From an uncultured Gammaproteobacteria bacterium (GTDB taxonomy: Bacteria > Patescibacteriota > Microgenomatia > UBA8517): a stretch of 64,000 bases of DNA. Positions within the stretch are counted from its first letter, which is position 1; the number at the start of each line of letters is the position of its first letter. The stretch lies in contig CAZPLB010000002.1 in the NCBI GenBank assembly GCA_964587425.1, forward strand, positions 102,053 to 166,052. The letters are read 5' to 3'. Below, piece by piece: positions 1 through 64,000 of this stretch. The notes below the pieces were generated by a model that saw nothing but the letters and a program-made list of their open reading frames with translations, was not told the DNA's origin and ran no database searches. The translations under genes and the position numbers were made by a program.

Positions 1-13
1 ATATGACCAATGC

Positions 14-430
14 ATGATGGCAATTCATCGGCAGGGTGAAGTTTTAGGATCATATCCAAGTGGAAGCTATGACATGTTTATCGAACTTCGAACAGGCATG
101 CTGATAGGAGCACAGACTTCCCAAAGTACAACTGTAATTACCCCATTCGAAACAATTCAAATCGGCGGAGACTCACATTGGGGGCTAGCAACAGATAGGG
201 AGGTATTTCTAAAATTAGCATATCAAGATGAAAGAAGAAGGTTTAACCCTACTAACCTAATCAAATGGATGACAGAAGGAGCCAAGGATCCATACCATAA
301 CGAACCTGAAGCGGTTGTCAAAGCACTAAAACAAAAAGAGCAGGACAAATTAAATCTTGACAAAATGATGTCAGATTTACCAATAGATCAGGTTATAACT
401 ACATTACGGGAACAAGGTTTCGAAATATAA
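14..430 (+). CDS. hypothetical protein, possibly 5'-partial because the frame stays open back to the window start
   Basis: 138-aa ORF with no stop in frame between position 2 and the ATG at 14. I recognised no motif. Confidence 0.35.
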   Translation: MMAIHRQGEVLGSYPSGSYDMFIELRTGMLIGAQTSQSTTVITPFETIQIGGDSHWGLATDREVFLKLAYQDERRRFNPTNLIKWMTEGAKDPYHNEPEAVVKALKQKEQDKLNLDKMMSDLPIDQVITTLREQGFEI

Positions 431-472
431 CTTCACTGCATTTTAAAGAAAACAAGGGAAAAACTGATATAA

Positions 473-832
473 CTATTGCTCTTCTTTTTTTTTAAAAGTT
501 CCTAAAACGAAATCAGCTTTTGTCCCAGCCATTCCTTTTCCTGTTAAACCTGGTACTTTTGCATCTCTCACTTCACCAATTGTTTTATAATTTTTACGAA
601 GTTCTCCAAATGCAGTACTTACAAATCGCTGTTCTTTAATATCCAAACCTTTATAAAACTTGAACCACTCATCCGGTACTCCCTCAACAAAATTAACGCC
701 TTTTCCACAAGCCTGCCATAGGTTACTGGTGAGTAAAGTATCGTCAAGAGAACTGCCAACTGCATTTGCCTGTGATGCAAGTATCTCTTCTTTACGCCGC
801 TTTATTTCGTGTTCACTTGAAGAATCAGCCAT
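473..832 (-). CDS. hypothetical protein
   Basis: 119-aa ORF immediately downstream of 835..1479 with a 2-nt gap, so probably co-transcribed with glyQS. No motif recognised. Confidence 0.35.
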   Translation of the reverse strand: MADSSSEHEIKRRKEEILASQANAVGSSLDDTLLTSNLWQACGKGVNFVEGVPDEWFKFYKGLDIKEQRFVSTAFGELRKNYKTIGEVRDAKVPGLTGKGMAGTKADFVLGTFKKKEEQ

Positions 833-834
833 AC

Positions 835-1479
835 CTACTTTCCGGAATGAGCCAAGCCATCTGAAGCAAATATAGAGTAGCCATTTGAAGTAACCACAGC
901 GCTTCCTGCTTCTGGCTCACCAAATGTCTGCATTGTTACAAACCAAACTCCAGTTGCGGACTTTTCAAGTGTGTATTTAAATTTCCCATCAACTGAAGTT
1001 AAAGCGGTTGTTCCAGTCTGGAAATGCCAATCAGTAGACAGTTTCCCCAAAAGTTTTCCCTTCCCATCTCTAAACCTCAAAGTTAGTGTTCCAGTTTCAA
1101 CTCCAACATCATATCTAAACTTCCCAGAGGACTCGCTACCCAAGAGTAGATCACGATCTATAGAAGTCTGTCCATTTAGTGGGATTGTTCCAGGCACTCC
1201 CTGTGTCTGTCCGCTTGCCACTTTATAAATAAGCTCATAATCCATAGAAGAAACTCCTTTTACTTTATCTATGTTTGTAATTTTCAATTTTAACCAATGT
1301 CCATCAGACTTAGGAAGAAGTTCTGCTGTTGGTCTCTGATCAGCTGGAAGCTCAGCAACAGGACCATCTTCAACTTGAGTAGTATCAGTGTTTTGATTCC
1401 TGCGTATCATTAAAACTACACCAACAAAAACAAGGATTCCAACCCCAAGAAGAATAAATGGCAAGTATTTTTTATTCAT
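835..1479 (-). CDS. membrane-anchored extracytoplasmic hypothetical protein
   Basis: N-terminal hydrophobic segment (LPFILLGVGILVFVGVVLMI) followed by a Thr/Gly-rich soluble domain. It starts 2 nt after the glyQS stop. Confidence 0.45.
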   Translation of the reverse strand: MNKKYLPFILLGVGILVFVGVVLMIRRNQNTDTTQVEDGPVAELPADQRPTAELLPKSDGHWLKLKITNIDKVKGVSSMDYELIYKVASGQTQGVPGTIPLNGQTSIDRDLLLGSESSGKFRYDVGVETGTLTLRFRDGKGKLLGKLSTDWHFQTGTTALTSVDGKFKYTLEKSATGVWFVTMQTFGEPEAGSAVVTSNGYSIFASDGLAHSGK

Positions 1480-1480
1480 A

Positions 1481-2785
1481 TTACTTCAATTTAGTTTGAA
1501 GAAAGTTCTCCAACTTGTCAATGGACACTCTCTCTTGTTTTGCAGTATCACGATCTCGAACAGTAACCATATCATCTTTCAAACTGTCAAAGTCAACTGT
1601 TATGCAATATGGTGTTCCAATTTCATCCTGTGCAAAATATCTTTTACCAATGTTTCCTCTGGAATCATAATTAACCATAAATTTCTGTCTCAAGTTTTCG
1701 TAAATTTCATGTGCTTTTTTAGTAAGTTCTTCCTTATTTGCCAAAAGTGGAAAAATTGCAGCTTTATATGCCGCAAGTCTTGGATCCAGTTTCAGATAAA
1801 TCCTCTCCCCATCTTCTTTGTATGAATCAATAAGCAAAAATAAAATTGATCTATCAACCCCTGCAGAGGTTTCAATATCCCATGGTATATATTCCTCATT
1901 TGTAATTGGATCACGGTATTTCATGTTTTTTCCTGAATATTCTCCGTGCCGCCTCAGATCCCAATCTCCCCTGTGGTGTATTCCCATAAACTCACTCCAC
2001 CCCCAAGGAGCCTTGTATTCAATATCTGTTGCCATCTTTGCATAGTGCGCCCTTTCGTCATCTTCATGATCTCGGAACCTTAAATTTTCTTTATCCATCC
2101 CTAGTCCCAAATACCATTTCATTCTCTCTTCCTTCCAATATTCAAACCATTTCTTTCCTTCTTTCTCTTCAGGCTTTATGTAAAACTGCACTTCCATTTG
2201 TTCAAATTCACGGCTCCTGAAAGTAAAGTTTCCCGGAGTTATTTCATTTCGAAATGCCTTACCAACCTGTGCTATTCCAAAAGGAATTTTTACTCGGCTT
2301 GAGTCAACTACGTTTTTAAAGTTCACATGAACTCCATTTGTAATTTCTCCACGAAGAAATATTTCAGATTCTTTTCCTTCAATTATTCCCAAATATGCCT
2401 TCACCAGAAGATTAAATTTCTGGGGTTCAGTCCACTCAACTTTTTTACCCTTGTGAGTTTTTTCGTGCGCTTCAATCTCATCGGGCTTGTCAGAACGATA
2501 CCTTTGGTGACAAATCTTGCATTCAACCAGTGGATCAGTAAATGCTTCCACATGTCCTGATGCCTCCCAAGCTCTGGGGTTCATCATAATTGCAGCGTCA
2601 ACTCCAACTACATCATCACGAAGTTGTACCATTTCCTTCCACCACAAATCCTTCAAGTTTTTCTTGATTAAACTTCCAACTGGACCATAATCCCAAGTTC
2701 CGGCAAGTCCTCCATATATTTCACTTCCTGGAAATATAATTCCGCGTCTTTTACAAAGTGCTACTATTTTTTCCAAAGAAACCAT
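1481..2785 (-). CDS. glyQS: glycine--tRNA ligase (dimeric class II GlyRS)
   Basis: N-terminus KRRGIIFPGSEIYGGLAGTWDYGPVG and class II motif 2 GKAFRNEITPGNFTFRSREFEQME are diagnostic for alpha2-type GlyRS. The 434-aa length fits. Confidence 0.9.
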   Translation of the reverse strand: MVSLEKIVALCKRRGIIFPGSEIYGGLAGTWDYGPVGSLIKKNLKDLWWKEMVQLRDDVVGVDAAIMMNPRAWEASGHVEAFTDPLVECKICHQRYRSDKPDEIEAHEKTHKGKKVEWTEPQKFNLLVKAYLGIIEGKESEIFLRGEITNGVHVNFKNVVDSSRVKIPFGIAQVGKAFRNEITPGNFTFRSREFEQMEVQFYIKPEEKEGKKWFEYWKEERMKWYLGLGMDKENLRFRDHEDDERAHYAKMATDIEYKAPWGWSEFMGIHHRGDWDLRRHGEYSGKNMKYRDPITNEEYIPWDIETSAGVDRSILFLLIDSYKEDGERIYLKLDPRLAAYKAAIFPLLANKEELTKKAHEIYENLRQKFMVNYDSRGNIGKRYFAQDEIGTPYCITVDFDSLKDDMVTVRDRDTAKQERVSIDKLENFLQTKLK

Positions 2786-2835
2786 GTCTAATTATACCTG
2801 AAGTTCATTTAAAGTATATATTTGGGAAATCAAAC

Positions 2836-3678
2836 TCATAAAATATAAATATCTTGTCCATATTCACTTACCCCAACCTTCTCACCCTTTCCTTCAAGAA
2901 TTGATTCAAGCCCTCGGCATGCAAAACATCCTTCTTTTGGACATTTCAAATGATTAATCTTGCGTCCTAAACTTATCCTCTTGGCAACCTCATATACTTT
3001 TTCATATGAATCCTTTAAATCTGGCAATTCCATTTCCTTGAGTCCAGTATCATTGTCCAAGTACCAGTAACTCACTTTTTCAACATTTCGCTTTTGCAAA
3101 TTTTTTGCAAGCAAATAATAGATGGGTAATTGAAGGCTCTCGCCATCCTCTTCATGTTTTCCAGTTTTAAAATCAATAATATGAACTCCATCTGTTTCAT
3201 CGAGGTACTCCACCCAATCAATTTTCCCGCACAAAATTATATTGTCTTCCTCACTCAGCCAATAGTAAGGTAATCCGCTTTCACTTTTTATTTTTATAGC
3301 CTTACTTGAAAGTGGTCCGGGATTATCCATAATTTTCTTTAACATTTTTCTGCCCCTTTCCTTGAATTCTTCCTCCTCTGTTTTCGATCTAAATCCTCCC
3401 TTTTTACCACTTACCTTTTCCCAAGCAGTATCATATTTTTGAAGTACAGTATCATCAAACCTTTCTTCAACGGGCAAAATGGATAGTGATTCAATAATTT
3501 CATGTACTATCATCCCTAATGTTAGGGAAGGTGAGACAATAGTCATCTTGTGTCCTGTCTTTGGATCTTTGTATACATTTCGAAGGTAGTAAAGTCTAGG
3601 GCACTTCAAAAAATCAGCAATTGAAGAATGGGAAACCCAAGTAGCTTTGAATTTGTCTTTTGTAGAACTATCCTGCAT
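2836..3678 (-). CDS. PD-(D/E)XK nuclease, Cas4/RecB-like, with a 4-Cys cluster
   Basis: One N-terminal Cys (FLKCPRLYY) plus a C-terminal CPKEGCFAC cluster. Core D..D/E.K element GKIDWVEYLDETDGVHIIDFKTGK. This is the Cas4/AddB-nuclease-domain architecture, and no cas genes or repeats lie nearby. Confidence 0.6.
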   Translation of the reverse strand: MQDSSTKDKFKATWVSHSSIADFLKCPRLYYLRNVYKDPKTGHKMTIVSPSLTLGMIVHEIIESLSILPVEERFDDTVLQKYDTAWEKVSGKKGGFRSKTEEEEFKERGRKMLKKIMDNPGPLSSKAIKIKSESGLPYYWLSEEDNIILCGKIDWVEYLDETDGVHIIDFKTGKHEEDGESLQLPIYYLLAKNLQKRNVEKVSYWYLDNDTGLKEMELPDLKDSYEKVYEVAKRISLGRKINHLKCPKEGCFACRGLESILEGKGEKVGVSEYGQDIYIL

Positions 3679-4207
3679 TTAGGATCATTATAGCGTAATT
3701 TAGAAGCATGGCAAAACTAACCCAAACAAGATATGGAATCAAAACATATGAAGCCCTCTTATCAACCCATGTAAACTTAACAATCATAATTATAATGGTT
3801 AGCCACAGAAGTACGATTTCATACAAAGCTATGCGCAAATCGTGAAGCCCAAAGAAAAGAAGTGTCCAGAGAAAATTAAGTATTAGATTTAATGTAAAAC
3901 AAATGAGTGCAAACCAACTATGCTTCTTGGCTGTCCAAGTAATGTAAAGCGATACTGCTATTAAAAAGTAGAGAAGTATCCAAATAGATCCAAAAACCCA
4001 ATTAGGAGGAGTAAAACTTGGTTTAATTAAGCTCAAATACCAATTATCAATAAAAGATCTTGCAACTACCACTCCTCCTGCAAGTCCAGTCCCTAATACC
4101 AAACCAAAACTAATGACTAGTTTCAAAAATTTATTGTTGTGCTGTATACCAATCTTCTTCCTTTTTGCCATTAATTCATTATATGTACAAATCTCTACGG
4201 CTTGCAA
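3668..4207 (-). CDS. tspO: TspO/MBR family tryptophan-rich sensory protein
   Basis: 179 aa with 5 predicted TM helices. Motif LIKPSFTPPNWVFGSIWILLYFLIAVSLY matches the TspO signature (KPsw.PP.wvFgpvWtiLY). Confidence 0.6.
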   Translation of the reverse strand: MQAVEICTYNELMAKRKKIGIQHNNKFLKLVISFGLVLGTGLAGGVVVARSFIDNWYLSLIKPSFTPPNWVFGSIWILLYFLIAVSLYITWTAKKHSWFALICFTLNLILNFLWTLLFFGLHDLRIALYEIVLLWLTIIIMIVKFTWVDKRASYVLIPYLVWVSFAMLLNYAIMILNAG

Positions 4208-4710
4208 TTAGGCCAAAAGTTTCGGCCTCGTGTTGCAAGTAAATACGCTGCAGTCTGTACAGATGCCTTTGCATCAAACCTCAAATTAATGTTTATGTCC
4301 TCCCCCATTACTTTTCTGGTATTTTGCCAAGTAACAGGTTCAAACTGATAAAGACCTATGTATGGACCATTTTTGGCATTTGGATTAAATCCACTTTCAC
4401 AAATTGCAATATGGCGAAGTACATTTGGATCAGTTGCATATTGTCCTGCAAAACTTTCAATAAACCCATTAATTTCCTGAGATGTAACAGGAATTGGAGT
4501 TGGAAGAGGTTTGGGAGTAATTGTTGGCAAAGGTATCGGTGCAGGAGTTGGTGTTAAAGAAGGAAGGGGTGTAGCTGTAATTGCAGGCATGGGACTAACC
4601 TCAATTTTTTCAGCCAAGACAACAGGGTTTGGTTTACTGGCCGAATGTAAAATCCCAAGTATCGCAGGAATTAAAGTAGCAGCTATACCTAAAAAGAAAA
4701 ATTTCCTCAA
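4195..4710 (-). CDS. secreted Rpf-like transglycosylase-domain protein with a Pro/Thr-rich linker
   Basis: Signal/TM N-terminus, then a PTPAPIPLPTITPKPLPTPIP low-complexity linker. C-terminal IAICESGFNPNAKNGPYIGLYQFEPVTW resembles the Rpf/transglycosylase-like domain (CESGGNW...GLxQF..tW). Confidence 0.5.
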   Translation of the reverse strand: MRKFFFLGIAATLIPAILGILHSASKPNPVVLAEKIEVSPMPAITATPLPSLTPTPAPIPLPTITPKPLPTPIPVTSQEINGFIESFAGQYATDPNVLRHIAICESGFNPNAKNGPYIGLYQFEPVTWQNTRKVMGEDININLRFDAKASVQTAAYLLATRGRNFWPNCKP

Positions 4711-4711
4711 G

Positions 4712-4909
4712 TTAAGAAACTTTTGCAGCCTCTAGTTCATCTTCCATCTCGTCAACCGGAGTCGCACTCAAATGTTCGCCATCGGTACAGCTGCATTCGG
4801 CCAGTGGTTTTCCGTTTCTTGGACAATCCTCAGTCATACAAACTCCAGGAGTGTCAGAAACTCCTTTGCATTCCAAACAAACATAGTGGGTTTTCTGTAT
4901 TTGTTCCAT
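4712..4909 (-). CDS. small Cys-rich, zinc-ribbon-like protein
   Basis: 65 aa with 7 Cys (CLEC, CMTEDC, ECSC) and an acidic C-tail. Start and stop are tightly coupled to both neighbours (4710/4712 and 4909/4911). Confidence 0.35.
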   Translation of the reverse strand: MEQIQKTHYVCLECKGVSDTPGVCMTEDCPRNGKPLAECSCTDGEHLSATPVDEMEDELEAAKVS

Positions 4910-4910
4910 A

Positions 4911-5309
4911 CTATTCAGATGTTACTCCATCAAACTCTTCAGAATCAAGACTAGCATCTTCTTTAGTTTTATGTATCGTTTTATCCTTATGGTGGGGAGG
5001 CGAGTAAATTGTGTAAAGTTTCAATGATTCAGTATCTGAAGTATTAATAACATTGTGCTGTGCTCCAGCTGGTACAACCACAACATCGCCGCTACGAACA
5101 GGATATTCATTTACATCAACTATCACCTTTCCATTTCCAACTTCAAACCTAAAAAACTGATCATTGTCATTGTGTGTCTCCATTCCAATTTCTTCAAGTG
5201 TTTTTAAAGACATAAGAACTAACTGTGAGTGTTTCGCTGTATAAACTACCTGTCTGAAGTCAGAATTTCCACTAACCAATTCCTCTATATTTGCCTTGAA
5301 ACCCTTCAT
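4911..5309 (-). CDS. cupin domain protein
   Basis: VVVVPAGAQHNVINTSDTESLKLYTIYSPP is a typical cupin_2 beta-barrel motif. 132 aa. Confidence 0.55.
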   Translation of the reverse strand: MKGFKANIEELVSGNSDFRQVVYTAKHSQLVLMSLKTLEEIGMETHNDNDQFFRFEVGNGKVIVDVNEYPVRSGDVVVVPAGAQHNVINTSDTESLKLYTIYSPPHHKDKTIHKTKEDASLDSEEFDGVTSE

Positions 5310-5345
5310 AATTACAATTGATTATGTACCTCCATAAATATCTAG

Positions 5346-6017
5346 TCAAGGTTTTGCATATAAATCCACTCCAAAAGCATTTGATATTCTATCAAACACT
5401 TTCCCTTTATCATCTTTGATATTCTTATCAAAAATAAAAGGGTTTTTATTTTCATCAAATCTATAAATTACAAAAGGGCTACCTTTTGCCTCAGTTCCAG
5501 AAATACACAAGAAACCACCAGGCTTAATTATATTAGATATATTCACCATAATACTTTCAGTCTGTTTATCCCCGAGAGTATTCTGTTGGATAGATTGATA
5601 TAGATTATTCATCAAAAAGACTGCTTCGAAAGTATTTTTTGCAAATGGAGGCCGATATCCATCACCTGCAAAAATTACTGGATCCTTGCCGCCAGTCTGA
5701 TATTGTCGCTCGTCACCTCCTGTAACATCTCCCAATACTCGAGCCACTCTCTCAGCAATACTTCTTTCTTTACTATCAATTAGCATCTGTCTATTTACTT
5801 CTATAGAATAAACTTGGACATTAGATCCGAATATATTTGCTAAATCTTTTGTAGTCTCTCCAGTAGATGACCCCACTTCAAGAATATTCCCATGGGTTAT
5901 TATTTTTCTTAATTTCTCGATATTGCGTCCGAAAGTCTGTTCAACTCTACCAGCCCAAGTCAAAAATTCAGTATGATATCCCTTAGTCTTATCAAACGAA
6001 TATTTTTTATCAGCCAT
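5346..6017 (-). CDS. class I SAM-dependent methyltransferase
   Basis: Glycine-rich motif I ILEVGSSTGETT followed by an acidic motif-II-like stretch. 223 aa. Confidence 0.5.
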   Translation of the reverse strand: MADKKYSFDKTKGYHTEFLTWAGRVEQTFGRNIEKLRKIITHGNILEVGSSTGETTKDLANIFGSNVQVYSIEVNRQMLIDSKERSIAERVARVLGDVTGGDERQYQTGGKDPVIFAGDGYRPPFAKNTFEAVFLMNNLYQSIQQNTLGDKQTESIMVNISNIIKPGGFLCISGTEAKGSPFVIYRFDENKNPFIFDKNIKDDKGKVFDRISNAFGVDLYAKP

Positions 6018-6031
6018 ACTTATCTAAGTTA

Positions 6032-7108
6032 CTATTCCAGTTTCAAACTATCAAGTTCAGGAAGTGACTTCCCAACTACTCCTTGAAAATCTCCATACAA
6101 TCCGTGCGTGTGATCAATCACTTTCCGTATCTCCTTCTCCTGTCTTGCCCACTTGGTATTAAAGTATCTTTTTTCTTTTTCTATATCATCCTGTAACCCT
6201 GAAAATATATCTATAATCCCTTCCACCCTGTTGCGAAATTCTGTACCAGTTATATATTGGTAAAGAATTGTCATTTTTTCATCTTTACCTTCACTTGATT
6301 TTCTTTCATGGTATAAACTGACTAAATTAAAACGCAAACTCCATGCAAGCGGTAAGAAATTCTTCAAGTTACAAATCCACACACCATCTCGGTATGTAAA
6401 ACTATCAATTCCATCAGGCATATGGACGCTCACCAAGACAAGGAGATCAGCTTTTGCCTGTCTTCCATCTTCTTTGAGTTTTGCAATCCATCCATCGGTC
6501 CACTTTGCATTCTTACTTTCCCAAAGAATAACTCCAGTTGACCTCCCCAATTTATCAACAACGATCTGAGTAAGATCAGCTCCACGAACACCTTTCTTAA
6601 CCTCACTAATCTTATCCATTGGAAATTCAGTCTTTAATTTTGTTTCAAGTTCAAGTTCAAGAGACTCACCCTGTGTTTGCTGCGATCCCTGTTGCATCTT
6701 AGTCTTCAAAATTTCAACCTGGGAAAGCGCATCAGCAAGTTTTTTATCCTTCTCCAAATCTTTCAGTTGATGTTCCTCGAGAGCTTTCTTTCTGGTCTCA
6801 ACTTTAATTTTTTCTTCTTCATCAAGAAGCTTCTTCTTCATCTCAATTTCACGCTCCTCATCCTTCTCACGAAGTTTTCGCACCTCCCCCAATAGTTCAT
6901 CAATTTGATCAGTTAATTTCTTACTTCTCTCACGTTCTGCCTCTAAATCCTTACCAGCCTTTTTAGAAAGTTCAATTTTCAAGTTTTCAATTTCCTCTTT
7001 ATGCTTCTCACCTAAATCAGCCGCAACCTTCTCTTGAAGTTCATGAGCAAAAGCCTCAGTCAGTTCAAAATCTTTACTACAATGTGGACACTTAATAGTA
7101 TTTTTCAT
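6032..7108 (-). CDS. DUF2130-like protein: N-terminal zinc ribbon, long coiled coil, C-terminal PD-(D/E)XK-like domain
   Basis: N-terminus IKCPHCSKDFEL. About 150 aa of E/K-rich heptad-like sequence. C-terminus GADLTQIVVD...GVILWESKNAK gives a D...ExK arrangement. It starts 4 nt inside the preceding gene, so it is co-operonic with 7105..7842. Confidence 0.5.
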   Translation of the reverse strand: MKNTIKCPHCSKDFELTEAFAHELQEKVAADLGEKHKEEIENLKIELSKKAGKDLEAERERSKKLTDQIDELLGEVRKLREKDEEREIEMKKKLLDEEEKIKVETRKKALEEHQLKDLEKDKKLADALSQVEILKTKMQQGSQQTQGESLELELETKLKTEFPMDKISEVKKGVRGADLTQIVVDKLGRSTGVILWESKNAKWTDGWIAKLKEDGRQAKADLLVLVSVHMPDGIDSFTYRDGVWICNLKNFLPLAWSLRFNLVSLYHERKSSEGKDEKMTILYQYITGTEFRNRVEGIIDIFSGLQDDIEKEKRYFNTKWARQEKEIRKVIDHTHGLYGDFQGVVGKSLPELDSLKLE

Positions 7109-7842
7109 ACGAGTAAAACTTCTTCTAAATTTTTTAAATCCTTATTTCTAACCTGGATAAGTTTTAAGTCATATTTTTGGTATAACTTAATTTTCTCATC
7201 TTTGCGAATCAAATACTTGTCGTCATTCATCCCCCAATACTCTATATATATTCCAGCTTTTGAACTCGAACTTGGTATATAAAAATCGCAAATAACTACT
7301 TCATTTATTGGCACTTGTTGTTCATATACATGGACTATTTTGTGATCAAAAAGCCAATCATCAATCAAAACTTCAGCATAACTTCTCACAAAATGCCCAT
7401 CTTTAGTTTTATTCTGTGGTGGGTTTGATTTTAGGTATTTCTGATCTGCCGAAGAAAGCCTTTCCTTAGATTTAAACTTTGAAATTAGTTTATCAAACTG
7501 TATAGAGTTTACTTTTGCTTTCGGGAAACCCCTTTTACCATCAAAAAATATGATTCCATCAATTTCCGGTTTCGACAGTGGCCTATACTTTTCTTCCCTT
7601 TTTACTCTAACTTGCCATGGATAAGCACCACCCCAAGCATCCGGTTTTATATCCTTTGCCGAATGCGATATCGCTTCAAAGACACCATGCAAAATTCCAT
7701 CACTGTAATCATATAAAAACAATATATCTCCAGTACTCACATCTTTTACTTGAGAAGTATATCTCTCAGTTCCACCAAATATATTATCTCGTAGACACTC
7801 TTTCTTTGTATATCTTGAACACAAGAATATATATACCGACAT
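7105..7842 (-). CDS. PUA-like (EVE/DCD-type) reader domain fused to a Vsr/DUF559-type endonuclease
   Basis: N-terminal IFLCSRYTKKECLRDNIFGG ... ILFLYDYSDGILHGVFEAIS ... AWGGAYPWQVRVK matches the DCD/EVE (PUA-fold) pattern. C-terminal SYAEVLIDDWLFDHKIVHVYEQQVPINEVVICDFYIPSSSSKAGIYIEYWG...LIQVRNKDL matches the DUF559/Vsr-like restriction-endonuclease-fold signature. Confidence 0.55.
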   Translation of the reverse strand: MSVYIFLCSRYTKKECLRDNIFGGTERYTSQVKDVSTGDILFLYDYSDGILHGVFEAISHSAKDIKPDAWGGAYPWQVRVKREEKYRPLSKPEIDGIIFFDGKRGFPKAKVNSIQFDKLISKFKSKERLSSADQKYLKSNPPQNKTKDGHFVRSYAEVLIDDWLFDHKIVHVYEQQVPINEVVICDFYIPSSSSKAGIYIEYWGMNDDKYLIRKDEKIKLYQKYDLKLIQVRNKDLKNLEEVLLV

Positions 7843-7848
7843 AGCCGT

Positions 7849-8535
7849 TCATTTTACCACTTCAGTTAATCTTTTCTTAGCCACCTCACAATATTTTTCA
7901 TTAATCTCTACCCCAACTCCTTCTCTCTCCAACATCTTGCATACCACCAAAGTTGTTCCACTCCCCATAAAAGGATCAAGAATGAGATCTTCCTCAGTAC
8001 TAAACATCTGTATTAGTCTTCTTGGTATTTCAACAGGGAAAGCTGCAGGGTGCCCTAGTTTCTTTTGACTCTCTCCACTAAACTGCCAAATATTATTCAC
8101 CCATTCTCTGAATTCTGCCTTTACTGGCTTCCACTCACCTTTGTATAAAACAATAATAACTTCAACTGCTTTTGAAAAAGCCATTGAATATTTATTTCGA
8201 ACACTCTGTTTATTCCAAATTATTGTACCTTTGTATCTGAAACCTGCCCTTTTAGCTAACAATGTAATATCAGCGTACAAACTTCTCTTTTCACCCTTTC
8301 CTGTATCAATGGGTACATTAATACAAATCCTTCCATTATCTTTGAGTAATTCAAAACATTTAATAAGCCAGTTCCTACTAAATTCCAAATAATCTTTGTA
8401 ACTTTCATTATCTTTATACACTCCATAATCAATTCCCAAATTGTATGGAGGTGAAGTTATAATTAGATCAACTGAAGAATTTTCAAGTTCTACTTTCAAA
8501 AAATCTTCATTATATATCCTCATATTTTGGGGCAT
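7849..8535 (-). CDS. beta-class amino-DNA methyltransferase (N4-cytosine or N6-adenine), SPPY motif
   Basis: VDLIITSPPYN (motif IV) is followed late by LILDPFMGSGTTLVVC (motif I, FxGxG), which is the beta-class order. I chose the start at MPQNMRIYNEDF (8535) rather than the longer ORF start at 8589. Confidence 0.75.
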   Translation of the reverse strand: MPQNMRIYNEDFLKVELENSSVDLIITSPPYNLGIDYGVYKDNESYKDYLEFSRNWLIKCFELLKDNGRICINVPIDTGKGEKRSLYADITLLAKRAGFRYKGTIIWNKQSVRNKYSMAFSKAVEVIIVLYKGEWKPVKAEFREWVNNIWQFSGESQKKLGHPAAFPVEIPRRLIQMFSTEEDLILDPFMGSGTTLVVCKMLEREGVGVEINEKYCEVAKKRLTEVVK

Positions 8536-8563
8536 TTTACCATTAATCGTGATAAAATAGCGT

Positions 8564-9337
8564 ATGAAAAAGAAACTTGCAGTATTCACGATTATCCCTC
8601 TTCTGATCCTTGGTTTTCTAATTTACAAAAACCAAAAAACTAGCGCCACAAGAACTCTTGGCCAAGAAAATGTTACCAGTGAAATGGAGACCACACCAAA
8701 TGCAGTCTCTTTTACACTAAGCGACCAAGAAATATCAGTCTCCCTTTGGAAGGCAAATCCATGGAATCTAAAGTTAATTCCAAACTTCATCAAAAAACAA
8801 GGATCAAAAGAATTTGGGATAACAAGTTCCTGTAAATATCTTGCAAACGCAGGGTTTTACTCCAAAGAAAACAATCCTATTGGCCTTTTCATAACAAATG
8901 GGGAAACTATTGGTAAATGGCAGGAAAATAATCTCCTCGATGGAATACTCACCGTAAACGAATTGATGACACCAAGAATTACAAGAGTAGTTCCAAGAGA
9001 CTCATTAAATATTGCAGTTCAAACTGGACCGATAATAAAAGAAAATGGTTCATTCATTACTCTTAAAATAATGAATGACAGTTTAGACAGACGATCTGTA
9101 GCAGGTATTACTGGAGAAAATGAATTATATTTTCTGAGTTTTTATGAACCCAATTCAAATTACTCAGGTCCCTTACTTGCAGATCTTCCAACTGCGCTAA
9201 AAACGTTTGAGGAAAAAACTGGAATAGTGTTTGCAGATGCAATTAATCTTGATGGCGGTTCTGCATCAGTTTTCAAAAACAATAATACAAGCTTGGAAGA
9301 GATTACCCCTGTCGGAGCATTCTTTTGCCAACTCTAA
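8564..9337 (+). CDS. phosphodiester glycosidase family protein (NAGPA-like, DUF2233-type), membrane-anchored
   Basis: N-terminal TM. Motifs NAGFYSKENNPIGLFITNGE, ITGENELYFLSF and ADAINLDGGSASV match the family (NLDGGGS). Confidence 0.55.
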   Translation: MKKKLAVFTIIPLLILGFLIYKNQKTSATRTLGQENVTSEMETTPNAVSFTLSDQEISVSLWKANPWNLKLIPNFIKKQGSKEFGITSSCKYLANAGFYSKENNPIGLFITNGETIGKWQENNLLDGILTVNELMTPRITRVVPRDSLNIAVQTGPIIKENGSFITLKIMNDSLDRRSVAGITGENELYFLSFYEPNSNYSGPLLADLPTALKTFEEKTGIVFADAINLDGGSASVFKNNNTSLEEITPVGAFFCQL

Positions 9338-9851
9338 CGCTAGCTACATCCCGCTCTATAACTCCCTCTAAAACTGCATCAGGATTATCCATAACTTTGT
9401 CATGGGGCCAAAAGCCAACACTAACTAAAACATTTTTTACAAAACTTAGTCTTAATTCTTTGAAACCCTCACCATTCTTTAATCCCTCCAGTGCATCTTC
9501 CATGATTTCAAATAATTCCACATGTTTTTCTCCATCCCTTGTTACTCTCCCTAGTACTTCACAAAAATAATATGCCAAACTTACTTTCTTGAGATCTTTT
9601 CTTACTGCATCATATGAATCAATAACATGAACCTCAGTCAAAATATCAAGACTCTCCCCCTTCACAGCAGAAAACTTAATGTGATTAAAAATTTCTATTC
9701 CACCACGCTTCCGGCTAGTTACCTTCCTTACTCCCTTTGCCATATAGCTAATCTTCCCATGATCTTTCGTAAAAAGAATGAGTATTCGGTCAGCCTCACC
9801 ATATTTTTTGCGGGCTAAAATAAAACCCTCTGAAGAATACGTTTTGTGCAC
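9303..9851 (-). CDS. recO: DNA repair protein RecO (short form)
   Basis: N-terminal OB-fold signature SEGFILARKKYGEADRILILFTKDHGKISYMAKGVRK. 182 aa, typical of a reduced genome. Confidence 0.8.
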   Translation of the reverse strand: MHKTYSSEGFILARKKYGEADRILILFTKDHGKISYMAKGVRKVTSRKRGGIEIFNHIKFSAVKGESLDILTEVHVIDSYDAVRKDLKKVSLAYYFCEVLGRVTRDGEKHVELFEIMEDALEGLKNGEGFKELRLSFVKNVLVSVGFWPHDKVMDNPDAVLEGVIERDVASVRVGKRMLRQG

Positions 9852-9873
9852 AAAGTCATTCTAACACTCTGAT

Positions 9874-11898
9874 TTAAATCTTGAACTTAAATTCCTGATC
9901 AGTTTTGAGAATCAAATCCTGTGTTTGACGTCCAACATTAACAGTAGATGTAATTGAATCTATACCGGGCTGCTTTTGAACTAAGACTTTGTACTCACCC
10001 TTCACATTAAATGGCAATTTATACTTCAGTGTAATTTTTTGTACCCCTTGTGGACGAAGCGTGTATGCCCCTGCAAAAACTGTCTTACCCAGGTCCTCAT
10101 ATGGATCAACCTTTGCATCAAGTCCATCTACTGAAATAAGAGTGCTTCCCTTTGGAACATAAATTCTTACCCAAGAAGGAAGAAGTGAATTAAGCCAGCC
10201 ATCATATCCTTGTGAGTTTTTGTAGGTTATGGTTACTGTCTTTGTTACACTTCCGTCCCTGCCAATACTCACGTCCTGGACTATTTCATTTGTCACATAT
10301 AAATTAGACTTCCTTCCTCCCAAATTAGCATCAGAAACAAGTAGATAGTCTCCTGAATATTCTTTTACTCGTCCTGCAATATTAAATGACTCAACTCCAG
10401 CTTGTGCTTTGGGATCAAGCATGTAAAAAAGTATGTGCTTCTGAGTCAAAGAATCCCACGCAGCCTGAAATAGCGCCGGTATTTTTTCTTTTGGCTGTCC
10501 CATTGCGTTTCTCAAAACTGAGTTCATCAAAGGTCCCACTATCGCTTTTCTGTTGTAATAATTTGCAGGTGCAAAAATAATCTTGGTTGGATCATTTTGA
10601 TCCCACACAACTGATCCCTCAACATCAGCAAAGCTCTCAAGTTCAAATATAACCTTTGGACAATTGCACTCTGGTGTAATTGTGGTGTTAAAGTTTCCAT
10701 ACCCTGGCACTCCAACATTGCCAATGACAGCAAGCACATTAACAAGAGTTTGGGTATCAACTGCAATTATTCCATCTATCTTTCCAATTCCAGCTTTCTG
10801 TGCCTCTTTCACAAAAGTATCCATGGCAACTTTGAAATCAGAATCAAAGTTCATATCGCGAAGCCTTAAATTTCGGTTCAATAAATATGGTCCTTTAAGA
10901 TATTTAATAATTGGGTCAGGGGCTGGAATAGTTGGTTTGTATGCTTTATCAAGGTTATATATATCATTTGATGAAACCGCAGAAACTTTACCTTTGCTAA
11001 CTGTCATAACTGAGTACCCAGTAATAAACCCTCCAGTCGGTCTCAACTCTTTGTCATTTTGAAAGATAACCAAGTAAGTTCTGGGGCTATCAATTCCCAT
11101 TAAGTATGGTGCCTCTTGAAGAAGTGGTTTACTCTCAGAAACCAATTGTGTTGCCTCGTTAACTAGCGCCAGTCCTTGCCTCAATGGCTCACGAACTTTC
11201 TTGCCCCCAATACTCTCTGGATATCTATTTGCGTCAATTTTATTAAATTCAGCACTTGCCAATTTTGCTTTCTCTGCAATCTGATCAACTTTTGGAAGAA
11301 CGTCCTTTATGGTACTAACCAAAAATTGAATTCTGTCATTCGCACTCTCCTCACCGCTTTGTGCCTTCTTTGAAGCGTCCCCAGTAAAACCAATAATATC
11401 AGCATATGGAGCAGCGGTATCAATTGCAATTTGGGCTGCATCAATTCCATAAATGCCTCCCTGAATTGCAGCCTCGCCATCCCTGTAGTAATTGCCAAAA
11501 ACCGGAACAACCTTTGTCCACACAAGCAATTTATATGAACCCTGAAACGATCCCAAATCTCCATCTAGCTTCGAAAGCGAAGATTTAATATCATTAATGT
11601 TTTGTTTGGCAACAGCTGCCTTTACTCCATCAGCATCAGCTTTCAACACCTTTGCTTTGCCATAAATGGCAAATCCTGGAATACCAATCAAAAGTACCAA
11701 GGCTACAACAATCAAAACTAGTACTCCAGCCACCCCCAAAAGTATCTTCTTCATCTTTTTTCTCCTCTCGCTTGGAACCTTTGGCTCAAGATCATGGCTT
11801 GGAGTATTCTCTTCACCAAGAGGCTCGGTAAGAGAAGAATCATTCATTTTAATTTCAGGAATTTCAAATCCATTTGCCTCAAGATTGTTTTCATCCAT
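9874..11898 (-). CDS. DUF4012 domain-containing membrane-anchored extracytoplasmic protein
   Basis: Acidic N-terminus, one TM (ILLGVAGVLVLIVVALVLLIGI), then the DUF4012 signature SPRTYLVIFQNDKELRPTGGFITGYSVMTV. Confidence 0.6.
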   Translation of the reverse strand: MDENNLEANGFEIPEIKMNDSSLTEPLGEENTPSHDLEPKVPSERRKKMKKILLGVAGVLVLIVVALVLLIGIPGFAIYGKAKVLKADADGVKAAVAKQNINDIKSSLSKLDGDLGSFQGSYKLLVWTKVVPVFGNYYRDGEAAIQGGIYGIDAAQIAIDTAAPYADIIGFTGDASKKAQSGEESANDRIQFLVSTIKDVLPKVDQIAEKAKLASAEFNKIDANRYPESIGGKKVREPLRQGLALVNEATQLVSESKPLLQEAPYLMGIDSPRTYLVIFQNDKELRPTGGFITGYSVMTVSKGKVSAVSSNDIYNLDKAYKPTIPAPDPIIKYLKGPYLLNRNLRLRDMNFDSDFKVAMDTFVKEAQKAGIGKIDGIIAVDTQTLVNVLAVIGNVGVPGYGNFNTTITPECNCPKVIFELESFADVEGSVVWDQNDPTKIIFAPANYYNRKAIVGPLMNSVLRNAMGQPKEKIPALFQAAWDSLTQKHILFYMLDPKAQAGVESFNIAGRVKEYSGDYLLVSDANLGGRKSNLYVTNEIVQDVSIGRDGSVTKTVTITYKNSQGYDGWLNSLLPSWVRIYVPKGSTLISVDGLDAKVDPYEDLGKTVFAGAYTLRPQGVQKITLKYKLPFNVKGEYKVLVQKQPGIDSITSTVNVGRQTQDLILKTDQEFKFKI

Positions 11899-11951
11899 AT
11901 GCCTTAATAATACACTACATTTGGCTTATTGGCCAAATGATGTAAAACATT

Positions 11952-12602
11952 TTAGCTAGCTCCTTTTCCAGAAATCATTGCCCAGGGGCTCTTCAAAAGA
12001 ATAATGATATCAAACCAAATTGATTTACGTCTCGCATAATATGCATCCATTTCGATACGTTTATCAAAATTAACTTCACTTCTTCCCGTGGTTTGCCAAT
12101 AGCCAGTGATACCAGGCTTCACGGTCTGCATCTCCGCAACATACTTTTCTGTGCCAGGAAATTTTTGCTGTTGCTCAATGAGCTCATCGGGTAGATATGG
12201 TCTTGGACCAATAACACTCATTTCTCCTCGAAGCACATTAATAAGTTGGGGTATTTCATCTATTGAATGTCTGCGAATAAATTTTCCAACAGGAGTAATT
12301 CTTGGATCATTTGTAGGTTTATAGTTCCCAGAGCTATGCTTTTCGTCATATGCAATTCGATATTTTGGATGAGTTTTCTCCAACACATCAGCATTAACAA
12401 TCATTGATCTAAATTTATAAAGTCTAAAAATTTTTCCATTTTTTCCCATCCTTCTCATATGTGAATTACTCTTCTCAACAAAAATAGGTCCTTCAGAAGT
12501 CAATTTTATAATTATTGAGGTAATTAAAATAACAGGCGAGAAAACAACGAGAAGAACCAAAGACAAAAAAATATCTAAAGTTCTTTTGAAAAAATTATAC
12601 AT
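11952..12602 (-). CDS. polyprenyl-phosphate glycosyl-1-phosphate transferase (bacterial sugar transferase; priming PGT, WbaP/WcaJ C-terminal-domain type)
   Basis: FKRTLDIFLSLVLLVV...IKLTSEGPIFVEKSNSHMRRMGKNGKIFRLYKFRSM...VIGPRPYLPDE is the canonical small-PGT signature. Confidence 0.85.
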   Translation of the reverse strand: MYNFFKRTLDIFLSLVLLVVFSPVILITSIIIKLTSEGPIFVEKSNSHMRRMGKNGKIFRLYKFRSMIVNADVLEKTHPKYRIAYDEKHSSGNYKPTNDPRITPVGKFIRRHSIDEIPQLINVLRGEMSVIGPRPYLPDELIEQQQKFPGTEKYVAEMQTVKPGITGYWQTTGRSEVNFDKRIEMDAYYARRKSIWFDIIILLKSPWAMISGKGAS

Positions 12603-12610
12603 ATTAAAAG

Positions 12611-13693
12611 CTACTCCACATACTCTGGTTTTTCTTTTTCCAATTTTCCAAATAATTCTTTCACCTGTGCTGTTTTATTAAGATCGCAAACCAGGAGTCC
12701 ATTAGCAGTATCAATAACAGCTACATTATTTAGTCCAATTATCGATATCATTTTTTTACCCGGCCCTATAACTAAGTTTCCTTTAGATTCAATAAAATTA
12801 ACCTCAGCTCCCTCAGTCACGTCAGGTTTTGCTTCAGTTGCAAAAGCCTCGTAAAAAAGCTGCCATGTTCCAGCGTCCCTCCATCCAAAATCAAGGGGAA
12901 TTGTAACCCTTTCTCTACTTGGAATCTTTTCATAAAGGCCATAGTCAATAGAAATCTTCTCGAATTTATGGTATTCCCTAAAGAGTTCTGTCTCCCACAT
13001 AGGGGTATTGAGTTTATTCATAATTTTCATCAAACCTTTGTAAACTTCGGGTGCATATTTCTCGTAATAGGAAAGTAATATATCAGACCTCCAACAATCA
13101 TATCCAGTATGTATCAGGTAATTTCCTGATTTGAATAATTTCTTTGCAGTTGCCAAATCTGGTTTCTCAACATGCTTTTCAATCTCAAATATTTCATGTC
13201 CTGAAACTTCATCTACGGATGCCCCCATCTTCACCCATCCATTGTGAATACTTGGATAACTTGGCATTTGATCAATAGAAATAGGCTTGCCAGTTTCCTC
13301 TGTGTATTTTCCAGCTAACTTGGCGACCTTTAAAAATAACTCTTCTTTATCAATTATGTGGTCAGCCCATGAGAAAAATATTGCCTCTCCTGGGTATCTG
13401 GCATTAATAATTGCCGTGGCAAGACCAATCGCCCCCAAATTATCCTTGCGTTCAGGTTCCGCTATTAAATTCTTCTTTGGAATTTCAGGAGCTTGCTTCC
13501 TTACAAACTCAAGATATCTATCCTCTGTTGAGATAAAAATATCTTCAGGCTTAAATGCTTTTTTAAATCTATGAACAGTAAGCTCGAAAAATGACTTTCC
13601 ACCAATGAGTGGAAAAAACTGCTTTGGAAAACTCTTTCTTGAAGCAGGCCACATCCGTGTCCCGAACCCTCCGCAAAAAATGACAATCTTCAT
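12611..13693 (-). CDS. mannose-1-phosphate guanylyltransferase (sugar-phosphate nucleotidyltransferase)
   Basis: N-terminal KIVIFCGGFGTRMWPASRKSFPKQF corresponds to the GGxGTRLWPLSR motif of ManC/CpsB-type GDP-mannose pyrophosphorylases. 360 aa with no PMI domain. Confidence 0.75.
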   Translation of the reverse strand: MKIVIFCGGFGTRMWPASRKSFPKQFFPLIGGKSFFELTVHRFKKAFKPEDIFISTEDRYLEFVRKQAPEIPKKNLIAEPERKDNLGAIGLATAIINARYPGEAIFFSWADHIIDKEELFLKVAKLAGKYTEETGKPISIDQMPSYPSIHNGWVKMGASVDEVSGHEIFEIEKHVEKPDLATAKKLFKSGNYLIHTGYDCWRSDILLSYYEKYAPEVYKGLMKIMNKLNTPMWETELFREYHKFEKISIDYGLYEKIPSRERVTIPLDFGWRDAGTWQLFYEAFATEAKPDVTEGAEVNFIESKGNLVIGPGKKMISIIGLNNVAVIDTANGLLVCDLNKTAQVKELFGKLEKEKPEYVE

Positions 13694-14754
13694 ATTAGTT
13701 TTTCAAACTCCTTTTTGAATTTCTCCTTTGAAAACCTTTTTGCATTTTTCGTAATTTTGTCTTTACTCAATTTCGATTTTTTAAATCTTTCAATTGCACT
13801 AATTAAACTACTCACTTCAGAATCTTCAAAAAAGATTCCAGTAACACCCTCAATAACTGTATCAAGTGCCCCGCCCTTCTTAAAGGCGATAACAGGTGTA
13901 CCTGTGCTCTGCGCTTCAACTGCTACTAAACCAAAATCCTCTTCCTGTGGAAAGAGAAGTGCGCTTGCACCTTTATAGTATGTGAAAAGCTGGTTGTCTG
14001 TCAATTTGCCCAAGAATTTTACATTCTTCTTTGCCATTCTCTTAAGTCTTCCCTCCTCCCTCCCCACTCCAACAATGTAAAGAGGAAGCCCTAGTTCATT
14101 AAATGCTTCAATTGCCAAATCAACTTTCTTGTAGTTAACTAATCTACTTACTATCAAAAAATAATCCCCACTATTTTTTTTCACTTTTGTATTAAATTTC
14201 AAATCGTCAACAGGTGGAAAAATAATCTCAGATTCCCTTCCATAATATTTTTTAATCCTCCCTTGAACTACGGTTGATATCCCAACTAAAATGTCAGGTC
14301 GCGCTGCTGCAGCCAAATCCCATTTCCTGAGGTACGATATTGCTGGTTTTGAAATTTTTTTTAAATTTCCGTTTCCCAGATACTCATCATAGTGACTCCA
14401 GAGATACCTTGTTGGAGTCAAACAATATGAAATATGTTTTGTGTGACCCTTTGTAATTATTCCCTTAGCCGCCTCACTTGTGACTGAAATTACTAAATCA
14501 TAACCATCAAAGTTAAAACTCTCAAATGCAAGTGGCATCAAAAGAGGAAGATACTCATGGTTTCGCCTTGCACGAGGAACTTTTTGCAAAAATGAAGTTA
14601 TAATCTTTGGAAACACCTTTGCCCAAGGTGCACCTTTCTCGTCATATACAGATGTATAAAGAGGAGCATCTGGAAACATTTCATGTAGTGTAAGTAGAAC
14701 TCTTTCAGCTCCTCCCCATTTATTTACCCTATCGTATACAATCGCAACCTTCAT
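13690..14754 (-). CDS. GT4 (GT-B) glycosyltransferase
   Basis: C-terminal EEDFGLVAVEAQSTGTPVIA (EX7E). Start chosen at MKVAIVYDRV; the ORF extends back to 14802. Confidence 0.8.
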   Translation of the reverse strand: MKVAIVYDRVNKWGGAERVLLTLHEMFPDAPLYTSVYDEKGAPWAKVFPKIITSFLQKVPRARRNHEYLPLLMPLAFESFNFDGYDLVISVTSEAAKGIITKGHTKHISYCLTPTRYLWSHYDEYLGNGNLKKISKPAISYLRKWDLAAAARPDILVGISTVVQGRIKKYYGRESEIIFPPVDDLKFNTKVKKNSGDYFLIVSRLVNYKKVDLAIEAFNELGLPLYIVGVGREEGRLKRMAKKNVKFLGKLTDNQLFTYYKGASALLFPQEEDFGLVAVEAQSTGTPVIAFKKGGALDTVIEGVTGIFFEDSEVSSLISAIERFKKSKLSKDKITKNAKRFSKEKFKKEFEKLI

Positions 14755-14938
14755 ATATTTGGTAGTATATAATAAATAATATGGATGACTACGAAGACTC
14801 AAAAGTAAAATCTCAAGCTGAACTCAGAGTTGAACTTTTACTCCAAAAAAAGATAACTAGAGAGCAATATGGCTATTGGCTAAGAGCAGAAACTCAAGAC
14901 TCAGAAGACTGTCTACTCAAGAAAAACACTTTACCATA

Positions 14939-16013
14939 TCACCTCTGTGGCTCACCCGAAAGAAGATAAACTTCCAAGGTCTCTCTTGCCATTTTCTCCC
15001 ATGAATATTTTTTTACAAATCTTTTTCCTTCATCAATAATTCCTTTTCTTTCCTCATCTTTCATCTCCATAACTTTTCTCATTGCTTTTTCAATAGATTC
15101 AACACTAGTTGGATCAAAGTAAAAAACTTTATCCTCATACACTTCCTTGAAAACTGGAATATTTGAAGCAAGTACAACCGTTCCAGCCTTCATCGCCTCA
15201 AGCCCTGGTAGTCCAAACCCTTCAGAAAGTGATGGGTAAAGAAAACCTAGAGAATTTTTATATAATTCATCCAACTCCTCATCACCCACATATCCTAGTA
15301 ACTTCACATAATCATCTGCTCCGTGTTTCTTGATAGTTTTTTCCAAGCGCTTTGTAAAAACATTTCTTGAAGAAACAATCAAAAACTTAACCTCCTGCTT
15401 CGAAGTTTTCGTAAGCATCACAATTGCTTTTATGGTTCTCTCCAAGTTCTTGTGTGGGTATGCATTCCCCACATATAGAAAATAATTAGACTCCCTCATA
15501 TGTTACCTCCACCTTAACAGGATCGATCTTGAAATAATCAACAACTTCAGCTTTTACTGTCTCGCTTGGAACAATAATCTTCAAGGATGAATGTATGGCA
15601 TGCTTGAAAACTTTTTTGTATGCAAACCGCTTCACATGGTAAAAAGGTAGTGGAAGAGTTGTGGCCTCCCTCCCTTTTTGCTTGTGCATCAATATATCGT
15701 GAATGGTAACCACAAACCTCCCATTAAATAAAAGCGGAACATTGAAGTGCAAGAAATGTGTGATATCAGGCTCATACTTATGAATTATCTTTGGCAGTCT
15801 TATTTGTTCAGTCAAACTATAATGTTTGAAGTCAGCTAGTATTTTCTCCCAATTGTCTGGGAAGGTTAATTCATCAAAGTATTTCTTGCGAAGTAAAATT
15901 AGATATTCATTTTTAGTATCAATTTTGGCCAATTGATTTATTAGATTCATTGAATATCTTCCAAGACCTGCATGCTCCAGTCCATAAAAACGCCCGTCTA
16001 TAAGTATTCTCAT
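14939..16013 (-). pseudogene. GT4 glycosyltransferase split by a frameshift into two ORFs (15486..16013 N-terminal half, 14939..15499 C-terminal half)
   Basis: The upstream ORF carries the GT4 N-domain (MRILIDGRFYG..). The downstream ORF begins exactly at the conserved FLYVGNAYPHKNL and carries EGFGLPGLEAMKAGTVVLAS. The two overlap by 14 nt in different frames and total about 360 aa, a normal GT4 length. Confidence 0.5.
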
Positions 16014-16882
16014 ATAGGAACAACAACTCGCACCAATCTCAAAAACTTAATGCCGTAAATCCCTACAATTACTGCCATATTAAGTATTAGCGGATAACGG
16101 TTCCAAAGTCTATTCTTGTAAAAAATTTCCATCGAATTCACTCCTGCCATTACAAAACGCATTGTCCTTCTGCCCTTTTTACTGGCCTTTTTAATATGAA
16201 GTATTGAAACCTTTGGATAGTAAATAATCTTAGCACCAGTTTCCTTTATCTTCCAACACAAATCAATATCCTCTCCATCAAGAAAATATTCCTCACTAAA
16301 CCACCCCACCTCATCAAGAAGTTTCCTGCGAGTTAGAAAGTATGCCCCCTGTATTACATCAACTTCTTGTATCATGTCTGAGCTTTCATATTGATGCCAA
16401 TATCTTGCAAAAATTCTGGATGTCGGAAAAATTCTATCGAGTCCGCTAAAGTGAGTAAAGGAAACCCATGGAGTTGGAAAACTGCGTCTAGCATCTTTAT
16501 CTAAATTCCCATTTGGCAAAATAGTCTTGCAAGTTACCGCTCCAACATCGCTGTTTTCATCCAAGTATTTAAGAGTCTCATTAATTGTGTCTTTGTAAAC
16601 CTCAGTATCGCTATTCAAAAATAAAACATATTCGCCCTTCGTAAACTTTCTTGCAGAGTTATTCCCCCCTGCAAATCCCAAATTCTCTTTATTTACTACA
16701 ACCCTTACCTTAGATTTCCTGCTACCCAGTAAACTACTGGTAATGCGCTCACTCTCACTAGTACTGTTTTCAACCAAAACTATTTCGTAAGTAATACCTT
16801 TTGCATGGGCAATTACAGAATCAATACATCTGAGGGTCAAGTCTTTAGTGTTGTAATTTAAAATAATTACAGTTAATTTCAT
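16010..16882 (-). CDS. GT2 (GT-A) glycosyltransferase
   Basis: MKLTVIILNYNTKDLTLRCIDSV, then FLNSDTEV (DXD). Confidence 0.8.
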   Translation of the reverse strand: MKLTVIILNYNTKDLTLRCIDSVIAHAKGITYEIVLVENSTSESERITSSLLGSRKSKVRVVVNKENLGFAGGNNSARKFTKGEYVLFLNSDTEVYKDTINETLKYLDENSDVGAVTCKTILPNGNLDKDARRSFPTPWVSFTHFSGLDRIFPTSRIFARYWHQYESSDMIQEVDVIQGAYFLTRRKLLDEVGWFSEEYFLDGEDIDLCWKIKETGAKIIYYPKVSILHIKKASKKGRRTMRFVMAGVNSMEIFYKNRLWNRYPLILNMAVIVGIYGIKFLRLVRVVVPI

Positions 16883-16883
16883 G

Positions 16884-18080
16884 TCAATTATTAGTTACTT
16901 CTTTGTATATAGGATCATGCAGCTTAACAATTTCTCTCCAATCAAAATTCTCCCTCACAAATTTTTGTCCCGCCTTTCCAATTCTATCTCTTAATTTAAA
17001 ATCTTTTAAAACCCGCAGTGTCTCGGTGGCCAATCCTTCAGAAGTATCGCTAATTAATACTTCCTTTCCATTTTCCAAATTTAGTCCTGCAACTCCAAGA
17101 CTCGTTGAGACAACAGGAAGCCCAGCAGCCATTGCTTCAAGTACCTTAAGTCTTGTCCCACCAGACCCTTTAATGGGTGCAACCATCACGCTCGCCCCAA
17201 GATAGGCATCTCTTGCATCAACTATCGATTCTGTTATCTCAATATCGTTCCTCTCCTTAGAAAGTTTAACTATAGATTCCGGTATTAGTCTCCCTGCTAT
17301 CCAAAGTTTCACACCCATCATTTGTTTTCGAATCTTTGGCCACACCTCGTCAATTAAAACCTCGACTGCCTCGCGGTTCTGAAGCCACTCAAAGTTGGTC
17401 ACCCCATACATTACTCGAGGCGGAACTTTTCTGGCCACTTTCTTGGCAACGTAATATGCTGTATCAACTCCATTTGGAATAACATCAACTTTAACACCTG
17501 TCAATTTCCCAAGCATGAATTCGCGGTCGGCGTCCGACACTGCAACCAACCTATTTGTTTTCTTCCAGTAGTAAAGTTCCCAAAAACGAAGCTTCAAAAT
17601 ATCAATGTAGTAAATCGGTCTCAATAGAAAAGGAACTTTAGTATCTACATAATGTTTATAAACCATATATTCAATAGTCTGTTCAACCAATATTGATGGT
17701 ACATTTGTTTTAGGAATATGGGGCATAACATAAAATGCCTCAGCATGGATTAAATCATACTTCTCACTCTCAAGTTCTTCCTTGATTGCTGCTTTTTCAG
17801 CAAATGAATAATTCCTGATAACTAGAAGTGGATACCAGCCAAATGCAGTTAAGAGTAAATTTCTTAAGGTCCAAGGAGATTTAGGTCTCATGAAGACTCT
17901 CACCTTTTTACAATATTTTTCAAGCTCCGGAACAAATCTCTTTTCTTTTTCATCTTTAATTAATGAAAACAAAGTAATCTCATGAGTTTTACTCATGTAT
18001 TTAATAAGATTGTACCATCTAGTCTGCCCACCAGAGGTTGACGTATTGGGAAGGAAAGGAACAAGCATTAATATCTTCAT
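16884..18080 (-). CDS. GT4 glycosyltransferase
   Basis: KGSGGTRLKVLEAMAAGLPVVST C-terminal GT4 motif. 398 aa. Confidence 0.8.
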   Translation of the reverse strand: MKILMLVPFLPNTSTSGGQTRWYNLIKYMSKTHEITLFSLIKDEKEKRFVPELEKYCKKVRVFMRPKSPWTLRNLLLTAFGWYPLLVIRNYSFAEKAAIKEELESEKYDLIHAEAFYVMPHIPKTNVPSILVEQTIEYMVYKHYVDTKVPFLLRPIYYIDILKLRFWELYYWKKTNRLVAVSDADREFMLGKLTGVKVDVIPNGVDTAYYVAKKVARKVPPRVMYGVTNFEWLQNREAVEVLIDEVWPKIRKQMMGVKLWIAGRLIPESIVKLSKERNDIEITESIVDARDAYLGASVMVAPIKGSGGTRLKVLEAMAAGLPVVSTSLGVAGLNLENGKEVLISDTSEGLATETLRVLKDFKLRDRIGKAGQKFVRENFDWREIVKLHDPIYKEVTNN

Positions 18081-18117
18081 CTAGCTAAAGTATATCAAAT
18101 ACACTACAATCGGAACC

Positions 18118-18618
18118 ATGACAAATTGTGAAATTTGTAAAAACTCCAGAAAATGCCTTTTTGATGGGATGCCTCTTGATTACCTCTTTCAAAATCTAGA
18201 TCAAACCAATGGAGCAAAATGTGTTGAAGCAGGAAAGATAATATCAAATAGTCTACATATCCAAATTACTCAAGATACTTTAAACGGATATAGCCAAAAT
18301 GAGACCACTGAAATAGTAAATAAAGTATCGATACCTCTTGAAGAATATTTAGACTTACCGAATTTTTTTAATAAATTGAGGATGCCAAATAAACTTCAAC
18401 CTATTTTCAAGGAGATTGTGAAAGTAATAGACAAAAACGAGGAATATCCATTAGACATGCCCATGGGTGATGAGATATATACAATCCTATTCGAAAGCAA
18501 TGTCGATAGTAAACAGAAAATAAAAATTTTGAGAGCAATTGTTGTGGGAGTTGCACTTTGGACAGTAAATACTAGGGGAAAAGACAGAAAATCTATAGAA
18601 CCTCTAAGTTACGAATGA
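18118..18618 (+). CDS. hypothetical protein
   Basis: 166-aa ORF on the strand opposite the surrounding cluster. No recognisable motif. Confidence 0.3.
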   Translation: MTNCEICKNSRKCLFDGMPLDYLFQNLDQTNGAKCVEAGKIISNSLHIQITQDTLNGYSQNETTEIVNKVSIPLEEYLDLPNFFNKLRMPNKLQPIFKEIVKVIDKNEEYPLDMPMGDEIYTILFESNVDSKQKIKILRAIVVGVALWTVNTRGKDRKSIEPLSYE

Positions 18619-18666
18619 TCAACGACCACAAACCTTTTTTCCTGAACCATTCGCTACCAAACTTGG

Positions 18667-19710
18667 CTAGACATTAGCTATAGCTTTCAACAAAACGTCA
18701 GGTTTAATTGGCACACCATCAGGAACAATATTTAATCTCTCACTCATACCAAGCCAATTTGCCATACCGTTTACAGTCCTAACATAGTTAAGTGTGTTCA
18801 TTAGTGCGCTCCTCTCCCAACCACTTATGGGCCACATTCCTGTAACTTTATAAATTATCGATCTCGCCTCTTTCAACCTACTTCCGGACCTACAAATAGA
18901 AGGATGTAGTGCATCTATCAACTTATAAGTCCATTCTCCAAAACTGTCTTTAACAAAGACAACATTATCCTCTCCAACCAAATCTAATGTCTCCCCTGTA
19001 GTGTTAGTGTATTGAATTGCACGACTCAAAAAATCGCAAACAACATCCTTAAATCTGGGTTGGTTTTTGACAACTCCAAAAACTTTCTCCATCCTAGGGT
19101 ATACCTTTGCGAAATCAAAAATTGAAACTGTTCCAACATGTTTAACGTTTGACACTGCCTCAGTTGTCAATCTATGGTACGCATCTCTAACTTCTGGTAT
19201 ATGAATATCTGCATATCTCTCAGCATATCCCGAGGCCATAGATATTTTATCTGGGTTAAAAACTTCATGAGCTTTCTCTTGAATAGAGACCATACTCCAA
19301 ACATGTCCCAAAGAAAACTCTCTTACACAAGAAGGAGGGTTTTTTCCTTTTCTATATCTATCATATAACTCGCAAATTATTCGTTGATTAACAGGGATTT
19401 TTAGGTAGCAGCTCTGTTCACTCAATGTGTGTTCACTCCTAAAAAACTCCCTCAATTTTCCGAATCTTCTACTCTGCAGAGTAATTCTTTCTTTGGCATT
19501 ATCTCTATCTAATTGACCACATCCGTCTGAGCCTTGTTCTATATTTGTAAGCAATATATTAGCATCTACCTTAACCACCAGATCTGGATAAGAAGGTAAT
19601 TCGTAAACCAAATTCTGTCCACCTCTACCCAAAAACTGCGGCCCATACTTAGCAATTCTCCTGTGGGAGATGTCCGACACATCAAATTGTGAACTAAGAG
19701 TTTCAACCAT
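18667..19710 (-). CDS. atypical protein-kinase-like fold protein (possible glycan/small-molecule kinase)
   Basis: Gly-rich loop plus Lys: GRGGQNLVYELPSYPDLVVKV. Catalytic/metal-binding segment LDLVGEDNVVFVKDSFGEWTYKLIDALHP (D..N ... ID, the RIO/WaaP-like arrangement). Start chosen at MVETL; the ORF continues to 19812. Confidence 0.4.
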   Translation of the reverse strand: MVETLSSQFDVSDISHRRIAKYGPQFLGRGGQNLVYELPSYPDLVVKVDANILLTNIEQGSDGCGQLDRDNAKERITLQSRRFGKLREFFRSEHTLSEQSCYLKIPVNQRIICELYDRYRKGKNPPSCVREFSLGHVWSMVSIQEKAHEVFNPDKISMASGYAERYADIHIPEVRDAYHRLTTEAVSNVKHVGTVSIFDFAKVYPRMEKVFGVVKNQPRFKDVVCDFLSRAIQYTNTTGETLDLVGEDNVVFVKDSFGEWTYKLIDALHPSICRSGSRLKEARSIIYKVTGMWPISGWERSALMNTLNYVRTVNGMANWLGMSERLNIVPDGVPIKPDVLLKAIANV

Positions 19711-19786
19711 AAATTGTACGAAAAAGTACCAGATTCTAACACAAAAATGAATAAAACACTTAAAGAGGTTACACACAACCCAACTA

Positions 19787-21274
19787 TTACTTGATCTGTT
19801 GATGTAGGTCAATAATCACAAAAGTTCCATTTTTCTCCAAAGCTTTATATTTATTTAGCAGCTGATTAGTATCATTATCATAATTAACAGAAACATAATA
19901 GTCGGCTCCAGTTTTAATTAGTTCATCAAAACTGCGGTCAACAACGGGCCAGCCAAACCTATGAGTTTGATATAAAAATGTTGTATCTCCATTGTAGGGA
20001 GCAATAACTATTGCATCTTTCGGCAAAATTTCATCGGCTTTCATTCCCGCAGCCACAATCTCATAATGATTAACTTGATAGTTTCCCTTGACCTGGTACC
20101 ACCCCATTCCAAGCATCATAACTATACTAAAGATTAAAAATCCTTTCATGAGTAGTTTATTAAGCTCACTAGAATTCCAAATTCCAACTACCCCGCTTGC
20201 CAAAACTAGTGAGACAGCTGGAATAATTAATGTTTGGTAATAGTCATGTCTCACGTTTCCTGTAGCAAGAATACTCACATACAAAAACATTCCAAGGAGA
20301 GTTAAAACTATCGGCCAGTTTTTCTTTCTTAATATTCCAAACACAAATGGAAATAACCCCCACACACCTAAGATGAGATATCCAAGTCTTTCTCCAAATA
20401 TCCACCTCCAAAAAGCAGGCCTAAACCTAATACCATCATCATTGAAAAGCCAATTGAAAGCAGGAATTCCAATTGGAAATTTGTTCTCCCAAATTCTCCA
20501 CAAGAAAAATGGCATGAGTGCCAAATCAATCGCGAGTAGTAGATCCAATTTTTTGAAAATCTTTTTGTACCCAAACTTTTTTAAATATAGATATATATAA
20601 ATAGGTATGTAAAACAAAATAAATGGCTTCAAAAGCATTCCAAGTGCAAATAGGACAGCTGACAAAAAAAGCCCTGTTCTGGACTCTTTGTCTATGTATA
20701 CAATAAAAAACCAAATGGAAGAAATAATAAAAAAAACAGCCATTGGTTCAGGCAAAATTACACGGGTAAAGTAAATATTAAATGGAATAAAAGAATAAAA
20801 AAAAGCAGCCGACAATCCTCCCCATTTATTTATGAGCCGTTTTCCGATTAAATATAAAAAGAATGAAGTTCCGATACTGCATATAATAGAAATAAGCCTT
20901 CCCCACACTTCAAGACTAAATCTTGGCACAAGTTTGTATGCCCAAACATTAAGTAAATTAAAAATTGGAAACTCAACAAATCTCATCCCTTCAGGGTTAT
21001 AATTCCCAGTTTGGGTTGGAGAAAGATCATAATATTGCGGATGAAGTAAATCTATTCCTTTGTCAAGATAAATTCTACTAACTGATGCAGTATCTGCTTG
21101 TCTCCATGCGTGCCAATCACCAAGCGGGTTGTTAATTTTATATAGCCTCACTCCAAACGCACCAGCCAAAATTAAAAGAAGAACAAAATATTCAAACCAC
21201 ATTTTATTTGCTATTTTTCCTGCGATTCTAAATAAATTGGTTATTTTAGTTTTCAACTGTTTTATCTTTTTCAT
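19787..21274 (-). CDS. GT-C fold membrane glycosyltransferase (ArnT/PMT, GT39/83-like)
   Basis: At least 10 predicted TM helices. First-loop motif LGDWHAWRQADTASVSRIY resembles the ArnT/PMT acidic loop. 495 aa. Confidence 0.55.
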   Translation of the reverse strand: MKKIKQLKTKITNLFRIAGKIANKMWFEYFVLLLILAGAFGVRLYKINNPLGDWHAWRQADTASVSRIYLDKGIDLLHPQYYDLSPTQTGNYNPEGMRFVEFPIFNLLNVWAYKLVPRFSLEVWGRLISIICSIGTSFFLYLIGKRLINKWGGLSAAFFYSFIPFNIYFTRVILPEPMAVFFIISSIWFFIVYIDKESRTGLFLSAVLFALGMLLKPFILFYIPIYIYLYLKKFGYKKIFKKLDLLLAIDLALMPFFLWRIWENKFPIGIPAFNWLFNDDGIRFRPAFWRWIFGERLGYLILGVWGLFPFVFGILRKKNWPIVLTLLGMFLYVSILATGNVRHDYYQTLIIPAVSLVLASGVVGIWNSSELNKLLMKGFLIFSIVMMLGMGWYQVKGNYQVNHYEIVAAGMKADEILPKDAIVIAPYNGDTTFLYQTHRFGWPVVDRSFDELIKTGADYYVSVNYDNDTNQLLNKYKALEKNGTFVIIDLHQQIK

Positions 21275-22650
21275 AATTCATTTTTCAAGCTCTGCTTATC
21301 CACAATTAGTGCCACTCCAAATCCAATCATCAGCCAAAAGATAATAGCAAATTTAGACGCTTCAAATATATCGATAAAAAGTGCATTCATCAGTAGTCCA
21401 GGTATCGCACCAATCAATCCTGCCAAATATGCAGTCCTGAAATCAATTTCCTTTGGAAAAGGAAGCTGGCTTAGAAACTTCTTAATCACGCGGTAAAAAA
21501 CAAAGACAATTGAGATAACACCCAGTATTCCAGTTTCACCAAGTGCTCGAAGGTAATCACTATCTGTAGCAAGAGTTATAGATGAATACCCCGTCCCTAA
21601 AAGTGGATTTTTCATGAAAGCACGAATAGCTCGAGGCCACTCAACATTTGTGCGAATTGAAGTTGATAAATCTTGAAGAGGAACAGGCATTGAAGGCTGT
21701 GTCTCCTCTGCAAATGCAGTCTTAATCAAAGTCATTTTTTTCAAAAGCACATCTAAGATGTTTACATATCTATTCAGTAAGTTGCTTGTCAAAAGAATAA
21801 AAAGAAAAGTGGTAACCACAATAAGTGGAATGAATTTATATTTCCTTATCAGAAAAAGTGTTAGAGAAACACTCACTATATATGAAACTGCAGATATCCT
21901 TGAGGCTGCGTTAACCAAGAGCCAAAAGGACATAATCAGGATGGAAAGGATTATTCCACGAACCAACTTTTCATTTCCCTTTATAAATTTCTCCAAAAAT
22001 TCTCTTTTCATGAATAGTAATGCAGCAAAAATTGGAGAAGTTAATATTATGTATGTGGCAAGGTCATAGTGTCCTGCAAATGTTGAGGCTAAGTGTCCTC
22101 CTTGAACATATCGAAGCGCAATACCTTTTGAATACTCCTCGTTTTGAGTAGTAATAACAGGCCAAGTCAGATATTTTTGCCCTAAACCGAAAATAGTAAC
22201 AACAAGTATGACTATCCCAACACACTTCATGTAAAATTCTAAATCCTTTTGATTCTTTAATGATGTTAAAGCTATGAAAAAGCACATTAGATACTCAACC
22301 CGTCTCCCCCACTGAAGTATTGCAACATTTGGAAGAACTGTATGGGTCAAAAATATTGCGGAGAGTGTTGAAACAAGGCTCACTGCAAGAAAAAGTACGA
22401 CAGCGCGAACTACATTGTTTGCCCAGAAGCTCTTCAAATTGGGGATTACCTTCACAAACCAAAGAAGTGTAACGGCAAGAATTAAAAAGTCTTCCAAACG
22501 AATGGAAACATAAATACCAGGAACACGAAGAAATGGAAACTTAGGGTAAATTGGAACTGCAAGGATAATAGCAGCTATTCCAACTTTCAATGCTGTATCT
22601 AAATCAAACCTTTTCTTCAAATTCTTAAGCCTCTGTAAATGCTTTAGCAT
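21271..22650 (-). CDS. O-antigen ligase/polymerase-like (Wzy_C-type) membrane protein
   Basis: Polytopic. Motif DSDYLRALGETGILGVISIV resembles the Wzy_C signature (hNxyL..l.E.G..G). Confidence 0.45.
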   Translation of the reverse strand: MLKHLQRLKNLKKRFDLDTALKVGIAAIILAVPIYPKFPFLRVPGIYVSIRLEDFLILAVTLLWFVKVIPNLKSFWANNVVRAVVLFLAVSLVSTLSAIFLTHTVLPNVAILQWGRRVEYLMCFFIALTSLKNQKDLEFYMKCVGIVILVVTIFGLGQKYLTWPVITTQNEEYSKGIALRYVQGGHLASTFAGHYDLATYIILTSPIFAALLFMKREFLEKFIKGNEKLVRGIILSILIMSFWLLVNAASRISAVSYIVSVSLTLFLIRKYKFIPLIVVTTFLFILLTSNLLNRYVNILDVLLKKMTLIKTAFAEETQPSMPVPLQDLSTSIRTNVEWPRAIRAFMKNPLLGTGYSSITLATDSDYLRALGETGILGVISIVFVFYRVIKKFLSQLPFPKEIDFRTAYLAGLIGAIPGLLMNALFIDIFEASKFAIIFWLMIGFGVALIVDKQSLKNEL

Positions 22651-23524
22651 AAATTTTAAATGACTCGCTTCCCTCCAGTATACCCAGGACCATCATCCTT
22701 CCTAAAGCACCAATTTTAAGGAGTAATCTAAGGATCGGAAACTGCCAAGCTGGATAGTGTTTTTTATAAAATGTCTTCACCCCTTTATATTCAGAAATAA
22801 TTGGAAACTCGCGAGTTGTGCTGCTTTTCCCTCCAAAATGGGTTATAGACCATTTTGGATTATAAATCACTTTCCACCCATGCTGTTTTGCCCTAAAACA
22901 AAAATCAGTATCTTCAGTATACATAAAGTACCCTTCATCTAGTCCCCCTACTTCATCAATAACTTTTGTCCTAATCATCATGAAGGCTCCCGTCACCCAA
23001 TCTAATTCCTTTTCCTTTTTGTAAAAATCATCATTTTTTGCAAAGCTTTTCTCTTTGCTTGGATGAAATGGCTTGATAATTTTGTCAACAAATAGAAGAT
23101 CTTGGATAGTCATCCATGAAAAAACTCGGGTGAGGGTTGGAAAGTAACCGCCGGTCCCCTGAACACTCCCGTCTTCATTTTTTAAAGTACACGTTGCAAC
23201 ACCAATCTTCTCATTCTCATCAAGCCAATTAACCATCTCTCCCAACACATTGTCTTGTATTAATGTATCTGAATTAAGAAGAAGTGTATATCTGCCCGTT
23301 GCAGTCTTAATTCCCTGATTATTAGCTTTTGAATACCCTACATTCTCTTTATTCCTCAGAATCTTCACTCCCTCACACTTCTGTATTTCATCCTTGGTAC
23401 TATTCTCAACCAAGATGACTTCATATTTTATGTTGCGGGTGAAGCTTTTAATCGAATCAATACAATTAAGAGTAAGCTCTTTTGTATTAAAGTTGACTAT
23501 TACAATGGACAGATCAGTTGACAT
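22625..23524 (-). CDS. GT2 glycosyltransferase
   Basis: LSIVIVNFNTKELTLNCIDSI, then LLNSDTLI. Confidence 0.8.
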   Translation of the reverse strand: MSTDLSIVIVNFNTKELTLNCIDSIKSFTRNIKYEVILVENSTKDEIQKCEGVKILRNKENVGYSKANNQGIKTATGRYTLLLNSDTLIQDNVLGEMVNWLDENEKIGVATCTLKNEDGSVQGTGGYFPTLTRVFSWMTIQDLLFVDKIIKPFHPSKEKSFAKNDDFYKKEKELDWVTGAFMMIRTKVIDEVGGLDEGYFMYTEDTDFCFRAKQHGWKVIYNPKWSITHFGGKSSTTREFPIISEYKGVKTFYKKHYPAWQFPILRLLLKIGALGRMMVLGILEGSESFKIYAKAFTEA

Positions 23525-24026
23525 ACTCCTTCACCATCCAAAACATCAAACCTAAGGTAATAATCCCAACCAAAACTCTCAAAATAATGCTTCCTGGAAC
23601 ATATTTTATAGTTATCTTCTCCTCATAATGAATTCCCTTATACCAAATATCATCTTTAGCAACTTGCGGTATAAATCCATTTATATATAGTGACTCACGA
23701 AATGGATGAACAAGTTCTTCAAGATAGTAACTCCTAGTCTGGTCGCGAATCAGGGTTTGTGCATCCTCAGGTGGGTAATTAAGTCTCAGAGTAAAATTTT
23801 TATATCTAAATTGATTTTGATAGTGTGCAATTATCTGTTCCCGAGTGTAGTTGGTAAAGTAAGCCCTCCTGAACGTAGATTCTATATCGGCATCCTCCAT
23901 TGACTGAACTGCTCCAGGTGGAGGTTCTGGAAATTTGGGGGAGGGAACCAGGAGATAAACGAAAAAACCAACAGAAAAAGCCAAAAGTCCTATATACAAC
24001 AGTCGTCTAATCAACTTTTCCATCAT
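23514..24026 (-). CDS. membrane protein, hypothetical
   Basis: TM segments at both termini. Stop/start overlap with the GT2 upstream. Confidence 0.4.
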   Translation of the reverse strand: MMEKLIRRLLYIGLLAFSVGFFVYLLVPSPKFPEPPPGAVQSMEDADIESTFRRAYFTNYTREQIIAHYQNQFRYKNFTLRLNYPPEDAQTLIRDQTRSYYLEELVHPFRESLYINGFIPQVAKDDIWYKGIHYEEKITIKYVPGSIILRVLVGIITLGLMFWMVKEYVN

Positions 24027-24047
24027 CTATGATATTATACTATCAAA

Positions 24048-24692
24048 ATGATAAAAGCAGTTATCTTTGATTACGACGACACACTGGTTCAAACAATGAA
24101 GTCAAAATGGGACGCAATACGCGAAACTGGCAAACGTTTCTATAATCTTGACATTACTAATGACCAAATCAAAAAATTCTGGGGTCAAGCATACCAAGAA
24201 ATGCTTTCAGGTTCACTAATGAATATCGATACGTTTGAAAATTTAAAAAAACACTACGAAGAAACCACAAAGGAATTCCCAATGGAAGCCTATCCAGACG
24301 CGCTTGAAACAATTAAAAAACTGCTTGGAGAGTATAAAGTTGGAATCGTCACTGCTAGTGGAAAAAATCTAGTAATTGATGATTTAACTATGTTGAAATT
24401 TCCTGTCAAAAAATTCTTCTACATTCAAACATCAGAAGATACTGGAGTCCATAAACCAGACCCAAAAGTTTTTGTACCAATTTTACAAAGACTTAAGGCC
24501 ATAAACATAGACCAAAATGATGTTATTTACATTGGAGACTCAACTCGAGATTGGTTAGCAGCAAGAGATGCTGGGATTAAATTTATTGGCATAGCTCACG
24601 GCGGAAGCAGCACAAGAGATGAATTTCAAAAAGAGAACTCTAAAATTCTTGATCACCTGTCAGAAATTCCAGAAGCACTAATTAGTTATTGA
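24048..24692 (+). CDS. HAD-superfamily hydrolase (phosphatase)
   Basis: Motif I VIFDYDDTLV. Motif IV IGDSTRDWLAARDAG. Confidence 0.75.
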   Translation: MIKAVIFDYDDTLVQTMKSKWDAIRETGKRFYNLDITNDQIKKFWGQAYQEMLSGSLMNIDTFENLKKHYEETTKEFPMEAYPDALETIKKLLGEYKVGIVTASGKNLVIDDLTMLKFPVKKFFYIQTSEDTGVHKPDPKVFVPILQRLKAINIDQNDVIYIGDSTRDWLAARDAGIKFIGIAHGGSSTRDEFQKENSKILDHLSEIPEALISY

Positions 24693-25240
24693 AAAAGTCT
24701 TGCCCTACCAAGTCTATAATGTAAATCTTTATTTTCCCTCTCAGAAATAAACTTTGCTGGAACCCCTCCAACAATTGCAAAGTCGTCAACATCCTTCGTA
24801 ACAACTGCCCCTGCTGCAACAACAGCCCCTTTGCCAATTTTAACTCCCGGCAAAATTATTGCTCTTGGTCCAATAAAAACATAATCTCCAATACTAACCG
24901 GTTCAACTCTCGCTTTAAATTCAGGACTTTCTAAATCATGTTCTGAGTTATAAATCATTACACTCGATGCCATATCAACATGGTCTCCAATAATTAGTTT
25001 TGCCCTACCATCAAAAAAAGCATGGTCTCCAATAATAGTATCTTTCCCAATTACCAAATTCTTCAAAGAAAAAAATCTCACCCCGGTATGAATACTTGTT
25101 CCACTCCCAATAGTAGCTCCAGCCAAACGCATTAAAAAGCGTCTGATGTGGTGAGATGGAATCTTCACCAAACAATAAAGAAAATAAAGACAGAAGTCTG
25201 CTAGATAATTGTATAGTCTATTAATAATTTTATTTATCAT
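24686..25240 (-). CDS. hexapeptide-repeat (LbH) acetyltransferase
   Basis: Repeated [LIV]GxxxxI hexapeptides: IGDHAFFDGRAKLIIGDHVDM, IGDYVFIGPRAIILPGVKIGKGAVVAAGAVV. Confidence 0.8.
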   Translation of the reverse strand: MINKIINRLYNYLADFCLYFLYCLVKIPSHHIRRFLMRLAGATIGSGTSIHTGVRFFSLKNLVIGKDTIIGDHAFFDGRAKLIIGDHVDMASSVMIYNSEHDLESPEFKARVEPVSIGDYVFIGPRAIILPGVKIGKGAVVAAGAVVTKDVDDFAIVGGVPAKFISERENKDLHYRLGRARLFQ

Positions 25241-25250
25241 AAAAAAATAA

Positions 25251-26456
25251 CTAGTTCTTCGTTGCCGCTTTTATCAAAGTCTCAAGTGTCTTTCTTCCCG
25301 TTTCATCCCAGTCAAATTTTCTTGATTGAACAAGTCCTTTGACTACCATTCTATTATATTCTTTCTTCTCCATTTTAAGAACTCTCTCTATGACCCCAGC
25401 TATTTCATCAGTATTATTTGGATCAATCAAAAATCCTGCATCCCCAACAACTTCAGGAATACTTCCGACGTTACTTGCAACAACTGGTATTCCCGTTGCC
25501 ATCGCCTCAAGTGCTGTTAATCCAAACCCTTCATAAAAAGAAGGAAGGGCAAATACCTTTGCACCTCCTAGTAAAAGCGCCTTTTCTGTCTCAGTTACAA
25601 AATCTGTGAAAATAACTTTCTCCGCAAGATTTAGTTCCTTTACTTTTTCAAAAATACTCTCATATAACCAACCTTTCTTTCCCACAACAACAAGGGAAAT
25701 TCCTGGAAACTCGTTCACAATTTGTTTCCATGCAGTCAGTAGCCCTTCCAAGTTCTTACTTGGCTTAAGTGTCCCTAAGAACAAAACATAGTCGTTTACT
25801 ATAGAGTATCGCTTTTTAACGCCCTCAATGAGACCTCTCTCCTTGGTAGTTGTCATCGCGTGGTACCTCTCCTTGTCATACCCAGGGTATGTAACCACAA
25901 CTTTACTTGGTTGAACACCATAATGTCGTACAATGTCTTGTTTCGTGCTCTCCGAAATGCAAATGATATACTTTGATACCTTCATAGACCAAGCAGTCCA
26001 GTATTTCAACTGCCAAAAGTCCCTTTTTGTAAATTGTGCCGAACTTTCGAGGTATCCTAGGTCCATAATCGAGCATACTGAAGGTATAGGAGAAAATAGT
26101 GGTAAGTAGTGGCTTGGAGTAAAGAAGACATCCGACCTCTTCTTGGTCATACTTGATCTGTAGAGGTACGGCATAAGCTTGGTAACTATCCAGAGTCCAC
26201 TCCCGCCAATGACTTCATACTTAAAATGCTCAGTGGGTTGAGGCATATCATCAATTGGTGTATTACGAAGATATACAGTCACACTTATGGGGTGATTATT
26301 GGTGTTCCAAGGTTGGACATCTAACTCGTTAGCCATTTCTTCACCATTAACAAGCCTCCAAATAGACCAAAGTAGCTCAAAGGCATACTGATTTACCCCA
26401 ACTCTGTTTTCAAGGTTTGCCTCATTGCCGTCAACACCTATTAAGATTTGCTTCAT
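25251..26456 (-). CDS. GT4 glycosyltransferase
   Basis: [20 protein letters not shown]. Confidence 0.8.
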
Positions 26457-27607
26457 ATATTCTGCACGCCTCCACTAACTTCCGCATTCGGAAAACGACC
26501 TTCACTATATACTTCCAAGGTTTTCTTTGCAGTCTCCTCCCAACTGTACTTTTTCACTTCAACAAATCCTTTCTTCTGCAAAGTTTTCTTGTGTTCCAAC
26601 AAATATTTTATCCCTTCTGCAATCGACAAAACATCATCTGGGTCAACGAGTGTTGCAGCACCTCCCGCCACTTCCTCCATGCTCGAGCGGTTTGATGTGA
26701 GGACTGGACACCCACAGGCAAATGCCTCAAGTATGGGAAGTCCAAACCCTTCATAAAGAGATGGGTAGAGAAGTCCTTCAGCCCCACTATAAAGTGCCGG
26801 TCTATCTGCATCTGGTACAAAACCAAGTAGACTAATCCCTCTTGTCTCCCCCAAAGTTACTTGTGGATTTCCAATCAAAACTAATTTTAATTCTCCTGTT
26901 CTAATTTTGGAAAAAGCCTCAACTATTCTCCTCGTATTTTTCCTTGCATTTATCCCAACTCCCAATAAATACTTACCTCGAATTCCATATTTTCTTTTGA
27001 CCCGCTCAATCTCCTCACTACTTTGCTCATTGAAAATTTCACTTGGCGCCTCGGGTATAACTCTGATCTTTGACTCATCAACACCAAACTTAATTAGATC
27101 CATCCGTGTTGCATTGGATGGAACAATAATGCGGTCAACTTCCTCTTTCACACGAGTCAGTTTAACTAGGTGAGTGTGCACTATTTTTCTAGGAGTTAAA
27201 TTTGGGAAAAGAATTGGAGCCAAATCATGAACTGTAGTAACTTTGAAAGCAGAGCTAGGTGGTTGACTCCAATCACTTGAGTGAAACACATCAACCTTTC
27301 CAATCAACTTTTCAATCGGCAGCAAATGAAGTCTGTTCCACATAAAATCAGAAAGAGTAGGTGGAATTAAAAATTGTTTTAATTGAAAACGGGGACCCAG
27401 TGCCAAACTAGAAATAACATTTTTTAAGTATTCTCCACGTCTCAAACTCCCGCCAAAAAGAACATATTCGTTTTCAGCATCAATTCTTGAAAGATTCCTT
27501 AAAAGCAGCTTTGTATACTCAGCTACCCCTGTTCCATATACTACCTGTGAGACATCAATTGCCACCCTCATAAGAGAATTGTAGCCTAGTTTGAGCCATA
27601 TCTCCAT
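26453..27607 (-). CDS. GT4 glycosyltransferase
   Basis: EGFGLPILEAFACGCPVLTS. Confidence 0.8.
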   Translation of the reverse strand: MEIWLKLGYNSLMRVAIDVSQVVYGTGVAEYTKLLLRNLSRIDAENEYVLFGGSLRRGEYLKNVISSLALGPRFQLKQFLIPPTLSDFMWNRLHLLPIEKLIGKVDVFHSSDWSQPPSSAFKVTTVHDLAPILFPNLTPRKIVHTHLVKLTRVKEEVDRIIVPSNATRMDLIKFGVDESKIRVIPEAPSEIFNEQSSEEIERVKRKYGIRGKYLLGVGINARKNTRRIVEAFSKIRTGELKLVLIGNPQVTLGETRGISLLGFVPDADRPALYSGAEGLLYPSLYEGFGLPILEAFACGCPVLTSNRSSMEEVAGGAATLVDPDDVLSIAEGIKYLLEHKKTLQKKGFVEVKKYSWEETAKKTLEVYSEGRFPNAEVSGGVQNI

Positions 27608-28944
27608 ACAACCACACCATTGAAATCAAGCTCCTGCTGCATTTTGTACCCTAAACCTTCAACTGTTTTTCTTGTTAAATCCGAAGGGTCTGAAATAGGT
27701 TGCGCGTAGCGAATAAGGAAAACCTCTTTTTCGCGTTTACCTAAATCATTGGGTTCAACAATTTTTGCATCAGGGTTGTAATATAAATATGCCTCTCTTT
27801 GAGATTCTGCAGGAAAGATAACTACATTGTGTCCGATAAATAAGGCAGCACTCCTCCAATCTTCCCTCCAGTAGTTTTTATTAAACAGGTAAATTCCACT
27901 AAAAAATAGGTTCAAGGCTACAACAATAACCAAAAGTGTAACTCTTACCCTTTTATTTTTTATGCTTTGTAAACCACTAGCCAAAATCAAATAGAGAGCG
28001 GGGAGTACAAATAAAAATCTGAAGTAGTTGAGTATTGGTATTTTGATGCTGATTAGTATCCCCAATCCTATTGGAACAATTAACCACATCCAAACAAGCT
28101 TCAGTTTCCCAACCTCTCTTCTAGATTTAAATATCAGATATCCAAAAAGAAGCGAAACCAGTGTAACTATTAATCCATATAGAAGCTTGTCATCAAACCC
28201 CACTCTTCCAATCATAAATTTAATTGGTATAAGTAAAATTTCCTTTAATGAAAAAATTCCCAAAGATTGTGCCCATAAAGAAATAGGTGAGACCATCAAT
28301 CCAGAATTAAACTGCCTCAAAAAGATTGGCAGCCACGCTGCTGCAAAAACACCCAATATAATGTGCGACCCAACTAACTTACTGAACCAAATTTTATCTT
28401 TTCTGTAAATAATTCCATAAATCCAGAAAACTGGCAAAATAAGTAATGCAACATAGTCGGTCATCCCAATGAGTGCAATTAAAACACCAAACACCAGCCA
28501 GTTCCCTACTCTATCGCTTTTCAAAATTTTCACGAATGAAAAGATTAGGCATGAAACTAAAAATGCAGTCATCGAATACATTCTGGCTTCTTGTGAGTAG
28601 TAAATATGAAGTCCAGAAGTGGCAAGCAGTAAACCAGCCACAATTCCAGCCTGCTTATCAATAATATTTCTGCCAATTAAATAGATAACATATATTGTAA
28701 GCACTCCAAAAATAATTGATGGCATTCTCCCTACAATCTCAGACGATCCAAAAATATCTACCCAAACCTTCATAAATAGATAGTAGAAAGGTGGATGAAA
28801 ATCACCTGGAGAAAACTTATTGATAATGTCACCAAAGGGAAAACTCCTGGCAACATTCATTGTTGTTGCCTCATCAATCCACAAAGATTGGTTCAAACTA
28901 ATAAATCTAAGCACTAAACCAAGTAGAAGAGTAAAAATAATCAT
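27586..28944 (-). CDS. GT-C fold membrane glycosyltransferase (ArnT/PMT-like, GT39/83)
   Basis: LNQSLWIDEATTMNVARSF first-loop DE motif. More than 10 TM helices. 452 aa. Confidence 0.7.
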   Translation of the reverse strand: MIIFTLLLGLVLRFISLNQSLWIDEATTMNVARSFPFGDIINKFSPGDFHPPFYYLFMKVWVDIFGSSEIVGRMPSIIFGVLTIYVIYLIGRNIIDKQAGIVAGLLLATSGLHIYYSQEARMYSMTAFLVSCLIFSFVKILKSDRVGNWLVFGVLIALIGMTDYVALLILPVFWIYGIIYRKDKIWFSKLVGSHIILGVFAAAWLPIFLRQFNSGLMVSPISLWAQSLGIFSLKEILLIPIKFMIGRVGFDDKLLYGLIVTLVSLLFGYLIFKSRREVGKLKLVWMWLIVPIGLGILISIKIPILNYFRFLFVLPALYLILASGLQSIKNKRVRVTLLVIVVALNLFFSGIYLFNKNYWREDWRSAALFIGHNVVIFPAESQREAYLYYNPDAKIVEPNDLGKREKEVFLIRYAQPISDPSDLTRKTVEGLGYKMQQELDFNGVVVWRYGSN

Positions 28945-29783
28945 TTAGATGTTTTTCCTGTAGCAATCATCTCAAATATCCCAATAAAAATACCAAAATC
29001 GTAAACCAGCTTAAAAAAAACAAATCTTAATTCAGAATTGTGAATACTTTTATATAAACCAATCAAAATAGAAACTGGAAGCGAACTTCTCAAAAGCGCA
29101 ACCAAAACCCCTATAATTCCCAATTTATAGCTTCTTTTTCCAACCCATCTGGCCTGAGCAAAAACCTCGCCCAAGGTTTCAGGATTTTTGTGGTAAAAAA
29201 TTGCGTCGGGTACCGCCACTGCTTCATAACCAAGTTTGTCGCTCAATGTCCAATCATCCGTATACCCAGCCTTTTCATCAAATCCACTTACCTTCTCAAA
29301 TTCAATTTTTAGAATTGCCCTGAAAACTTTTTGGTGATCTGGGTAATCATCTGGCAAACGCCTTTTAGTGAATAAATTATTATTGAAATTCCAACACTTT
29401 GCCCAGACATTATCCCAGTTGCTAACATACTCCTCCCTACTGAAGGTTCCTTTGGCTTTATCTTGTTCGATAGGCTCGATCAATTTCTGTAAGAATTTTG
29501 GGTCAAAAGTCATATCAGAGTCAACAAATATTAAAATCTTTCCTTTCGTATGTTTCACTCCCAAATTCCTTGCAGCCCCTGCTCCTTTATGTTTTTGAGT
29601 AAAAACTTTTAGCTTGTATTTTTCTTCAACTCCATTTAGTAGTGATAATGTCGTGTCAGTTGACCCATCATCAACTACAATAATTTCAAAATCTTTGAAA
29701 GTTTGTTCAGAAAGTGAATCAAGACACGAAAGAATATCTTTCTCCTCGTTGTATGTTGGTATAACTACAGAAACATTAACCAT
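28941..29783 (-). CDS. GT2 glycosyltransferase with C-terminal TM segments
   Basis: VSVVIPTYNEEKDILSCLDSL, IVVDDGSTD, FVDSDM. Hydrophobic C-terminus. Confidence 0.75.
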   Translation of the reverse strand: MVNVSVVIPTYNEEKDILSCLDSLSEQTFKDFEIIVVDDGSTDTTLSLLNGVEEKYKLKVFTQKHKGAGAARNLGVKHTKGKILIFVDSDMTFDPKFLQKLIEPIEQDKAKGTFSREEYVSNWDNVWAKCWNFNNNLFTKRRLPDDYPDHQKVFRAILKIEFEKVSGFDEKAGYTDDWTLSDKLGYEAVAVPDAIFYHKNPETLGEVFAQARWVGKRSYKLGIIGVLVALLRSSLPVSILIGLYKSIHNSELRFVFFKLVYDFGIFIGIFEMIATGKTSK

Positions 29784-30733
29784 TATTTATTATTCATTTC
29801 TTTAAACAAATCATCGTATTTTTTTGCAATTTCATCCCAATTAAACTTTTCTGCCTGTTTTCGTGGAATATTTCCCCATTTTTTCTCCAATGCTTTATTT
29901 AATGCTTCAGCATACTTTTCTGCATTAGTTGGATCAATATATAGTCCTGCGTCCCCAATAATCTCACGTCTTATTGGATCATCTGTTGCAACAACTGGAA
30001 GGCCAGATGCCATTGCTTCAACCATCACTATTCCAAAAGACTCATAAGGTACTGTTGGATAGGAAAAAATATCGCATGCTGGATAAACCTTCGGCATATC
30101 ATCATGGGATAAAGAAATAACTTTAAATCTTCCACTAAGAACTTCATCTCCCAATCTTTGTAATTCTGATTGCAAATTTCCTTTCCCAACCAAAAGCAGT
30201 GATGCTTTAGTTTCAGAAACAGCCTTTATAAGTAAGTCCAATCTCTTCTCAGCAACCATTGCAGCGACACATAAAACTATTGGCTTTGGCAAATCAATCT
30301 TAATTGGCCTAACCTTTGCATTAAATTTTTCCAAATCAACGCCGTTTGGAATATAGACAGACTTCACAGAAGGATTCACAGCTCTTGCCCATCTCAAAGC
30401 ATAACCTGATATAGGTACGAATACATTGGGGAAAGAATATAAATTAATCCTATCGTCCAAGCCTTTCCCAGATTGCCCAGAAACCACCATCTTTCCACCG
30501 TTCAACCAAGTAATAAGTCTCACCAAAATTACCTGAGAGCGTCCATTTGTTGGAATTACAAAATCATATTTCTTTTTAAATAGATTCCAATAATTAATAT
30601 TGGAGATCACGTCAACATCGTAATTACCAGAAAGCCGTTTGGAAATCTCAGCAACATATGTTTCTGCTCCCCTATTAACTTTATCCTGATATTTATTTAA
30701 AAAAGCAATCTTCATTTTCTTTTCCATTCCCAA
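29783..30733 (-). CDS. GT4 glycosyltransferase (short)
   Basis: ESFGIVMVEAMASGLPVVAT. 316 aa. Confidence 0.7.
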   Translation of the reverse strand: MGMEKKMKIAFLNKYQDKVNRGAETYVAEISKRLSGNYDVDVISNINYWNLFKKKYDFVIPTNGRSQVILVRLITWLNGGKMVVSGQSGKGLDDRINLYSFPNVFVPISGYALRWARAVNPSVKSVYIPNGVDLEKFNAKVRPIKIDLPKPIVLCVAAMVAEKRLDLLIKAVSETKASLLLVGKGNLQSELQRLGDEVLSGRFKVISLSHDDMPKVYPACDIFSYPTVPYESFGIVMVEAMASGLPVVATDDPIRREIIGDAGLYIDPTNAEKYAEALNKALEKKWGNIPRKQAEKFNWDEIAKKYDDLFKEMNNK

Positions 30734-32100
30734 ACTCCTTTCTCAACCTCCCCTTCTTTATTATAGTTTTTATTTATCCAATCTGTAATCTGTTTCGGTT
30801 GATACACTCCAAGGTCATACCAGTTGCCATTATCAGGAGTTCTCCAGTAAATATTGCTTGGTGGATTTTTCTCAAAACTATCAACAACTTTTTCCTGCAC
30901 GCCAGGAATTTCCAAATACCATCCAAAATTATCAAGCCAGGGTTTACTTGGCTGTCTATCGGCAAATGCATATAAATTGGAATTTAAACCAAGCAAATAA
31001 ATTGTTTCATCCTTATTTGTTCTGTTTCCAATCAACTCTCCCAATTTAACATCATCTTCACCCCAAAACCTAGCTTCACCAATTTTCAAAGTTCTAAAGT
31101 TAACCAAAAAGACGAAAGCCGGAATTAAACAAATAATATACAAAAATTTGGGGTTCAGATTTCTCAAAACATAAGAATACAAGACAATCAAAAAGACAAG
31201 TGCTGGTTGGAAGTGGAAAAATGAAAATCTAGGATAAACTCCAATCAAACCTGCTCCAAACATGAAAAGTAAAAAAACAAACAGTTTATCCTTAATTATT
31301 TTCCCGTTTCTTAAAATAAGATATAACAAAGGGGTAATCAAAATCGCAAGCAAAACAAATTCTCTTTTTGAAGGAATAATCTGTACATATCCAGGAAACT
31401 TTGTCCAAAAAGCTGAAGGATAAATAATTGCCCAATTTAAGAAATCTTGTAAGGAATTTTGTTTAACTAAAACAGGCAAAAGAGGTACCAAACAAATAGC
31501 TATCCCTACAAAAAAGTTAACAAAAACTTTTCGTCTTCGCTCAGAAATAAAGAGATAGAATATACTACAAGCTATATAAAATATAGCTGTCTGTTTTGTA
31601 AGTAAAGCAAGTCCAAGAGCAATGCCTGCATACAAATATTTTTTCTTCAGAAGAAGTAAAAATGTTGAAAGTAGGAAGGGTATCAAAAACAAATCTGGCC
31701 AAACCATATTTCCCTCCAGAATTGGCTGAAGTAAGGCATAGACAAGTACTGAAACAATCGGCAAATATTTGCTGTCAGTAATTTTCTTTACTATGAAAAA
31801 AATCAAAATATCGCTAATTAAAATAGATATCCATCCAAATAACTGTAAAACAATTAACTTGTAACCAAAAAACTTAAATAAGATTGCGAGTACTGTCACC
31901 AAAAGTGGCGGATATGCATGGATAGCATCTTTATATAGAACAAAACCGTTATTAATTAAATATGGGAAACTAACCATCTCAGGCCATGCAGTAAACTGCA
32001 ATCTAGAAATTACAGAAAAATGAAGAGCTAAAATTATAAATAATAGTAAATCAATATTTTTTCTCATTATCAATCTAATTAACATTAGTTGCCCATCCAA
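30712..32100 (-). CDS. polytopic membrane protein, putative GT-C glycosyltransferase (possibly PimE/GT87-like)
   Basis: More than 10 hydrophobic helices and no soluble domain. The true start may be the internal MRKNIDL. Confidence 0.4.
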   Translation of the reverse strand: MDGQLMLIRLIMRKNIDLLLFIILALHFSVISRLQFTAWPEMVSFPYLINNGFVLYKDAIHAYPPLLVTVLAILFKFFGYKLIVLQLFGWISILISDILIFFIVKKITDSKYLPIVSVLVYALLQPILEGNMVWPDLFLIPFLLSTFLLLLKKKYLYAGIALGLALLTKQTAIFYIACSIFYLFISERRRKVFVNFFVGIAICLVPLLPVLVKQNSLQDFLNWAIIYPSAFWTKFPGYVQIIPSKREFVLLAILITPLLYLILRNGKIIKDKLFVFLLFMFGAGLIGVYPRFSFFHFQPALVFLIVLYSYVLRNLNPKFLYIICLIPAFVFLVNFRTLKIGEARFWGEDDVKLGELIGNRTNKDETIYLLGLNSNLYAFADRQPSKPWLDNFGWYLEIPGVQEKVVDSFEKNPPSNIYWRTPDNGNWYDLGVYQPKQITDWINKNYNKEGEVEKGVWEWKRK

Positions 32101-32525
32101 TCTTTGCTGTAAGGCAAAAAATACATTGGGTAATATTCCTTAAACCACGATCTCCACTCGCCAAAGAATTTACCCCAAAATTCTCTAGCTACACCCATAT
32201 TTTCATCATCCAAAAGTTTCTCCCTAGATGCCTGACAAAGAGCAACATAAAACATAGCATGGCCGACATCAAGTTTTTGCGTAACTTGTTCGTCCATCGG
32301 TCGCTGTTTCAATTGGTCCGCAATTTTATCAAACACTAGCCATACCCTTTGATAGCACCAACTCCAACAAAACCCTTCAGAAATTATGTCACCCATATCA
32401 AGATAGTCAGGAGTTACCCCAAATTGTTCATATGAAAAGAAATTATACGACTGGATCTGAAGTGTCTCATCACGCATTTTGGATCTATCGTCTCTTTCTG
32501 ACATGTTCCTAAATTTTCTTTCCAA
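32085..32525 (-). CDS. hypothetical protein
   Basis: 146-aa soluble ORF coupled to the flanking genes. No motif recognised. Confidence 0.35.
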   Translation of the reverse strand: MERKFRNMSERDDRSKMRDETLQIQSYNFFSYEQFGVTPDYLDMGDIISEGFCWSWCYQRVWLVFDKIADQLKQRPMDEQVTQKLDVGHAMFYVALCQASREKLLDDENMGVAREFWGKFFGEWRSWFKEYYPMYFLPYSKDWMGN

Positions 32526-33219
32526 TCATAGTCATACTGTCTCCCATGTTGGAACTTGTTACAAAAATATCATATGGGATGTTAATTAAATTTGTAAAAA
32601 ATCTTTTCTTCATTCCAATAAATGATTGCCTTATCTCCAACAGTGGATCATAAAACTCAAAAATTCCAGACCTACTTTCAAAGTAAACAACATCAAACCC
32701 AGATTCCTTAAATAGTTTAGACAAACTGTCCTTTGTAAACTGCGATTTATGTTCAAGTGGTAGTCTATATGGCCATCTATCTCCCAATACTTTTGATCCC
32801 CACCCTCCAGCATTAGGAACATCAATTAATATGTAACCATCTTTCTTTAAAATTCTATTTGCCTTTTTCAAAACCCCAAGAGGGTCATCCATGTGTTCAA
32901 GAGTGTGATTGGCAACAACACAATCAAAATAAATAGATGGTAATTTAGCTCTTTCAAAATATGTATTCAATATTTTATGTCTCTTAGACTTTGCCAATTC
33001 AGCAGACTCGGATGGTTCCACTCCCCAAGTCTCCCAGTTATTCTCTCTGAATATATCTAGCATCACACCAGTCGAACACCCAATTTCCAGGACCCTTCCT
33101 TCCTTTGCAAATCTTTTCATCGTAAAAAAACGCTTCATGAAAATATTCCTGAAGTGATCCTCAAATTTTTTGTAGGTATCATCCCTGTGGTACTTTTCGT
33201 AATCCATATTAATATCCAA
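32509..33219 (-). CDS. class I SAM-dependent methyltransferase
   Basis: VLEIGCSTGVMLD motif I. LIDVPN post-II region. Confidence 0.7.
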   Translation of the reverse strand: MDINMDYEKYHRDDTYKKFEDHFRNIFMKRFFTMKRFAKEGRVLEIGCSTGVMLDIFRENNWETWGVEPSESAELAKSKRHKILNTYFERAKLPSIYFDCVVANHTLEHMDDPLGVLKKANRILKKDGYILIDVPNAGGWGSKVLGDRWPYRLPLEHKSQFTKDSLSKLFKESGFDVVYFESRSGIFEFYDPLLEIRQSFIGMKKRFFTNLINIPYDIFVTSSNMGDSMTMIGKKI

Positions 33220-34042
33220 CCTTCTTTGGTAAGTATCTTCTTTTCATTTTTCTCAGAGGTGTTTCAAAGAAAGACTGCAACCAAAAACCAGAGTCCATAT
33301 TCTCCCAAACATTTGGAACAATATTTGGCCTACTCCTGAAAAAAACTTCAGGATAATAATAATTAAGCGGGAAATTAATACCAATCTCATGTTTCAACTT
33401 ATGATTTCTTTTATATACTTCATCCAAACTTGTTGACCTATTTAAAAAACTGGCGTGAAGGTATGGAGCATCGTCCAGCAATTTTATCCTTGTTTTGTCC
33501 CTATCTTGTATTAGCACCCCTCTTTCATCTGCATATCCCCAAAGTCCATGAGGATTTATAGAATTAAGCCCTGGAATTTTTCTATTAACTGCCCGTAAGT
33601 TATAATGTCCAACTTTACCCGCCAGATTATAGTTACCAGCCCTTTCTTCCTGGTAATGATAAATGTCACCAACCAAATTGATGGTAGGCACAACAAGACA
33701 ATCATATCTATCGCCAAACTTCGATACAAAACGTCTTAACTTTGATATTGATCTATCCCACCAAATTTCATCTCCATCAACAGTTAAAAACCAATCACTT
33801 TTCGTTTCATCAAGCATCTCCTGACGAACCTTATCCTCCTCAAAAACATTTCCAGTTTTGATTCTTTTGAATTTAATTTTAGGATCATGAATTGATTCTA
33901 TTATTTGTATTGTCTTGTCAGTACTCCCCGTATCCCAAACAATATATTCATCTACATAATTAATAACAGACATTATGGAATACCAAATAAATCTGTCCTC
34001 ATTTTTAACTAATGTATGTGCTGTAATTTTCATATCTATCAT
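33209..34042 (-). CDS. GT2 glycosyltransferase
   Basis: ITAHTLVKNEDRFI...VWDTGSTDKT...TVDGDEIW. Confidence 0.7.
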   Translation of the reverse strand: MIDMKITAHTLVKNEDRFIWYSIMSVINYVDEYIVWDTGSTDKTIQIIESIHDPKIKFKRIKTGNVFEEDKVRQEMLDETKSDWFLTVDGDEIWWDRSISKLRRFVSKFGDRYDCLVVPTINLVGDIYHYQEERAGNYNLAGKVGHYNLRAVNRKIPGLNSINPHGLWGYADERGVLIQDRDKTRIKLLDDAPYLHASFLNRSTSLDEVYKRNHKLKHEIGINFPLNYYYPEVFFRSRPNIVPNVWENMDSGFWLQSFFETPLRKMKRRYLPKKVGY

Positions 34043-35304
34043 TTCTTAAACTTTTTGATAGTCCAGTAAAGAGGTATTAGAAGATTAGACACGTTCCCAA
34101 TAAGAACTATTATTGCAGCTCCTGTAATCCCAATTGTATTAATTAAGAAGTGTCCGCCAATTCCAATAATAAAAAGGTGAATGATACTTATGTAAAAAAA
34201 TAATTTTGGGTATGAAAAATAATAGATAACAGCAGTATGAACTGGTATGGAAATCAAAAAGATTGCTTGAGAAATAATTAAGATGACATATGGAGTAAAA
34301 CTTCCCAAGTATGAATCACCATAGAATTTATTGATTACAAAATATCCAATAGGTAGTCCAACTAAAATCCCAAGTATTGCAAGTACTGAAACAAATAACT
34401 GTACTTTCTTAAGGTATTTAATTGCTTGCGCATTTGTTTCAAAGCCCGCAAGCTTTGGAGCAACAACAGTTGCTATAGCTCCTACAATTTGTGCAACAAT
34501 ACTAGTAAGATTTAATGCCACTGAATAAATTCCAACATCTGACAAACTCATATATTTAGTTACAAGAAATGTATCAAGGCGTGAGGAAAATGCACCAATC
34601 AATGTAAACGTGGCAATCCACCTGTTATATTTAAAAAATTCACTATAAATACTACTTATGTTTTTCGCTCCAAGAAACTTTGGAAGAAACAAAAACGAGA
34701 ACAAAAATCCAACCAGTAAGGTAATTGTAAAAGCATCAAGACCGCTTACGACAGTAAGTGTTCCTGCCAAAAATAAAATATATGCTAAAACAAGTCTCCC
34801 GGCATTCGCGAATATATTAACTGCTCCCCACACAAAAAATCTCTGAATGGCTTGCAAACTGCTCATCGCAAATGAGAAAAGCATTGTTGCAGCTGCCCCA
34901 ATGAGAGCTAGCCTCAAGGGTATCAATAGCTCAGGCTTTGTCAGTACAGAATTGGCAACATACGGAACAGTAAACCATCCAACAAGAACCACAATTGTTG
35001 CCACAATCATCTTTGTAACAAGTCCTAGCTTCAGGAATTGAAGTGCCTTATCCTTTTCATCCCTAATATACCTCCCTACAAAATTAATTATTCCAGTATC
35101 TGTTCCAATGTTTGCAATATCTGCAATAAGTCCAACAAATACAATTGCGACAGAAAAAATACCAAATGAAGAAGTGTCTAAAAACCGAGCCATTAAAGTG
35201 TAGAACGCAAAACCCAAAAGCCCGTTAATTAGAGTTGCAAAACTAACATAACTACTTTGGTAAAAAGTTTTCGTCCTTGCGATACTAAGAATTTTTTCTT
35301 TCAT
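34039..35304 (-). CDS. oligosaccharide flippase (Wzx/MOP family polysaccharide biosynthesis protein)
   Basis: 421 aa with about 12 TM helices. The N-terminal organisation is typical of Wzx. Confidence 0.65.
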   Translation of the reverse strand: MKEKILSIARTKTFYQSSYVSFATLINGLLGFAFYTLMARFLDTSSFGIFSVAIVFVGLIADIANIGTDTGIINFVGRYIRDEKDKALQFLKLGLVTKMIVATIVVLVGWFTVPYVANSVLTKPELLIPLRLALIGAAATMLFSFAMSSLQAIQRFFVWGAVNIFANAGRLVLAYILFLAGTLTVVSGLDAFTITLLVGFLFSFLFLPKFLGAKNISSIYSEFFKYNRWIATFTLIGAFSSRLDTFLVTKYMSLSDVGIYSVALNLTSIVAQIVGAIATVVAPKLAGFETNAQAIKYLKKVQLFVSVLAILGILVGLPIGYFVINKFYGDSYLGSFTPYVILIISQAIFLISIPVHTAVIYYFSYPKLFFYISIIHLFIIGIGGHFLINTIGITGAAIIVLIGNVSNLLIPLYWTIKKFKK

Positions 35305-37792
35305 GTAAATAAATTAGGGTTGCAGTTATTGAAAAAACTGAAATTAAAGAAAAATAAATACCCCATCTAACATATTCTTGACCTTTAAAGGTAATCTCGG
35401 TACCTTGCCATTTTTCACCAACATAAAATCCATTTATCGCAGAATATATAGGTACTGAGTTGGAACTGCCTGAATTATATTTTAACTTCCATAACACATT
35501 ATAATTGTCATTAAAGATAACCCATCGATATCCATCTGGAGGAGTGAACTTGTACCTATCCAAACCGCTCTCAACCTCAACTTCTTTGTATATAGCCCCT
35601 TTCTTAAAATCATTCACACTCATTATTCCAAAGTGTTTTATAAATACATCTGCTCGACTTAAACTTGCATCAAATTCTTTTTTGGGAATTAATGCAATAG
35701 TGTTCAAAACCTCAAAACCGCTTTTATTCTCTACACTATATTCAAACCCGTCCTTTAAAGCAGTCGTCATCTTTTCGTCAACAATCTGCCACTTAAAAGA
35801 AGTATTTTTATGAGCCGCATCTAAACTTCGATACGCCAAAACATAGTCTCCCACTTCAGGAACACTAAATCTAAAAGTAATTTTCTCTCCAGCTTTAGTT
35901 GAAAAAGCGATTCCCTTTTGATAATCAAAGGCATTAAAGTTAATGCCTCGCACAAGTAATTCATATTTATATTTCAAATAATCTTTGGTGTTATAAACCG
36001 CCCATTGATTGGCTTTGCTTTCATTTGGTCCCAAAAAATATTTCTGAAGAAAGCTCATCCCTAGGTCAGTCTTATCTGTTCCGTTAAATACCAATGAGAC
36101 ACTTTTTGCATCCAATCCTTCGAGATCTTCTGAATTCAGTTTTCCATCCTCAAAATAAACGCTAGGGAAAAGCGACCCAGTGCTTGGACCAATAACCGCT
36201 GCTATTTTTTGAACTGCAAAAAATCTTGGGTAAGAATTATTAACTTTGTAGATTGGAAATTTAACCCCCCAATCGATCTTTTCAAGTTTATTATTCTTCT
36301 CAATTAAATCGACAGTTTTATCCCAATCTTTTTGTTCACTCTCGGTCTTTGAAAGCTCCCTTGGGTTGCCGGATACAATAAGATACTTAATTCCAAAAAC
36401 TCTAAACCAATCGACATAACTATCATCATTAAGATAATTAAATGGATTCTCGCCGGCATTTATATTTGAAAGTGGAGAAAGTTTGACTAAATCTTTCGCA
36501 TCAAGTGATTGCTGCTCCTCAGTATGATATGCAAATGGCGGTTTTTCACTAAACCATGCTATCCTGGAAAAATGGTCGTCCTGCCTCAATACGTTTGCAA
36601 TCCCATGAAAATCACCCAAATTAATGTCTCTGCCCAAAACTCCATTTAGTCTTCCAAAAAAACCTTGCCAAACCAAAAATAAAATATAAACAAAAAATAA
36701 AAATTTGATTGCAAACGAAAATCTAGCAAATCTGCGTGCAATTTCTTCAATTGCCACTCCTATCAAAATTCCACCAATTATAATAACTGGTATAAAAAAT
36801 TTAGTTGAATCTCGAAAAACCACACCCAAGGGAGTGTTAACTAAAAGGTGGTATGCCCCACCAAGAGGCGCTGACTCACCTTTAACCAAAAACGCAAAGA
36901 TTAAAAAAACAAAAGTAATCCAGACTGTCTTTTTGTACTTTTGCAAAAACAAAGGTAGAAATATTAAAATTGGTATTAATACAAAATAAAAATAAGGTGT
37001 TGCAACTTTCCCAAATTCATTACTTGGCCAATTGGGAGAAAAAATTAGAAGTGCATTCAAAAGTGATGTCAATTGCAAAGATGAAACACTACTATCTAAA
37101 GAACCCGCTGCAAAATGAAAACTGGGTATAATCCAATACGAAGAAAGTCCCATTAAGCAAAGTGACATGATAGCCAGTATGACTAATCTTCTTTTCTTGG
37201 CAATCTTTAAGACAAATGCTAAACCAATACAAATTACAGATATTCTAAAATCAACAATTGTCAAAACAAAAGTTGATATTAAAGCAATCAAAAAATTCTT
37301 GATTGTCAAATTATCAATTAATCTAACCAAGGTAAATAAAACCAATGGAAATAATCCATAGGCAAGAGCCACTCCAACCTGTCCTCCATCAACCACAAGT
37401 AAAAAATAAGTATTAACTAGGTATATTAAGGTTGCAAAAAATTGAACCGTCGTAGAATACTTTTCATACCGAACAAAAAGTACTGTCCCCAAAAATCCAA
37501 AAATTAAAGAGGGAAAGTAGAAAAAAACTCTGATAATTACATCATTATTTATATGCAAGAAAGTCCCAAGGGCTCCATAAATAACCATCAATGGGTAAAT
37601 CCACAAAAACAAATTTACGCTACCCAAAGTATTCCCTCTTGTAATCCAGGAAACAGGAAAACTCACCAACTCCCTTAGACCATCAGGGAAAAAATAAGGA
37701 GCATCTCCCCAAACCGCAGGTCCAGGCAAAAAAAGTTTTCTGAAAAGAAATATGACAGCAAGAACAATAAGGATAAAACTAACTTTTTTCAT
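35285..37792 (-). CDS. large GT-C-like membrane glycosyltransferase (AftD/DUF3367-like N-terminus) with a large extracytoplasmic C-terminal domain
   Basis: 835 aa. N-terminal WGDAPYFFPDGLREL...SW...LGSVNLFLWIYP pattern, 12 or more TM helices, then about 450 aa of soluble domain. Confidence 0.45.
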   Translation of the reverse strand: MKKVSFILIVLAVIFLFRKLFLPGPAVWGDAPYFFPDGLRELVSFPVSWITRGNTLGSVNLFLWIYPLMVIYGALGTFLHINNDVIIRVFFYFPSLIFGFLGTVLFVRYEKYSTTVQFFATLIYLVNTYFLLVVDGGQVGVALAYGLFPLVLFTLVRLIDNLTIKNFLIALISTFVLTIVDFRISVICIGLAFVLKIAKKRRLVILAIMSLCLMGLSSYWIIPSFHFAAGSLDSSVSSLQLTSLLNALLIFSPNWPSNEFGKVATPYFYFVLIPILIFLPLFLQKYKKTVWITFVFLIFAFLVKGESAPLGGAYHLLVNTPLGVVFRDSTKFFIPVIIIGGILIGVAIEEIARRFARFSFAIKFLFFVYILFLVWQGFFGRLNGVLGRDINLGDFHGIANVLRQDDHFSRIAWFSEKPPFAYHTEEQQSLDAKDLVKLSPLSNINAGENPFNYLNDDSYVDWFRVFGIKYLIVSGNPRELSKTESEQKDWDKTVDLIEKNNKLEKIDWGVKFPIYKVNNSYPRFFAVQKIAAVIGPSTGSLFPSVYFEDGKLNSEDLEGLDAKSVSLVFNGTDKTDLGMSFLQKYFLGPNESKANQWAVYNTKDYLKYKYELLVRGINFNAFDYQKGIAFSTKAGEKITFRFSVPEVGDYVLAYRSLDAAHKNTSFKWQIVDEKMTTALKDGFEYSVENKSGFEVLNTIALIPKKEFDASLSRADVFIKHFGIMSVNDFKKGAIYKEVEVESGLDRYKFTPPDGYRWVIFNDNYNVLWKLKYNSGSSNSVPIYSAINGFYVGEKWQGTEITFKGQEYVRWGIYFSLISVFSITATLIYLHERKNS

Positions 37793-37991
37793 TTATTATT
37801 AATTTAAACAGGGTAACAGCGACAAGAAAATAAAAAATCCAATTCCCAGCCCTAATTGCAAAACCCCAATGATTTGTTGCCAAAAGAAAGCCAGTTATCA
37901 GAAAACCAGTGAATGTTATACTAATAAAAATCTTATTGGTCATGAAATCAATTATACTAAAAATACTCCTCCCCATACTAATTGTAACCAC
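37779..37991 (-). other. small hydrophobic ORF overlapping the 5' end of 35285..37792 by 14 nt: either a separate small membrane protein or a frameshifted N-terminal extension
   Basis: 70-aa hydrophobic ORF in a different frame that overlaps the big gene's start. Confidence 0.2.
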
Positions 37992-39750
37992 AGTAATTTA
38001 TCTACCAATCTTCCAAAACCAAAATATCCTGGTAAATAGAGGGAATGATCTAACAGAATTCTTTTGGCCAATTGTCTATTATGTAAGAGAAAGTATCTTC
38101 AAGTATCATCAAATACCGCTCTGGAATAATCTCTTTTTCTCTGGCACTCCACTTTTGCCCGATCCCCAATCACCAATATTTTATTTACCAAACATACTTT
38201 TTTTACTTTTCAAAAATATAGATACAGGATTCATAGTTTCTATATTCCTACATATTTACTTTGCTGCAATAGGCTTCTACTTTCTTGCAAAAAAGGGGTA
38301 TAAATTTTCACAAAGAACTTCCGTCATCCTTGCATGTCTTTACATAGTTCAACCAAAACTTGCAGGTTATATTGAAGCAGGACATTTTGGACTTATCACT
38401 TCCTGGACTTGGCTTCCTCTAACCTATCTTTCAGCTATTTTACTTGCAAAAAAACCAAATATAAAAAGGGCTTTGTTTTTAGCCATTTCACTATCAGCTC
38501 TCTTCTATACTCACATACTAGTATTTGGAATAGCAACAATTTCAGTTATCATTTTACAGATCTTCTTAAGAAGTAAATTAAAGTTTTCCCTCCTCGCCTT
38601 CATATTCCTATTTCTTTTCATAACCCCAACATTATTTCCACAAATTGCATGGCAAAAAGATACAACAAGATCTCTATTGCTAATTAGTCCTGATGTATAT
38701 CCCAAATGGTTAGGGATAAAAGATTTCTTGAGATCAACACTATTTTTGAATTTGGAAACTGAAAAAACCATAGCCCTAGGTTTTTTCACCTCAATACTTG
38801 CAGTAATTGGCTTTTTCAAACTTAAGCCTAAGCACAGATTAGTCACTGCGATATTAATAGTCTCAATCATAATCATCTCAATGAACAACTCTTCTCCAAT
38901 TTATGAAATTTTAATAAAACAAAATTGGTACATCCTTCTTCGTGTTTCCACACGGTTCTGGTTCATGATAATCTTTATTGTCCTTTACCTTGCAGGCCTT
39001 GCTCTTGAAAAACTGAATAAAAAACTAATAATTAAACTTATAGCTACTCTTGCTTTTGTTGAGCTATTACTCTCTTCTTGGACTTTAATAAAAAAACCAA
39101 TAAAGCCAAACGAACTTCTCGCACCAAAAGAGGTGTACGAATTTTTAAGCAGTGATAAAGATCGTTTTCGAGTCTTTTGCTTAAATAGATGTCTCTCTCA
39201 AAAAGAGGCAGCCATATATAACTTGGAGTTAGCAGATGGATATGGAACTTTACAACAGAAAAACTACTATGACTACTCACAACAATTATCTCAAAACTAC
39301 TATCGAGATAGATACACACTCTCCATCCCTCCATTTGAAATTTTTCTATATGAAAAACTTCAACCTTATTCACCAGCCCTCGCTGCCTATAGAATAAAAT
39401 ATATAATTTCTGACCACAAACTCAAAGACAAAAATCTTATACCCGTAAAAACAATAGACACACTAATAATTTATAAAAATGAATTATTCAAAAATCCAAA
39501 CTATATAACATATACCCCAAATTTTATTAAGGTGAGAGTTACATCACAAAATTCGAATAAACTTATAATTCCAGAGGTATACAACAAAAATTGGGTTGCA
39601 TATCTTAATGGCATTACAAAAGTCGAAGTAAAAGAAACAGCGGAAAAAACCAGATATGTTGATATCAATGAAGATACAGAATTTGTAGACTTTAAATATG
39701 TACCTTGGAAGTTTCCAGAAGCGATTTTTTCATTTAACCAACTGTACTAA
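37909..39750 (+). CDS. YfhO-family membrane protein (GT-C-like)
   Basis: DLTEFFWPIVYYVRESIFKYHQIPLWNNLFFSGTPLLPDPQSPIFYLPNILFLLF matches the YfhO N-terminal signature. 613 aa. Confidence 0.5.
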   Translation: MNVILIKILLVMKSIILKILLPILIVTTVIYLPIFQNQNILVNRGNDLTEFFWPIVYYVRESIFKYHQIPLWNNLFFSGTPLLPDPQSPIFYLPNILFLLFKNIDTGFIVSIFLHIYFAAIGFYFLAKKGYKFSQRTSVILACLYIVQPKLAGYIEAGHFGLITSWTWLPLTYLSAILLAKKPNIKRALFLAISLSALFYTHILVFGIATISVIILQIFLRSKLKFSLLAFIFLFLFITPTLFPQIAWQKDTTRSLLLISPDVYPKWLGIKDFLRSTLFLNLETEKTIALGFFTSILAVIGFFKLKPKHRLVTAILIVSIIIISMNNSSPIYEILIKQNWYILLRVSTRFWFMIIFIVLYLAGLALEKLNKKLIIKLIATLAFVELLLSSWTLIKKPIKPNELLAPKEVYEFLSSDKDRFRVFCLNRCLSQKEAAIYNLELADGYGTLQQKNYYDYSQQLSQNYYRDRYTLSIPPFEIFLYEKLQPYSPALAAYRIKYIISDHKLKDKNLIPVKTIDTLIIYKNELFKNPNYITYTPNFIKVRVTSQNSNKLIIPEVYNKNWVAYLNGITKVEVKETAEKTRYVDINEDTEFVDFKYVPWKFPEAIFSFNQLY

Positions 39751-39830
39751 AACACCAGCAATTAAAAAAAACAATGAATAGTCAGCAAAAACGGGAGAAA
39801 AAATAGAAAAACTAAAAGTGATAAATGCAA

Positions 39831-42677
39831 TCAAGAAAAATATTTTCGCCATAATCTTACTCCTACTATAATACAGCTCCCTATTGAAAGAGCCGATATC
39901 ACAAGACCAGCAACATATATGTCTTGTGGTCTGTAATATACTGTCAACTTCTGGCTACCTCGCCCACCAGTAACATACCATCCATTCGCGTAGCCATTAG
40001 AAGAAAAGTGACCTTGAATCTTAAAAATATCGTCAGATACTAGCTGCCAATCTTTAGAAAAATTATCTAAAAAGACAAGGAAGTATCCCTCTCCACCCTT
40101 CTCAACTGTTACTTCGTATTTTACTGGGTTAATGCGCTTGTACTCTAAAGCAGGCACTTTTTCGATTTCCTTTGCTTCCTCGAAAATAAATACCCTTGAG
40201 TCAAAAATTTTAGTAATTCTCACATTTTTAAAATAACTGATGCTCGCCGGATCACTCTCCTTTGGTAGGGTAATCAATATATCGAGTTTTGAAGGAACAT
40301 CTATTGTGTTAACAACAAAACTCTGTGACTCAAAACCACCATTTTTCTTCAAATAGATATTTGAGTTTCCAATAAGATCAGAAGGAGTGTACTGAATCGC
40401 TTCAAAAAGCGGAGGGTTGCCGCTGCCATACTTGTAGTCAAAACTAATAACATAGTCTGAATATGGATCAAAAAAATGATCGCGCATTGAGAAAACTAAA
40501 GCATTTTTCCTTAATGTACTACTTTGGTAATTTAAATTATCACGGAGCAGCAAAGTCTTCACCGGAACACTTACGACAACTATGTGACGTCCTTCATTAA
40601 TCAAAACCTTTTTAAAGATAATTGATTCATCTGTATCTTCAATTGTTGTTTTTATCAACTTACCATCCAAAGTTACACTAATTTCTTCGTCCCCAAACCC
40701 ACCTTTCTCTATTGCTAAATTAAAAATTCCTCTATGTGGCATTTCAAAACTATATCTTTGTGAACTAGATTGAGCCAAACTCTCCTTTTTCGCCTCCAAA
40801 ATTACAGGAAGGTAAGGAGCTCCGTACGAAGCTCGAGCTTTTTCCACCTCCGAATCGTTACTATCTACAACTAAAGTATCTGCTTTTAAAAATTTAGATG
40901 CGCCAGCAAGTGAAACATTTCCAGATAAATTCATGTAAACTCTTTTTGGAATAAAAATCCTGCGTCCAGTCTGTGATAAATCCTTATTAACTATGAAACT
41001 CCATTGCCCAAAATTATTGATTTCAAATCTAGGGTCCTTCCCATCAAAAGTAACAATAGGCACGCTTGTGTCTGCATCGTTTTTAACAAATAACGTATCT
41101 GCCGAAAAGAAGGGTAGCATAGAAAAAGCTGAGTTAAAGTGTCCCTGCCTTAAACTTACGTAAAACTCCTTTAAGTAAGCATCAACAAAACTATTTGAGT
41201 CAACTAAATTTGGTCCAACGAGAGGCACATCGCTAAGTAGTCCAAGTATCGACTCAACTCCTCGATAACCCCATTTAAACTTTTCGATTTCATCATCTGG
41301 ATATGAGATTATCCTATTGTCACTAGCTTTATATCTTTTAGTTAGCCAAGCCTTTGCACTCCAAACATAAGGTGGAAACTTGATATAGAACCCGTCCTTT
41401 CTTGAAGGTCTAAATATTTTTCCGGTTACCAAAGGGTATGTATAAATCAAGTTACCAAAAACAAATAGAACAAATAAAAAAGACAGTAATTTCTTTGGTC
41501 TTACATACTTCAATAAACTATATTCTGAGAGAAGCAATATCAAACCAGCTATTGAAAGGGTTGCAAAAGGTGTAAATATATACCAGGGACTTCTAAAAAA
41601 AGAGAAAAAGGGAACGTGTTTAGCTAAAAAAGTATAGATAAATCCAGTCGGGGTATGAGTCCCAATCCCCAAAACTATTCCCAATACAAAAAGAGTGCCA
41701 AAAAAACGATATAAATTTTTTCTCTCCCTGTTTTGAATAGCAAGCGACAAAATGGCAAGAAGAGGTATTAGTACACTAAAAACAACGAAGGGCAAGTTCC
41801 ATAAATAATTAGCAGCATATGGCAAGTACTCCGGCTCTCGGGTTGAATCTGCAAATACATACCAATCCCAAGCGCCTTGCAATCTCATCACATTAAACGC
41901 ACTTGTCTTTTTAGATAAATCGTCAATCCAATTAACATACCCTATATCAGACAAACTATTAACAGGTTTACTGCCGAAAATTAAAAAGTTAACAGTCGGC
42001 AAAATCCAAAAGATATTTACTAAAAACATAATCAGAAGTAATATACTGCCACGCTTTATTGTTTTAGGATGAAAAAGAAGGTACAAAACAATAACTAATA
42101 TTATTGTAACAAAATATGCAGGATTTATTCCAGAACCTGAGATTAGAACAGAAATGAGGGTGCTAAAGAAAACAAACTTACCAATGGAAATCTTATTTAA
42201 ATTTACATTTATCAAGAGAGCAAGGACTGCTGGCAAACCAACTGCAACAGCAAGATTTGATACCTTTACGTTTTCCCATGTATTAAAAAGGTATGTATTA
42301 AAAACGTACAAAGAAACAAACGTCAATTGAGCTAGTTTATTTTTTGTCAAAACCCGAGCTAAGACAAAACTCGAGATAACTATGGCCGCAAACCAAAAAA
42401 CTAGACTAAAAATTTCTGTAAATTTCAGACCAAGACCGAGAGAAAAAGGTATTACCTGAATTAAATGGAAAAAAATACCTGCAGTAGATGATGAAAAATT
42501 GCTCCCTGCATTAAAAATATCTGTCCAAACGAAAAACCTCCTCAAAAACCACGTAATCGGAGATAATGGAAAATTAGTATCAACTCCATCTATTAAAACG
42601 GCACCTTTCCCTAAAAACCAGGCCAAAGGAGTAACGCACAAAATGAAAATTATTATATAGTTAAAACGTTTCTTCAT
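39831..42677 (-). CDS. large GT-C-like membrane glycosyltransferase (AftD/DUF3367-like)
   Basis: 948 aa. N-terminal GVDTNFPLSPITWFLRRFFVWTDIFNAGSNFSSSTAGIFF resembles the AftD-family start. Polytopic N-half and soluble C-half. Confidence 0.45.
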   Translation of the reverse strand: MKKRFNYIIIFILCVTPLAWFLGKGAVLIDGVDTNFPLSPITWFLRRFFVWTDIFNAGSNFSSSTAGIFFHLIQVIPFSLGLGLKFTEIFSLVFWFAAIVISSFVLARVLTKNKLAQLTFVSLYVFNTYLFNTWENVKVSNLAVAVGLPAVLALLINVNLNKISIGKFVFFSTLISVLISGSGINPAYFVTIILVIVLYLLFHPKTIKRGSILLLIMFLVNIFWILPTVNFLIFGSKPVNSLSDIGYVNWIDDLSKKTSAFNVMRLQGAWDWYVFADSTREPEYLPYAANYLWNLPFVVFSVLIPLLAILSLAIQNRERKNLYRFFGTLFVLGIVLGIGTHTPTGFIYTFLAKHVPFFSFFRSPWYIFTPFATLSIAGLILLLSEYSLLKYVRPKKLLSFLFVLFVFGNLIYTYPLVTGKIFRPSRKDGFYIKFPPYVWSAKAWLTKRYKASDNRIISYPDDEIEKFKWGYRGVESILGLLSDVPLVGPNLVDSNSFVDAYLKEFYVSLRQGHFNSAFSMLPFFSADTLFVKNDADTSVPIVTFDGKDPRFEINNFGQWSFIVNKDLSQTGRRIFIPKRVYMNLSGNVSLAGASKFLKADTLVVDSNDSEVEKARASYGAPYLPVILEAKKESLAQSSSQRYSFEMPHRGIFNLAIEKGGFGDEEISVTLDGKLIKTTIEDTDESIIFKKVLINEGRHIVVVSVPVKTLLLRDNLNYQSSTLRKNALVFSMRDHFFDPYSDYVISFDYKYGSGNPPLFEAIQYTPSDLIGNSNIYLKKNGGFESQSFVVNTIDVPSKLDILITLPKESDPASISYFKNVRITKIFDSRVFIFEEAKEIEKVPALEYKRINPVKYEVTVEKGGEGYFLVFLDNFSKDWQLVSDDIFKIQGHFSSNGYANGWYVTGGRGSQKLTVYYRPQDIYVAGLVISALSIGSCIIVGVRLWRKYFS

Positions 42678-44300
42678 CTATTTTTCCTCTAACTTCAAAC
42701 GAATCTCATCGCTAACATCTTTTATTGCAAACTTCTCTCCATCCCATCGGAATGCAATGACATCGCTTGCTGTAAAATAATGGTTTGAATAATCCGATTT
42801 CATTTTTTCAAAATCGTAATAATATCCAAAACCAAAATCATCAATCTTTCGATAACCTTCTTCTGTAATTTCCCATAGAAAGAAATCTTTATAAAAAGAA
42901 ACAGGAATCTTTTGTCTCTGTGAATAAGTAACCAATAACATATTTCCAACCCCTGATTGAAAAGGCAATATTTCAACCGGCAGATTCCAGTACTTCAGGT
43001 TACTATCTGTATATATCACTGTATTCTTACCCAGAGTAGGATAATTATCGACAACAAACCCCAAAATATTCTTCCTCAACTCCCCCAAATAAACTGCATC
43101 ATTAATTGTCTTCAAGAGGAAAAATGTGTGACCTATAATTAAAAAGGAGAAAATAACCGCAAACAATAGCCTCTTTTTAGTACTCATATACCAAAAAGAA
43201 ATTGCAATCGCAAACATAAAAGTTGTTGGGTATAAAAACCTTGAATCAAGATGGGTATAGAATTTTCTAACTAGAAGTGCCGGAATAGTAGAAAGAATTA
43301 TTCCCATAATTGCCAGCGCAAAATATTTAGATTTCTTGCTTTTTATATAAACCCAAATAGATGCCAAGAGTACTGATAAACCCAATGTAAAAGTCAATAA
43401 ATCATAAGCAATTATTTCCAAAAATTGCCACGGTTTGGCGAAATGAAATGAAAAATCTGGATGATTATTAGCAAATGATCTAGATAAACTAATTAAAAGA
43501 TCGTTTGGCAGAAGATCCTGGGCAAAAACTTTAACAGGGGCAGTCAAAAAATTATAGATAATAGTATGGACAAAACTATCTTTTGACACATTAATAGCTG
43601 AAGACATACCGACAACCGATGTCCCAGATGAAAAATCAGTCAACCTAAGTAATCCATACACTACAAAAACAAAGACTGCTAGAATAACCTCCTTTTTGGG
43701 AAAATTTTTAATTTTATTTGAATAAAAATAGAAAACAAAAAGAGGAATAAAAAAGATTATTGTCTCCTTAAAAAGTAGGCCGATTACAAAGCTTGTTAGG
43801 CTAACCACAAAAAATCTGAAACTTCTCTTTTCAAAGTAGTATGTTAAGAAAATAAAAGAAATAATTCCAAAAAAGAGAGACCATTGTGTTCCCTCAAACG
43901 TTCCAATCCAGGTGACAGCCTGATGATGGCTGCTATTAACAACAAAAAATAAAGCACCTAAAAAAGAGGCAAACCTATTTTTTGATAAACGATAAATCAA
44001 AAAATATACTGCAAGGCTATTAAATATATGACCCGCCATACTGGCCATAAAATATGGCGCTGTGGTTAACCCCCAATGCCTATAAATATTAAATTTAAAA
44101 AGAAGAGAAAGTGGAGTAAAGTGTGTTACTGACCCGCCTGAGAATACATTTCTCCAAAAATCATGAGAGGAAAGAGACAAAAGGTAATTATAAAAACTAA
44201 AGGTATGCCATTCATCCTGTTCAAAAAAACTTCCCGGCAATCTCCAATATAAGATTAAAACAACAACAACTAGTAAAAGTATTGGTATAATTTTTTTCAT
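42678..44300 (-). CDS. polytopic membrane protein, putative GT-C glycosyltransferase
   Basis: 540 aa. An acidic first loop (FFEQDEWH) follows TM1. Start is 1 nt after the stop of the upstream gene. Confidence 0.45.
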   Translation of the reverse strand: MKKIIPILLLVVVVLILYWRLPGSFFEQDEWHTFSFYNYLLSLSSHDFWRNVFSGGSVTHFTPLSLLFKFNIYRHWGLTTAPYFMASMAGHIFNSLAVYFLIYRLSKNRFASFLGALFFVVNSSHHQAVTWIGTFEGTQWSLFFGIISFIFLTYYFEKRSFRFFVVSLTSFVIGLLFKETIIFFIPLFVFYFYSNKIKNFPKKEVILAVFVFVVYGLLRLTDFSSGTSVVGMSSAINVSKDSFVHTIIYNFLTAPVKVFAQDLLPNDLLISLSRSFANNHPDFSFHFAKPWQFLEIIAYDLLTFTLGLSVLLASIWVYIKSKKSKYFALAIMGIILSTIPALLVRKFYTHLDSRFLYPTTFMFAIAISFWYMSTKKRLLFAVIFSFLIIGHTFFLLKTINDAVYLGELRKNILGFVVDNYPTLGKNTVIYTDSNLKYWNLPVEILPFQSGVGNMLLVTYSQRQKIPVSFYKDFFLWEITEEGYRKIDDFGFGYYYDFEKMKSDYSNHYFTASDVIAFRWDGEKFAIKDVSDEIRLKLEEK

Positions 44301-45001
44301 ATTTTTTGAGCTACTGCAATAATATACGAAGAGTGTTTTTTATCTATCAAGTTTAATAATTTAGAAATGGGGGTAGGTATTGGATAAAAACCAGTTCCAC
44401 GGCTTTCAATAACACGAAATCCATACGCTTTAAGCAGTCTCTCTAAAGAAAGCGCTGTCATAACATTTAGATGAGGGTTCATCGGAATTTTATCTTTGAA
44501 AAATTTTCCATTTGGTCTTGGGCTTATAGCATAAAACCTAGAAAGATACGGACCAGTGTATGGTTGGTTCCCCAAGAAAAGCGCCAATATATTGTGCCAT
44601 GCAGCCAAATTTTCCGTTGATATTATTATCTTTCCCTTTTTAACTAACACTCTCTTTGCTTCTGAGAAAAAGTTATCCAAATCAACTAAGTGTTCGACCA
44701 CCTCAGTCGCAGTAATTATATCTACCTGATTACTCCCCACCTTCCATTTCCCATTTAAATCAAATTGCAAAACTTTCAAACCATTTTTCTTAGCTAATTT
44801 TGCTCTCTGACCAACACTCTCTACTCCCAGAACCTTTTCTGTGCCTATTCTTTCTGCTCGAAGAACAGTTTTTTCTCCGCTATCGCACCCGCAATCTACA
44901 TATCTAAGATTCCCTCTTGGCAGAAAATCAAAAACAGCACTCTCTATCTCCTTCCCCGCAACATCCCCTAAAAATTTTATGTATCTTGGTAATAAACTCA
45001 T
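44297..45001 (-). CDS. class I SAM-dependent methyltransferase
   Basis: RYVDCGCDSGEKT, QVDIITATEVVEHL, KKGKIII. Confidence 0.65.
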   Translation of the reverse strand: MSLLPRYIKFLGDVAGKEIESAVFDFLPRGNLRYVDCGCDSGEKTVLRAERIGTEKVLGVESVGQRAKLAKKNGLKVLQFDLNGKWKVGSNQVDIITATEVVEHLVDLDNFFSEAKRVLVKKGKIIISTENLAAWHNILALFLGNQPYTGPYLSRFYAISPRPNGKFFKDKIPMNPHLNVMTALSLERLLKAYGFRVIESRGTGFYPIPTPISKLLNLIDKKHSSYIIAVAQKI

Positions 45002-45969
45002 TTTTCAATAATTCGTCTTATAAAAACAATTGTATATGTCCCAACCGACAAAAATGCCATCAAAGGGTGAAGTAGCCAGGCTTTTTCTCGGGTCTTACTA
45101 AAATTGTACACACCCTCAATTGCAGGACCAATAAAGGTCAAACAATAGAGATAAGAAAAAAGCATTCTCTGTTTCGACACTCCTTCAAGCCAAGTTTTAC
45201 GTTTTTCATCTTTTCTATTCAAAAACTTATTTCCAATCTTTAATCTTTTTCCAACAAAGTCCCAGATAGATTCAATATGATAGTGATATATTCCATAACC
45301 TTCTACTCTTGCAAATCTATTGTAGCCCTCTTGCAATATATAATAAGAAAAATTGGATTCCTCAAATTTTGGTTTATACATTCCAACTTTCTTAATTATT
45401 TTTTTGTTCCACAAAAAACCATTTGCTCCAAGCGGGTAAGCGCTTTTTCCAGGAATCGTATATTCGATATATCCATTCTTTTTTTTTCTTTTTAGACTTG
45501 CAGCTATGGCGCGAGAAAACGGATCAGCAATGTGTGCGAGCATGCTGTACTTATTGAAAATGTTATCGTTTTTAGATGGAAAATAGAAAGACTCAACTCC
45601 AAATAGTGTCGAATCACTAACCAAGGGCTTAACCATTTTAAGAAGCCAATCCTTTTTGATAATCTCATTATCTGAATCCATCAATACAACAATGTCTCCC
45701 TTTGACCTTTGTATTCCCAAAGATTTTCCACTTTCCTGATCTACAAATTTATTTTTAATTATTTTTGCACGATATTTTTTTGCAATCTTGAATGTGTCAT
45801 CTGTAGACCCTCCGTCGGGAAGGATTATTTCATATTTATTTTTCGGATACTGCTGGCGTCTTATGCTACCAAGACATAATTCCAAATACTTCTGGGCATT
45901 GAGTGTGGGAACAATAAAAGTTACAAAAGGTTGATTCTTAATTTTGCGCATAGGTTTAAGGTCATTCAA
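44998..45969 (-). CDS. GT2 glycosyltransferase
   Basis: FVTFIVPTLNAQKYLELCLGSI, LPDGGSTDDT, LMDSDNEI. Confidence 0.75.
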   Translation of the reverse strand: MNDLKPMRKIKNQPFVTFIVPTLNAQKYLELCLGSIRRQQYPKNKYEIILPDGGSTDDTFKIAKKYRAKIIKNKFVDQESGKSLGIQRSKGDIVVLMDSDNEIIKKDWLLKMVKPLVSDSTLFGVESFYFPSKNDNIFNKYSMLAHIADPFSRAIAASLKRKKKNGYIEYTIPGKSAYPLGANGFLWNKKIIKKVGMYKPKFEESNFSYYILQEGYNRFARVEGYGIYHYHIESIWDFVGKRLKIGNKFLNRKDEKRKTWLEGVSKQRMLFSYLYCLTFIGPAIEGVYNFSKTREKAWLLHPLMAFLSVGTYTIVFIRRIIEK

Positions 45970-46004
45970 ATTAACGGGTCAATTCTAACATTTATGACAT
46001 CAAC

Positions 46005-48407
46005 TTAATATATATTAATATTGCCGGGTATTTGAACCCCTTTCAGTTTTATCTTTGTAATATTAGTTCCACCTGCAGGGACTATAACTTTATAATTCCT
46101 GATAATGTTGTCATACACTAAATCAATTTTTGCGTCATTCTCAGTTTGCCATGCATCATGTTTATTACTCCACCAATAAACCTGTATTTTGCCAACTCTT
46201 CCAATACCATTAATAATGTTCATATACGAGTCGAGTCCGCCAACCTCCAGAAATGGCCAATTCAGAAATCGCTCTGCATCATTAATTTTAATTCCGGCGT
46301 AAATAGACTGAATAACCCACAGTTCACCAATAGTGGGAGAATCATTATTGAATGTTTTTTCAAAAGTTAGCCGCAAGAACTTTGTATTCATGCTGGGAAA
46401 AGAAATCTCTTGGACAACATCGCGATTAACCTTACTGCTAATTGTATAATTTTCAACTAATTTCCATTTCACTCCATCCTCTGAATTCTCAAGAAAAAAC
46501 TTTGTCGGTGTATGGTCTGGAAATCCATTAACCCATGCAATCCTGTTAACAACCTCTTTCTTTGCCATTTCTATTGTTATAGTCTCTGGTTTCTTAATCC
46601 AGAGAAGTCTATCTCCTTGCCATATTGTTTCTGGATCGCCGTCAATTAAATTACCAACAATTCTGTCCTGCCACTCGCTTCCTACACTGAATTTTGTTGT
46701 CTTTCTAAATGTGTCCTTTGCTTTTTTATATTCAAAAACCAAATTGTTAAGTACTATATTTCCACCAACTCGGCTAGCTATGGTTAGATAGTCATGAGAT
46801 AAAAGTGGGAAATCAGCTTTCGTAAATCTATATATTGTCGCAGAAAGTCTGAAATTAAATTCGACCGGAGAAACACTTACAACAGGATTCTTTAAGGGAA
46901 TCTCCAGTTCCGGTGCACTCCACACAGTACCTGAATTTTCGTGCGACATTTGTAGCCGAGAAGCCATTGGCGAAGAAACAAAAACATCAAGCTGTGAACC
47001 AGACTCTGTAAAAAGTTTTCTCGTATCCACAAGTTCTCCTTTCTTGTAAAAAAAAGTATAAAGATTACCATTTTTCCACTTATCATCTGACCTTGCCTCA
47101 ATTAAACATTTATAATCGCTGCACATCTTTATTTCATATCTATCAACACCATATCTCCATGCAATAGCCGTCTCCTCTGGCATCTGGGCAACCGAAAAAG
47201 CATCATCAAAATGACTTCTGGAATCCTCAGCCAAATCAAAATAAAAGATATCTCCCTTTTTAACATTTGGCACATCTTTCTTAAGCTGTTCATAAAAAGA
47301 GATCACTGGCTCACTTCTACTTTTAACTATCCTATTCAGATATAAAAATCCAAAAATCAAATTTCCAACACCCCAGAGGATTATTAGAACTTTCAATACT
47401 CGGTTTCTATATGTGCTAAACAGAAAACCAAATAGTAAAACAATAGGAAGAAATGAGTGAGCAAGATACCTATGATCTGTTGCATGAATAAAATCAGGGT
47501 TATATGCTGAATATGAAAAAATATTTACCAAAATCCATAAAAGCAGAAAAAATACCATCCGTCTTCTTATCAAAAACAACACTATGACAATTATTAAAAC
47601 CGCAGCAATAAGAAAATTTCCATTCATCTTTAACCAATCTGGAAAGAAAACATTGCCTGTACTAATTAAAAATCCTTTCATAGCACTAATATTTCCCTTA
47701 AGTATTTCCTTTACAAGAAAAAGTATTCCATTACTCCTTGGATCTGCCGGCAGAAGAAAGTGTTGGTAAAATAAAAGTAAAAATGGTAAAAGTCTTAGGA
47801 TAGAATATAAAATCTTTCTTGGCGAGAAAAGAAAAATGACCTCAAACAAGAATGGAACAAAAACTAAGTAAGCAGTTCGCGACATCACAAACTCAATAGA
47901 CAAAAAATAAAAGGCTAAAGCCAAAAAGTAGAATATTAATTTTTTCTTTTTGTAAAATTTCCAATAAAAATAAAAAAGAAACGAAGCCAAGATTATACTA
48001 ATACTTGTTGGAACACTATTATAGAGTCTTACAAATCCATCAGCAGCAATGTAGCCACAAGCAAAAAGAAACGAAGCAACTTTCGCAGCCCTGCTTCCTA
48101 TGACATAACTTGAAACTTTGTAAATAGATACTGTCGCTAAAAAATAAAAAAAGATTGCGTATGAAAAATAGGCAACTGTATTAAATTTGAAAAGAAGATA
48201 AATTGGGTAATAATAAAAAGCTATATATTTATAAATGTACTCTCCAAATAAGCCTCTACCCAAATACCCAGCCTGCTCTTGAATATGGGCAAGTTTGAAA
48301 AATAAAGCATTATCATCCTGCCACACATACATCTTTGTAAGCTGTCCATATGAAATTAATACTATTAAAAGTAAAAATATCCAATATCTTTTAAATATTG
48401 TCTTCAT
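46005..48407 (-). CDS. polytopic membrane protein (GT-C-like) with a C-terminal F5/8 type C (discoidin) carbohydrate-binding domain
   Basis: 800 aa. N-terminal about 430 aa are multi-TM. The C-terminus contains VGNLIDGDPETIWQGDRLLW and a jelly-roll-like segment typical of discoidin domains. Confidence 0.5.
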   Translation of the reverse strand: MKTIFKRYWIFLLLIVLISYGQLTKMYVWQDDNALFFKLAHIQEQAGYLGRGLFGEYIYKYIAFYYYPIYLLFKFNTVAYFSYAIFFYFLATVSIYKVSSYVIGSRAAKVASFLFACGYIAADGFVRLYNSVPTSISIILASFLFYFYWKFYKKKKLIFYFLALAFYFLSIEFVMSRTAYLVFVPFLFEVIFLFSPRKILYSILRLLPFLLLFYQHFLLPADPRSNGILFLVKEILKGNISAMKGFLISTGNVFFPDWLKMNGNFLIAAVLIIVIVLFLIRRRMVFFLLLWILVNIFSYSAYNPDFIHATDHRYLAHSFLPIVLLFGFLFSTYRNRVLKVLIILWGVGNLIFGFLYLNRIVKSRSEPVISFYEQLKKDVPNVKKGDIFYFDLAEDSRSHFDDAFSVAQMPEETAIAWRYGVDRYEIKMCSDYKCLIEARSDDKWKNGNLYTFFYKKGELVDTRKLFTESGSQLDVFVSSPMASRLQMSHENSGTVWSAPELEIPLKNPVVSVSPVEFNFRLSATIYRFTKADFPLLSHDYLTIASRVGGNIVLNNLVFEYKKAKDTFRKTTKFSVGSEWQDRIVGNLIDGDPETIWQGDRLLWIKKPETITIEMAKKEVVNRIAWVNGFPDHTPTKFFLENSEDGVKWKLVENYTISSKVNRDVVQEISFPSMNTKFLRLTFEKTFNNDSPTIGELWVIQSIYAGIKINDAERFLNWPFLEVGGLDSYMNIINGIGRVGKIQVYWWSNKHDAWQTENDAKIDLVYDNIIRNYKVIVPAGGTNITKIKLKGVQIPGNINIY

Positions 48408-50485
48408 AAATTGCCATGACTATGAGGAAAAAGATTATCATCCTCTATTTTCACTTTGTTCACTTTAAAGCCTTCCAAATCTTCTTTTACTTCAACCTTC
48501 TTTAAAAGAACATCTTCAATATATGGTGTTCCAGTGGGCAAGCTATAAACCTCAAAACCCATATCCATGTATTTTGCTCCAGCTGGAACTTTTCCTATTA
48601 AATTTGAATTTATCAGTTTATCGCTTTCAGTAAATCTCGAGGAAACTCTTACCCATGAATATTCACCTTGATTATATTTCTCCTTACTTTCGTAGAATCT
48701 AAGAACCAAATATCCATCTCTATAGTCTTTTTTAGCGCTATCAAGTCTTGCCTTATATGTAACCTCAAAACCTTGCCATTCGTGAACATCGAATAACTTC
48801 GATCTATCTCCTAAATTTAAAGAGTCAATTTGATATTTTTCCTCTTCCTTTGAAACTACATAATATGGAACTTTTGAAACGATAAAATCCTGATCTGGAG
48901 CAAGGGCATCGTTAAACACACTGTATAATCCAAAATCAGCAACCTCATACACAGAAAGAGCAGCAAACATATTTTTCATCAGTTTTGTTGGCTTTCCATC
49001 AAACCGAAGAAATTCCTTGTAGTTGCTTTGCATCCACCAATAATAATCGATTGTTGCCCAATCAAAACTCACTATGGCATATTTTGCATGTTTTTGCCTT
49101 AATTCATCCATAGAAAAATTGTTAACCAAATCATAGTCGACCCGAACCAAATTATCAGGAACTGGCACAGAAGAGTGAGCAGCAACAGTAGTTCCAACTG
49201 GAATATTTTGAATAATCCATTTTTCAACTACATCACGATTCCAAGGTTTTAAATACTCGCGGACAACCGTTGCAGAACGGGTAAAGTTCTCAAAAATTGC
49301 AAGGAAAATAATAACAAAACAAAAAACTTTAATTATTCTACTTTTGACTTTTAGGAGATAACTAAAAAAACCTCCTGCCAAAACTAATATGCTTGGAATA
49401 ATAGATACAAAATTCCTGGTATAAAACCCACCCTTTGTATAAAAGGTAAAAAAGAAAAAGAAACTAATAATTGGAAATAGCCAGAAAAAAGCTTTCTTGA
49501 AGTTTTTCTTTAGTAACACAGCTGTACTAATGACAAAAAGAAGTATTGTCCACACACCCAAACCAAAATTCACAAGGTACCAGTATGGGTAAAGAGTCAG
49601 TTCCCAACTCCCCACACCGTAAAGTTTTCCTGCATACGATATATCATCTATCATTTTTTCCAAATCAATTAATTGATACGGGTTCGTTATCAAAAAAACC
49701 AAAATAGCCAAAATAGGGATCAAGAAAATTTTTAAATCAAAAAGTGATTTTAAAAAATGAGTGGTCTTTCTCTTTTCAAAAGCAATATAAATGTGAACAA
49801 CTATAAAAGGTAAAAAGCCAAAAATCTGATATTTGGTTGCCAAACAAAGCCCAGCAGCAATACCTCCCAAAATATAATATGAAATTCTTCTTTTCTCATA
49901 TAGTTTCCATGCCATTAGTGATGAAAGAAGCAGAAAAAAAGCATTATATATATCTGGAAGTCCAAAATGGCTATTTAAAACCTGTCTATAGTTGACCGCA
50001 ATAAGGAGAGATGAAAGAATACCGCTCCACTTACCAAACATTTTAGCTGAAATGAAATATGAAACTATAACAACGCAAACACCAAAAAAAGCAGTTACAT
50101 ATCGTCCCCAAAAAAGAACATTTCGATCCTGAGATCCCAATATCTCCAACTGAAAAATCCTATTATATTCATCCTTTCCAAGTGGAAACTTGATAAATCC
50201 ATCAACAATCTTACCCAGATTATGGGCAAAAAAATTTAACCACCCCAACGGAATAAATAAAGTTTTATATATTACCAAATTAACAAGATGAGGCATTGAT
50301 GGATATTCATATCTTTGGAGCCTTATATTTCCATTTTTAATCATCAAAACTACAGTCGTATAAATATTCGCCTCATCACTATGAAATCTATGAAATCCAG
50401 GGTAGGTTCCGGCAAAACGAAGAGTACACGCCACAATAATAACTAAAACGAAACAAACCTTAACAAAACTTATTTTCCTAAGCAC
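48404..50485 (-). CDS. GT-C fold membrane glycosyltransferase (ArnT/PMT-like)
   Basis: RFHSDEANIYTTVV first-loop motif. 693 aa with many TM helices and a C-terminal soluble domain. Confidence 0.6.
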   Translation of the reverse strand: MLRKISFVKVCFVLVIIVACTLRFAGTYPGFHRFHSDEANIYTTVVLMIKNGNIRLQRYEYPSMPHLVNLVIYKTLFIPLGWLNFFAHNLGKIVDGFIKFPLGKDEYNRIFQLEILGSQDRNVLFWGRYVTAFFGVCVVIVSYFISAKMFGKWSGILSSLLIAVNYRQVLNSHFGLPDIYNAFFLLLSSLMAWKLYEKRRISYYILGGIAAGLCLATKYQIFGFLPFIVVHIYIAFEKRKTTHFLKSLFDLKIFLIPILAILVFLITNPYQLIDLEKMIDDISYAGKLYGVGSWELTLYPYWYLVNFGLGVWTILLFVISTAVLLKKNFKKAFFWLFPIISFFFFFTFYTKGGFYTRNFVSIIPSILVLAGGFFSYLLKVKSRIIKVFCFVIIFLAIFENFTRSATVVREYLKPWNRDVVEKWIIQNIPVGTTVAAHSSVPVPDNLVRVDYDLVNNFSMDELRQKHAKYAIVSFDWATIDYYWWMQSNYKEFLRFDGKPTKLMKNMFAALSVYEVADFGLYSVFNDALAPDQDFIVSKVPYYVVSKEEEKYQIDSLNLGDRSKLFDVHEWQGFEVTYKARLDSAKKDYRDGYLVLRFYESKEKYNQGEYSWVRVSSRFTESDKLINSNLIGKVPAGAKYMDMGFEVYSLPTGTPYIEDVLLKKVEVKEDLEGFKVNKVKIEDDNLFPHSHGNL

Positions 50486-50486
50486 A

Positions 50487-51224
50487 TTACTTTTTGTAAG
50501 CTTCCATTAGAATATCGGGGAATGGTCTACCAGAAAGTGGTTTCTTGAATTTAAGAGTAAATCCCTCATCCTCAAGTATCTTTTTCCATTCATTCTTGGG
50601 TCTATGAAAGAAATTAAAATTATACAGAGTTCCTTCAAAAAGAATGGGTACAAAAAAAGCATCAGTTATGTACCCCAAAATATATTTCAAAGTTAAACCT
50701 CTATCTATTTCAGCAATTACCAGTTTCCCATCTTTATTCAAAGCTTTCTTGGCATTTCTTATTAACTTCAGTTGCATATCAAATGAAAGGAGGTGATGGA
50801 GCATGTGGCTCATTAAAACAACATCAGCTTTTGGTATTTTGTAAGTGAGTGCATCCCCCTGACGGAATTTTACATTTTTTAATCCTCTATCTGCCTTAAC
50901 TGCTCTATCTTTTGAAATCTCAACACCAACAACTTTCCTCTTTTTTTCTTTAATTCCAATGTAATTTGAAAGTATCCCTTCCCCACAGCCCAATTCAACA
51001 ATCAAACCTTTCCTGGGAAGCATTTTTTCAATTTCATAAAATGGTCCATCCCAAAATCTTATTTCAGAAAACAAACCAACAAACCCATCTTCACGATACA
51101 AAGCTGAAGTTTCCTCGATAGCCTTACCTCTCGTTTTTGATTTAACAAAAGAGAAATTTTTAAAAATTCCCAAGAGGTATATTATTAATTTATTTACTAA
51201 TGTATGCATTGAAAGATTATACAA
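50487..51224 (-). CDS. class I SAM-dependent methyltransferase
   Basis: LIVELGCGEGILS, VVGVEIS, MSHMLHHL. Confidence 0.7.
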   Translation of the reverse strand: MYNLSMHTLVNKLIIYLLGIFKNFSFVKSKTRGKAIEETSALYREDGFVGLFSEIRFWDGPFYEIEKMLPRKGLIVELGCGEGILSNYIGIKEKKRKVVGVEISKDRAVKADRGLKNVKFRQGDALTYKIPKADVVLMSHMLHHLLSFDMQLKLIRNAKKALNKDGKLVIAEIDRGLTLKYILGYITDAFFVPILFEGTLYNFNFFHRPKNEWKKILEDEGFTLKFKKPLSGRPFPDILMEAYKK

Positions 51225-52491
51225 GACTAGCCACTTTTTCTCCTAATTGAACAGCATAGTTAGTTCCACGATCCCATGGGTACACTTGTTCAATATTGGC
51301 AATATACAATCCATCAATTGGAGTTTCAATCGGCAAAATTTTCTTTGAATATTTCTTTGTAATAATTGGTTGTGCAAAGGCAGCCTGAAATAAACGCTTC
51401 CTCTTAATATTTTTCTTCTGAAAATGGGGGGAGATTTTTCTGAGGTATGGAAAATATAAATCCAGCACTTCCTTTTCACTCATAGAAAAGAGTGGGTCAG
51501 ATCTTTCTAAATATTTACCAATATACAAAAGTGTTTCACCATTATAATTTCCTTTACTCATAAAGTTTGTGTGTTCAACTACGCACAAGAATGGGGCATT
51601 AATGTCATTAATATTAAGCCAGTACGTATTATCCACAAAAAATGGCTTCTTGAGTGAAAGTATCAAGTTAACGGCTCCAAGACCTCTTCTTTTTAGCATT
51701 TTATTGAAATAATTCTTTGGTAGATCTGGAAGTATGCCAGCGAGTAGATATGATGGAATGGTACATATAATTTTATCTATCTCAAATTTTCCACCACTTG
51801 TTTCAACTATTAGCTTTTCATTTTTCTTTTTAATCTTTGTAACATTACATTTAAAATATATCCTCCCACCATTTTTCAAAATCTGAGCGGAAATTTTTTT
51901 GGCGAGAGTCAAAAATCCTCCTTTGGGGTAAGCGAGCCTTGTCGTCCTTGTTTTAATTCTTGCCCAGAACCAAGATGCTGGAATGACTTTTGCATTCTTC
52001 CCAAACTTCTTTGTCAGTAAAGGCTTCCAAATTACATTCCATGATTCCTCACCCATTGTTTTGCGTACAAACTTGTGTGCTTCAATTTCCTCAAACATCT
52101 TAAGAAATGGAGACACCTTCAAAATAAAGATCACAAAGCCAGTCCTAAATCTAGACAAAAGAGAAATATGTTTAAATTTCAGAAGACTAATTGGTGAATC
52201 AATCTGAGAAATAACGTCTCCGTAAAAAGTTGATGTTTTAGGCCTTTCAACCACAATCTCATGTCCAACTTCTCGAGCAAGTTTCAAGATACTCTTATCT
52301 GTTAAAAACAAGTGGTGATAATGCTGCTCCAGAGTCCATTTCCATCCTTTTTCTTTAAATCCAGCAGCCAAACCACCAGGGTTTGTTCCAGACTCAAATA
52401 TAACTACATCAAATCCCTTTTTTGAAAGGTAGTATCCAGCAGCTAGGCCAGTAAAGCCTGCTCCAACTATTCCAATCTTAATTTTTTTCAT
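51217..52491 (-). CDS. FAD/NAD(P)-binding oxidoreductase (amine-oxidase / CrtI-like flavoprotein)
   Basis: N-terminal Rossmann fold KIGIVGAGFTGLAAGYYLSKKGFDVVIFESGTNPGGLA (GxGxxG...E...GG). 424 aa. Confidence 0.65.
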   Translation of the reverse strand: MKKIKIGIVGAGFTGLAAGYYLSKKGFDVVIFESGTNPGGLAAGFKEKGWKWTLEQHYHHLFLTDKSILKLAREVGHEIVVERPKTSTFYGDVISQIDSPISLLKFKHISLLSRFRTGFVIFILKVSPFLKMFEEIEAHKFVRKTMGEESWNVIWKPLLTKKFGKNAKVIPASWFWARIKTRTTRLAYPKGGFLTLAKKISAQILKNGGRIYFKCNVTKIKKKNEKLIVETSGGKFEIDKIICTIPSYLLAGILPDLPKNYFNKMLKRRGLGAVNLILSLKKPFFVDNTYWLNINDINAPFLCVVEHTNFMSKGNYNGETLLYIGKYLERSDPLFSMSEKEVLDLYFPYLRKISPHFQKKNIKRKRLFQAAFAQPIITKKYSKKILPIETPIDGLYIANIEQVYPWDRGTNYAVQLGEKVASLV

Positions 52492-52518
52492 ATATTCACC
52501 ATAAATAAAATAACAGAA

Positions 52519-53235
52519 TCATTTCTTTGCCCAAATTATAATCGATCCCGAAAACTCTTTGACGAAAGGAATCTTCTCAAGTAACCCTCCGGCAGTCTCA
52601 ACTGGCCTTATTAAAAAATTTGGGGTCGATGGATGCAGAAAGTCATAATTTACTACAACTACTTCCCGGAAGCCAATTTTGTGCAAAACTTTTTCCATTC
52701 TCCACCTTACAAGAGCTGTTTCATCATTGGAATACTCCATTCTTTTTCTTAAAAAGGGAATATTTAGTCCCAAAAAAATTGCGGGGTTCAAGAGGTTTGG
52801 TTCAGTAAAAAAAATTTGCCCGTCATCTTTGAGAACTCTATATGTTCCCTTTAAAGCTTTTTCATAATTAACATGATGCAAAATAGAAATACCGTAAACA
52901 ATGTCAAAAACATTATTCTTAAAAGAAAGTTTTTCGAAATCTTGAACCTTAAAAATAATATTGTTATTTTTTTTGAACTTTTTACGTCCTTCTGAAACCA
53001 ATTTTGGAGTGATATCTGTTGCAATAATTTTAGTTTTTAGTTTGGAAATTCTTTTTGTAAACTCACCATCCCCCGCACCAACTTCCAAAATCTTAAAACT
53101 TTCCTTGGGGCTGCACATCCTTTTGAAAACTTTATATTTATTGTCATATCTTTTTTGTCCAGCAGGAGAGTGCAAACCCCACCACACGTGTTCTAATTCT
53201 GAAAAATGTTGGACTTCACTTTTTAGTCTATTCAA
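52519..53235 (-). CDS. class I SAM-dependent methyltransferase
   Basis: ILEVGAGDGEFT, IATDIT, YGISILHHV. Confidence 0.7.
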   Translation of the reverse strand: MNRLKSEVQHFSELEHVWWGLHSPAGQKRYDNKYKVFKRMCSPKESFKILEVGAGDGEFTKRISKLKTKIIATDITPKLVSEGRKKFKKNNNIIFKVQDFEKLSFKNNVFDIVYGISILHHVNYEKALKGTYRVLKDDGQIFFTEPNLLNPAIFLGLNIPFLRKRMEYSNDETALVRWRMEKVLHKIGFREVVVVNYDFLHPSTPNFLIRPVETAGGLLEKIPFVKEFSGSIIIWAKK

Positions 53236-53259
53236 AACAAAAAAATTCTATAGTATAAT
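53231..53259 (+). promoter_or_regulatory. candidate sigma70-like promoter (TTCAAA - 17 nt - TATAAT) for the 53281 operon
   Basis: Read directly from the sequence: ttcaaa at 53231-53236 and tataat at 53254-53259, about 21 nt upstream of the ATG, in the 45-bp divergent intergenic region. Confidence 0.3.
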
Positions 53260-53280
53260 ACGGCGTTTATAAAGTCCCAA

Positions 53281-54504
53281 ATGATAAATTACTTTTCTAA
53301 AATTTACAAAAACGATTTAGAAAAGTTATTAACGCAAAACAAATCAAAAGGTTACAGAGTATTTAAATTAATAAACAAGCTGCCAAAAGGTAAATATAAT
53401 ATAGTATATTTACCAAACACACTCCACCACACCACAGACATTCAACACCTTGCAAGTCGTCTCAGAAAAGTCACAGGGAGTGAAACATCAATAATTATTG
53501 TCAGTTTTAATTTCCTGTGGAAACCTATTTTATCTCTTGCCACAAAACTCAGGCTTCGCCAAAAGGATATTCAGGAACCAAACTGGCTAACAAAAGAAGA
53601 TATTAAAAATATTTTTGAAATTGAGGGTTTCAGAGAAATAAAACACAGTAAGCGCTTCCTTTTCCCATTTGAAATACCCTTCATAACCAACCTCATAAAT
53701 AAATATCTCGCCAACCTGCCGTTAATAAATTTAGTTTGTCTAACCTCATACCAAATCTTTCGAATTCCCAAGAACCCAAAAAAATACTCAGTTTCAATCA
53801 TAATCCCTGCAAGAAACGAAGAGGGAAATATTAAAGGTGTACTTAAAAAAATTCCAAACATCGGAAAAAAGACAGAAATTATATTTGTAGAAAATAATTC
53901 AACAGACAACACCATCCAAGAAATAAACAATGAAATAAAAAATAATGGTAAGAATATGAAAGTCATACTAATCAGTAAAAAAACGAAGGGCAAAGCAGAA
54001 GCTGTAAGACTCGGGTTTAGGAAAGCCTCGGGAGACATATTAATGATCCTTGATGCAGATTTAACGGTTAGCCCAAGTGAGCTCCCCAAGTTTTACAACG
54101 TCTTGGCAAATGGAGTAGCAGATTTTGCAAACGGCAGTAGATTAATATACCCCATGGAGAAACAGGCCATGCGGACAGCAAACTATATCGGCAATAAAAT
54201 AGTAAGTCTGCTATTCACATTCATTTTGGAACAGAAAATAAAAGATACACTCTGCGGTACAAAAGTACTCTTTAAAAAAGATTACAAAGAAATCGAAAAA
54301 AATAGAAGCTACTTCGGAAACTTCGATCCATGGGGAGACTTTGACCTTCTTTTTGGTATATCAAGATTAAATCTCAAAATCGTCGACATTCCTGTAAGAT
54401 ATAAAGAACGAACCAAGGGTAAATCAAACATGCGGCTCATCAGACACGGTATAGCACTCATGAAAATGTTAATAATTGGTGCAAAAAAGCTTAAGTTTGT
54501 ATGA
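53281..54504 (+). CDS. GT2 polyprenol-phosphate glycosyltransferase (DPM1/GtrB-like catalytic domain) with an N-terminal ~165-aa extension
   Basis: C-terminal 240 aa: YSVSIIIPARNEEGNI, FVENNSTDNT, ILDADLTVSP, and a Dpm1-like acceptor loop. The N-terminal region resembles the C-terminal lobe of a class I methyltransferase without motif I. Confidence 0.65.
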   Translation: MINYFSKIYKNDLEKLLTQNKSKGYRVFKLINKLPKGKYNIVYLPNTLHHTTDIQHLASRLRKVTGSETSIIIVSFNFLWKPILSLATKLRLRQKDIQEPNWLTKEDIKNIFEIEGFREIKHSKRFLFPFEIPFITNLINKYLANLPLINLVCLTSYQIFRIPKNPKKYSVSIIIPARNEEGNIKGVLKKIPNIGKKTEIIFVENNSTDNTIQEINNEIKNNGKNMKVILISKKTKGKAEAVRLGFRKASGDILMILDADLTVSPSELPKFYNVLANGVADFANGSRLIYPMEKQAMRTANYIGNKIVSLLFTFILEQKIKDTLCGTKVLFKKDYKEIEKNRSYFGNFDPWGDFDLLFGISRLNLKIVDIPVRYKERTKGKSNMRLIRHGIALMKMLIIGAKKLKFV

Positions 54505-56009
54505 AAAGTTATTTAAAAAAAAATAAGATTCAGATACTAATTATTACCCTAGTCTTTTTAGTTATTTGGCATAAAATCCTTTATCAAATCCCAATCGGAG
54601 AGGGTTACTACTATTTCGATAGAATCCAAATTATCAAACTGCAAGAACTCCTGCCAGATAAGGCACTCGCCACCTACGACATGTTCCCAAGAATTCTATT
54701 TACTTTTCTACAACCATTATTTAGAGACAATATTCTGCTTTATATTATTTTGCAGTTTACTTTTATGTTTTTTGTTTATCAAATTCTCTACTTCACTCTG
54801 CTAAAGATAACTAAGGATAAACTCTTAAGCCTTGGCTCCACCATATTATTTATATCAAACTACATTGGGTCGTTTTCAATATTGGGTACCGGAGGCTATC
54901 AGCGATTTATACAAAGATTTCCAAATTTAATTTTAATCCTCCCTGCTTTCTATTTTCTCGATAGATATTTAAAAAGTGAGAGAAGGAAAGATTTCGTTAA
55001 ATCATATTTTCTCTTCGCATTGAGTCTAGTGCTTGCGCATCACGTTGTATTTTGGTCATGGATCTTCATCATCTTTCCGCCAATAAATTCATTTCTTAGA
55101 AAAGAAAGGCTAAGTAAATTAATTAAATCGTTAAAAATAAGTTCACTATTTCTAGCTACCACTTATATACTGACCGTCTTTGATACACTTTCTAAACCAG
55201 ACAAACACACCATCCTTCAATTTATTAAAAATACCGAGTCCCTTCCTCAAAAGATTTTCTACCAACTCCCTATTGTTTTCTTTCCACCAAAACTTCTTCA
55301 ATATTTTCTAGATCATAGTAAATCATTATTATTTCCAACTTTGTTAATAGTATTAGTACTTATCTTAATTTCCATAAAACTATATAGAAATGAAAAAAAA
55401 TTATTGGCTATCTTTATTACCTTAACTTCTTCACTTTTATTAGTATGTTTCCTAACTCTTTATGCATATGGTGGAGTTCCAAATCCGCTACAGGGTGTAG
55501 GTGAAGACAGAATATACTTCGTGCAAATCCTTTTCACAAGCATAATTACTGGAATTTTTATTAAAGCATTCTTTGGAAAAAATAAAATACTTTATTCAAT
55601 TGTATGGGTATGTCTCCTCGTCTTCACTCTCAACAACAATACACAATTGATATGGAAAGGCATGGAGAGAATTCAGTACAAAGTAGAATTAGAGAGGATA
55701 TATATAAACTATATAAAGGGCAAGAAGAACGAGTTTGGAGGCAAACCAATTCTAATAATTTCACAGCCTCTTGCAGAAACAAGCAATTTCATTAAGCGCT
55801 TCTATATGCCTCCAGAAACAACATACATAACATTCCATGAAAACTGGCAAAATGATTTAACAAAAATATACTTTCAAAACAAAGATGTTCACGTAATAGA
55901 TTTTAGCTACGAATTAAAAGAGGGTGTCGTTGACGCAAAAACAATACAGTTAAAAGACTTAACCGAGGATTTCAAAAATGGTAATAAAATTAATACATTT
56001 AAATACTAA
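54501..56009 (+). CDS. polytopic membrane protein, putative GT-C-like
   Basis: 502 aa with more than 10 hydrophobic helices. Stop/start overlap with both neighbours. Confidence 0.4.
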   Translation: MKSYLKKNKIQILIITLVFLVIWHKILYQIPIGEGYYYFDRIQIIKLQELLPDKALATYDMFPRILFTFLQPLFRDNILLYIILQFTFMFFVYQILYFTLLKITKDKLLSLGSTILFISNYIGSFSILGTGGYQRFIQRFPNLILILPAFYFLDRYLKSERRKDFVKSYFLFALSLVLAHHVVFWSWIFIIFPPINSFLRKERLSKLIKSLKISSLFLATTYILTVFDTLSKPDKHTILQFIKNTESLPQKIFYQLPIVFFPPKLLQYFLDHSKSLLFPTLLIVLVLILISIKLYRNEKKLLAIFITLTSSLLLVCFLTLYAYGGVPNPLQGVGEDRIYFVQILFTSIITGIFIKAFFGKNKILYSIVWVCLLVFTLNNNTQLIWKGMERIQYKVELERIYINYIKGKKNEFGGKPILIISQPLAETSNFIKRFYMPPETTYITFHENWQNDLTKIYFQNKDVHVIDFSYELKEGVVDAKTIQLKDLTEDFKNGNKINTFKY

Positions 56010-56734
56010 TGAACTCTTTAGACAAACCAAAAACGGTGTTAGTTCACAAAAAAACAATTCAAGAAAACCGACAATTAAATGATTTATATATTGGCTTCTA
56101 TTCAAATCTCAAACAAATTAAACTTCCGAATGGAAAAATAATCGAATTGGGTTCAGGCGGCGGGTTCATAAAAGATATAATCCCTAACATGATAACATCA
56201 GACACCGTAAAAGGTCCTGGAATAGATAAAGTTTTCTCTGCAGAAAAAATCCCGTACAAAAATAATTCAGTGGCGTGTTTTTTTATGTTAAATGTTCTGC
56301 ACCATATTAAAAAATCCGAATCGGCAATTTACGAAATGCAAAGATGTCTTAAAAAAAATGGCAGGATAGTGATGATCGAGCCATATATCTCTCCATGGTC
56401 AAAATTTATTTATAAAAACTTTCACCGCGAAAACCTTGACGAAAAAGGTGGGTGGACAATTCAAGGAAAAGGAAGACTTACGGATGCAAATATTGCCCTA
56501 CCTTGGATAATATTTATTAGAGATAGAAAACTTTTTAAAAAAAGATTTCTCAAGTTAAAAATTATGAGAGTAAAACCACACACCCCTTTCACATATATTC
56601 TCTCTGGCGGTCTCACCAAGCCTCCTTTAGTACCATATTTTATTTTCAATATACTAAACTCCTTTGAAAAAAAGATTCCATTCTTGAATACTAAACTAGG
56701 GTTATTTATGACAGTAGAAATTAAAAAAACGTGA
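56009..56734 (+). CDS. class I SAM-dependent methyltransferase
   Basis: IIELGSGGGFIKD, FMLNVLHHI, KKNGRIVMIEP. Confidence 0.65.
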   Translation: MNSLDKPKTVLVHKKTIQENRQLNDLYIGFYSNLKQIKLPNGKIIELGSGGGFIKDIIPNMITSDTVKGPGIDKVFSAEKIPYKNNSVACFFMLNVLHHIKKSESAIYEMQRCLKKNGRIVMIEPYISPWSKFIYKNFHRENLDEKGGWTIQGKGRLTDANIALPWIIFIRDRKLFKKRFLKLKIMRVKPHTPFTYILSGGLTKPPLVPYFIFNILNSFEKKIPFLNTKLGLFMTVEIKKT

Positions 56735-56750
56735 ACATCTTTAAAAACTT

Positions 56751-56779
56751 TTGCCTAAATGGCTGATAAATAATACAAT
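56751..56779 (+). promoter_or_regulatory. candidate promoter TTGCCT - 17 nt - TACAAT, about 7 nt before the ATG at 56786 (a possible leaderless transcript)
   Basis: Read directly: ttgcct at 56751-56756, tacaat at 56774-56779. Confidence 0.25.
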
Positions 56780-56785
56780 ACGCCC

Positions 56786-57715
56786 ATGCAATCAATTTCA
56801 ATTGTCATACCGGTTTTCAACGAGCAGTCAAATTTAAAACCTCTATACATCAGATTAGACTCTGTCGTCAAAAAAATTTCAAAATCCCACGAGATAATTT
56901 TCGTTAACGATGGATCAACAGATAAAAGTCTAGATACTCTAATACAATTAAGGAAAAAGGATAAAAGGATAAAAATAATTTCTTTCACCAGAAACTTCGG
57001 TCATATGCAGGCAATTGATGCAGGGTTACAGATGAGTTCTGGCAACAAAGTGGTTGTAATGGATGCAGATCTTCAAGACCCTCCAGAAATAATCGAGGCT
57101 ATGTGGAATAAATCAAAAACTGGATACAACATTGTATATGGAACAAAAAAGGGAAGAAAAGAAAGCATCGTCAAAAAATCCCTCTTCTCAATGTTCTATA
57201 AAATACTGAACAAGGTTTCAAAATTAAAAATGCCGGAAAACGCAGGTACGTTTTGTCTCCTAGATAGAAATGCAGTTGAAATAATATGCGCTCTTCCCGA
57301 AAGAAATAAATATTTCAGTGGTCTAAGAGTCTGGACCGGTCTCAAAAGTACTGGGGTCACCTACGAAAGAGCTAGCCGCTACAAAGGTCGTCCCAAACCC
57401 ATGTCAAAACTTCTTTCTTTAGGCTTTGACGGAATAATATCCTTCTCATACTTGCCGCTTAGAGTTGCAAGTATTATTGGATTTATTTTTGCTTCAATAT
57501 CTTTTCTTTTCATATTAATTGTCATCATTGCAAGGTTTGCTTTTGACAAAGGTATAATTGGTTGGGCATCAACAATGACCACAATTCTTTTCATAGGAGG
57601 AGTGCAGCTTATTACTCTTGGCATAATAGGCGAATATCTTGCTAGAATTTATGATGAAGTCAAAGCGCGCCCACAATATATAATATCGGAAAAAATAGGT
57701 TTTAATAAAAAATGA
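56786..57715 (+). CDS. polyprenol-phosphate sugar synthase (GtrB/ArnC/DPM1-like GT2 with two C-terminal TM helices)
   Basis: ISIVIPVFNEQSNL, FVNDGSTDKS, MDADLQDPPEII, and a C-terminal pair of TM helices (LGIIGEYLARIY). Confidence 0.8.
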   Translation: MQSISIVIPVFNEQSNLKPLYIRLDSVVKKISKSHEIIFVNDGSTDKSLDTLIQLRKKDKRIKIISFTRNFGHMQAIDAGLQMSSGNKVVVMDADLQDPPEIIEAMWNKSKTGYNIVYGTKKGRKESIVKKSLFSMFYKILNKVSKLKMPENAGTFCLLDRNAVEIICALPERNKYFSGLRVWTGLKSTGVTYERASRYKGRPKPMSKLLSLGFDGIISFSYLPLRVASIIGFIFASISFLFILIVIIARFAFDKGIIGWASTMTTILFIGGVQLITLGIIGEYLARIYDEVKARPQYIISEKIGFNKK

Positions 57716-58422
57716 TTATCTCCCACAAATATAAATACATATTCATCAAGCCAAAAAAAATAGCTGGCACAAGTATTGAAGTAGCCCTATCACAAAGTTT
57801 GGGAGAAAAAGATATAATGCCTCCTCTTACAAAATTCTCACCTTTTCATGACAAAGATAAATATACTTTAACCCCGCAAAATTATAAAGGATTCTATGAT
57901 CACCTTTCTCCAGATAAAATAAAGAAGAAAATTGGAAATAAAATATGGAAAGAGTATTTCAAATTTACTGTTGTCAGAAACCCATGGGATTTGGTTGTTT
58001 CAAGCTATTGGTGGGAAGTAAACAAAAAAGTATCCTTGAATGATTACTTGAGAGTAGTGAACGTTAGAGGACTAATCGATTATGCAAAAGATTTCAGAAA
58101 AATTAAAAAGCCGAAAAGTTTCTCAGACTTCGTAAGAAGTCTTCCAAAAGCATATATCAATACAAATTACTACTTCGAAACAAACGGAAAACCTCTTGCA
58201 GATTTTTATATTCGATATGAGAACATAGACAGTGATTACAAGAAAGTCTGTAAAAAACTAAAAATTCCATATGTAAAACTTTTGCACCTGAAATCCAAAA
58301 CTAGAAAAAACAAAAAACACTACTCATATTATTACAACAAAGAGACAAAAAAAATAGTTGCTGATATTTTCAAAAAAGAAATAAAGTACTTTAATTACCG
58401 ATATCTTTCTCGACCCTTTTGA
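57712..58422 (+). CDS. sulfotransferase family protein
   Basis: 5'-PSB-like YIFIKPKKIAGTSIEVAL (ifihipKtgGTS pattern) and 3'-PB-like FTVVRNPWDLVVSSYWW (RdPveRlvSay pattern). Its start codon overlaps the GtrB-like stop. Confidence 0.55.
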   Translation: MIISHKYKYIFIKPKKIAGTSIEVALSQSLGEKDIMPPLTKFSPFHDKDKYTLTPQNYKGFYDHLSPDKIKKKIGNKIWKEYFKFTVVRNPWDLVVSSYWWEVNKKVSLNDYLRVVNVRGLIDYAKDFRKIKKPKSFSDFVRSLPKAYINTNYYFETNGKPLADFYIRYENIDSDYKKVCKKLKIPYVKLLHLKSKTRKNKKHYSYYYNKETKKIVADIFKKEIKYFNYRYLSRPF

Positions 58423-59410
58423 AGTCTTTATAAAATTTACCCCAATCGACCGGAACCATTAATTCTTTGAACATTACTCCATCTGACACTACTCTAAGTT
58501 TTTGAATTTTAGATCTCTTTCTCAGAGTAGAAGGTAAATGAACTAAGTTCCACCATAACGCTCTAAAAATCATAGTGGCATTTTTAATACTTCCCTTTAA
58601 AAGAAATGCGAATGCAATTCCAAGTGAAATAATAATATGAATAGGTAAAACTACAATTAAATTCAATAGTCCAAAGCTTTTAAGAAGTGAACAAATTCTA
58701 TTTTTATAATAATGAAAATTAATATTTAATACATTAAGTCTCCTTATTGTGTATCCAACTTTATGGTAAATCTTTGCATTAGGAAAAAAAACAACCCGCT
58801 TACCCACAAGCCATACCTTCCAACAAAAATCGCTTTCTTCAAAATAAGAAACAAAATCATCATCGAATAAACCAACCTTATCCACAACATCTTTCCTAAT
58901 TAGAATGCAAGCCCCTTTGGCGCTAAATATATCTCTTTCATTTTCAAATTCCTTTGAATCCTTTTGTAGAAAACCCCAATGGTCTAAAAACCCAATTCGT
59001 GTCATGAATGAACCGGCGTTATCCATCAGTTCTGGCTTGTCCATAATTAAAATCTTCGGCTGAATTGCACCAATAGTATCGTCTTCCATCATTCTCTGAA
59101 CCATCTTACTTAAGAAACTAACTTCAACTTTTGTATCATTGTTAAGTAGAAGAACATACTTACCTTTAGAAACAGCAACTCCTTGATTATTTGCCTTTGC
59201 AAATCCCACATTCTCTTTATTCTTTATCGTCTTCACTTTTATTCCTCTGAAGCTTTCAAGTTTTTCAATCGAATCGTCAGTAGACCCATTATCAACAACA
59301 ACTAACTCCCAATTTCGATAGTCAATTTTAGACAAAGATTTAATGCAATCTTCAAAAACGCTGCCACCATTCCAATTTGCAATAATTATTGAAACCAATG
59401 GTTCTTTCAT
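58391..59410 (-). CDS. GT2 glycosyltransferase
   Basis: LVSIIIANWNGGSVFEDCIKSL, VVVDNGSTDDS, LLLNNDTKV. Confidence 0.75.
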   Translation of the reverse strand: MKEPLVSIIIANWNGGSVFEDCIKSLSKIDYRNWELVVVDNGSTDDSIEKLESFRGIKVKTIKNKENVGFAKANNQGVAVSKGKYVLLLNNDTKVEVSFLSKMVQRMMEDDTIGAIQPKILIMDKPELMDNAGSFMTRIGFLDHWGFLQKDSKEFENERDIFSAKGACILIRKDVVDKVGLFDDDFVSYFEESDFCWKVWLVGKRVVFFPNAKIYHKVGYTIRRLNVLNINFHYYKNRICSLLKSFGLLNLIVVLPIHIIISLGIAFAFLLKGSIKNATMIFRALWWNLVHLPSTLRKRSKIQKLRVVSDGVMFKELMVPVDWGKFYKDFKRVEKDIGN

Positions 59411-60255
59411 AGATATTTAAACATTTTAAAAAAGGTTTTAATAAATCTAACTAAACCAACAGCTTTCAAAAAACCAATCGCAGCTGCAGAGGTTTCAAGG
59501 AACCTGACAACTAAAAGTGTAACTCCCATAATAGGATTAAAAATAAACTGTTTCCAATTCCGGAAATACGCCATCCTCAAAATGAGGATCCCCTGCTTCG
59601 AAATTAAGTCTGGATGCTTCTGAGCATAACCTGCGCTCAAGTATGCATAATAATATTTCTTCTTTAACTGCTTTATTAGAGTTAACCCAGTTTCGTGATG
59701 CAAGATCCATGATTTAACTCTCCCAATCGTATATTTTGTACTCATCCTCTTTGGTAGATCATAGTCCTCCGTGCCAGTTAAATTGATATCGTATCCACCA
59801 AACTCCATGAATGCTAGTCTGTCAAAAAATCTAGCAACTTCTACCGTTGAATCTCCCACATACATACTTCTTTCAAATTTTCGAACTTCAGCCATGAAAC
59901 CCTTTCCAACAGTCCTTTCTGGAATAACTAAACCCATGTTGCTGTGAATGTTATTTACGCAGTCTTTGATAACACCTGGCGTCAACTCCATATCCGCGTC
60001 CAAAAACAAAAAATATTTACCTTTAGCCTCTTGTGCACCAAAATTTCTCTGAACACTTCGCTCTGCATGGCTTCGTAAGAAAACTTTATCAGTATGGTGC
60101 TTGGCTATGTCAACCGTCCTATCGCTTGACCCATCATCAACAACTATTGCTTCCCAATTCTCATAACTCTGTTCTTTTATAGAAACTAGAAGTCTCTCAA
60201 TATTTTCTTCCTCGTTAAAAACAGGGATTATTACTGAAACCAACGATTGTGACAT
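59407..60255 (-). CDS. GT2 glycosyltransferase
   Basis: LVSVIIPVFNEEENIERLL, VVDDGSSDRT, FLDADMEL. Confidence 0.75.
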   Translation of the reverse strand: MSQSLVSVIIPVFNEEENIERLLVSIKEQSYENWEAIVVDDGSSDRTVDIAKHHTDKVFLRSHAERSVQRNFGAQEAKGKYFLFLDADMELTPGVIKDCVNNIHSNMGLVIPERTVGKGFMAEVRKFERSMYVGDSTVEVARFFDRLAFMEFGGYDINLTGTEDYDLPKRMSTKYTIGRVKSWILHHETGLTLIKQLKKKYYYAYLSAGYAQKHPDLISKQGILILRMAYFRNWKQFIFNPIMGVTLLVVRFLETSAAAIGFLKAVGLVRFIKTFFKMFKYL

Positions 60256-60279
60256 TCAGCTTAAATTTTACACTATAGA

Positions 60280-61251
60280 TTGGGTAAGTGGTATAATCCA
60301 ATCGAAATGAAGAAACAGCAATTTATTTCATTCGTCATTCCAGCCAAAAATGAAGAAGAATCAGTTGCTCCTCTGTTCCAAGAAATCACGAAAAACATAA
60401 AAAATATAACAAACAAATTTGAAGTTATATTTGTTGACGATGGCTCGACAGATAATACCTTCCAAGAAATCACAAAACTCAGGAAAAAAAACAAAAAGGT
60501 AAAAGTATTAAAGTTGAGAGGTTGGCATGGAAAATCTATAGCTCTTAAGTCCGGATTTGAATATGCACGTGGAGAAATTATAATCACAATGGATGCAGAT
60601 CTCCAAGACAATCCCAAAGAAATAAAAAGATTTATAGATAAAATAAACGAAGGGTTTGACCTTGTCTCCGGTTGGAAGAAAAAAAGACACGATCCGATAG
60701 CCAAGACATTCCCATCAAAAATAGGCAATTGGACAACAAGACTACTAACAGGTGTAAAAATCCACGACCTTAATTGCGGTTTTAAAGCATATAGATCAGA
60801 AGTTGTTAAAAATCTCAATTTATACGGTGAACTTTACAAATACATCCCTGTACTAGTTGAGAAACAAAATTATAAAGTTACTGAAATTATAGTCGACCAC
60901 CGAAAAAGAAAATTTGGCTCATCAAAATTTGGCTGGGAAAGAAACATGAAAGGTTTTCTCGACATGTTAACAATTGTCCTCATAACCAAATATTTAAAAA
61001 GGCCTGGTCACTTCTTTGGAACTGCAGGTTTCATTTCATTTTTCGCTGGTTTTATAATTGGCCTATATATTGCATATCTAAGAATAACAACTGGGAGCAT
61101 TCAATATAGACACCCGCTTCTTTTTTTGGGAATACTCTTGATGACAATCGGAGTACAGCTTGTAACAACAGGCTTGCTAGCCGAGATGATCACCAGTTTT
61201 AACCAAAAGGGTCAGTCAAGCGCTTCACTCATCGAGAAGATATTAACATGA
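60280..61251 (+). CDS. polyprenol-phosphate sugar synthase (GtrB/ArnC-like GT2 plus C-terminal TM helices)
   Basis: ISFVIPAKNEEESV, FVDDGSTDNT, MDADLQDNPKEI, C-terminal TM pair. The likely true start is MKKQQF at 60307. Confidence 0.8.
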   Translation: MGKWYNPIEMKKQQFISFVIPAKNEEESVAPLFQEITKNIKNITNKFEVIFVDDGSTDNTFQEITKLRKKNKKVKVLKLRGWHGKSIALKSGFEYARGEIIITMDADLQDNPKEIKRFIDKINEGFDLVSGWKKKRHDPIAKTFPSKIGNWTTRLLTGVKIHDLNCGFKAYRSEVVKNLNLYGELYKYIPVLVEKQNYKVTEIIVDHRKRKFGSSKFGWERNMKGFLDMLTIVLITKYLKRPGHFFGTAGFISFFAGFIIGLYIAYLRITTGSIQYRHPLLFLGILLMTIGVQLVTTGLLAEMITSFNQKGQSSASLIEKILT

Positions 61252-62183
61252 CAAAAAAAACAATATCTGTTGTAATCCCCTGCCACAACGAAGAAAAAAA
61301 CATCCCGCACCTAATACCCGCGATAATTAAAAATTTGCCCAAAAAATATAACTACGAAATTATCCTTGTTGATGATGGTTCAAAGGATTCAACTTTCTTT
61401 CAAATTCAAAATATTGCCAAAAAAAATAAAAAAGTAAAAGGTATCGCACTCCACAGAAACTTTGGTCATCAGGCAGCATTGTTGGCAGGAGCTCAAATGA
61501 CCAAGGGCAACGCAGTAATAACGATGGATGCAGACTTCCAACACCCCCCTGAATTAATTCCTAAAATAACATCCCTCTGGGAAAAAGGTTACGATTTAGT
61601 TCAAATGCAAAAAAAAGAAGTGAAGTCAAAGAATATAATTAAACACTCAATTCGAAAATTAGGTTACTCCATCTGGGAAAAAGTAAGCGGTGGCGTATTA
61701 GTTCCAGGTGTATCAGACTTTAGATTAATGGATGCTAAAATCTGTGAATACTTAGTAGAATCTCAAGAAAGAGTAATCTTTTTAAGGGGTTTAACCAATT
61801 TGGCTGCAAGAAAGCCTATTACAATTCCATACCAAGTTGCAAAAAGAAAATTCGGCAAATCCTCCTATACATTTAATATGTTTGTAAACATGTTTATAAA
61901 TGGTTTCATTTCATTTAGCACTTTCCCTCTGAGAATTGCCGCGATAACCGGCTTCGCCATGATTTTAATATCTGGAACACTCCTCACATTGGATATAATA
62001 TTGGCAACGATTACCCACAAAAGAATAATTCAAGGGTTTACAACACTGGCATTTTTGATAATCATATTAAATGGGTTCCTTATTTTTTATATGGGAATTA
62101 TTGGAGAATATCTTGGTGTAATTTTCAAAGAGGTTAAAAAAAGACCGAAATTTTTAATTGAAAGAACAGTCAACATAAAATGA
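61248..62183 (+). CDS. polyprenol-phosphate sugar synthase (GtrB/ArnC-like GT2 plus C-terminal TM helices)
   Basis: ISVVIPCHNEEKNI, LVDDGSKDST, MDADFQHPPELI, C-terminal TM pair (IIGEYLGVIF). Confidence 0.8.
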   Translation: MTKKTISVVIPCHNEEKNIPHLIPAIIKNLPKKYNYEIILVDDGSKDSTFFQIQNIAKKNKKVKGIALHRNFGHQAALLAGAQMTKGNAVITMDADFQHPPELIPKITSLWEKGYDLVQMQKKEVKSKNIIKHSIRKLGYSIWEKVSGGVLVPGVSDFRLMDAKICEYLVESQERVIFLRGLTNLAARKPITIPYQVAKRKFGKSSYTFNMFVNMFINGFISFSTFPLRIAAITGFAMILISGTLLTLDIILATITHKRIIQGFTTLAFLIIILNGFLIFYMGIIGEYLGVIFKEVKKRPKFLIERTVNIK

Positions 62184-62995
62184 AATGTGTAGTTTGTAGA
62201 AAAGACAATTGGAGTAAAAAGTACAAAACACTCCTTAAATGTGGAGGCTGTGGTTTTGTCCGCGCAAATGATAAATTCTTTAAAATAGATCCAAAGAAAA
62301 TATATTCTAGACAATACTTCAATGGAGATGATTACTTTGATTATGAATCTGAAGAAAATGCACTCAAAGTAAACTTCAGAAATAGACTAAACAGGATACT
62401 AAAGTATAGAAAAAATGGCAAACTCCTTGAAATAGGGTGCGCTTATGGTTATTTTCTAGAGTTAGCAAGCAATAATTTTAAGACATATGGTATCGATCTA
62501 GATAAAGAAACCACCAGAATTGCCAAGAAGAATTCAAAATCAAAAATTTATACAGGTGATTTAATAAAAACAAATGTTGGTAAAAACTATGACATCATCT
62601 GCATGTTTGATGTCATTGAACATTTGAAATATCCTGATTTGTATTTCAAAAAAATATATAAAATCTTAAAACCAAACGGTGTCGTGGTGATAGAAACTGG
62701 TGATATTGGATCCACCTTGGCAAAAATTCAAAAAGAAAAATGGAGATTGATTAAACCTCCATTTCATCTGCAATATTTTGACAGAAAAACTCTCCACCAA
62801 TTTTTGTCTAAGAATAAACTCGAAGTCAAACTTTCAGAACATACAAGCTTTGAGAGAACATTAAGTCAAACTATCTACAGACTCCACCCATCTCCAGTAA
62901 CAAACAAAATCTCGGAATACATCCCTAAATTTTCCTTCTCTATAAATACAAACGATATATTATTTGTTATCGCTCAAAAAACGATATCTAACTAA
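62180..62995 (+). CDS. class I SAM-dependent methyltransferase with an N-terminal C4 zinc ribbon
   Basis: CVVCRKDNW...CGGCGF, then LLEIGCAYGYFLE, GIDLD, MFDVIEHL. Confidence 0.65.
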   Translation: MKCVVCRKDNWSKKYKTLLKCGGCGFVRANDKFFKIDPKKIYSRQYFNGDDYFDYESEENALKVNFRNRLNRILKYRKNGKLLEIGCAYGYFLELASNNFKTYGIDLDKETTRIAKKNSKSKIYTGDLIKTNVGKNYDIICMFDVIEHLKYPDLYFKKIYKILKPNGVVVIETGDIGSTLAKIQKEKWRLIKPPFHLQYFDRKTLHQFLSKNKLEVKLSEHTSFERTLSQTIYRLHPSPVTNKISEYIPKFSFSINTNDILFVIAQKTISN

Positions 62996-63976
62996 ATCGA
63001 GATGGACAGTAACTGGATAATCAAGGCATCCAACTCGAATAGTAGGCGTATCTAAACCCATTGAAGGAAGGTCAAAGGTGTAATCCCTCTCTAGGCCATC
63101 TGCATGCAATATGAAAGGTATCACTCCCTTTCCGTACGACTTCGAGCTCCATTCAACACAAGCTGTTACTCCACTTTTCAGCAATGCCAAAAGCGCACTC
63201 TTATCCGAATTTGTTTCAATGTGTTGCACTGGGGAAATCCGTACCTTCTGCACTAAATTGGGATCAATATCGCCAAAGCCTGCTGGGATTAAGTTTATGT
63301 CGCTAATCGACGGTCTATCTCCTCCAGTTTCAATTATTTTTATTTCAATCAGCTTCAACCGCCTTTTGGGAAATAATACTTTAATAACGCCGTCCTTAAA
63401 AGTACTCATCTCAGTATTCACATTAATTCCATCAAGCTTAACCTCAACTTTCTTCGGCTTTCGAACTTCACTCTGACCCTTTATTATTATTCCATCCAAC
63501 AAATTACTGGATTTAAAAGATAGGGTGATAACTGGCTTAACCCCTTCAAACCAGTCTCTTTCCCCAAGCCAATAGCTATCTTGAAACGACACATCTGTCA
63601 TACTCTTGGGATCTGTCCCCTCGCTCGAGCTTGTTGCCGCTATTGTAACCTCATTCCTTAAACCCTCTGAAATCCTAATAAAATCAAGGTAATGTGAAAT
63701 TCCAACATCCGCAGAAATACAATCAGTACATTTATCCAAAGGAGGAACAAAATCATGAACATCTGCCTTCAATCTCAATACCATAGTTGTAGGGATAGTA
63801 GGTATAAACCCAGTCATCACAAATTCATCCTTTTGAGACTTTAAATAAATCTTGTTACTTCTCGAAATATTCTTGGCCAATAAATCTCTCGACTCTTCTG
63901 TAGTATCAATCAATTTACTCCCATTCCAGTAGAATGCATACAGCCTATTGCTTGGCACGTTTCCATCTCTCCACAT
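62960..63976 (-). CDS. hypothetical protein with a discoidin-like segment; the frame stays open to the window end, so the true start may lie beyond 64000
   Basis: 338-aa ORF. SFQDSYWLGERDWFEGVKPVITLSF...DGIIIKG is reminiscent of an F5/8 type C domain. There is no stop between 63977 and 64000 in frame. Confidence 0.3.
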   Translation of the reverse strand: MWRDGNVPSNRLYAFYWNGSKLIDTTEESRDLLAKNISRSNKIYLKSQKDEFVMTGFIPTIPTTMVLRLKADVHDFVPPLDKCTDCISADVGISHYLDFIRISEGLRNEVTIAATSSSEGTDPKSMTDVSFQDSYWLGERDWFEGVKPVITLSFKSSNLLDGIIIKGQSEVRKPKKVEVKLDGINVNTEMSTFKDGVIKVLFPKRRLKLIEIKIIETGGDRPSISDINLIPAGFGDIDPNLVQKVRISPVQHIETNSDKSALLALLKSGVTACVEWSSKSYGKGVIPFILHADGLERDYTFDLPSMGLDTPTIRVGCLDYPVTVHLDLVRYRFLSDNK

Positions 63977-64000
63977 CCTTGTAAAAAGATCACTTTCTGT

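What the first reader, a model, noticed from the sequence alone, without database searches (positions are those of the whole stretch)
7105..8535. PUA-like (EVE/DCD) reader domain fused to a Vsr/DUF559 endonuclease, directly downstream of an SPPY amino-methyltransferase
The sequence shows a 245-aa protein with two recognisable halves. The N-terminal half matches the DCD/EVE PUA-fold pattern (FLCSRYTKKECLRDNIFGG ... AWGGAYPWQVRVK). The C-terminal half matches the Vsr/DUF559 nuclease signature (ICDFYIPSSSSKAGIYIEYWG). EVE/PUA-like domains are established readers of modified bases and are typically fused to nucleases in modification-dependent (type IV) restriction enzymes. Here the fusion instead sits in operon with a beta-class amino-MTase (TSPPYN, which is N4C/N6A-type). 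By inference this is either an R-M pair whose REase uses a PUA-like domain for recognition, or a dcm-vsr-like modify-and-repair couple built from non-canonical parts. Neither arrangement is a described system type as far as I know.
Basis: partly seen in the sequence, partly recalled or inferred. Interest (0 to 1): 0.75.

Follow-up and report, generated by a model that had tools for sequence, protein, structure and literature searches.

The report
Solitary DCD-reader nuclease in defence hotspot
The gene does fuse a modified-base "reader" domain to a Vsr-like DNA-cutting domain, but it is most likely a stand-alone restriction enzyme against modified foreign DNA that landed in a variable defence slot beside a resident methyltransferase, not that methyltransferase's partner.

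Summary

About 70 clusters (50% identity) share the DCD-nuclease architecture, across bacteria and archaea. In nine other, independent loci no DNA methyltransferase is adjacent.

The methyltransferase is a resident gene, orthologous (60-70% identity) in related Patescibacteria and held in conserved synteny: DUF4012-RecO-NAGPA-MTase...DUF2130. The slot between MTase and DUF2130 is variable. It holds the DCD-nuclease here. Elsewhere it holds an unrelated EVE-nuclease, DpnI-like plus GmrSD-like genes, a type I R-M system, or an m5C-MTase/Vsr/PDDEXK_5 set. In one relative it is empty.

Best reading: a single-chain, modification-dependent (type IV-like) restriction endonuclease carried as cargo in a defence hot spot. 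DCD-PD-(D/E)xK fusions were already predicted in this role (Bell et al. 2020). It is a new, uncharacterised member of a known kind.

The parts
7105..7842 (-). DCD-nuclease gene (245 aa plus stop), the finding proper
   Evidence: ORF. Homologues align over the full length from the ATG at 7842.
7549..7833 (-). DCD (PUA-like) reader domain, residues 4-98
7108..7422 (-). Vsr-like PD-(D/E)xK nuclease module, residues about 141-245. D148, E157, D161, H171, D186, E201, G204 and Y210 are invariant; K217 is nearly invariant.
7849..8538 (-). Resident beta-class SPPY amino-methyltransferase, the conserved upstream boundary of the variable slot. Not a dedicated partner of the nuclease.
   Evidence: PF01555 E=1.7e-51. 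Orthologues at 60-70% identity in conserved synteny with different neighbours.
6032..7108 (-). DUF2130 protein (zinc ribbon, coiled coil, C-terminal PD-(D/E)xK), the conserved downstream boundary of the slot
   Evidence: PF09903 E=1.4e-56. Orthologues at 66-75% identity in L129, L211 and L215. Listed as a PD-(D/E)xK family in PMC3424549.
8564..9337 (+). NAGPA-like gene, conserved flank diverging from the MTase
   Evidence: PF09992. Syntenic in L127-L130, L211, L214 and L215.
9303..9851 (-). RecO, conserved flank
   Evidence: Pfam RecO_N/RecO_C annotation on the L127 copy, which is 100% identical to the window ORF. Orthologues at 57-87% identity in the other loci.

Best explanation
The 245-aa protein is a single-chain, modification-dependent (type IV-like) restriction endonuclease. 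The N-terminal DCD domain is a PUA-superfamily beta-barrel related to EVE and YTH. It is inferred to flip out and read a modified base in incoming DNA. The C-terminal Vsr-like PD-(D/E)xK module (candidate catalytic residues E157, D186, E201, with K217/H171/Y210) is inferred to cut nearby. It may work as a dimer needing two marks, as in MspJI, VcaM4I and AbaSI; that too is inferred. The gene is cargo in a fast-turnover defence slot. The slot is bounded by a lineage-conserved, probably orphan, SPPY methyltransferase and a conserved DUF2130 gene in Saccharimonadia-like Patescibacteria. The host methyltransferase's mark is predicted to be m4C from the SPPY motif, but this is not proven. That mark is presumably one the DCD pocket does not accept. 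What is shown: the domain identities, the fold, conservation of the acidic residues, the lack of MTase linkage in the family, and the variability of the slot. What is inferred: DNA as the substrate, dependence on modification, and the identity of the modification.
For: Domains and fold. The family is real and widespread. A profile search gave 7179 hits at E<=1e-3. About 70 representatives at 50% identity span both domains, and about 17 of these are roughly 400-aa forms with two DCD stretches. Members occur in Deltaproteobacteria, Nitrospirae, Gottesmanbacteria, Thaumarchaeota and Thermoplasmata. It is normally a solitary gene. The neighbours of P0002-P0005, L012, L072, L090, L107 and L109 are unrelated housekeeping or assorted genes, with no DNA MTase among them. 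The nuclease module is a swappable effector. In 93 genome proteins it is fused to KilAC (35), WH_AprA (13), DCD (6) or HTH_45 (5) N-terminal domains. The KilAC form is PADLOC defence candidate PDC-S69. The hot spot shows in six orthologous loci with different cargo between the MTase and DUF2130: this DCD-nuclease; an EVE-PD-(D/E)xK protein (PDC-S02) plus YaaC; nothing; DpnI-like plus GmrSD_N/NsnA; a type I R-M system; and PDDEXK_5 plus an m5C MTase plus Vsr. Flank orthology is supported by DUF4012 at 67-92%, RecO at 57-87%, MTase at 60-70% and DUF2130 at 66-75% identity. One MTase orthologue sits after ftsZ with no defence genes nearby. Precedent: PUA-sensor/nuclease fusions are MDREs and fewer than 6% lie near DNA MTases (PMC6765204). 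DCD-PD-(D/E)xK fusions were predicted to restrict modified DNA (PMC7641849).
Against: No DCD domain has a demonstrated ligand, and in eukaryotes an RNA ligand is suspected. Nuclease activity is not tested, and Vsr's catalytic His is not obviously conserved. Two of the five occupied slots next to orthologous MTases carry unrelated PUA-reader nucleases, tightly packed at 5-6 nt spacing. That could hint at a link to the MTase rather than coincidence. The three genes (MTase, DCD-nuclease, DUF2130) have no detectable terminator between them and are probably co-transcribed. The gene shows no compositional sign of recent transfer.
Confidence: 0.65

Rival explanations
1. A genuine R-M pair. The SPPY MTase protects host DNA and the DCD-nuclease cuts unmethylated DNA, using the PUA-like domain to recognise sequence or the unmodified state.
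For: The spacing is tight at 6 nt, both genes are on the same strand, and no terminator lies between them. The closest relative has another reader-nuclease in the same position after the orthologous MTase.
Against: The nuclease family lives without any adjacent MTase in nine other loci. The wider surveys found 0 of 120 and 0 of 80. The MTase persists with no nuclease beside it (L129, L212) or with unrelated systems. A classical REase without its MTase would be lethal.
Confidence: 0.06
2. A dcm-vsr-like modify-and-repair couple. The Vsr-like domain nicks at lesions created by the MTase's product, guided by DCD binding to the methylated base.
For: The C-domain has a Vsr-clade fold, and the gene overlaps or abuts its neighbours as vsr does with dcm.
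Against: The partner is an amino-MTase (PF01555), not a C5-MTase. From established chemistry, m4C and m6A do not deaminate to a T:G mismatch. The adjacency is not conserved. A canonical m5C-MTase/Vsr (PF03852) pair occupies the same slot in L215 and looks quite different. The Pfam Vsr model does not hit this protein.
Confidence: 0.03
3. An abortive-infection nuclease triggered by host-methylome-derived nucleotides. The DCD domain binds methylated mononucleotides or oligonucleotides released when a phage degrades the MTase-marked chromosome, and this switches on the nuclease.
For: There is a precedent. A PUA-Calcineurin-HAD system senses Dam-derived m6-dAMP (PMC12871103). Two unrelated PUA-reader nucleases sit directly after orthologous MTases. 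The N-domain is closest in fold to YTH/UPF0310 small-ligand pockets.
Against: Most family members have no MTase nearby, although a trans-acting MTase elsewhere in those genomes is not excluded. There is no evidence for oligomerisation or ligand gating. The slot also holds ordinary R-M cargo.
Confidence: 0.07
4. An RNA-directed enzyme. The DCD domain reads a modified RNA base and the Vsr/RAP-like domain acts as an endoribonuclease, as a toxin or in RNA quality control.
Against: The sister fusions of the same nuclease module carry dsDNA-binding KilAC and winged-helix domains. The best C-domain matches are DNA endonucleases. The genomic company is DNA restriction genes.
Confidence: 0.08
5. A free-standing selfish homing endonuclease that inserted between two conserved genes.
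For: The best C-domain structural match is the homing endonuclease I-Bth0305I. The insertion is clean and single-gene relative to L129. Family members occur in scattered, unrelated contexts.
Against: There is no intron, intein or phage context, and no PHROG match. The nuclease module is flagged as a defence candidate. A reader domain for modified bases is not typical of homing enzymes.
Confidence: 0.04

Closest known systems
Prokaryotic DCD-PD-(D/E)xK fusions (Bell, Wolf & Koonin 2020, BMC Biol 18:159)
   Same: Same sensor family (Pfam PF10539) fused to a PD-(D/E)xK-superfamily nuclease. These were predicted to restrict modified DNA.
   Different: That paper reports DCD as rare and mostly archaeal or hyperthermophilic. 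It stresses DCD-MTase fusions followed by a nuclease. Here the nuclease is specifically a Vsr-clade module, the host is a Patescibacterium, and the family is larger, at about 70 clusters at 50% identity. There is no experimental characterisation in either case.
PvuRts1I/AbaSI family (5hmC/glc-5hmC-dependent REases)
   Different: The domain order is reversed, with the nuclease N-terminal. No sequence similarity was detected.
VcaM4I/TspA15I EVE-HNH MDREs
   Different: The nuclease is HNH rather than Vsr-like PD-(D/E)xK. The EVE specificity (5mC/5hmC) is known, whereas the DCD specificity is unknown.
PADLOC PDC-S69 (KilAC-nuclease defence candidate, e.g. Vibrio 288-aa proteins)
   Same: Homologous C-terminal nuclease module. 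The window protein scores E=2.4e-33 over profile positions 151-277 of 289. The Vibrio protein matches the full length at E=1.8e-130.
   Different: The N-terminal domain is KilAC rather than DCD, so the window protein is only a partial match.
Vsr / DUF559 / I-Bth0305I clade of PD-(D/E)xK nucleases (clade 58 of Steczkiewicz et al. 2012)
   Same: The same fold. The top C-domain structural matches are exactly the three reference structures of that clade: 3r3p, 3hrl and 1cw0. The motif layout is comparable: S-x-x-E helix, D-F strand, E-x-x-G strand.
   Different: No sequence-level match to PF03852 or PF04480. There is no mismatch-repair context, and the His of the Vsr/DUF559 motif is not evident.

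Membership tests
DCD domain (Pfam PF10539, PUA-like superfamily) | Match to the family HMM above the gathering score | tested here: met
   88.5 bits against a cutoff of 27.8, E=4e-25, residues 4-98
DCD domain (Pfam PF10539, PUA-like superfamily) | PUA/EVE/YTH-type beta-barrel fold | tested here: met
DCD domain (Pfam PF10539, PUA-like superfamily) | [quoted passage not shown] | not testable with these tools
   No ligand is known for any DCD domain. Binding assays are needed.
Vsr / DUF559 endonucleases (PF03852 / PF04480) | Sequence match to the family models | tested here: not met
   No Pfam hit at E<=1. A profile against PDB sequences finds no Vsr or DUF559 chain. hhalign against a Vsr and a DUF559-like sequence is not significant.
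Vsr / DUF559 endonucleases (PF03852 / PF04480) | Vsr-like variant of the restriction-endonuclease fold | tested here: met
Vsr / DUF559 endonucleases (PF03852 / PF04480) | Conserved catalytic residues (helix Glu, strand Asp, E-x-D-G-x-x-H or F-x-H-G-x-x-x-H) | tested here: inconclusive
   E157, D186 and E201-x-x-G204 are invariant in 51 members, and Y210 and K217 are conserved. No residue-level superposition was available, and the motif His is not seen.
Type IV / modification-dependent REase of the PUA-sensor + nuclease class | A single polypeptide with a PUA-superfamily sensor and a nuclease domain | tested here: met
Type IV / modification-dependent REase of the PUA-sensor + nuclease class | No obligatory cognate methyltransferase | tested here: met
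   Nine other loci have no DNA MTase. Surveys found 0 of 120 and 0 of 80.
Type IV / modification-dependent REase of the PUA-sensor + nuclease class | Cleavage that depends on DNA modification | not testable with these tools
   Biochemistry or phage assays are required.
Type II R-M pair | Conserved linkage and co-inheritance of MTase and REase | tested here: not met
   The MTase is orthologous across six loci with different neighbours or none. The nuclease family is found without an MTase.
Dcm-Vsr very-short-patch repair couple | A C5-cytosine MTase partner and conserved adjacency | tested here: not met
   The partner is an N6_N4 amino-MTase. Adjacency is not conserved. A canonical DNA_methylase+Vsr pair is seen separately in L215.
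PADLOC PDC-S69 | Full-length match to the profile (KilAC N-domain plus nuclease) | tested here: not met
   Only profile positions 151-277 of 289 match, i.e. the nuclease module. The Vibrio protein matches positions 1-289.

The most novel reading that the evidence does not exclude
This would be a nuclease-effector analogue of the recently described PUA-Cal-HAD m6-dAMP sensor. It would explain why two unrelated PUA-reader nucleases converge on the same position after orthologous MTases.
Probability: 0.07. Interest if true: 0.8.

Novelty: new member of a known kind. Interest (0 to 1): 0.3.

Why it matters
If the main reading holds, this is an untested sensor-nuclease combination (DCD plus a Vsr-like module) within the well-known class of modification-dependent restriction enzymes. 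It could be a source of a new epigenetic-mapping reagent. It would also give the first chance to learn which modified base a DCD domain reads, and that bears on the unexplained role of DCD proteins in plant cell death. The better-supported by-product is ecological. It documents a compact defence hot spot in reduced Patescibacteria genomes, bounded by a conserved orphan methyltransferase and DUF2130. Neither point overturns current understanding.

Tried and rejected
- A word-indexed homologue search with the N-domain alone returned one eukaryotic hit only. This is a sensitivity limit and says nothing about rarity.
- The search for related loci with the 51- and 18-sequence family alignments failed because no stretch was conserved enough. 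A hand-made degenerate DNA pattern for DGHxVxSxxExxIDxWL was used instead.
It returned only distant MTases (at most 49% identity), so it served only as a negative control.
- The exact-sequence look-up of the 239-aa P0001, the protein identical to the window's, found no record.
- The afdb50 fold library was unavailable.
- The profile-versus-PDB search and hhalign against Vsr/DUF559-like sequences gave no significant link.
- The promoter/terminator scan gave fewer hits than shuffled controls and was uninformative.
- GC, GC3 and trinucleotide composition of the gene lie within the window's background.
- An apparent recurring 80-aa neighbour turned out to be unrelated proteins.
- A check for integron-like repeats around two Vibrio PDC-S69 genes found none.
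Full report
**1. What is in the sequence**

The region holds a run of tightly packed genes on the minus strand:
- An SPPY methyltransferase at 7849..8589. Its likely start is the ATG at 8538.
- A 245-aa ORF at 7105..7842.
- A 358-aa DUF2130 protein at 6032..7108.
- A small-molecule-type SAM methyltransferase and a cupin.

The 245-aa ORF starts 6 nt after the MTase stop codon. Its own stop overlaps the DUF2130 start by 4 nt.

Pfam results:
- Residues 4-98 of the 245-aa protein match Dev_Cell_Death (PF10539) at E=4e-25.
- The upstream gene matches N6_N4_Mtase (PF01555) at E=1.7e-51.
- The downstream gene matches DUF2130 at E=1.4e-56.
- No Pfam model covers the C-terminal half of the 245-aa protein.

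PADLOC matches residues 118-243 to the defence-candidate model PDC-S69 at E=2.4e-33. It gives weaker matches to other PD-(D/E)xK models.

**2. Structure**

N-domain matches:

C-domain matches:

3r3p, 3hrl and 1cw0 are exactly the structures that define the Vsr/DUF559 clade in the PD-(D/E)xK census of Steczkiewicz et al. 2012. Foldseek confirms the YTH/EVE-like N-domain.

At the sequence level the Vsr/DUF559 link could not be shown. There is no Pfam hit. A family profile against PDB sequences finds nothing relevant. hhalign against a Vsr and a DUF559-like sequence is not significant.

Across 51 family members D148, E157, D161, H171, D186, E201, G204 and Y210 are invariant, and K217 is nearly invariant. 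This fits an active PD-(D/E)xK-type site with a helix Glu, a strand Asp and an E-x-x-G strand.

**3. The family**

The word-indexed search found only four full-length relatives, at 42-45% identity. It also found many roughly 300-aa proteins sharing only the nuclease module, fused to KilAC.

An exhaustive profile search found 7179 hits at E<=1e-3. About 70 of the top 150 representatives (50%-identity clusters) span both domains. About 17 of those are roughly 400-aa forms with two DCD stretches (confirmed for L012).

A degenerate-pattern scan of GTDB genomes gave 120 loci carrying the nuclease module. Five more of these are DCD fusions. They come from a deltaproteobacterium, a Nitrospirae MAG, a Gottesmanbacterium, a thaumarchaeon and a Thermoplasmata archaeon. 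Among 93 proteins from these loci, the N-terminal partner was KilAC in 35, WH_AprA in 13, DCD in 6 and HTH_45 in 5. The nuclease is thus a swappable effector behind DNA-binding or sensor domains. The Vibrio KilAC form is PDC-S69 itself.

**4. Is the methyltransferase a partner?**

Nine other, independent DCD-nuclease loci have heterogeneous neighbours and no DNA methyltransferase or DUF2130. The loci are P0002, P0003, P0004, P0005, L012, L072, L090, L107 and L109. The neighbours include GST, aldo-keto reductase, a UvrD-like helicase, PolA, GIY-YIG, radical SAM, AsnC and HhH-GPD genes.

None of the 120 nuclease-module loci has a beta-class MTase in its 8-kb block. None of 80 SPPY-MTase metagenome loci has a DCD domain or this nuclease.

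The MTase itself has close orthologues at 60-70% identity. They lie in conserved synteny: DUF4012 - RecO - NAGPA(opposite strand) - MTase. What follows the MTase varies:

| Locus | Cargo after the MTase |
|---|---|
| Window / L127 | DCD-nuclease, then DUF2130 |
| L128 (closest relative; DUF4012 92% identical) | Unrelated 284-aa EVE + YhcG/NucS-type PD-(D/E)xK protein (PADLOC PDC-S02), then YaaC |
| L129 / L130 | Nothing; the MTase is 10 nt from DUF2130 |
| L211 | DpnI-like methyl-directed REase and a GmrSD_N/NsnA protein, then DUF2130 |
| L214 | Type I R-M system |
| L215 | PDDEXK_5 + C5-MTase + canonical Vsr, then DUF2130 |
| L212 | The MTase follows ftsZ, with no defence genes |

Flank identities fit vertical inheritance of the boundaries: DUF4012 67-92%, RecO 57-87%, NAGPA 50-67%, DUF2130 66-75%.

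The MTase is therefore a resident, probably orphan, gene. The DCD-nuclease is cargo in a variable defence slot.

**5. Mechanism**

The best-supported reading is a single-chain, modification-dependent (type IV-like) restriction endonuclease. The DCD pocket reads a modified base in foreign DNA and the Vsr-like module cuts.

This matches the established class of PUA-sensor/nuclease MDREs, which are rarely adjacent to DNA MTases (fewer than 6%; Lutz et al. 2019). It also matches the prediction for prokaryotic DCD-PD-(D/E)xK fusions in Bell et al. 2020. AbaSI/PvuRts1I provide a characterised precedent for a Vsr-like cleavage domain joined to a base-flipping reader.

The modification that is read, the substrate (DNA or RNA) and the oligomeric state are inferred, not shown. 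The MTase's SPPY motif suggests m4C under the usual motif-IV rule. That is background knowledge and was not tested here; automated source names call the MTase adenine-specific.

**6. Rivals**

- A classical R-M pair and a dcm-vsr-like couple are both disfavoured. The pairing is not conserved, the MTase is of the amino-MTase class, and a canonical C5-MTase/Vsr pair exists in the same slot of a relative.
- An RNA-directed role cannot be excluded, given the eukaryotic DCD/YTH context and the RAP-domain similarity.
- A selfish homing endonuclease cannot be excluded either, given the I-Bth0305I similarity and the clean single-gene insertion.
They might sense host-methylome-derived nucleotides as an infection alarm. 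A PUA-Cal-HAD system does this with m6-dAMP (PMC12871103). I put this at about 7%.

**7. Novelty and score**

The architecture class is known and was predicted in the literature. This DCD + Vsr-like combination is uncharacterised, and its nuclease module is absent from Pfam. I classify it as a new member of a known kind, with interest 0.3. The hot-spot structure in Patescibacteria is a useful side observation.

Noticed in passing
window 6032-8538; loci L127-L130, L211, L214, L215: The interval between a conserved SPPY MTase and a conserved DUF2130 gene is a variable defence hot spot in related Patescibacteria. Six orthologous loci give six different contents, including empty, type I R-M, DpnI-like plus GmrSD-like, and C5-MTase plus Vsr plus PDDEXK_5.
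   Followed up: yes
window 6032-7108 (-): The DUF2130 protein has an N-terminal CxxC...H zinc-ribbon-like motif, a long coiled coil and a C-terminal D...ESK PD-(D/E)xK motif. It directly abuts the MTase orthologue in L129/L130 (10-nt spacer). An ancestral MTase-DUF2130 functional pair is conceivable but was not tested.
   Followed up: partly
L212 5001-5702: An orthologue of the MTase (63% identity) lies immediately downstream of ftsA-ftsZ and upstream of ileS, with no defence genes around. This fits a housekeeping or orphan (possibly regulatory) methyltransferase.
   Followed up: no
L012 1204-2427; P0044, P0048, P0053 etc.: A longer form of the family (about 380-435 aa) carries two tandem DCD domains ahead of the same nuclease module.
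   Followed up: partly
L004 1208-1480; L005 1238-1480; L006 1192-1434: Next to the closest DCD-nuclease homologue (P0002) is an 80-aa ORF with a DUF559-like motif (DIFIP...FIEVNGLQH), followed by a UvrD-like helicase. It may be a truncated second Vsr-like nuclease.
   Followed up: no
L009, L014, L016, L017, L022, L033 and about 25 other Vibrio loci: A 288-aa KilAC-nuclease (PADLOC PDC-S69) is present in many Vibrio species, often on chromosome 2. A quick search for integron-type direct repeats in two of these loci found none.
   Followed up: partly
L211 5647-5853 (-) and L214 5707-5913 (-): A conserved 68-aa ORF on the opposite strand, with no family match, overlaps the 3' end of the MTase in two relatives. 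It sits at the upstream edge of the variable slot.
   Followed up: no
window 8526-8564: The MTase and the divergent NAGPA-like gene start only about 26-38 nt apart. If the GTG at 8589 were used as the MTase start, the two genes would overlap. This leaves almost no room for two conventional promoters.
   Followed up: no

What the first reader, a model, noticed from the sequence alone, without database searches (positions are those of the whole stretch)
6032..7842. DUF2130-like protein (Zn ribbon, coiled coil, PD-(D/E)XK) overlapping and co-transcribed with the EVE-nuclease
The 358-aa ORF starts with CPHCSKDFEL, carries about 150 aa of Glu/Lys-rich coiled coil, and ends in a domain with a D...ExK arrangement (GADL...ILWESKNAK). 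Its start codon lies 4 nt inside the stop region of the EVE-nuclease gene, so MTase, EVE-nuclease and DUF2130 form a three-gene module. A coiled-coil spacer between a DNA-binding zinc ribbon and a nuclease domain recalls SMC/Rad50-like or abortive-infection effectors. The module could be a composite defense system with two different nucleases under one methyltransferase.
Basis: partly seen in the sequence, partly recalled or inferred. Interest (0 to 1): 0.6.

Follow-up and report, generated by a model that had tools for sequence, protein, structure and literature searches.

The report
Stand-alone DUF2130 nuclease beside swapped restriction genes
The gene is a real member of the uncharacterised DUF2130 family (a zinc-binding tip, a long helix and a DNA-cutting domain), but it is a conserved single-gene unit, and the restriction gene that overlaps it is variable cargo, so there is no three-gene defence module.

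Summary
The sequence observation holds. Window 6032-7108 (-) encodes a 358-aa DUF2130 protein (Pfam E=1.4e-56). It has an N-terminal CxxC knuckle, a 124-residue charged helix and a PD-(D/E)XK core with invariant D178, E197 and K199. Its ATG overlaps the stop of the DCD(EVE-like)-nuclease gene by 4 nt.

The three-gene module is not supported.
- The DCD-nuclease is absent from all 167 related loci examined.
- Its four full-length homologues stand alone, without an MTase or DUF2130.
- DNA homology with the closest syntenic relative breaks exactly at the DUF2130 start codon. That relative carries five different genes in the same gap.
- No DNA methylase ranks among the 25 commonest families of 140 immediate neighbours of DUF2130 in 77 species.
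- 4-nt overlaps join 15 of 48 co-directional gene pairs in this window.

DUF2130 is about as conserved as GlyRS (63-79% identity) and sits among housekeeping genes. The simplest order is RecO-DUF2130-GlyRS.

Two observations keep a defence role open. The orthologous MTase directly abuts DUF2130 in two sister genomes. OLD-type ATPase or Bro-N genes lie immediately upstream in about 10 of 77 loci.

Most likely it is an autonomous coiled-coil nuclease with RmuC-like architecture. Its biological role is unproven.

The parts
6032..7108 (-). DUF2130 gene (358 aa), the unit under study
   Evidence: ORF. PF09903 at 192 bits against a cut-off of 26.7. 1912 homologues at E<=0.001 among the candidates scored, the 119 nearest listed being 63-75% identical. 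4167 clusters at 50% identity with E<=1e-3.
7031..7099 (-). N-terminal zinc knuckle, residues 4-26: C7 (7088-7090), C10 (7079-7081), H22, E26
   Evidence: C7, C10 and H22 are invariant and E26 is >=90% conserved in 40 sequences. The model shows a beta-hairpin at 5-14 followed by a helix. Weak matches to a consensus C2H2 finger (1mey) and to zf-C2H2_DHX34 at E=0.003, below cut-off. Among 150 cluster representatives the CxxC is in 140 and the His in only 41. Zinc binding is inferred, not shown.
6692..7063 (-). Long charged alpha-helix, residues 16-139 (coiled coil or single alpha-helix)
   Evidence: One continuous helix in the AlphaFold model, pLDDT 73-85. 40% E+K and 52% charged. Its length varies across the family. 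Members of 520-692 aa have no extra Pfam domain; their DUF2130 match simply starts 160-430 residues in.
6293..6682 (-). PD-(D/E)XK nuclease core, residues 143-272: E148/E151 in helix 1, D178 (6575-6577), E197 (6518-6520), K199 (6512-6514)
   Evidence: These residues are invariant. The model has alpha-beta-beta-beta-alpha-beta topology with D178 at the start of strand 2 and E197-x-K199 in strand 3. Most top-ranked Foldseek PDB hits are PD-(D/E)XK nucleases (HindIII, Hjc, BstEII, McrC, Bax1, MspJI, NucS, RecU) at probability up to 0.98, but with E>=8e-3. The family is listed as PD-(D/E)XK in PMC3424549.
6074..6286 (-). C-terminal helical region, residues 275-345, with the invariant basic block EKRxFxxKWARQEKEIRKVIDHTHG
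   Evidence: It lies within the PF09903 match. Its function is unknown. DNA binding, or packing against the long helix, is inferred.
7105..7108 (-). ATGA: the DUF2130 start codon overlaps the stop codon of the DCD-nuclease gene
   Evidence: This is also the exact point where DNA homology with the syntenic relative L001 ends (window 7109 = L001 6000).
7105..7842 (-). DCD(EVE-like)-PD-(D/E)XK nuclease gene: a neighbour and variable cargo, not part of the DUF2130 unit
   Evidence: PF10539. PADLOC PDC-S69 and HEAT_CxxC_PDDEXK on residues 118-244. Only 4 full-length homologues at 42-45% identity, all stand-alone. 0 hits in 167 related loci.
7849..8589 (-). Beta-class N6_N4 DNA methyltransferase (SPPY motif before FMGSGTT), resident in this sub-lineage
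   Evidence: PF01555 at E=1.7e-51. PADLOC MTase_II at E=2.6e-72. Orthologues at 63-66% identity in the same position in L001, L098 and L144.
5346..6017 (-). Small-molecule-type SAM methyltransferase-like gene, 14 nt downstream of DUF2130, also variable
   Evidence: Methyltransf_25 and Methyltransf_11. 0 hits in 167 related loci.

Best explanation
The DUF2130 gene is an autonomous single-gene unit and is mostly inherited vertically.

The protein has three parts:
- a Cys-x2-Cys zinc knuckle at the N-terminal tip;
- a long charged helix of variable length, which most likely pairs with the same helix of a second chain;
- a catalytically intact PD-(D/E)XK nuclease head, followed by a conserved basic helix.

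Inferred mechanism. It works as a homo-oligomer. The helix acts as a spacer and dimerisation rod. The zinc knuckles sit together at the far end. They either bind DNA like a C2H2 finger or clamp the two chains through shared zinc, as in the Rad50 hook. The heads cut DNA using Mg2+.

Inferred role. It acts in chromosome maintenance or recombination, in the manner proposed for RmuC, more likely than in phage defence. It does not depend on the neighbouring MTase or DCD-nuclease.

In this genome a methyltransferase, and later a modification-reading DCD-nuclease, were inserted between RecO and DUF2130. The 4-nt overlap is a by-product of the compact genome.

Shown: family membership, motif conservation, fold class, and absence of a conserved three-gene linkage. 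Inferred: zinc binding, oligomeric state, substrate and biological role.
For: Family and catalytic residues.

Conservation matches housekeeping neighbours. Window against L001 gives DUF2130 75%, GlyRS 73%, PDDEXK_1 67%, RecO 63% and MTase 63.5%. Window against L098 gives 69%, 81%, 70%, 65% and 65%.

The neighbourhood is housekeeping:
- RecO-DUF2130-GlyRS is contiguous in L066 and L075 and in L179, with gaps of 4 and 14 nt.
- Obg-DUF2130-Dus in L003-L009.
- FtsZ-x-DUF2130-MsrA-IleRS in L177 and L178.
- The commonest families among second neighbours are housekeeping.

There is no common partner. The most frequent Pfam family among 140 immediate neighbours reaches only 5.

The DCD-nuclease is cargo.

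Overlaps are the norm in this window.

On the plasmids and the prophage inspected the gene lies beside ParA, relaxase or small hypothetical genes, with no adjacent DNA methylase or restriction gene.

The architecture of an N-terminal CxxC, a helix of variable length and a nuclease head holds across the family.
Against: - No DUF2130 protein has been characterised. Four papers mention the family and none addresses function.
- No sequence similarity to E. coli RmuC was detected: hhalign probability 0.1%, BLAST E=0.52. 'RmuC-like' therefore refers to architecture only.
- The Foldseek E-values are weak (>=8e-3).
- Signs of mobility or defence exist. About 10 of 77 loci have an OLD-type ATPase, an AAA_13 ATPase or a Bro-N gene immediately upstream, at -4 to +10 nt for most of them (L086 is 227 nt). 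These families do not appear among the listed second-neighbour families.
- Family members occur on 46 plasmids and 7 prophages.
- L144 carries a 37%-identical DUF2130 in the same slot, between 64-78%-identical flanks.
- Most GlyRS-anchored relatives have RecO directly next to GlyRS, with no DUF2130 within 4-10 kb upstream.
- The orthologous MTase directly abuts DUF2130 in L098 and L144.
Confidence: 0.5

Rival explanations
1. DUF2130 is a stand-alone anti-phage or anti-plasmid nuclease. Its logic would resemble ShdA of the Shield system (coiled coil plus RmuC-type nuclease, active alone, sometimes modulated by neighbours). Other defence genes tend to settle directly next to it.
For: - Shield precedent: ShdA alone protects, degrades DNA in vitro, and is found inside type I R-M loci (PMC10270631; PMC11090510).
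- Defence-type genes lie immediately upstream on the same strand: OLD-family AAA_15+TOPRIM in L057 and L077, AAA_15 without a detected TOPRIM in L010 and L063, AAA_13 in L014, and Bro-N in five loci. RhuM genes lie mostly just downstream. None of these families appears among the listed second-neighbour families.
- R-M cargo sits upstream in the window and in L001.
- Homologues occur on conjugative plasmids and Helicobacter prophages.
- In-situ replacement by a distant homologue in L144.
- Two copies in two genomes (L028/L086 and L029/L085).
Against: - No PADLOC, PHROGs or NCBIfam model matches it.
- 63-79% identity across Woesebacteria, comparable to GlyRS, is atypical for defence genes.
- More than 80% of loci have only housekeeping neighbours.
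- Unlike ShdA and RmuC it has no N-terminal membrane helix (read from the sequence) and no PF02646 match.
Confidence: 0.25
2. In this sub-lineage DUF2130 is functionally coupled to the upstream beta-class MTase. This would be a two-gene restriction-modification-like pair. The DCD-nuclease in the window, and other genes in L001, were inserted between the two partners.
For: - The orthologous MTase (63-66% identity) lies upstream of DUF2130 in all four genomes of the sub-lineage. It is directly adjacent in L098 (10-nt gap) and in L144 (4-nt overlap).
- The adjacency survived replacement of DUF2130 by a 37%-identical homologue in L144.
- One further adjacent N6_N4 MTase occurs in L046, but in divergent orientation.
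Against: - Outside this sub-lineage DUF2130 has no MTase neighbour. None appears in the listed top 25 families of 140 immediate neighbours. tblastn finds one adjacent case (L046) and three distant or partial hits among the 80 species loci.
- Close relatives L179, L066 and L075 have RecO-DUF2130-GlyRS with no MTase.
- A true restriction enzyme without its methylase would be lethal, yet most family members lack one.
- The adjacency traces to a single ancestral event and may be chance.
Confidence: 0.1
3. One reading: MTase, DCD/EVE-nuclease and DUF2130 form one composite defence system, with two nucleases under one methyltransferase.
For: - The three genes are on the same strand, with gaps of 6 nt and -4 nt.
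- No terminator-like site lies between them.
- All three have plausible DNA-directed activities.
Against: - The trio occurs nowhere else. The DCD-nuclease has 0 hits in 167 related loci.
- Its four full-length homologues are solitary, with no MTase or DUF2130 nearby.
- Homology with L001 breaks exactly at the DUF2130 ATG, and L001 has five other genes in the gap.
- In L001 DUF2130 follows a divergently oriented Vsr/C5-MTase pair, after a 101-nt spacer.
- The whole region is one co-directional, overlapping gene array.
- DCD/EVE-nuclease fusions are understood as modification-dependent enzymes that need no cognate methylase (PMC7641849).
Confidence: 0.05

Closest known systems
DUF2130 (Pfam PF09903; COG4487), PD-(D/E)XK superfamily
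   Same: Full-length match at 192 bits. The catalytic D...ExK, the N-terminal CxxC and the long helix are shared across the family.
   Different: Nothing is atypical. This is an ordinary member of the Woesebacteria clade. That clade adds an invariant His (H22) and a near-invariant Glu (E26) after the CxxC. The family itself has no known function.
RmuC (PF02646; E. coli YigN, 'recombination limiting protein')
   Same: Same overall plan: an N-terminal long coiled coil followed by a PD-(D/E)XK domain and C-terminal helices. A conserved G-E...L-E helix precedes the D and (D/E)xK strands in both (visible in the non-significant alignment). Both are single-gene units of uncertain role.
   Different: No detectable sequence relationship here (hhalign probability 0.1%) and no PF02646 match even at E<=10. 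From memory, RmuC has an N-terminal membrane-type helix. DUF2130 instead begins with a hydrophilic CxxC knuckle.
ShdA of the Shield anti-phage system (PMC10270631)
   Same: A coiled coil plus a PD-(D/E)XK-type nuclease. ShdA acts alone, sits next to or inside R-M loci, and has variable accessory neighbours.
   Different: ShdA is membrane-bound, carries an RmuC domain and is specific to Pseudomonas. The window protein has no membrane segment, no RmuC match and no PADLOC hit.
Rad50/SbcC zinc hook
   Same: A single CxxC per chain at the far end of a long helix, away from the DNA-processing head. The family keeps this CxxC while the helix length varies widely, with the DUF2130 match starting 115-430 residues into the protein.
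   Different: No ABC ATPase head. The CxxC is at the N-terminus of one helix, not at the apex of an antiparallel hairpin. Shared zinc between chains is only an inference. In this clade H22 and E26 could complete a site within one chain.
DCD/EVE-nuclease fusions, modification-dependent (type IV-like) restriction (Bell et al. 2020, PMC7641849)
   Same: This describes the upstream neighbour at 7105-7842. It is a DCD domain fused to a PD-(D/E)XK nuclease, an architecture reported in that paper.
   Different: It concerns the neighbour, not DUF2130. That paper does not contain the term DUF2130 (it was not among the four hits).

Membership tests
DUF2130 (PF09903) | Score above the Pfam gathering threshold over the whole domain | tested here: met
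   192.1 bits against a cut-off of 26.7. Profile positions 3-253 of 255 are matched.
PD-(D/E)XK nuclease superfamily | Conserved acidic residue at the start of strand 2 and (D/E)xK in strand 3, plus a Glu in helix 1 | tested here: met
   D178, E197, K199, E148 and E151 are invariant in 40 sequences. Their positions in the model's strands and helix are as expected.
PD-(D/E)XK nuclease superfamily | Restriction-endonuclease-like alpha-beta-beta-beta-alpha-beta fold | tested here: inconclusive
PD-(D/E)XK nuclease superfamily | Metal-dependent phosphodiester cleavage | not testable with these tools
   Needs biochemistry.
Zinc ribbon | Two Cys/His knuckles (four ligands) on two beta-hairpins | tested here: not met
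   There is only one CxxC. The other conserved candidate ligands are H22 and E26 on the helix. Zn_ribbon_4 scores 13 bits against a cut-off of 30.
C2H2-type zinc finger | C-x2-4-C-x12-H-x3-5-H on a beta-beta-alpha unit | tested here: inconclusive
   The spacing is C-x2-C-x11-H-x3-E, with Glu in place of the last His. The model shows a beta-hairpin plus a helix. Matches are sub-threshold: 1mey at E=0.1 and zf-C2H2_DHX34 at 17.9 bits against 27. The His is absent from most of the wider family.
RmuC (PF02646) | Sequence or profile match to the RmuC domain | tested here: not met
   No PF02646 hit at E<=10. hhalign against E. coli RmuC gives probability 0.1%. BLASTP gives E=0.52. The profiles were shallow, so a distant relationship within the superfamily is not excluded.
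Shield (ShdA) | N-terminal membrane anchor plus an RmuC domain | tested here: not met
   The N-terminus is hydrophilic (MKNTIKCPHCSKDFELTEAF). No RmuC match. No PADLOC hit.
SMC/Rad50-like | ABC-type ATPase head flanking the coiled coil | tested here: not met
   No SMC_N or AAA_23 match. Only PF09903 is found.
Type II restriction-modification pair (DUF2130 as the restriction enzyme) | Consistent adjacency of the nuclease to a cognate DNA methyltransferase across the family | tested here: not met
   No DNA methylase among the listed top 25 families of 140 immediate neighbours. Adjacency is seen only in the window's sub-lineage (L098, L144) and in L046.
Three-gene composite system (MTase + DCD-nuclease + DUF2130) | Co-occurrence of the three genes in other genomes | tested here: not met
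   The DCD-nuclease has 0 hits in 87 + 80 loci. Its homologues are solitary.
Known anti-phage defence systems (PADLOC-DB v2.0.0) | Match to any defence-system protein model | tested here: not met
   0 families at E<=0.01 for DUF2130.

The most novel reading that the evidence does not exclude
DUF2130 could be an unrecognised, very widespread family of zinc-capped coiled-coil effector nucleases (more than 4,000 clusters at 50% identity) used in nucleic-acid surveillance. It would act alone or be coupled to interchangeable upstream partners: an OLD-type or AAA_13 ATPase, a Bro-N DNA-binder, or, in this lineage, a DNA methyltransferase. The conserved single CxxC at the tip of a helix of variable length would act as a Rad50-hook-like zinc bridge between chains. 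The window's lineage, where the MTase directly abuts DUF2130 in sister genomes even after the nuclease was replaced by a distant homologue, would then be a new kind of methylation-linked system.
Probability: 0.2. Interest if true: 0.65.

Novelty: new member of a known kind. Interest (0 to 1): 0.3.

Why it matters
As stated, a composite defence system with two nucleases under one methyltransferase, the finding does not hold and is of low interest. The gene is an ordinary member of a catalogued family, and the overlap reflects genome compaction.

What remains worthwhile is the family itself. DUF2130 is large, strongly conserved in reduced-genome Patescibacteria, catalytically intact and entirely uncharacterised. 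The family-wide pattern of a single CxxC at the tip of a helix of variable length suggests a testable structural idea: a zinc-mediated bridge or DNA clamp placed far from the nuclease head.

The comparative data also show how restriction cargo turns over at one fixed chromosomal slot in these genomes. Homology with the closest relative ends at the DUF2130 start codon.

Tried and rejected
- A sequence search of the PDB with the family profile found no solved relative. Only a sub-threshold match of the N-terminus to a consensus zinc finger appeared.
- NCBIfam, PHROGs and PADLOC gave no hit for DUF2130.
- Literature searches for DUF2130, COG4487 and PF09903 gave only catalogue mentions.
- Homology to RmuC, tested by hhalign and BLASTP, was negative. 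I therefore use RmuC only as an architectural analogue.
- Domain fusions were sought in the ten longest of the 150 listed family representatives as a functional clue. None was found, only a longer N-terminal region.
- The promoter and terminator scan was uninformative. Counts were below the shuffled expectation.
- I first took DUF2130 to be a fixed core gene flanking an insertion hotspot. I softened this after the GlyRS-anchored survey showed most relatives have RecO directly next to GlyRS with no DUF2130 nearby, and after finding the replaced copy in L144.
- The viral contig scan found one distant match only.
- I ran no further search on the MTase, because only one context look-up remained to follow it up.
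Full report
OBSERVATION

The minus strand of the window carries a tight array of genes:
- 7849-8589, 246 aa;
- 7105-7842, 245 aa;
- 6032-7108, 358 aa;
- 5346-6017, 223 aa.

Reading the sequence confirms that the ATG of the 358-aa ORF (7108-7106) overlaps the TGA of the upstream ORF (7107-7105).

Pfam assigns the genes as follows:
- the 358-aa protein is PF09903 DUF2130 (E=1.4e-56, residues 115-358);
- the 245-aa protein has an N-terminal DCD domain (PF10539, an EVE-like modified-base reader);
- the 246-aa protein is an N6_N4 DNA methylase;
- the 223-aa protein is a generic SAM methyltransferase.

The C-terminal half of the DCD protein matches the nuclease parts of PADLOC PDC-S69 and HEAT_CxxC_PD-DEXK. 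DUF2130 matches nothing in PADLOC, NCBIfam or PHROGs.

ANATOMY OF THE PROTEIN

An alignment with 39 homologues of 63-76% identity shows these residues invariant: C7, C10, H22, D178, E197 and K199, plus a run of Glu residues (E148, E151, E153, E155). E26 is nearly invariant.

The AlphaFold model (mean pLDDT 78.5) has four parts:
- a beta-hairpin at residues 5-14;
- one uninterrupted helix at 16-139;
- an alpha-beta-beta-beta-alpha-beta core at 143-272, with D178 at the start of the second strand and E197-x-K199 in the third;
- a further long helix at 289-345.

A separate model of the C-terminal domain gives the same core.

Foldseek against the PDB finds no match below E=1e-3. Most top-ranked hits for both models are nonetheless PD-(D/E)XK nucleases: HindIII, Hjc, BstEII, McrC, Bax1, MspJI, NucS/EndoMS, RecU and BamHI, with probabilities up to 0.98. 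A non-nuclease entry, Rep15:Rab3B, also recurs among them. Steczkiewicz et al. list DUF2130/COG4487 in the superfamily with function unknown (PMC3424549). I accept the nuclease assignment.

The 'zinc ribbon' is not one. There is a single CxxC, followed by H22 and E26 on the helix. This is C2H2-finger spacing with Glu in the last position. It has only sub-threshold matches to zinc-finger profiles. Among 150 representatives of 50%-identity clusters, 140 keep an N-terminal CxxC and only 41 keep the His.

The ten longest of those representatives (520-692 aa) have no additional Pfam domain. Their DUF2130 match simply starts much further in, at residues 160-430, which implies a longer helical region.

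The family signature is therefore one CxxC at the tip, a helix of variable length, and a nuclease head. With one Cys pair per chain, a zinc site shared between two chains, as in the Rad50 hook, is a reasonable inference. It is only an inference.

The helix is 40% Glu+Lys and 52% charged. Whether it forms a coiled coil or a single stable helix is not resolved.

IS THERE A THREE-GENE MODULE?

Five lines of evidence say no.

1. Conservation. DUF2130 has 1912 homologues at E<=0.001 among the candidates scored. The 119 nearest listed are 63-75% identical and those with names come from Woesebacteria or Patescibacteria. There are 4167 clusters at 50% identity with E<=1e-3. The DCD-nuclease has only four full-length homologues, at 42-45% identity.

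2. The DCD-nuclease stands alone elsewhere. Those four homologues sit among unrelated metabolic genes, with no methylase and no DUF2130 nearby. This fits the published view of DCD/EVE-nuclease fusions as modification-dependent enzymes (PMC7641849).

3. It is absent from related loci. I collected 80 species-level genome loci and 7 contig loci, all anchored on DUF2130. tblastn with the DCD-nuclease found none. The MTase gave one strong hit (L001), one adjacent but divergently oriented hit (L046) and three distant or partial ones.

4. The slot is swapped in the closest relative. L001, whose DUF2130 is 75% identical, has the order DUF4012-NUDIX-RecO-NAGPA-MTase...DUF2130...PDDEXK_1-LytR-GlyRS. Between its MTase and DUF2130 lie five different genes: two small unknowns, a PDDEXK_5 protein, a C5 methylase and Vsr. 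DNA homology ends exactly at the DUF2130 start codon, at window 7109 = L001 6000.

5. No recurrent partner. Among 140 immediate neighbours in 77 loci the commonest Pfam family reaches only 5 members. No DNA methylase appears in the listed top 25, where the least frequent families have 2 members.

The 4-nt overlap carries no weight. In this window 15 of 48 co-directional neighbour pairs overlap by 4 nt, and the median gap is -4.

WHERE THE GENE NORMALLY SITS

The contexts found are:
- L066, L075 and L179: NTP-transferase/Bac_transf-DUF4012-RecO-DUF2130-GlyRS. In L179 the gaps on either side of DUF2130 are 4 and 14 nt. This is the window's own order without the insertions.
- L003-L009: Obg-DUF2130-Dus.
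- L177 and L178: FtsZ-x-DUF2130-MsrA-IleRS.

The commonest families among second neighbours are housekeeping.

Identity to the window tracks the flanking core genes. In L001 DUF2130 is 75% against GlyRS 73% and RecO 63%. In L098 it is 69% against 81% and 65%.

This pattern is what one expects of a conserved, mostly vertically inherited single-gene function. The recurring RecO adjacency, together with the architecture, points to DNA recombination or maintenance, in the manner proposed for RmuC.

I could not show homology to RmuC. The comparison is one of design, not of family.

WHAT KEEPS A DEFENCE ROLE OPEN

- A GlyRS-anchored survey of metagenome contigs shows that most relatives have DUF4012-RecO-GlyRS contiguous, with no DUF2130 in the 4-10 kb upstream. 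DUF2130 at this junction is confined to one sub-lineage.
- Within that sub-lineage the orthologous MTase (65-66% identity) is directly followed by DUF2130. The gap is 10 nt in L098, and the genes overlap by 4 nt in L144.
- The L144 copy is only 37% identical to the window's, while its flanks are 64-78% identical. This is an in-situ replacement by a distant family member.
- In about 10 of 77 loci a defence- or mobilome-type gene lies immediately upstream on the same strand, mostly at -4 to +10 nt. These are OLD-type AAA_15 ATPases (L010, L057, L063, L077, with a TOPRIM domain detected in L057 and L077), an AAA_13 ATPase (L014), and Bro-N (L028, L031, L045, L048, and L086 at 227 nt). RhuM genes lie mostly just downstream. 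None of these families appears among the listed second-neighbour families.
- Family members occur on 46 plasmids, mostly rhizobial, and in 7 Helicobacter heilmannii prophages. In the three records inspected the gene lies beside ParA, relaxase or small hypothetical genes, with no adjacent DNA methylase or restriction gene.
- The Shield system gives a precedent. ShdA is a coiled-coil RmuC-type nuclease that defends alone and is found inside type I R-M loci (PMC10270631, PMC11090510).

I therefore keep two rivals: a stand-alone defence nuclease at 0.25, and a lineage-specific MTase-DUF2130 pair at 0.10. The three-gene composite falls to about 0.05.

VERDICT

The sequence features are confirmed, with the zinc ribbon corrected to a single knuckle. 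The protein is an ordinary member of a known but uncharacterised nuclease family. The proposed composite module is not supported, because the overlapping DCD-nuclease is variable cargo in a slot that turns over.

The best reading is an autonomous, oligomeric, zinc-capped helical nuclease that acts on DNA, with a maintenance or recombination role more likely than defence. Its substrate and role are unproven.

Novelty: new member of a known kind. Interest: 0.3. The interest lies in the uncharacterised family and its hook-like design, not in the module.

Noticed in passing
window 7105-7842 (-); L088-L092: The DCD(EVE-like)-PD-(D/E)XK fusion is rare. It has only four full-length homologues (42-45% identity), and all are solitary genes among metabolic genes. 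Its C-terminal nuclease domain alone is shared with about 30 roughly 300-aa proteins, many carrying a phage antirepressor KilAC (PF03374) domain; the named ones are from Bacteroidota.
   Followed up: partly
L098 4948-6700; L144 2951-4737: In two sister genomes the orthologous N6_N4 MTase is directly followed by DUF2130 (10-nt gap in L098, 4-nt overlap in L144) with no other nuclease between them. The L144 copy is a distant family member (37% identity) sitting between 64-78%-identical flanks, which indicates in-situ replacement.
   Followed up: partly
L097-L176 (GlyRS-anchored loci); window 2785-9303: The RecO|GlyRS junction is a variable spot. In most relatives the two genes are contiguous. 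In the window's sub-lineage up to 6.5 kb of assorted genes lies between them: NAGPA, MTase, DCD-nuclease, DUF2130, a SAM methyltransferase, a cupin, TspO-like and PDDEXK_1.
   Followed up: partly
L010, L057, L063, L077, L014 (gene ending just before about 6000 in each locus): OLD-type AAA_15 ATPases (TOPRIM detected in L057 and L077) or an AAA_13 ATPase lie immediately upstream of DUF2130, on the same strand, at -4 to +10 nt. The DUF2130 copies involved range from 43% to 70% identity to the window's. This may be a recurrent two-gene pairing.
   Followed up: partly
L028, L031, L045, L048, L086: A roughly 150-aa Bro-N domain protein lies 1-2 nt upstream of DUF2130 in four of these loci (227 nt in L086). 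RhuM or LysM genes lie just downstream. Two of the loci (L028 and L086) come from the same genome, so the pair may be a duplicated or mobile cassette.
   Followed up: no
window 7849-8589 (-): The MTase has motif IV as SPPY ahead of motif I (FMGSGTT), which is the beta-class order. From memory, SPPY is typical of N4-cytosine methylases. If so, its product need not be the base read by the adjacent DCD domain.
   Followed up: no
window 2836-3678 (-); 9 of 87 DUF2130 loci: A 280-aa PDDEXK_1 (Cas4/AddB-like) nuclease with a C-terminal Cys cluster (CPKEGCFAC) lies within 6 kb of DUF2130 in nine loci, at 52-67% identity. This may be synteny or a second recombination nuclease of the region.
   Followed up: no
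NC_002679.1 (L093), NZ_CP046073.1 (L094), BK070126.1 (L095): DUF2130 homologues occur on rhizobial conjugative plasmids next to ParA and relaxase genes, on a Sulfurimonas plasmid, and in Helicobacter heilmannii prophages. In each case no DNA methylase or restriction gene is adjacent.
   Followed up: partly

Follow-up and report, generated by a model that had tools for sequence, protein, structure and literature searches.

The question raised by positions 11952-62995 of the window (the whole stretch of DNA analysed, 64,000 nucleotides) is what a long array of glycosylation genes builds, and whether it serves one pathway. The original prediction of a glycan-biosynthesis supercluster was borne out by checking every ORF against Pfam and NCBIfam: the region carries 46 genes, is 99% coding and fills about 80% of the window, and 32 of its 37 same-strand junctions overlap or are at most 10 bp apart, an operon-like packing. 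The source organism, which that prediction did not include, is a Microgenomates-group CPR (Patescibacteria) bacterium. The reading that we favor, with moderate confidence, is an envelope-glycoconjugate assembly locus of this bacterium, built around a colinear core that is conserved throughout the clade.

At the left end (genes lie on the minus strand unless marked (+)), a small priming polyprenyl-phosphate hexose-1-P transferase (PGT) of the WbaP/WcaJ C-domain type (11952-12602; Bac_transf 200.8, EPS_sugtrans 252 and WbaP 234 bits) is followed by a mannose-1-P guanylyltransferase-like protein (12611-13693) with NTP_transferase and ManC_GMP_beta-helix domains, whose GMP_PMI match (199 bits, profile positions 3-349) covers the GMP part only. 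Both the priming enzyme and the GDP-mannose pyrophosphorylase had been foreseen. A DUF4012 membrane protein (9874-11898; PF13196, 81.9 bits) stands beside the PGT, an adjacency repeated in Logan contig L004, and its gene may be the true left boundary of the locus, with RecO next. Three glycosyltransferases complete the left end, a GT4 (GT-B) enzyme (13690-14802; Glycos_transf_1, 98.7 bits), a GT4 in two ORFs (14939-16013; N-terminal half 15486-16013, C-terminal half 14939-15499, one with Glyco_transf_4 and the other with Glycos_transf_1) and a GT2 (16010-16882; Glycos_transf_2, 76 bits). The split GT4 probably reflects a frameshift or pseudogene, or else a strain-variable site, and L004 stops exactly at 15488, inside it. 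This break, another at about 30.77 kb and the lack of an independent contig over 15489-22907 or 47164-64000 would suit an assembly chimera of unrelated glycan loci, but such an origin is scarcely credible. Three independent Logan contigs from SRR9179563 match 4384-15488, 22908-30788 and 30759-47163 at 100% (34.6 kb), the 15488 break separates the two parts of a single GT4 gene, the contigs on either side of the second break (L111 and L001) share 30759-30788, and other genomes reproduce the gene order over the uncovered stretches.

The conserved block, as far as seen, starts on the left with a GT4 gene (16884-18080; Pfam), whose 62% identical orthologue in locus L080 lies directly after the orthologue of 19787. 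In the window these two genes are separated by a hypothetical 166-aa protein without a Pfam family (18118-18618 (+)), not present in L080, the one relative that reaches here, and by an orphan with a putative kinase-like glycine-loop motif (18667-19812; GRGGQNLVYE...VVKV, by eye), likewise absent from L080. The orphan gave no match in Pfam, NCBIfam or the PDB, and a search of 5.8 billion proteins turned up a single homologue. Next come a PMT_2-type GT-C protein (19787-21274; 54.8 bits, conserved D53/D61, hhalign 96.9 to the 48404 family) and the predicted Wzy/ligase-like protein (21271-22650; Wzy_C 40 bits against a cutoff of 31.7), which is kept in 16 loci, is unrelated to the GT-C set and may be a polymerase, ligase or O-oligosaccharyltransferase-like enzyme. 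They are joined by a GT2 (22625-23524; Pfam; kept in 19 loci) and a conserved 170-aa protein of no family with a TM helix at each terminus (23514-24026; orthologues in 22 loci, identity up to 78%). A HAD-family phosphatase (24048-24692 (+); HAD_2, 104 bits) occurs in none of the related loci and is a lineage-specific insertion. Beyond it lie a WcaF-family hexapeptide O-acetyltransferase (24686-25240; Hexapep, PRK10502 104.8 bits; up to 80% identity in relatives) and two GT4 enzymes, each kept in 26 loci (25251-26456, Glycos_transf_1 131.6 bits; 26453-27607, Pfam).

The central part begins with a PMT_2-type GT-C (27586-28944; 62.7 bits, conserved D24-E25 after TM1), a GT2 (28941-29783; Glycos_transf_2 128 bits; kept in 34 loci), a GT4 (29783-30733; Pfam; kept in 39 of 39 loci) and a PMT_2/GT87-like GT-C (30712-32100; Pfam; 336 metagenomic relatives, conserved E41). 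A 146-aa ORF of no family, also among the genes predicted on the Logan contig (32085-32525), precedes a SAM methyltransferase (32509-33219; Methyltransf_23 109 bits) and a GT2 (33209-34042; Pfam), both kept in 39 of 39 loci, and the Wzx/MOP-family flippase that had been predicted (34039-35304; Polysacc_synt and Polysacc_synt_3). Four GT-C proteins follow in succession, of 835 aa (35285-37792; conserved D30), 613 aa (37909-39750 (+)), 948 aa (39831-42677) and 540 aa (42678-44300; conserved D29-E30); the second is encoded on the opposite strand in all relatives. After a SAM methyltransferase (44297-45001; Pfam) and a GT2 with a C-terminal TM helix (44998-45969; Pfam; orthologues 64-71% identical), the block closes with two more, an 800-aa GT-C (46005-48407) carrying an external F5/8 type C (CBM32-like) domain (F5_F8_type_C 41 bits; CBM32 chains in the PDB) and a 693-aa PMT-type GT-C (48404-50485; PMT 40 bits, PMT_2 36 bits).

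The predicted count of about ten GT-C enzymes stands at ten multi-pass membrane proteins, of which Pfam sees five (19787, 27586, 30712, 48404 and, weakly, 42678 with PMT_2 at 20 bits). All ten join one GT-C network in hhalign comparisons, while the Wzx and Wzy controls stay outside. Within it the 42678 family connects to the 46005 family (98.8%) and the 30712 family (94.4%), and the 37909 family to that of 35285 (95.8%). The 35285 protein, which has no Pfam family, is a paralogue of the AftD-like 39831 family (probability 99.8%, E 1.5e-27). The GT-C families keep acidic residues immediately following TM1; such residues in the first loop have been described as a GT-C hallmark (PMC8035078). The labels YfhO-like and AftD-like had no direct backing, since neither Pfam model matched a window protein even at E<=10, but they gained it indirectly. 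In a scan of 13 proteins of the 37909 family and 13 of the 35285 family, YfhO matched two of the 26 and PTPS_related four, the L002 orthologue of 37909 has a weak YfhO match, which makes this protein distantly YfhO/PTPS_related-like, and homologues of 39831 carry PF11847. The AF2 model of 39831 (pLDDT 83.9), which combines 13 TM helices with a beta-rich domain outside the membrane and a TM helix at the C terminus, has AftD (6w98) as its best Foldseek match (E 8.4e-18). The proposed resemblance to arabinogalactan and LAM synthesis is thus real at the fold level, for this one enzyme. Three of the ten GT-C proteins have large external domains, which are probably carbohydrate-binding.

The right arm starts with a SAM methyltransferase (50487-51224; Pfam; orthologue in L011), an FAD-dependent oxidoreductase of the PRK07233/amine-oxidase fold (51217-52491; Amino_oxidase 95.8 bits; NF005560 407.8 bits, above its cutoff; L011 orthologue 55% identical) and another SAM methyltransferase (52519-53235; Pfam). 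The strand switches at 53235/53281 and again further along. An AglJ/Dol-P-hexose-transferase-like GT2 with an additional N-terminal domain and no TM helix (53281-54504 (+); AglJ 97.9, DPhHxTase 47 bits), a 502-aa GT-C of a family without a Pfam model (54501-56009 (+)) and a SAM methyltransferase (56009-56734 (+); Pfam) form a triad that recurs in other contexts in loci L029 and L030. Three synthases have full-length PgfS/ArnC-type matches of 130-252 bits and C-terminal TM helices: two of the GtrB/PgfS/ArnC type (56786-57715 (+), PgfS 252, ArnC 173.6 bits; 61248-62183 (+), PgfS 228.9, ArnC 179.6 bits) and one of the ArnC/GtrB type (60280-61251 (+), ArnC 171.8, PgfS 130, AglJ 89.7 bits). The PgfS-like scores (252 and 229 bits) are below the equivalog cutoff of 500. 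The arm also contains two GT2 enzymes (58391-59410 and 59407-60255; Pfam) and, last, a SAM methyltransferase (62180-62995 (+); Methyltransf_23 83.8 bits). The predicted sulfotransferase (57712-58422 (+)) does match Sulfotransfer_2 (PF03567), but at a borderline 22.8 bits against a cutoff of 22; VRNPW..S, PKKIAGTS and VRNPWDLVVSSY motifs were recognized by eye.

Across the locus the six predicted methyltransferases are all of the SAM type (32509, 44297, 50487, 52519, 56009, 62180). The 17 predicted GT-A/GT-B genes are also there (11 GT2, six GT4), but the four polyprenol-P-sugar synthases listed beside them are among the 17. The phosphatase, the acetyltransferase, the oxidoreductase and the CBM32-like domain had escaped that prediction. 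Pfam and NCBIfam give donor specificity for no enzyme of the locus.

Could the locus be a strain-variable, horizontally acquired island of the capsule or O-antigen type, of no significance for the lineage? Its GC content is slightly lower than that of the flanks (0.32-0.35 vs 0.35-0.40), and there are a few lineage-specific insertions and the split GT4. Yet dozens of Microgenomates contigs carry the genes at about 16.9-50.5 kb (about 34 kb) in colinear order. The block from 16884 to 48404 recurs, with amino-acid identities of 35-80%, in Daviesbacteria, Woesebacteria and Blackburnbacteria as well as in many metagenomic contigs, and no mobile-element or tRNA genes occur in or beside the region. 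This colinearity largely refutes the acquired-island explanation for the core, and for the locus as a whole we consider it very unlikely. With it, the central part is better read as core envelope machinery typical of the lineage than as a variable glycan island. Conserved gene order across the lineage points to a major cell-surface glycan. The GT-C set, predicted to be unusually large, does number ten, but such richness is ordinary for the Microgenomates clade. In 22 of 24 relatives the AftD-like gene is followed by a gene for a small membrane protein that this locus lacks.

That one locus makes one product is less secure, the right arm (about 50.5-63 kb) having few counterparts in relatives and the left end (11952-16882) lying beyond every related locus retrieved. 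Several independent modules could lie side by side, a Wzx/Wzy locus, a GT-C core and a variable Gtr-like arm, each with its own product or acceptor. Relatives that keep the core lack, or seldom have, the right arm, which includes the polyprenyl-P-sugar synthases, and genes 18118, 18667 and 24048; the recurrence of the triad in other contexts and the strand switches fit such a division. On the other hand, Leloir and GT-C genes are intermingled across 19787-50485, with translational coupling, instead of standing in separate groups, this order is kept in many genomes, and a single PGT and a single Wzx serve the entire region. We regard separate modules as possible, though not the leading explanation.

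For the envelope locus that we prefer, the gene set agrees with the predicted two-compartment logic, in which cytoplasmic PGT, GT2, GT4, Wzx and Wzy_C proteins stand beside many extracytoplasmic GT-C enzymes, with their acidic motif, and GtrB/DPM1-like synthases. The small PGT would prime undecaprenyl phosphate at the cytoplasmic face, and Leloir enzymes, six of them GT4 and about seven GT2, would extend the chain from nucleotide sugars, GDP-mannose being one likely donor. The WcaF-type acetyltransferase and SAM methyltransferases may decorate the glycan, Wzx would flip it to the outer face, and the Wzy_C protein would polymerize it or move it onto an acceptor. In parallel, three GtrB/ArnC-type and one DPM1/AglJ-type synthase would charge polyprenyl phosphate with single sugars, from which, after flipping, the ten GT-C enzymes could lengthen the glycan and add branches to it on the outside of the membrane. 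The most likely product is a lineage-typical lipoglycan or secondary cell-wall polysaccharide. The predicted mannose-rich composition is weakly founded, its support being a single ManC-like gene and the generic names of PMT families. Several features count against the envelope reading: neither a GtrA-type flippase nor an LCP-family ligase was found in the window, the polyprenyl-P-sugar synthases belong to the right arm and lie outside the conserved core, the small membrane protein usual after the AftD-like gene is lacking, and one GT4 is split.

The acceptor could also be protein, as Wzy_C domains occur in protein O-oligosaccharyltransferases too. In a general protein glycosylation system the Wzy_C protein would transfer the Und-PP-linked glycan as a PglL/PilO-type O-oligosaccharyltransferase, and PMT-type GT-C enzymes would O-glycosylate S-layer, pilin or other surface proteins directly from polyprenyl-P-sugars. 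PMT/PMT_2 models match five GT-C proteins, no LCP-family ligase was found in the window, and one synthase is PgfS-like (252 bits); PgfS is part of the Streptococcus mutans protein-glycosylation system. Nevertheless, ten GT-C and 13 Leloir enzymes far exceed known protein glycosylation systems. PMT_2 is also the domain most often present in GT-C enzymes that decorate teichoic acids and wall polysaccharides (PMC8035078, Table 2). The AftD-like and CBM32-bearing proteins have large beta-rich external domains, of a kind thought to bind polysaccharide acceptors (PMC8035078). We consider protein glycosylation rather unlikely.

Of the known systems, S. mutans Pgf and actinobacterial Ppm1/Pmt O-mannosylation share the combination of PgfS-like synthases with PMT-type GT-C enzymes, but the scores stay below the equivalog cutoff, far more enzymes are present here and a target adhesin gene was not identified. 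Mycobacterial and corynebacterial arabinogalactan/LAM synthesis (AftA-D, EmbA-C, PimE; polyprenyl-P-sugar donors) likewise uses many GT-C enzymes on a lipid-primed glycan outside the membrane. The 948-aa protein and AftD alike combine an N-terminal GT-C module with a large beta-rich domain outside the membrane and a final TM helix, and a paralogue of the former, 35285, lies beside it. However, the two share only about 10% identity, and a sequence search with the family profile matched no PDB chain. Neither decaprenyl-P-arabinose homologues (UbiA-type transferase, DprE1/E2) nor mycolate or galactan genes were seen here, and the host is a small-genome CPR bacterium, in which the locus forms one tight colinear block that includes Wzx and Wzy_C.

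Multi-component transmembrane glycosylation systems, such as GtrABC, CsbB/GtcA/YfhO, GacI/J/K/L and Csd (PMC8035078) and the pentofuranose three-component systems (PMC11127046), share membrane-linked GT-A polyprenyl-P-sugar synthases (56786, 60280, 61248), GT-C enzymes with the acidic loop motif and a synthase beside its own GT-C (53281-54501). No GtrA-family flippase was detected in the window; its role may fall to a Wzx-type flippase, an arrangement proposed for GacK. Each module of those systems uses one GT-C to attach single sugars as side chains, whereas here ten GT-C genes are interleaved with backbone genes, and nine of the ten belong to the section of the locus that relatives also have. 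Loci for Wzx/Wzy-dependent O-antigen, capsule and EPS share the PGT, the GT2/GT4 set, an acetyltransferase, Wzx and Wzy_C in an operon-like array. They are hypervariable from strain to strain, and few of them contain GT-C genes. At the present locus no Wzz/PCP or Wza-type export genes were recognized, and its central block, judged from gene order, differs from such loci by being colinear across a group of candidate phyla. We found no description of such a locus in the literature searched, and its clade-wide conservation is a new point.

The region at 11952-62995 contains 46 ORFs, referred to here by their start positions in the window, and their summed lengths correspond to 99% of the span. 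The genes are tightly packed, with 32 of the 37 same-strand junctions in the cluster overlapping or at most 10 bp apart, and the GC content of the window is about 35%. Genes between 11952 and 53235 lie on the minus strand, except for 18118, 24048 and 37909, and the two strands alternate starting with 53281. Pfam and NCBIfam scans of the cluster ORFs identified, on the minus strand, a small WbaP/WcaJ-type priming phosphoglycosyltransferase (PGT, 11952), a mannose-1-phosphate guanylyltransferase-like enzyme (12611), a Wzy_C protein (21271), a WcaF-type acetyltransferase (24686), a Wzx/MOP flippase (34039) and a PRK07233-type FAD oxidoreductase (51217). A HAD phosphatase (24048) and a borderline Sulfotransfer_2 protein (57712) are encoded on the plus strand. 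The same scans gave eleven GT2 genes, six SAM methyltransferases and six GT4 genes, one of which is present as two minus-strand ORFs (14939/15486). The 17 GT-A and GT-B enzymes of the original prediction are thus correct as a total, but the four polyprenyl-phosphate-sugar synthases it listed in addition are already among them. Recent duplication was rejected as the source of the many glycosyltransferases, as every pair of paralogues is at most 38% identical. A mobile element or island was rejected as well: the region lacks genes for integrases, transposases and tRNAs, and Rfam gave no matches.

Hydropathy analysis revealed ten further proteins, all membrane-bound, of 452-948 amino acids with 7-14 predicted transmembrane (TM) segments. 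The conserved GT-C core fold, comprising 8-13 or more TM helices, and an acidic DxD-like motif in the first extracytoplasmic loop served to recognize GT-C enzymes. Pfam PMT or PMT_2 matches were obtained for five of the ten, the weakest being 42678 with 20 bits. For 35285, 37909, 39831, 46005 and 54501, no glycosyltransferase family in Pfam or NCBIfam matched even at E ≤ 10, and phmmer searches of each protein against the PDB gave no relevant match for the membrane part. Because family and PDB sequence matches were absent, the labels AftD-like and YfhO-like that had been attached to some of these proteins required an independent test. Family alignments built from orthologues at related loci were compared with hhalign, which connected 35285 with 39831 (probability 99.8%, E 1.5e-27), 37909 with 35285 (95.8%), 46005 with 42678 (98.8%), 42678 with 30712 (94.4%) and 48404 with 19787 (96.9%). 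The Wzx and Wzy families, included as controls, remained under 3% in all comparisons. The weakest sequence link in the set was that of 54501 (77.7%), for which an AlphaFold (AF2) model settles the GT-C assignment; for the two AF2 models, the top structural matches were exclusively GT-C structures. Acidic residues just past the first TM helix are expected for GT-C catalysis (PMC8035078). A conserved D or E occurs shortly after TM1 in eight family alignments, E34 is invariant in the 54501 family, and 46005 has a WQDDN motif, the latter recognized by eye only. The predicted sidedness places the acidic motif in the first extracytoplasmic loop. Together, the fold models, profile-profile links, Pfam matches and acidic motif bear out the proposed number of about ten GT-C enzymes.

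For the five proteins without a glycosyltransferase family, including 39831, fold comparison and profile-profile alignment were the only approaches that succeeded. The protein encoded at 39831-42677 has no Pfam match even at E ≤ 10, including to PF11847 (GT-C_AftD), and a family profile of 32 sequences found no chain in the PDB, AftD included. Its homologues number in the hundreds at 35-42% identity, and about half of them carry PF11847. The AF2 model of the 948-residue protein, built from 32 homologues, had a pLDDT of 83.9 and a pTM of 0.82 and displayed 13 TM helices joined by an external beta-rich domain and a TM helix at the C-terminus. The top Foldseek matches of this model were the mycobacterial AftD structures 6w98, 6wby and 6wbx (E 8e-18 to 4e-16, TMq 0.51-0.56), followed by STT3, PglB and AftA, with STT3 and PglB reaching only about 1e-5. 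The name AftD-like therefore holds for 39831 and 35285 with respect to fold, and for 39831 also with respect to architecture, whereas both proteins lack the PF11847 sequence signature. Since Pfam scans found no genes of the decaprenyl-phosphate-arabinose pathway in the window, the donor of 39831 is probably a different one. The label YfhO-like for 37909-39750 likewise survives in part: the protein does not match YfhO (PF09586), while its orthologue in related locus L002 does so weakly, and when 13 proteins from each of the families of 37909 and 35285 were scanned, two of the 26 matched YfhO and four PTPS_related. From these profile matches, 37909 would best be described as a GT-C protein distantly related to YfhO. 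Holding the growing glycan is the probable role of the large external domains in 39831 and 35285, and likewise of the CBM32-like domain in 46005.

Three GT2 proteins (56786, 60280 and 61248) align over their entire length with the PgfS and ArnC models (130-252 bits) and have C-terminal TM helices. This is a GtrB/ArnC-type architecture, with scores under the equivalog cutoffs. The fourth synthase, 53281, resembles AglJ and Dol-P-hexose transferases and has no TM helix. Residues 1-170 of this protein (53281-54504, plus strand) form an extra N-terminal domain that by eye looks like the C-terminal half of a class I methyltransferase. In the related loci L029 and L030, the homologues have 371-391 amino acids. 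Pfam scans of the window gave no match to a GtrA-type family in any ORF. The cluster has a single Wzx, along with the PGT and the Wzy_C protein, and no Wzz/PCP chain-length regulator family was matched in the window. By topology only, candidates for this role are a DUF4012 protein and 23514-24026 (minus strand), which encodes 170 amino acids with a TM helix at either end and belongs to no family. The position of 23514 between the acetyltransferase and the GT2/Wzy_C genes is kept in 22 loci (31-78% identity); that its topology recalls a miniature chain-length regulator is speculation.

The protein encoded at 57712-58422 matched PF03567 with 22.8 bits (cutoff 22, E 1e-4) over nearly the full profile, and PKxxGTS and RNPxxxxxS-type motifs were seen by eye. 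NCBIfam and the PDB gave no support for this sulfotransferase assignment, and the window contains no genes for PAPS synthesis. A kinase-like protein had been proposed at 18667-19812, but Pfam gave no match of any kind at E ≤ 10, and no sequence in the PDB matched; a motif resembling a glycine loop can be made out by eye only, and a single homologue was found in 5.8 billion proteins. The kinase assignment is not confirmed by these searches. The oxidoreductase at 51217-52491 (minus strand) scored 408 bits, above the cutoff, and lies amid methyltransferases and a PMT-type GT-C gene. It is conserved together with these neighbors in the Daviesbacteria locus L011 (55% identity), and this putative enzyme might act on a lipid-linked sugar or on the polyprenol carrier. 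At the right end, a 338-residue protein without a family (62960-63976, minus strand) overlaps the end of the last methyltransferase and, judged by eye, is rich in beta structure and contains a discoidin-like stretch. The cluster may extend past the end of the window. Upstream of the cluster, at 6032-8589 (minus strand), an N4/N6 DNA methylase, a Development-and-Cell-Death (DCD) domain protein and a DUF2130 protein are encoded consecutively. These genes may form a module of restriction or defence type that has no relation to the glycan genes.

To examine gene order in relatives, the AftD-like family was used to scan species-representative genomes (24 loci) and the 30712 family to scan metagenomes. 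The metagenomes gave 336 relatives, and 39 of their loci, each at least 12 kb long, were analysed. Both scans gave the order (48404)-46005-44998-44297-42678-39831-small membrane ORF-37909 (opposite strand)-35285-34039-33209-32509-30712-29783-28941-27586-26453-25251-24686-23514-22625-21271-19787-(16884), with orthologues sharing 35-80% amino-acid identity. This order was found in essentially every sufficiently long contig, among them genomes of 0.8-1.3 Mb that are complete or nearly so. A horizontally acquired variable island is very improbable, as it is contradicted by this synteny. In relatives, 5-10 large multi-TM proteins are encoded within 10 kb of the AftD-like gene, so the richness in GT-C enzymes is a trait of the clade and not peculiar to the genome of the window. 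The HAD phosphatase 24048, 18118 and the orphan 18667 do not occur in the relatives. The relatives' loci were compared within 10-kb flanks, and 11952-16882 falls beyond these. The right arm (about 50.5-63 kb) is shared patchily: the trio 51217-50487-48404 was found in one Daviesbacteria locus and the triad 53281-54501-56009 in two other contigs. Such a variable arm is partly compatible with several juxtaposed glycan modules in place of one pathway, an explanation that we consider somewhat unlikely.

In 22 of 24 related genomes, the small membrane ORF comes directly after the AftD-like gene (loci L002 and L005-L028, e.g., L011:12910-13278). It encodes 113-163 amino acids with 2-5 predicted TM segments and the motif LLRSAGYF..PF...WAERT.Y, and no named family was seen. 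In the window it is absent at 39750-39831, and a hidden or fused copy was rejected because none of the six frames gave a match. The protein may act as an accessory subunit or as a flippase.

The proteins of the window are present in run SRR9179563 and on a 195-kb NCBI MAG contig. Homologues with a named source belong to Daviesbacteria, Woesebacteria, Shapirobacteria, Blackburnbacteria and 'Microgenomates', all of the Microgenomates group of Patescibacteria. Several public MAGs with a block of this type are titled 'uncultured Gammaproteobacteria' or 'Woesearchaeota archaeon' (e.g., L006 and L005), which look like cases of mislabelling or misbinning. Three independently assembled Logan contigs match 4384-15488, 22908-30788 and 30759-47163 at 100%; for the right arm, look-ups with 54501 and 51217 gave no independent contig, and a look-up with 1481-2785 also had no result. 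An assembly chimera is contradicted by both the synteny and the Logan matches, and is unlikely to the point that we give it hardly any weight. The GT4 gene at 14939-16013 (minus strand) consists of a separate N-half, terminating in ...VEVTYEGV and a stop, and a C-half that begins again at MRESNYFLYVGN, with the usual linker absent. One independent Logan contig terminates at 15488, exactly at the junction, which suggests a strain-variable or frameshifted site, with population heterogeneity and not a mis-join.

Considering the families, folds, motifs, gene packing and synteny, the best-supported explanation is a two-compartment assembly line, for which we infer the donors, the order of steps, the flippase for lipid-linked monosaccharides, the acceptor and the product. 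On the cytoplasmic face, the PGT would prime undecaprenyl phosphate, GT4 and GT2 enzymes would extend the chain from nucleotide sugars, and the acetyltransferase and methyltransferases would decorate it. Wzx would then flip the lipid-linked glycan across the membrane, where the Wzy_C protein would polymerise or transfer it. The four synthases would provide polyprenyl-phosphate-monosaccharides, from which the ten GT-C enzymes would elongate and branch the glycan on the outside. A protein glycosylation system with a PglL-like Wzy_C protein and PMT-type enzymes is an alternative that we regard as rather unlikely. With respect to the product, the proposed mannose-rich composition is a tentative idea based on a single ManC-like gene. 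The product could plausibly be methylated and acetylated; whether it is sulfated is uncertain. We tentatively propose that, through the assembly line, the block at about 16.9-50.5 kb may produce an undescribed major envelope heteropolysaccharide or lipoglycan that defines Microgenomates, is built largely extracellularly by nine or ten GT-C enzymes, and corresponds functionally to mycobacterial arabinogalactan/LAM or to teichoic acids. If so, the block would cost about 4-6% of a genome of about 1 Mb, and the locus would include at least one GT-C family (54501) and several accessory proteins (23514 and the relatives' post-AftD protein) for which no family has been described.

CPR bacteria (Patescibacteria) make up a large share of bacterial diversity and live attached to or dependent on other cells. 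To our knowledge, their cell-surface chemistry is essentially unknown. Because the gene order is kept across several candidate phyla with genomes of about 0.8-1.3 Mb, the product of the block is likely important to their biology, e.g., in envelope integrity, host attachment or phage defence. Standard domain annotation misses half of the GT-C enzymes described here, so the glycan capacity of CPR bacteria is probably under-counted. The block also offers testable targets, i.e., conserved GT-C proteins with predicted structures and synthase-GT-C pairs for heterologous assays, and it can be used as a marker for the glycan in enrichment cultures.

Full-text searches of the literature gave no account of this cluster, nor of loci rich in GT-C genes in CPR bacteria; the mention of Patescibacteria in PMC12419801 is unrelated to the cluster. 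PIM-like mannolipids were proposed in a Saccharibacterium from annotation alone (PMC6031116). The component families all fall within known superfamilies, and what is unusual is the number of GT-C enzymes, the colinearity across a group of phyla with minimal genomes, and the presence of several unannotated families. The proposed pathway shares its logic with multi-component transmembrane glycosylation systems (PMC8035078; PMC11127046) and with mycobacterial arabinan synthesis. Unlike in both of these system types, the GT-C genes in this cluster are interleaved with the backbone genes, and most of them lie within the conserved core.
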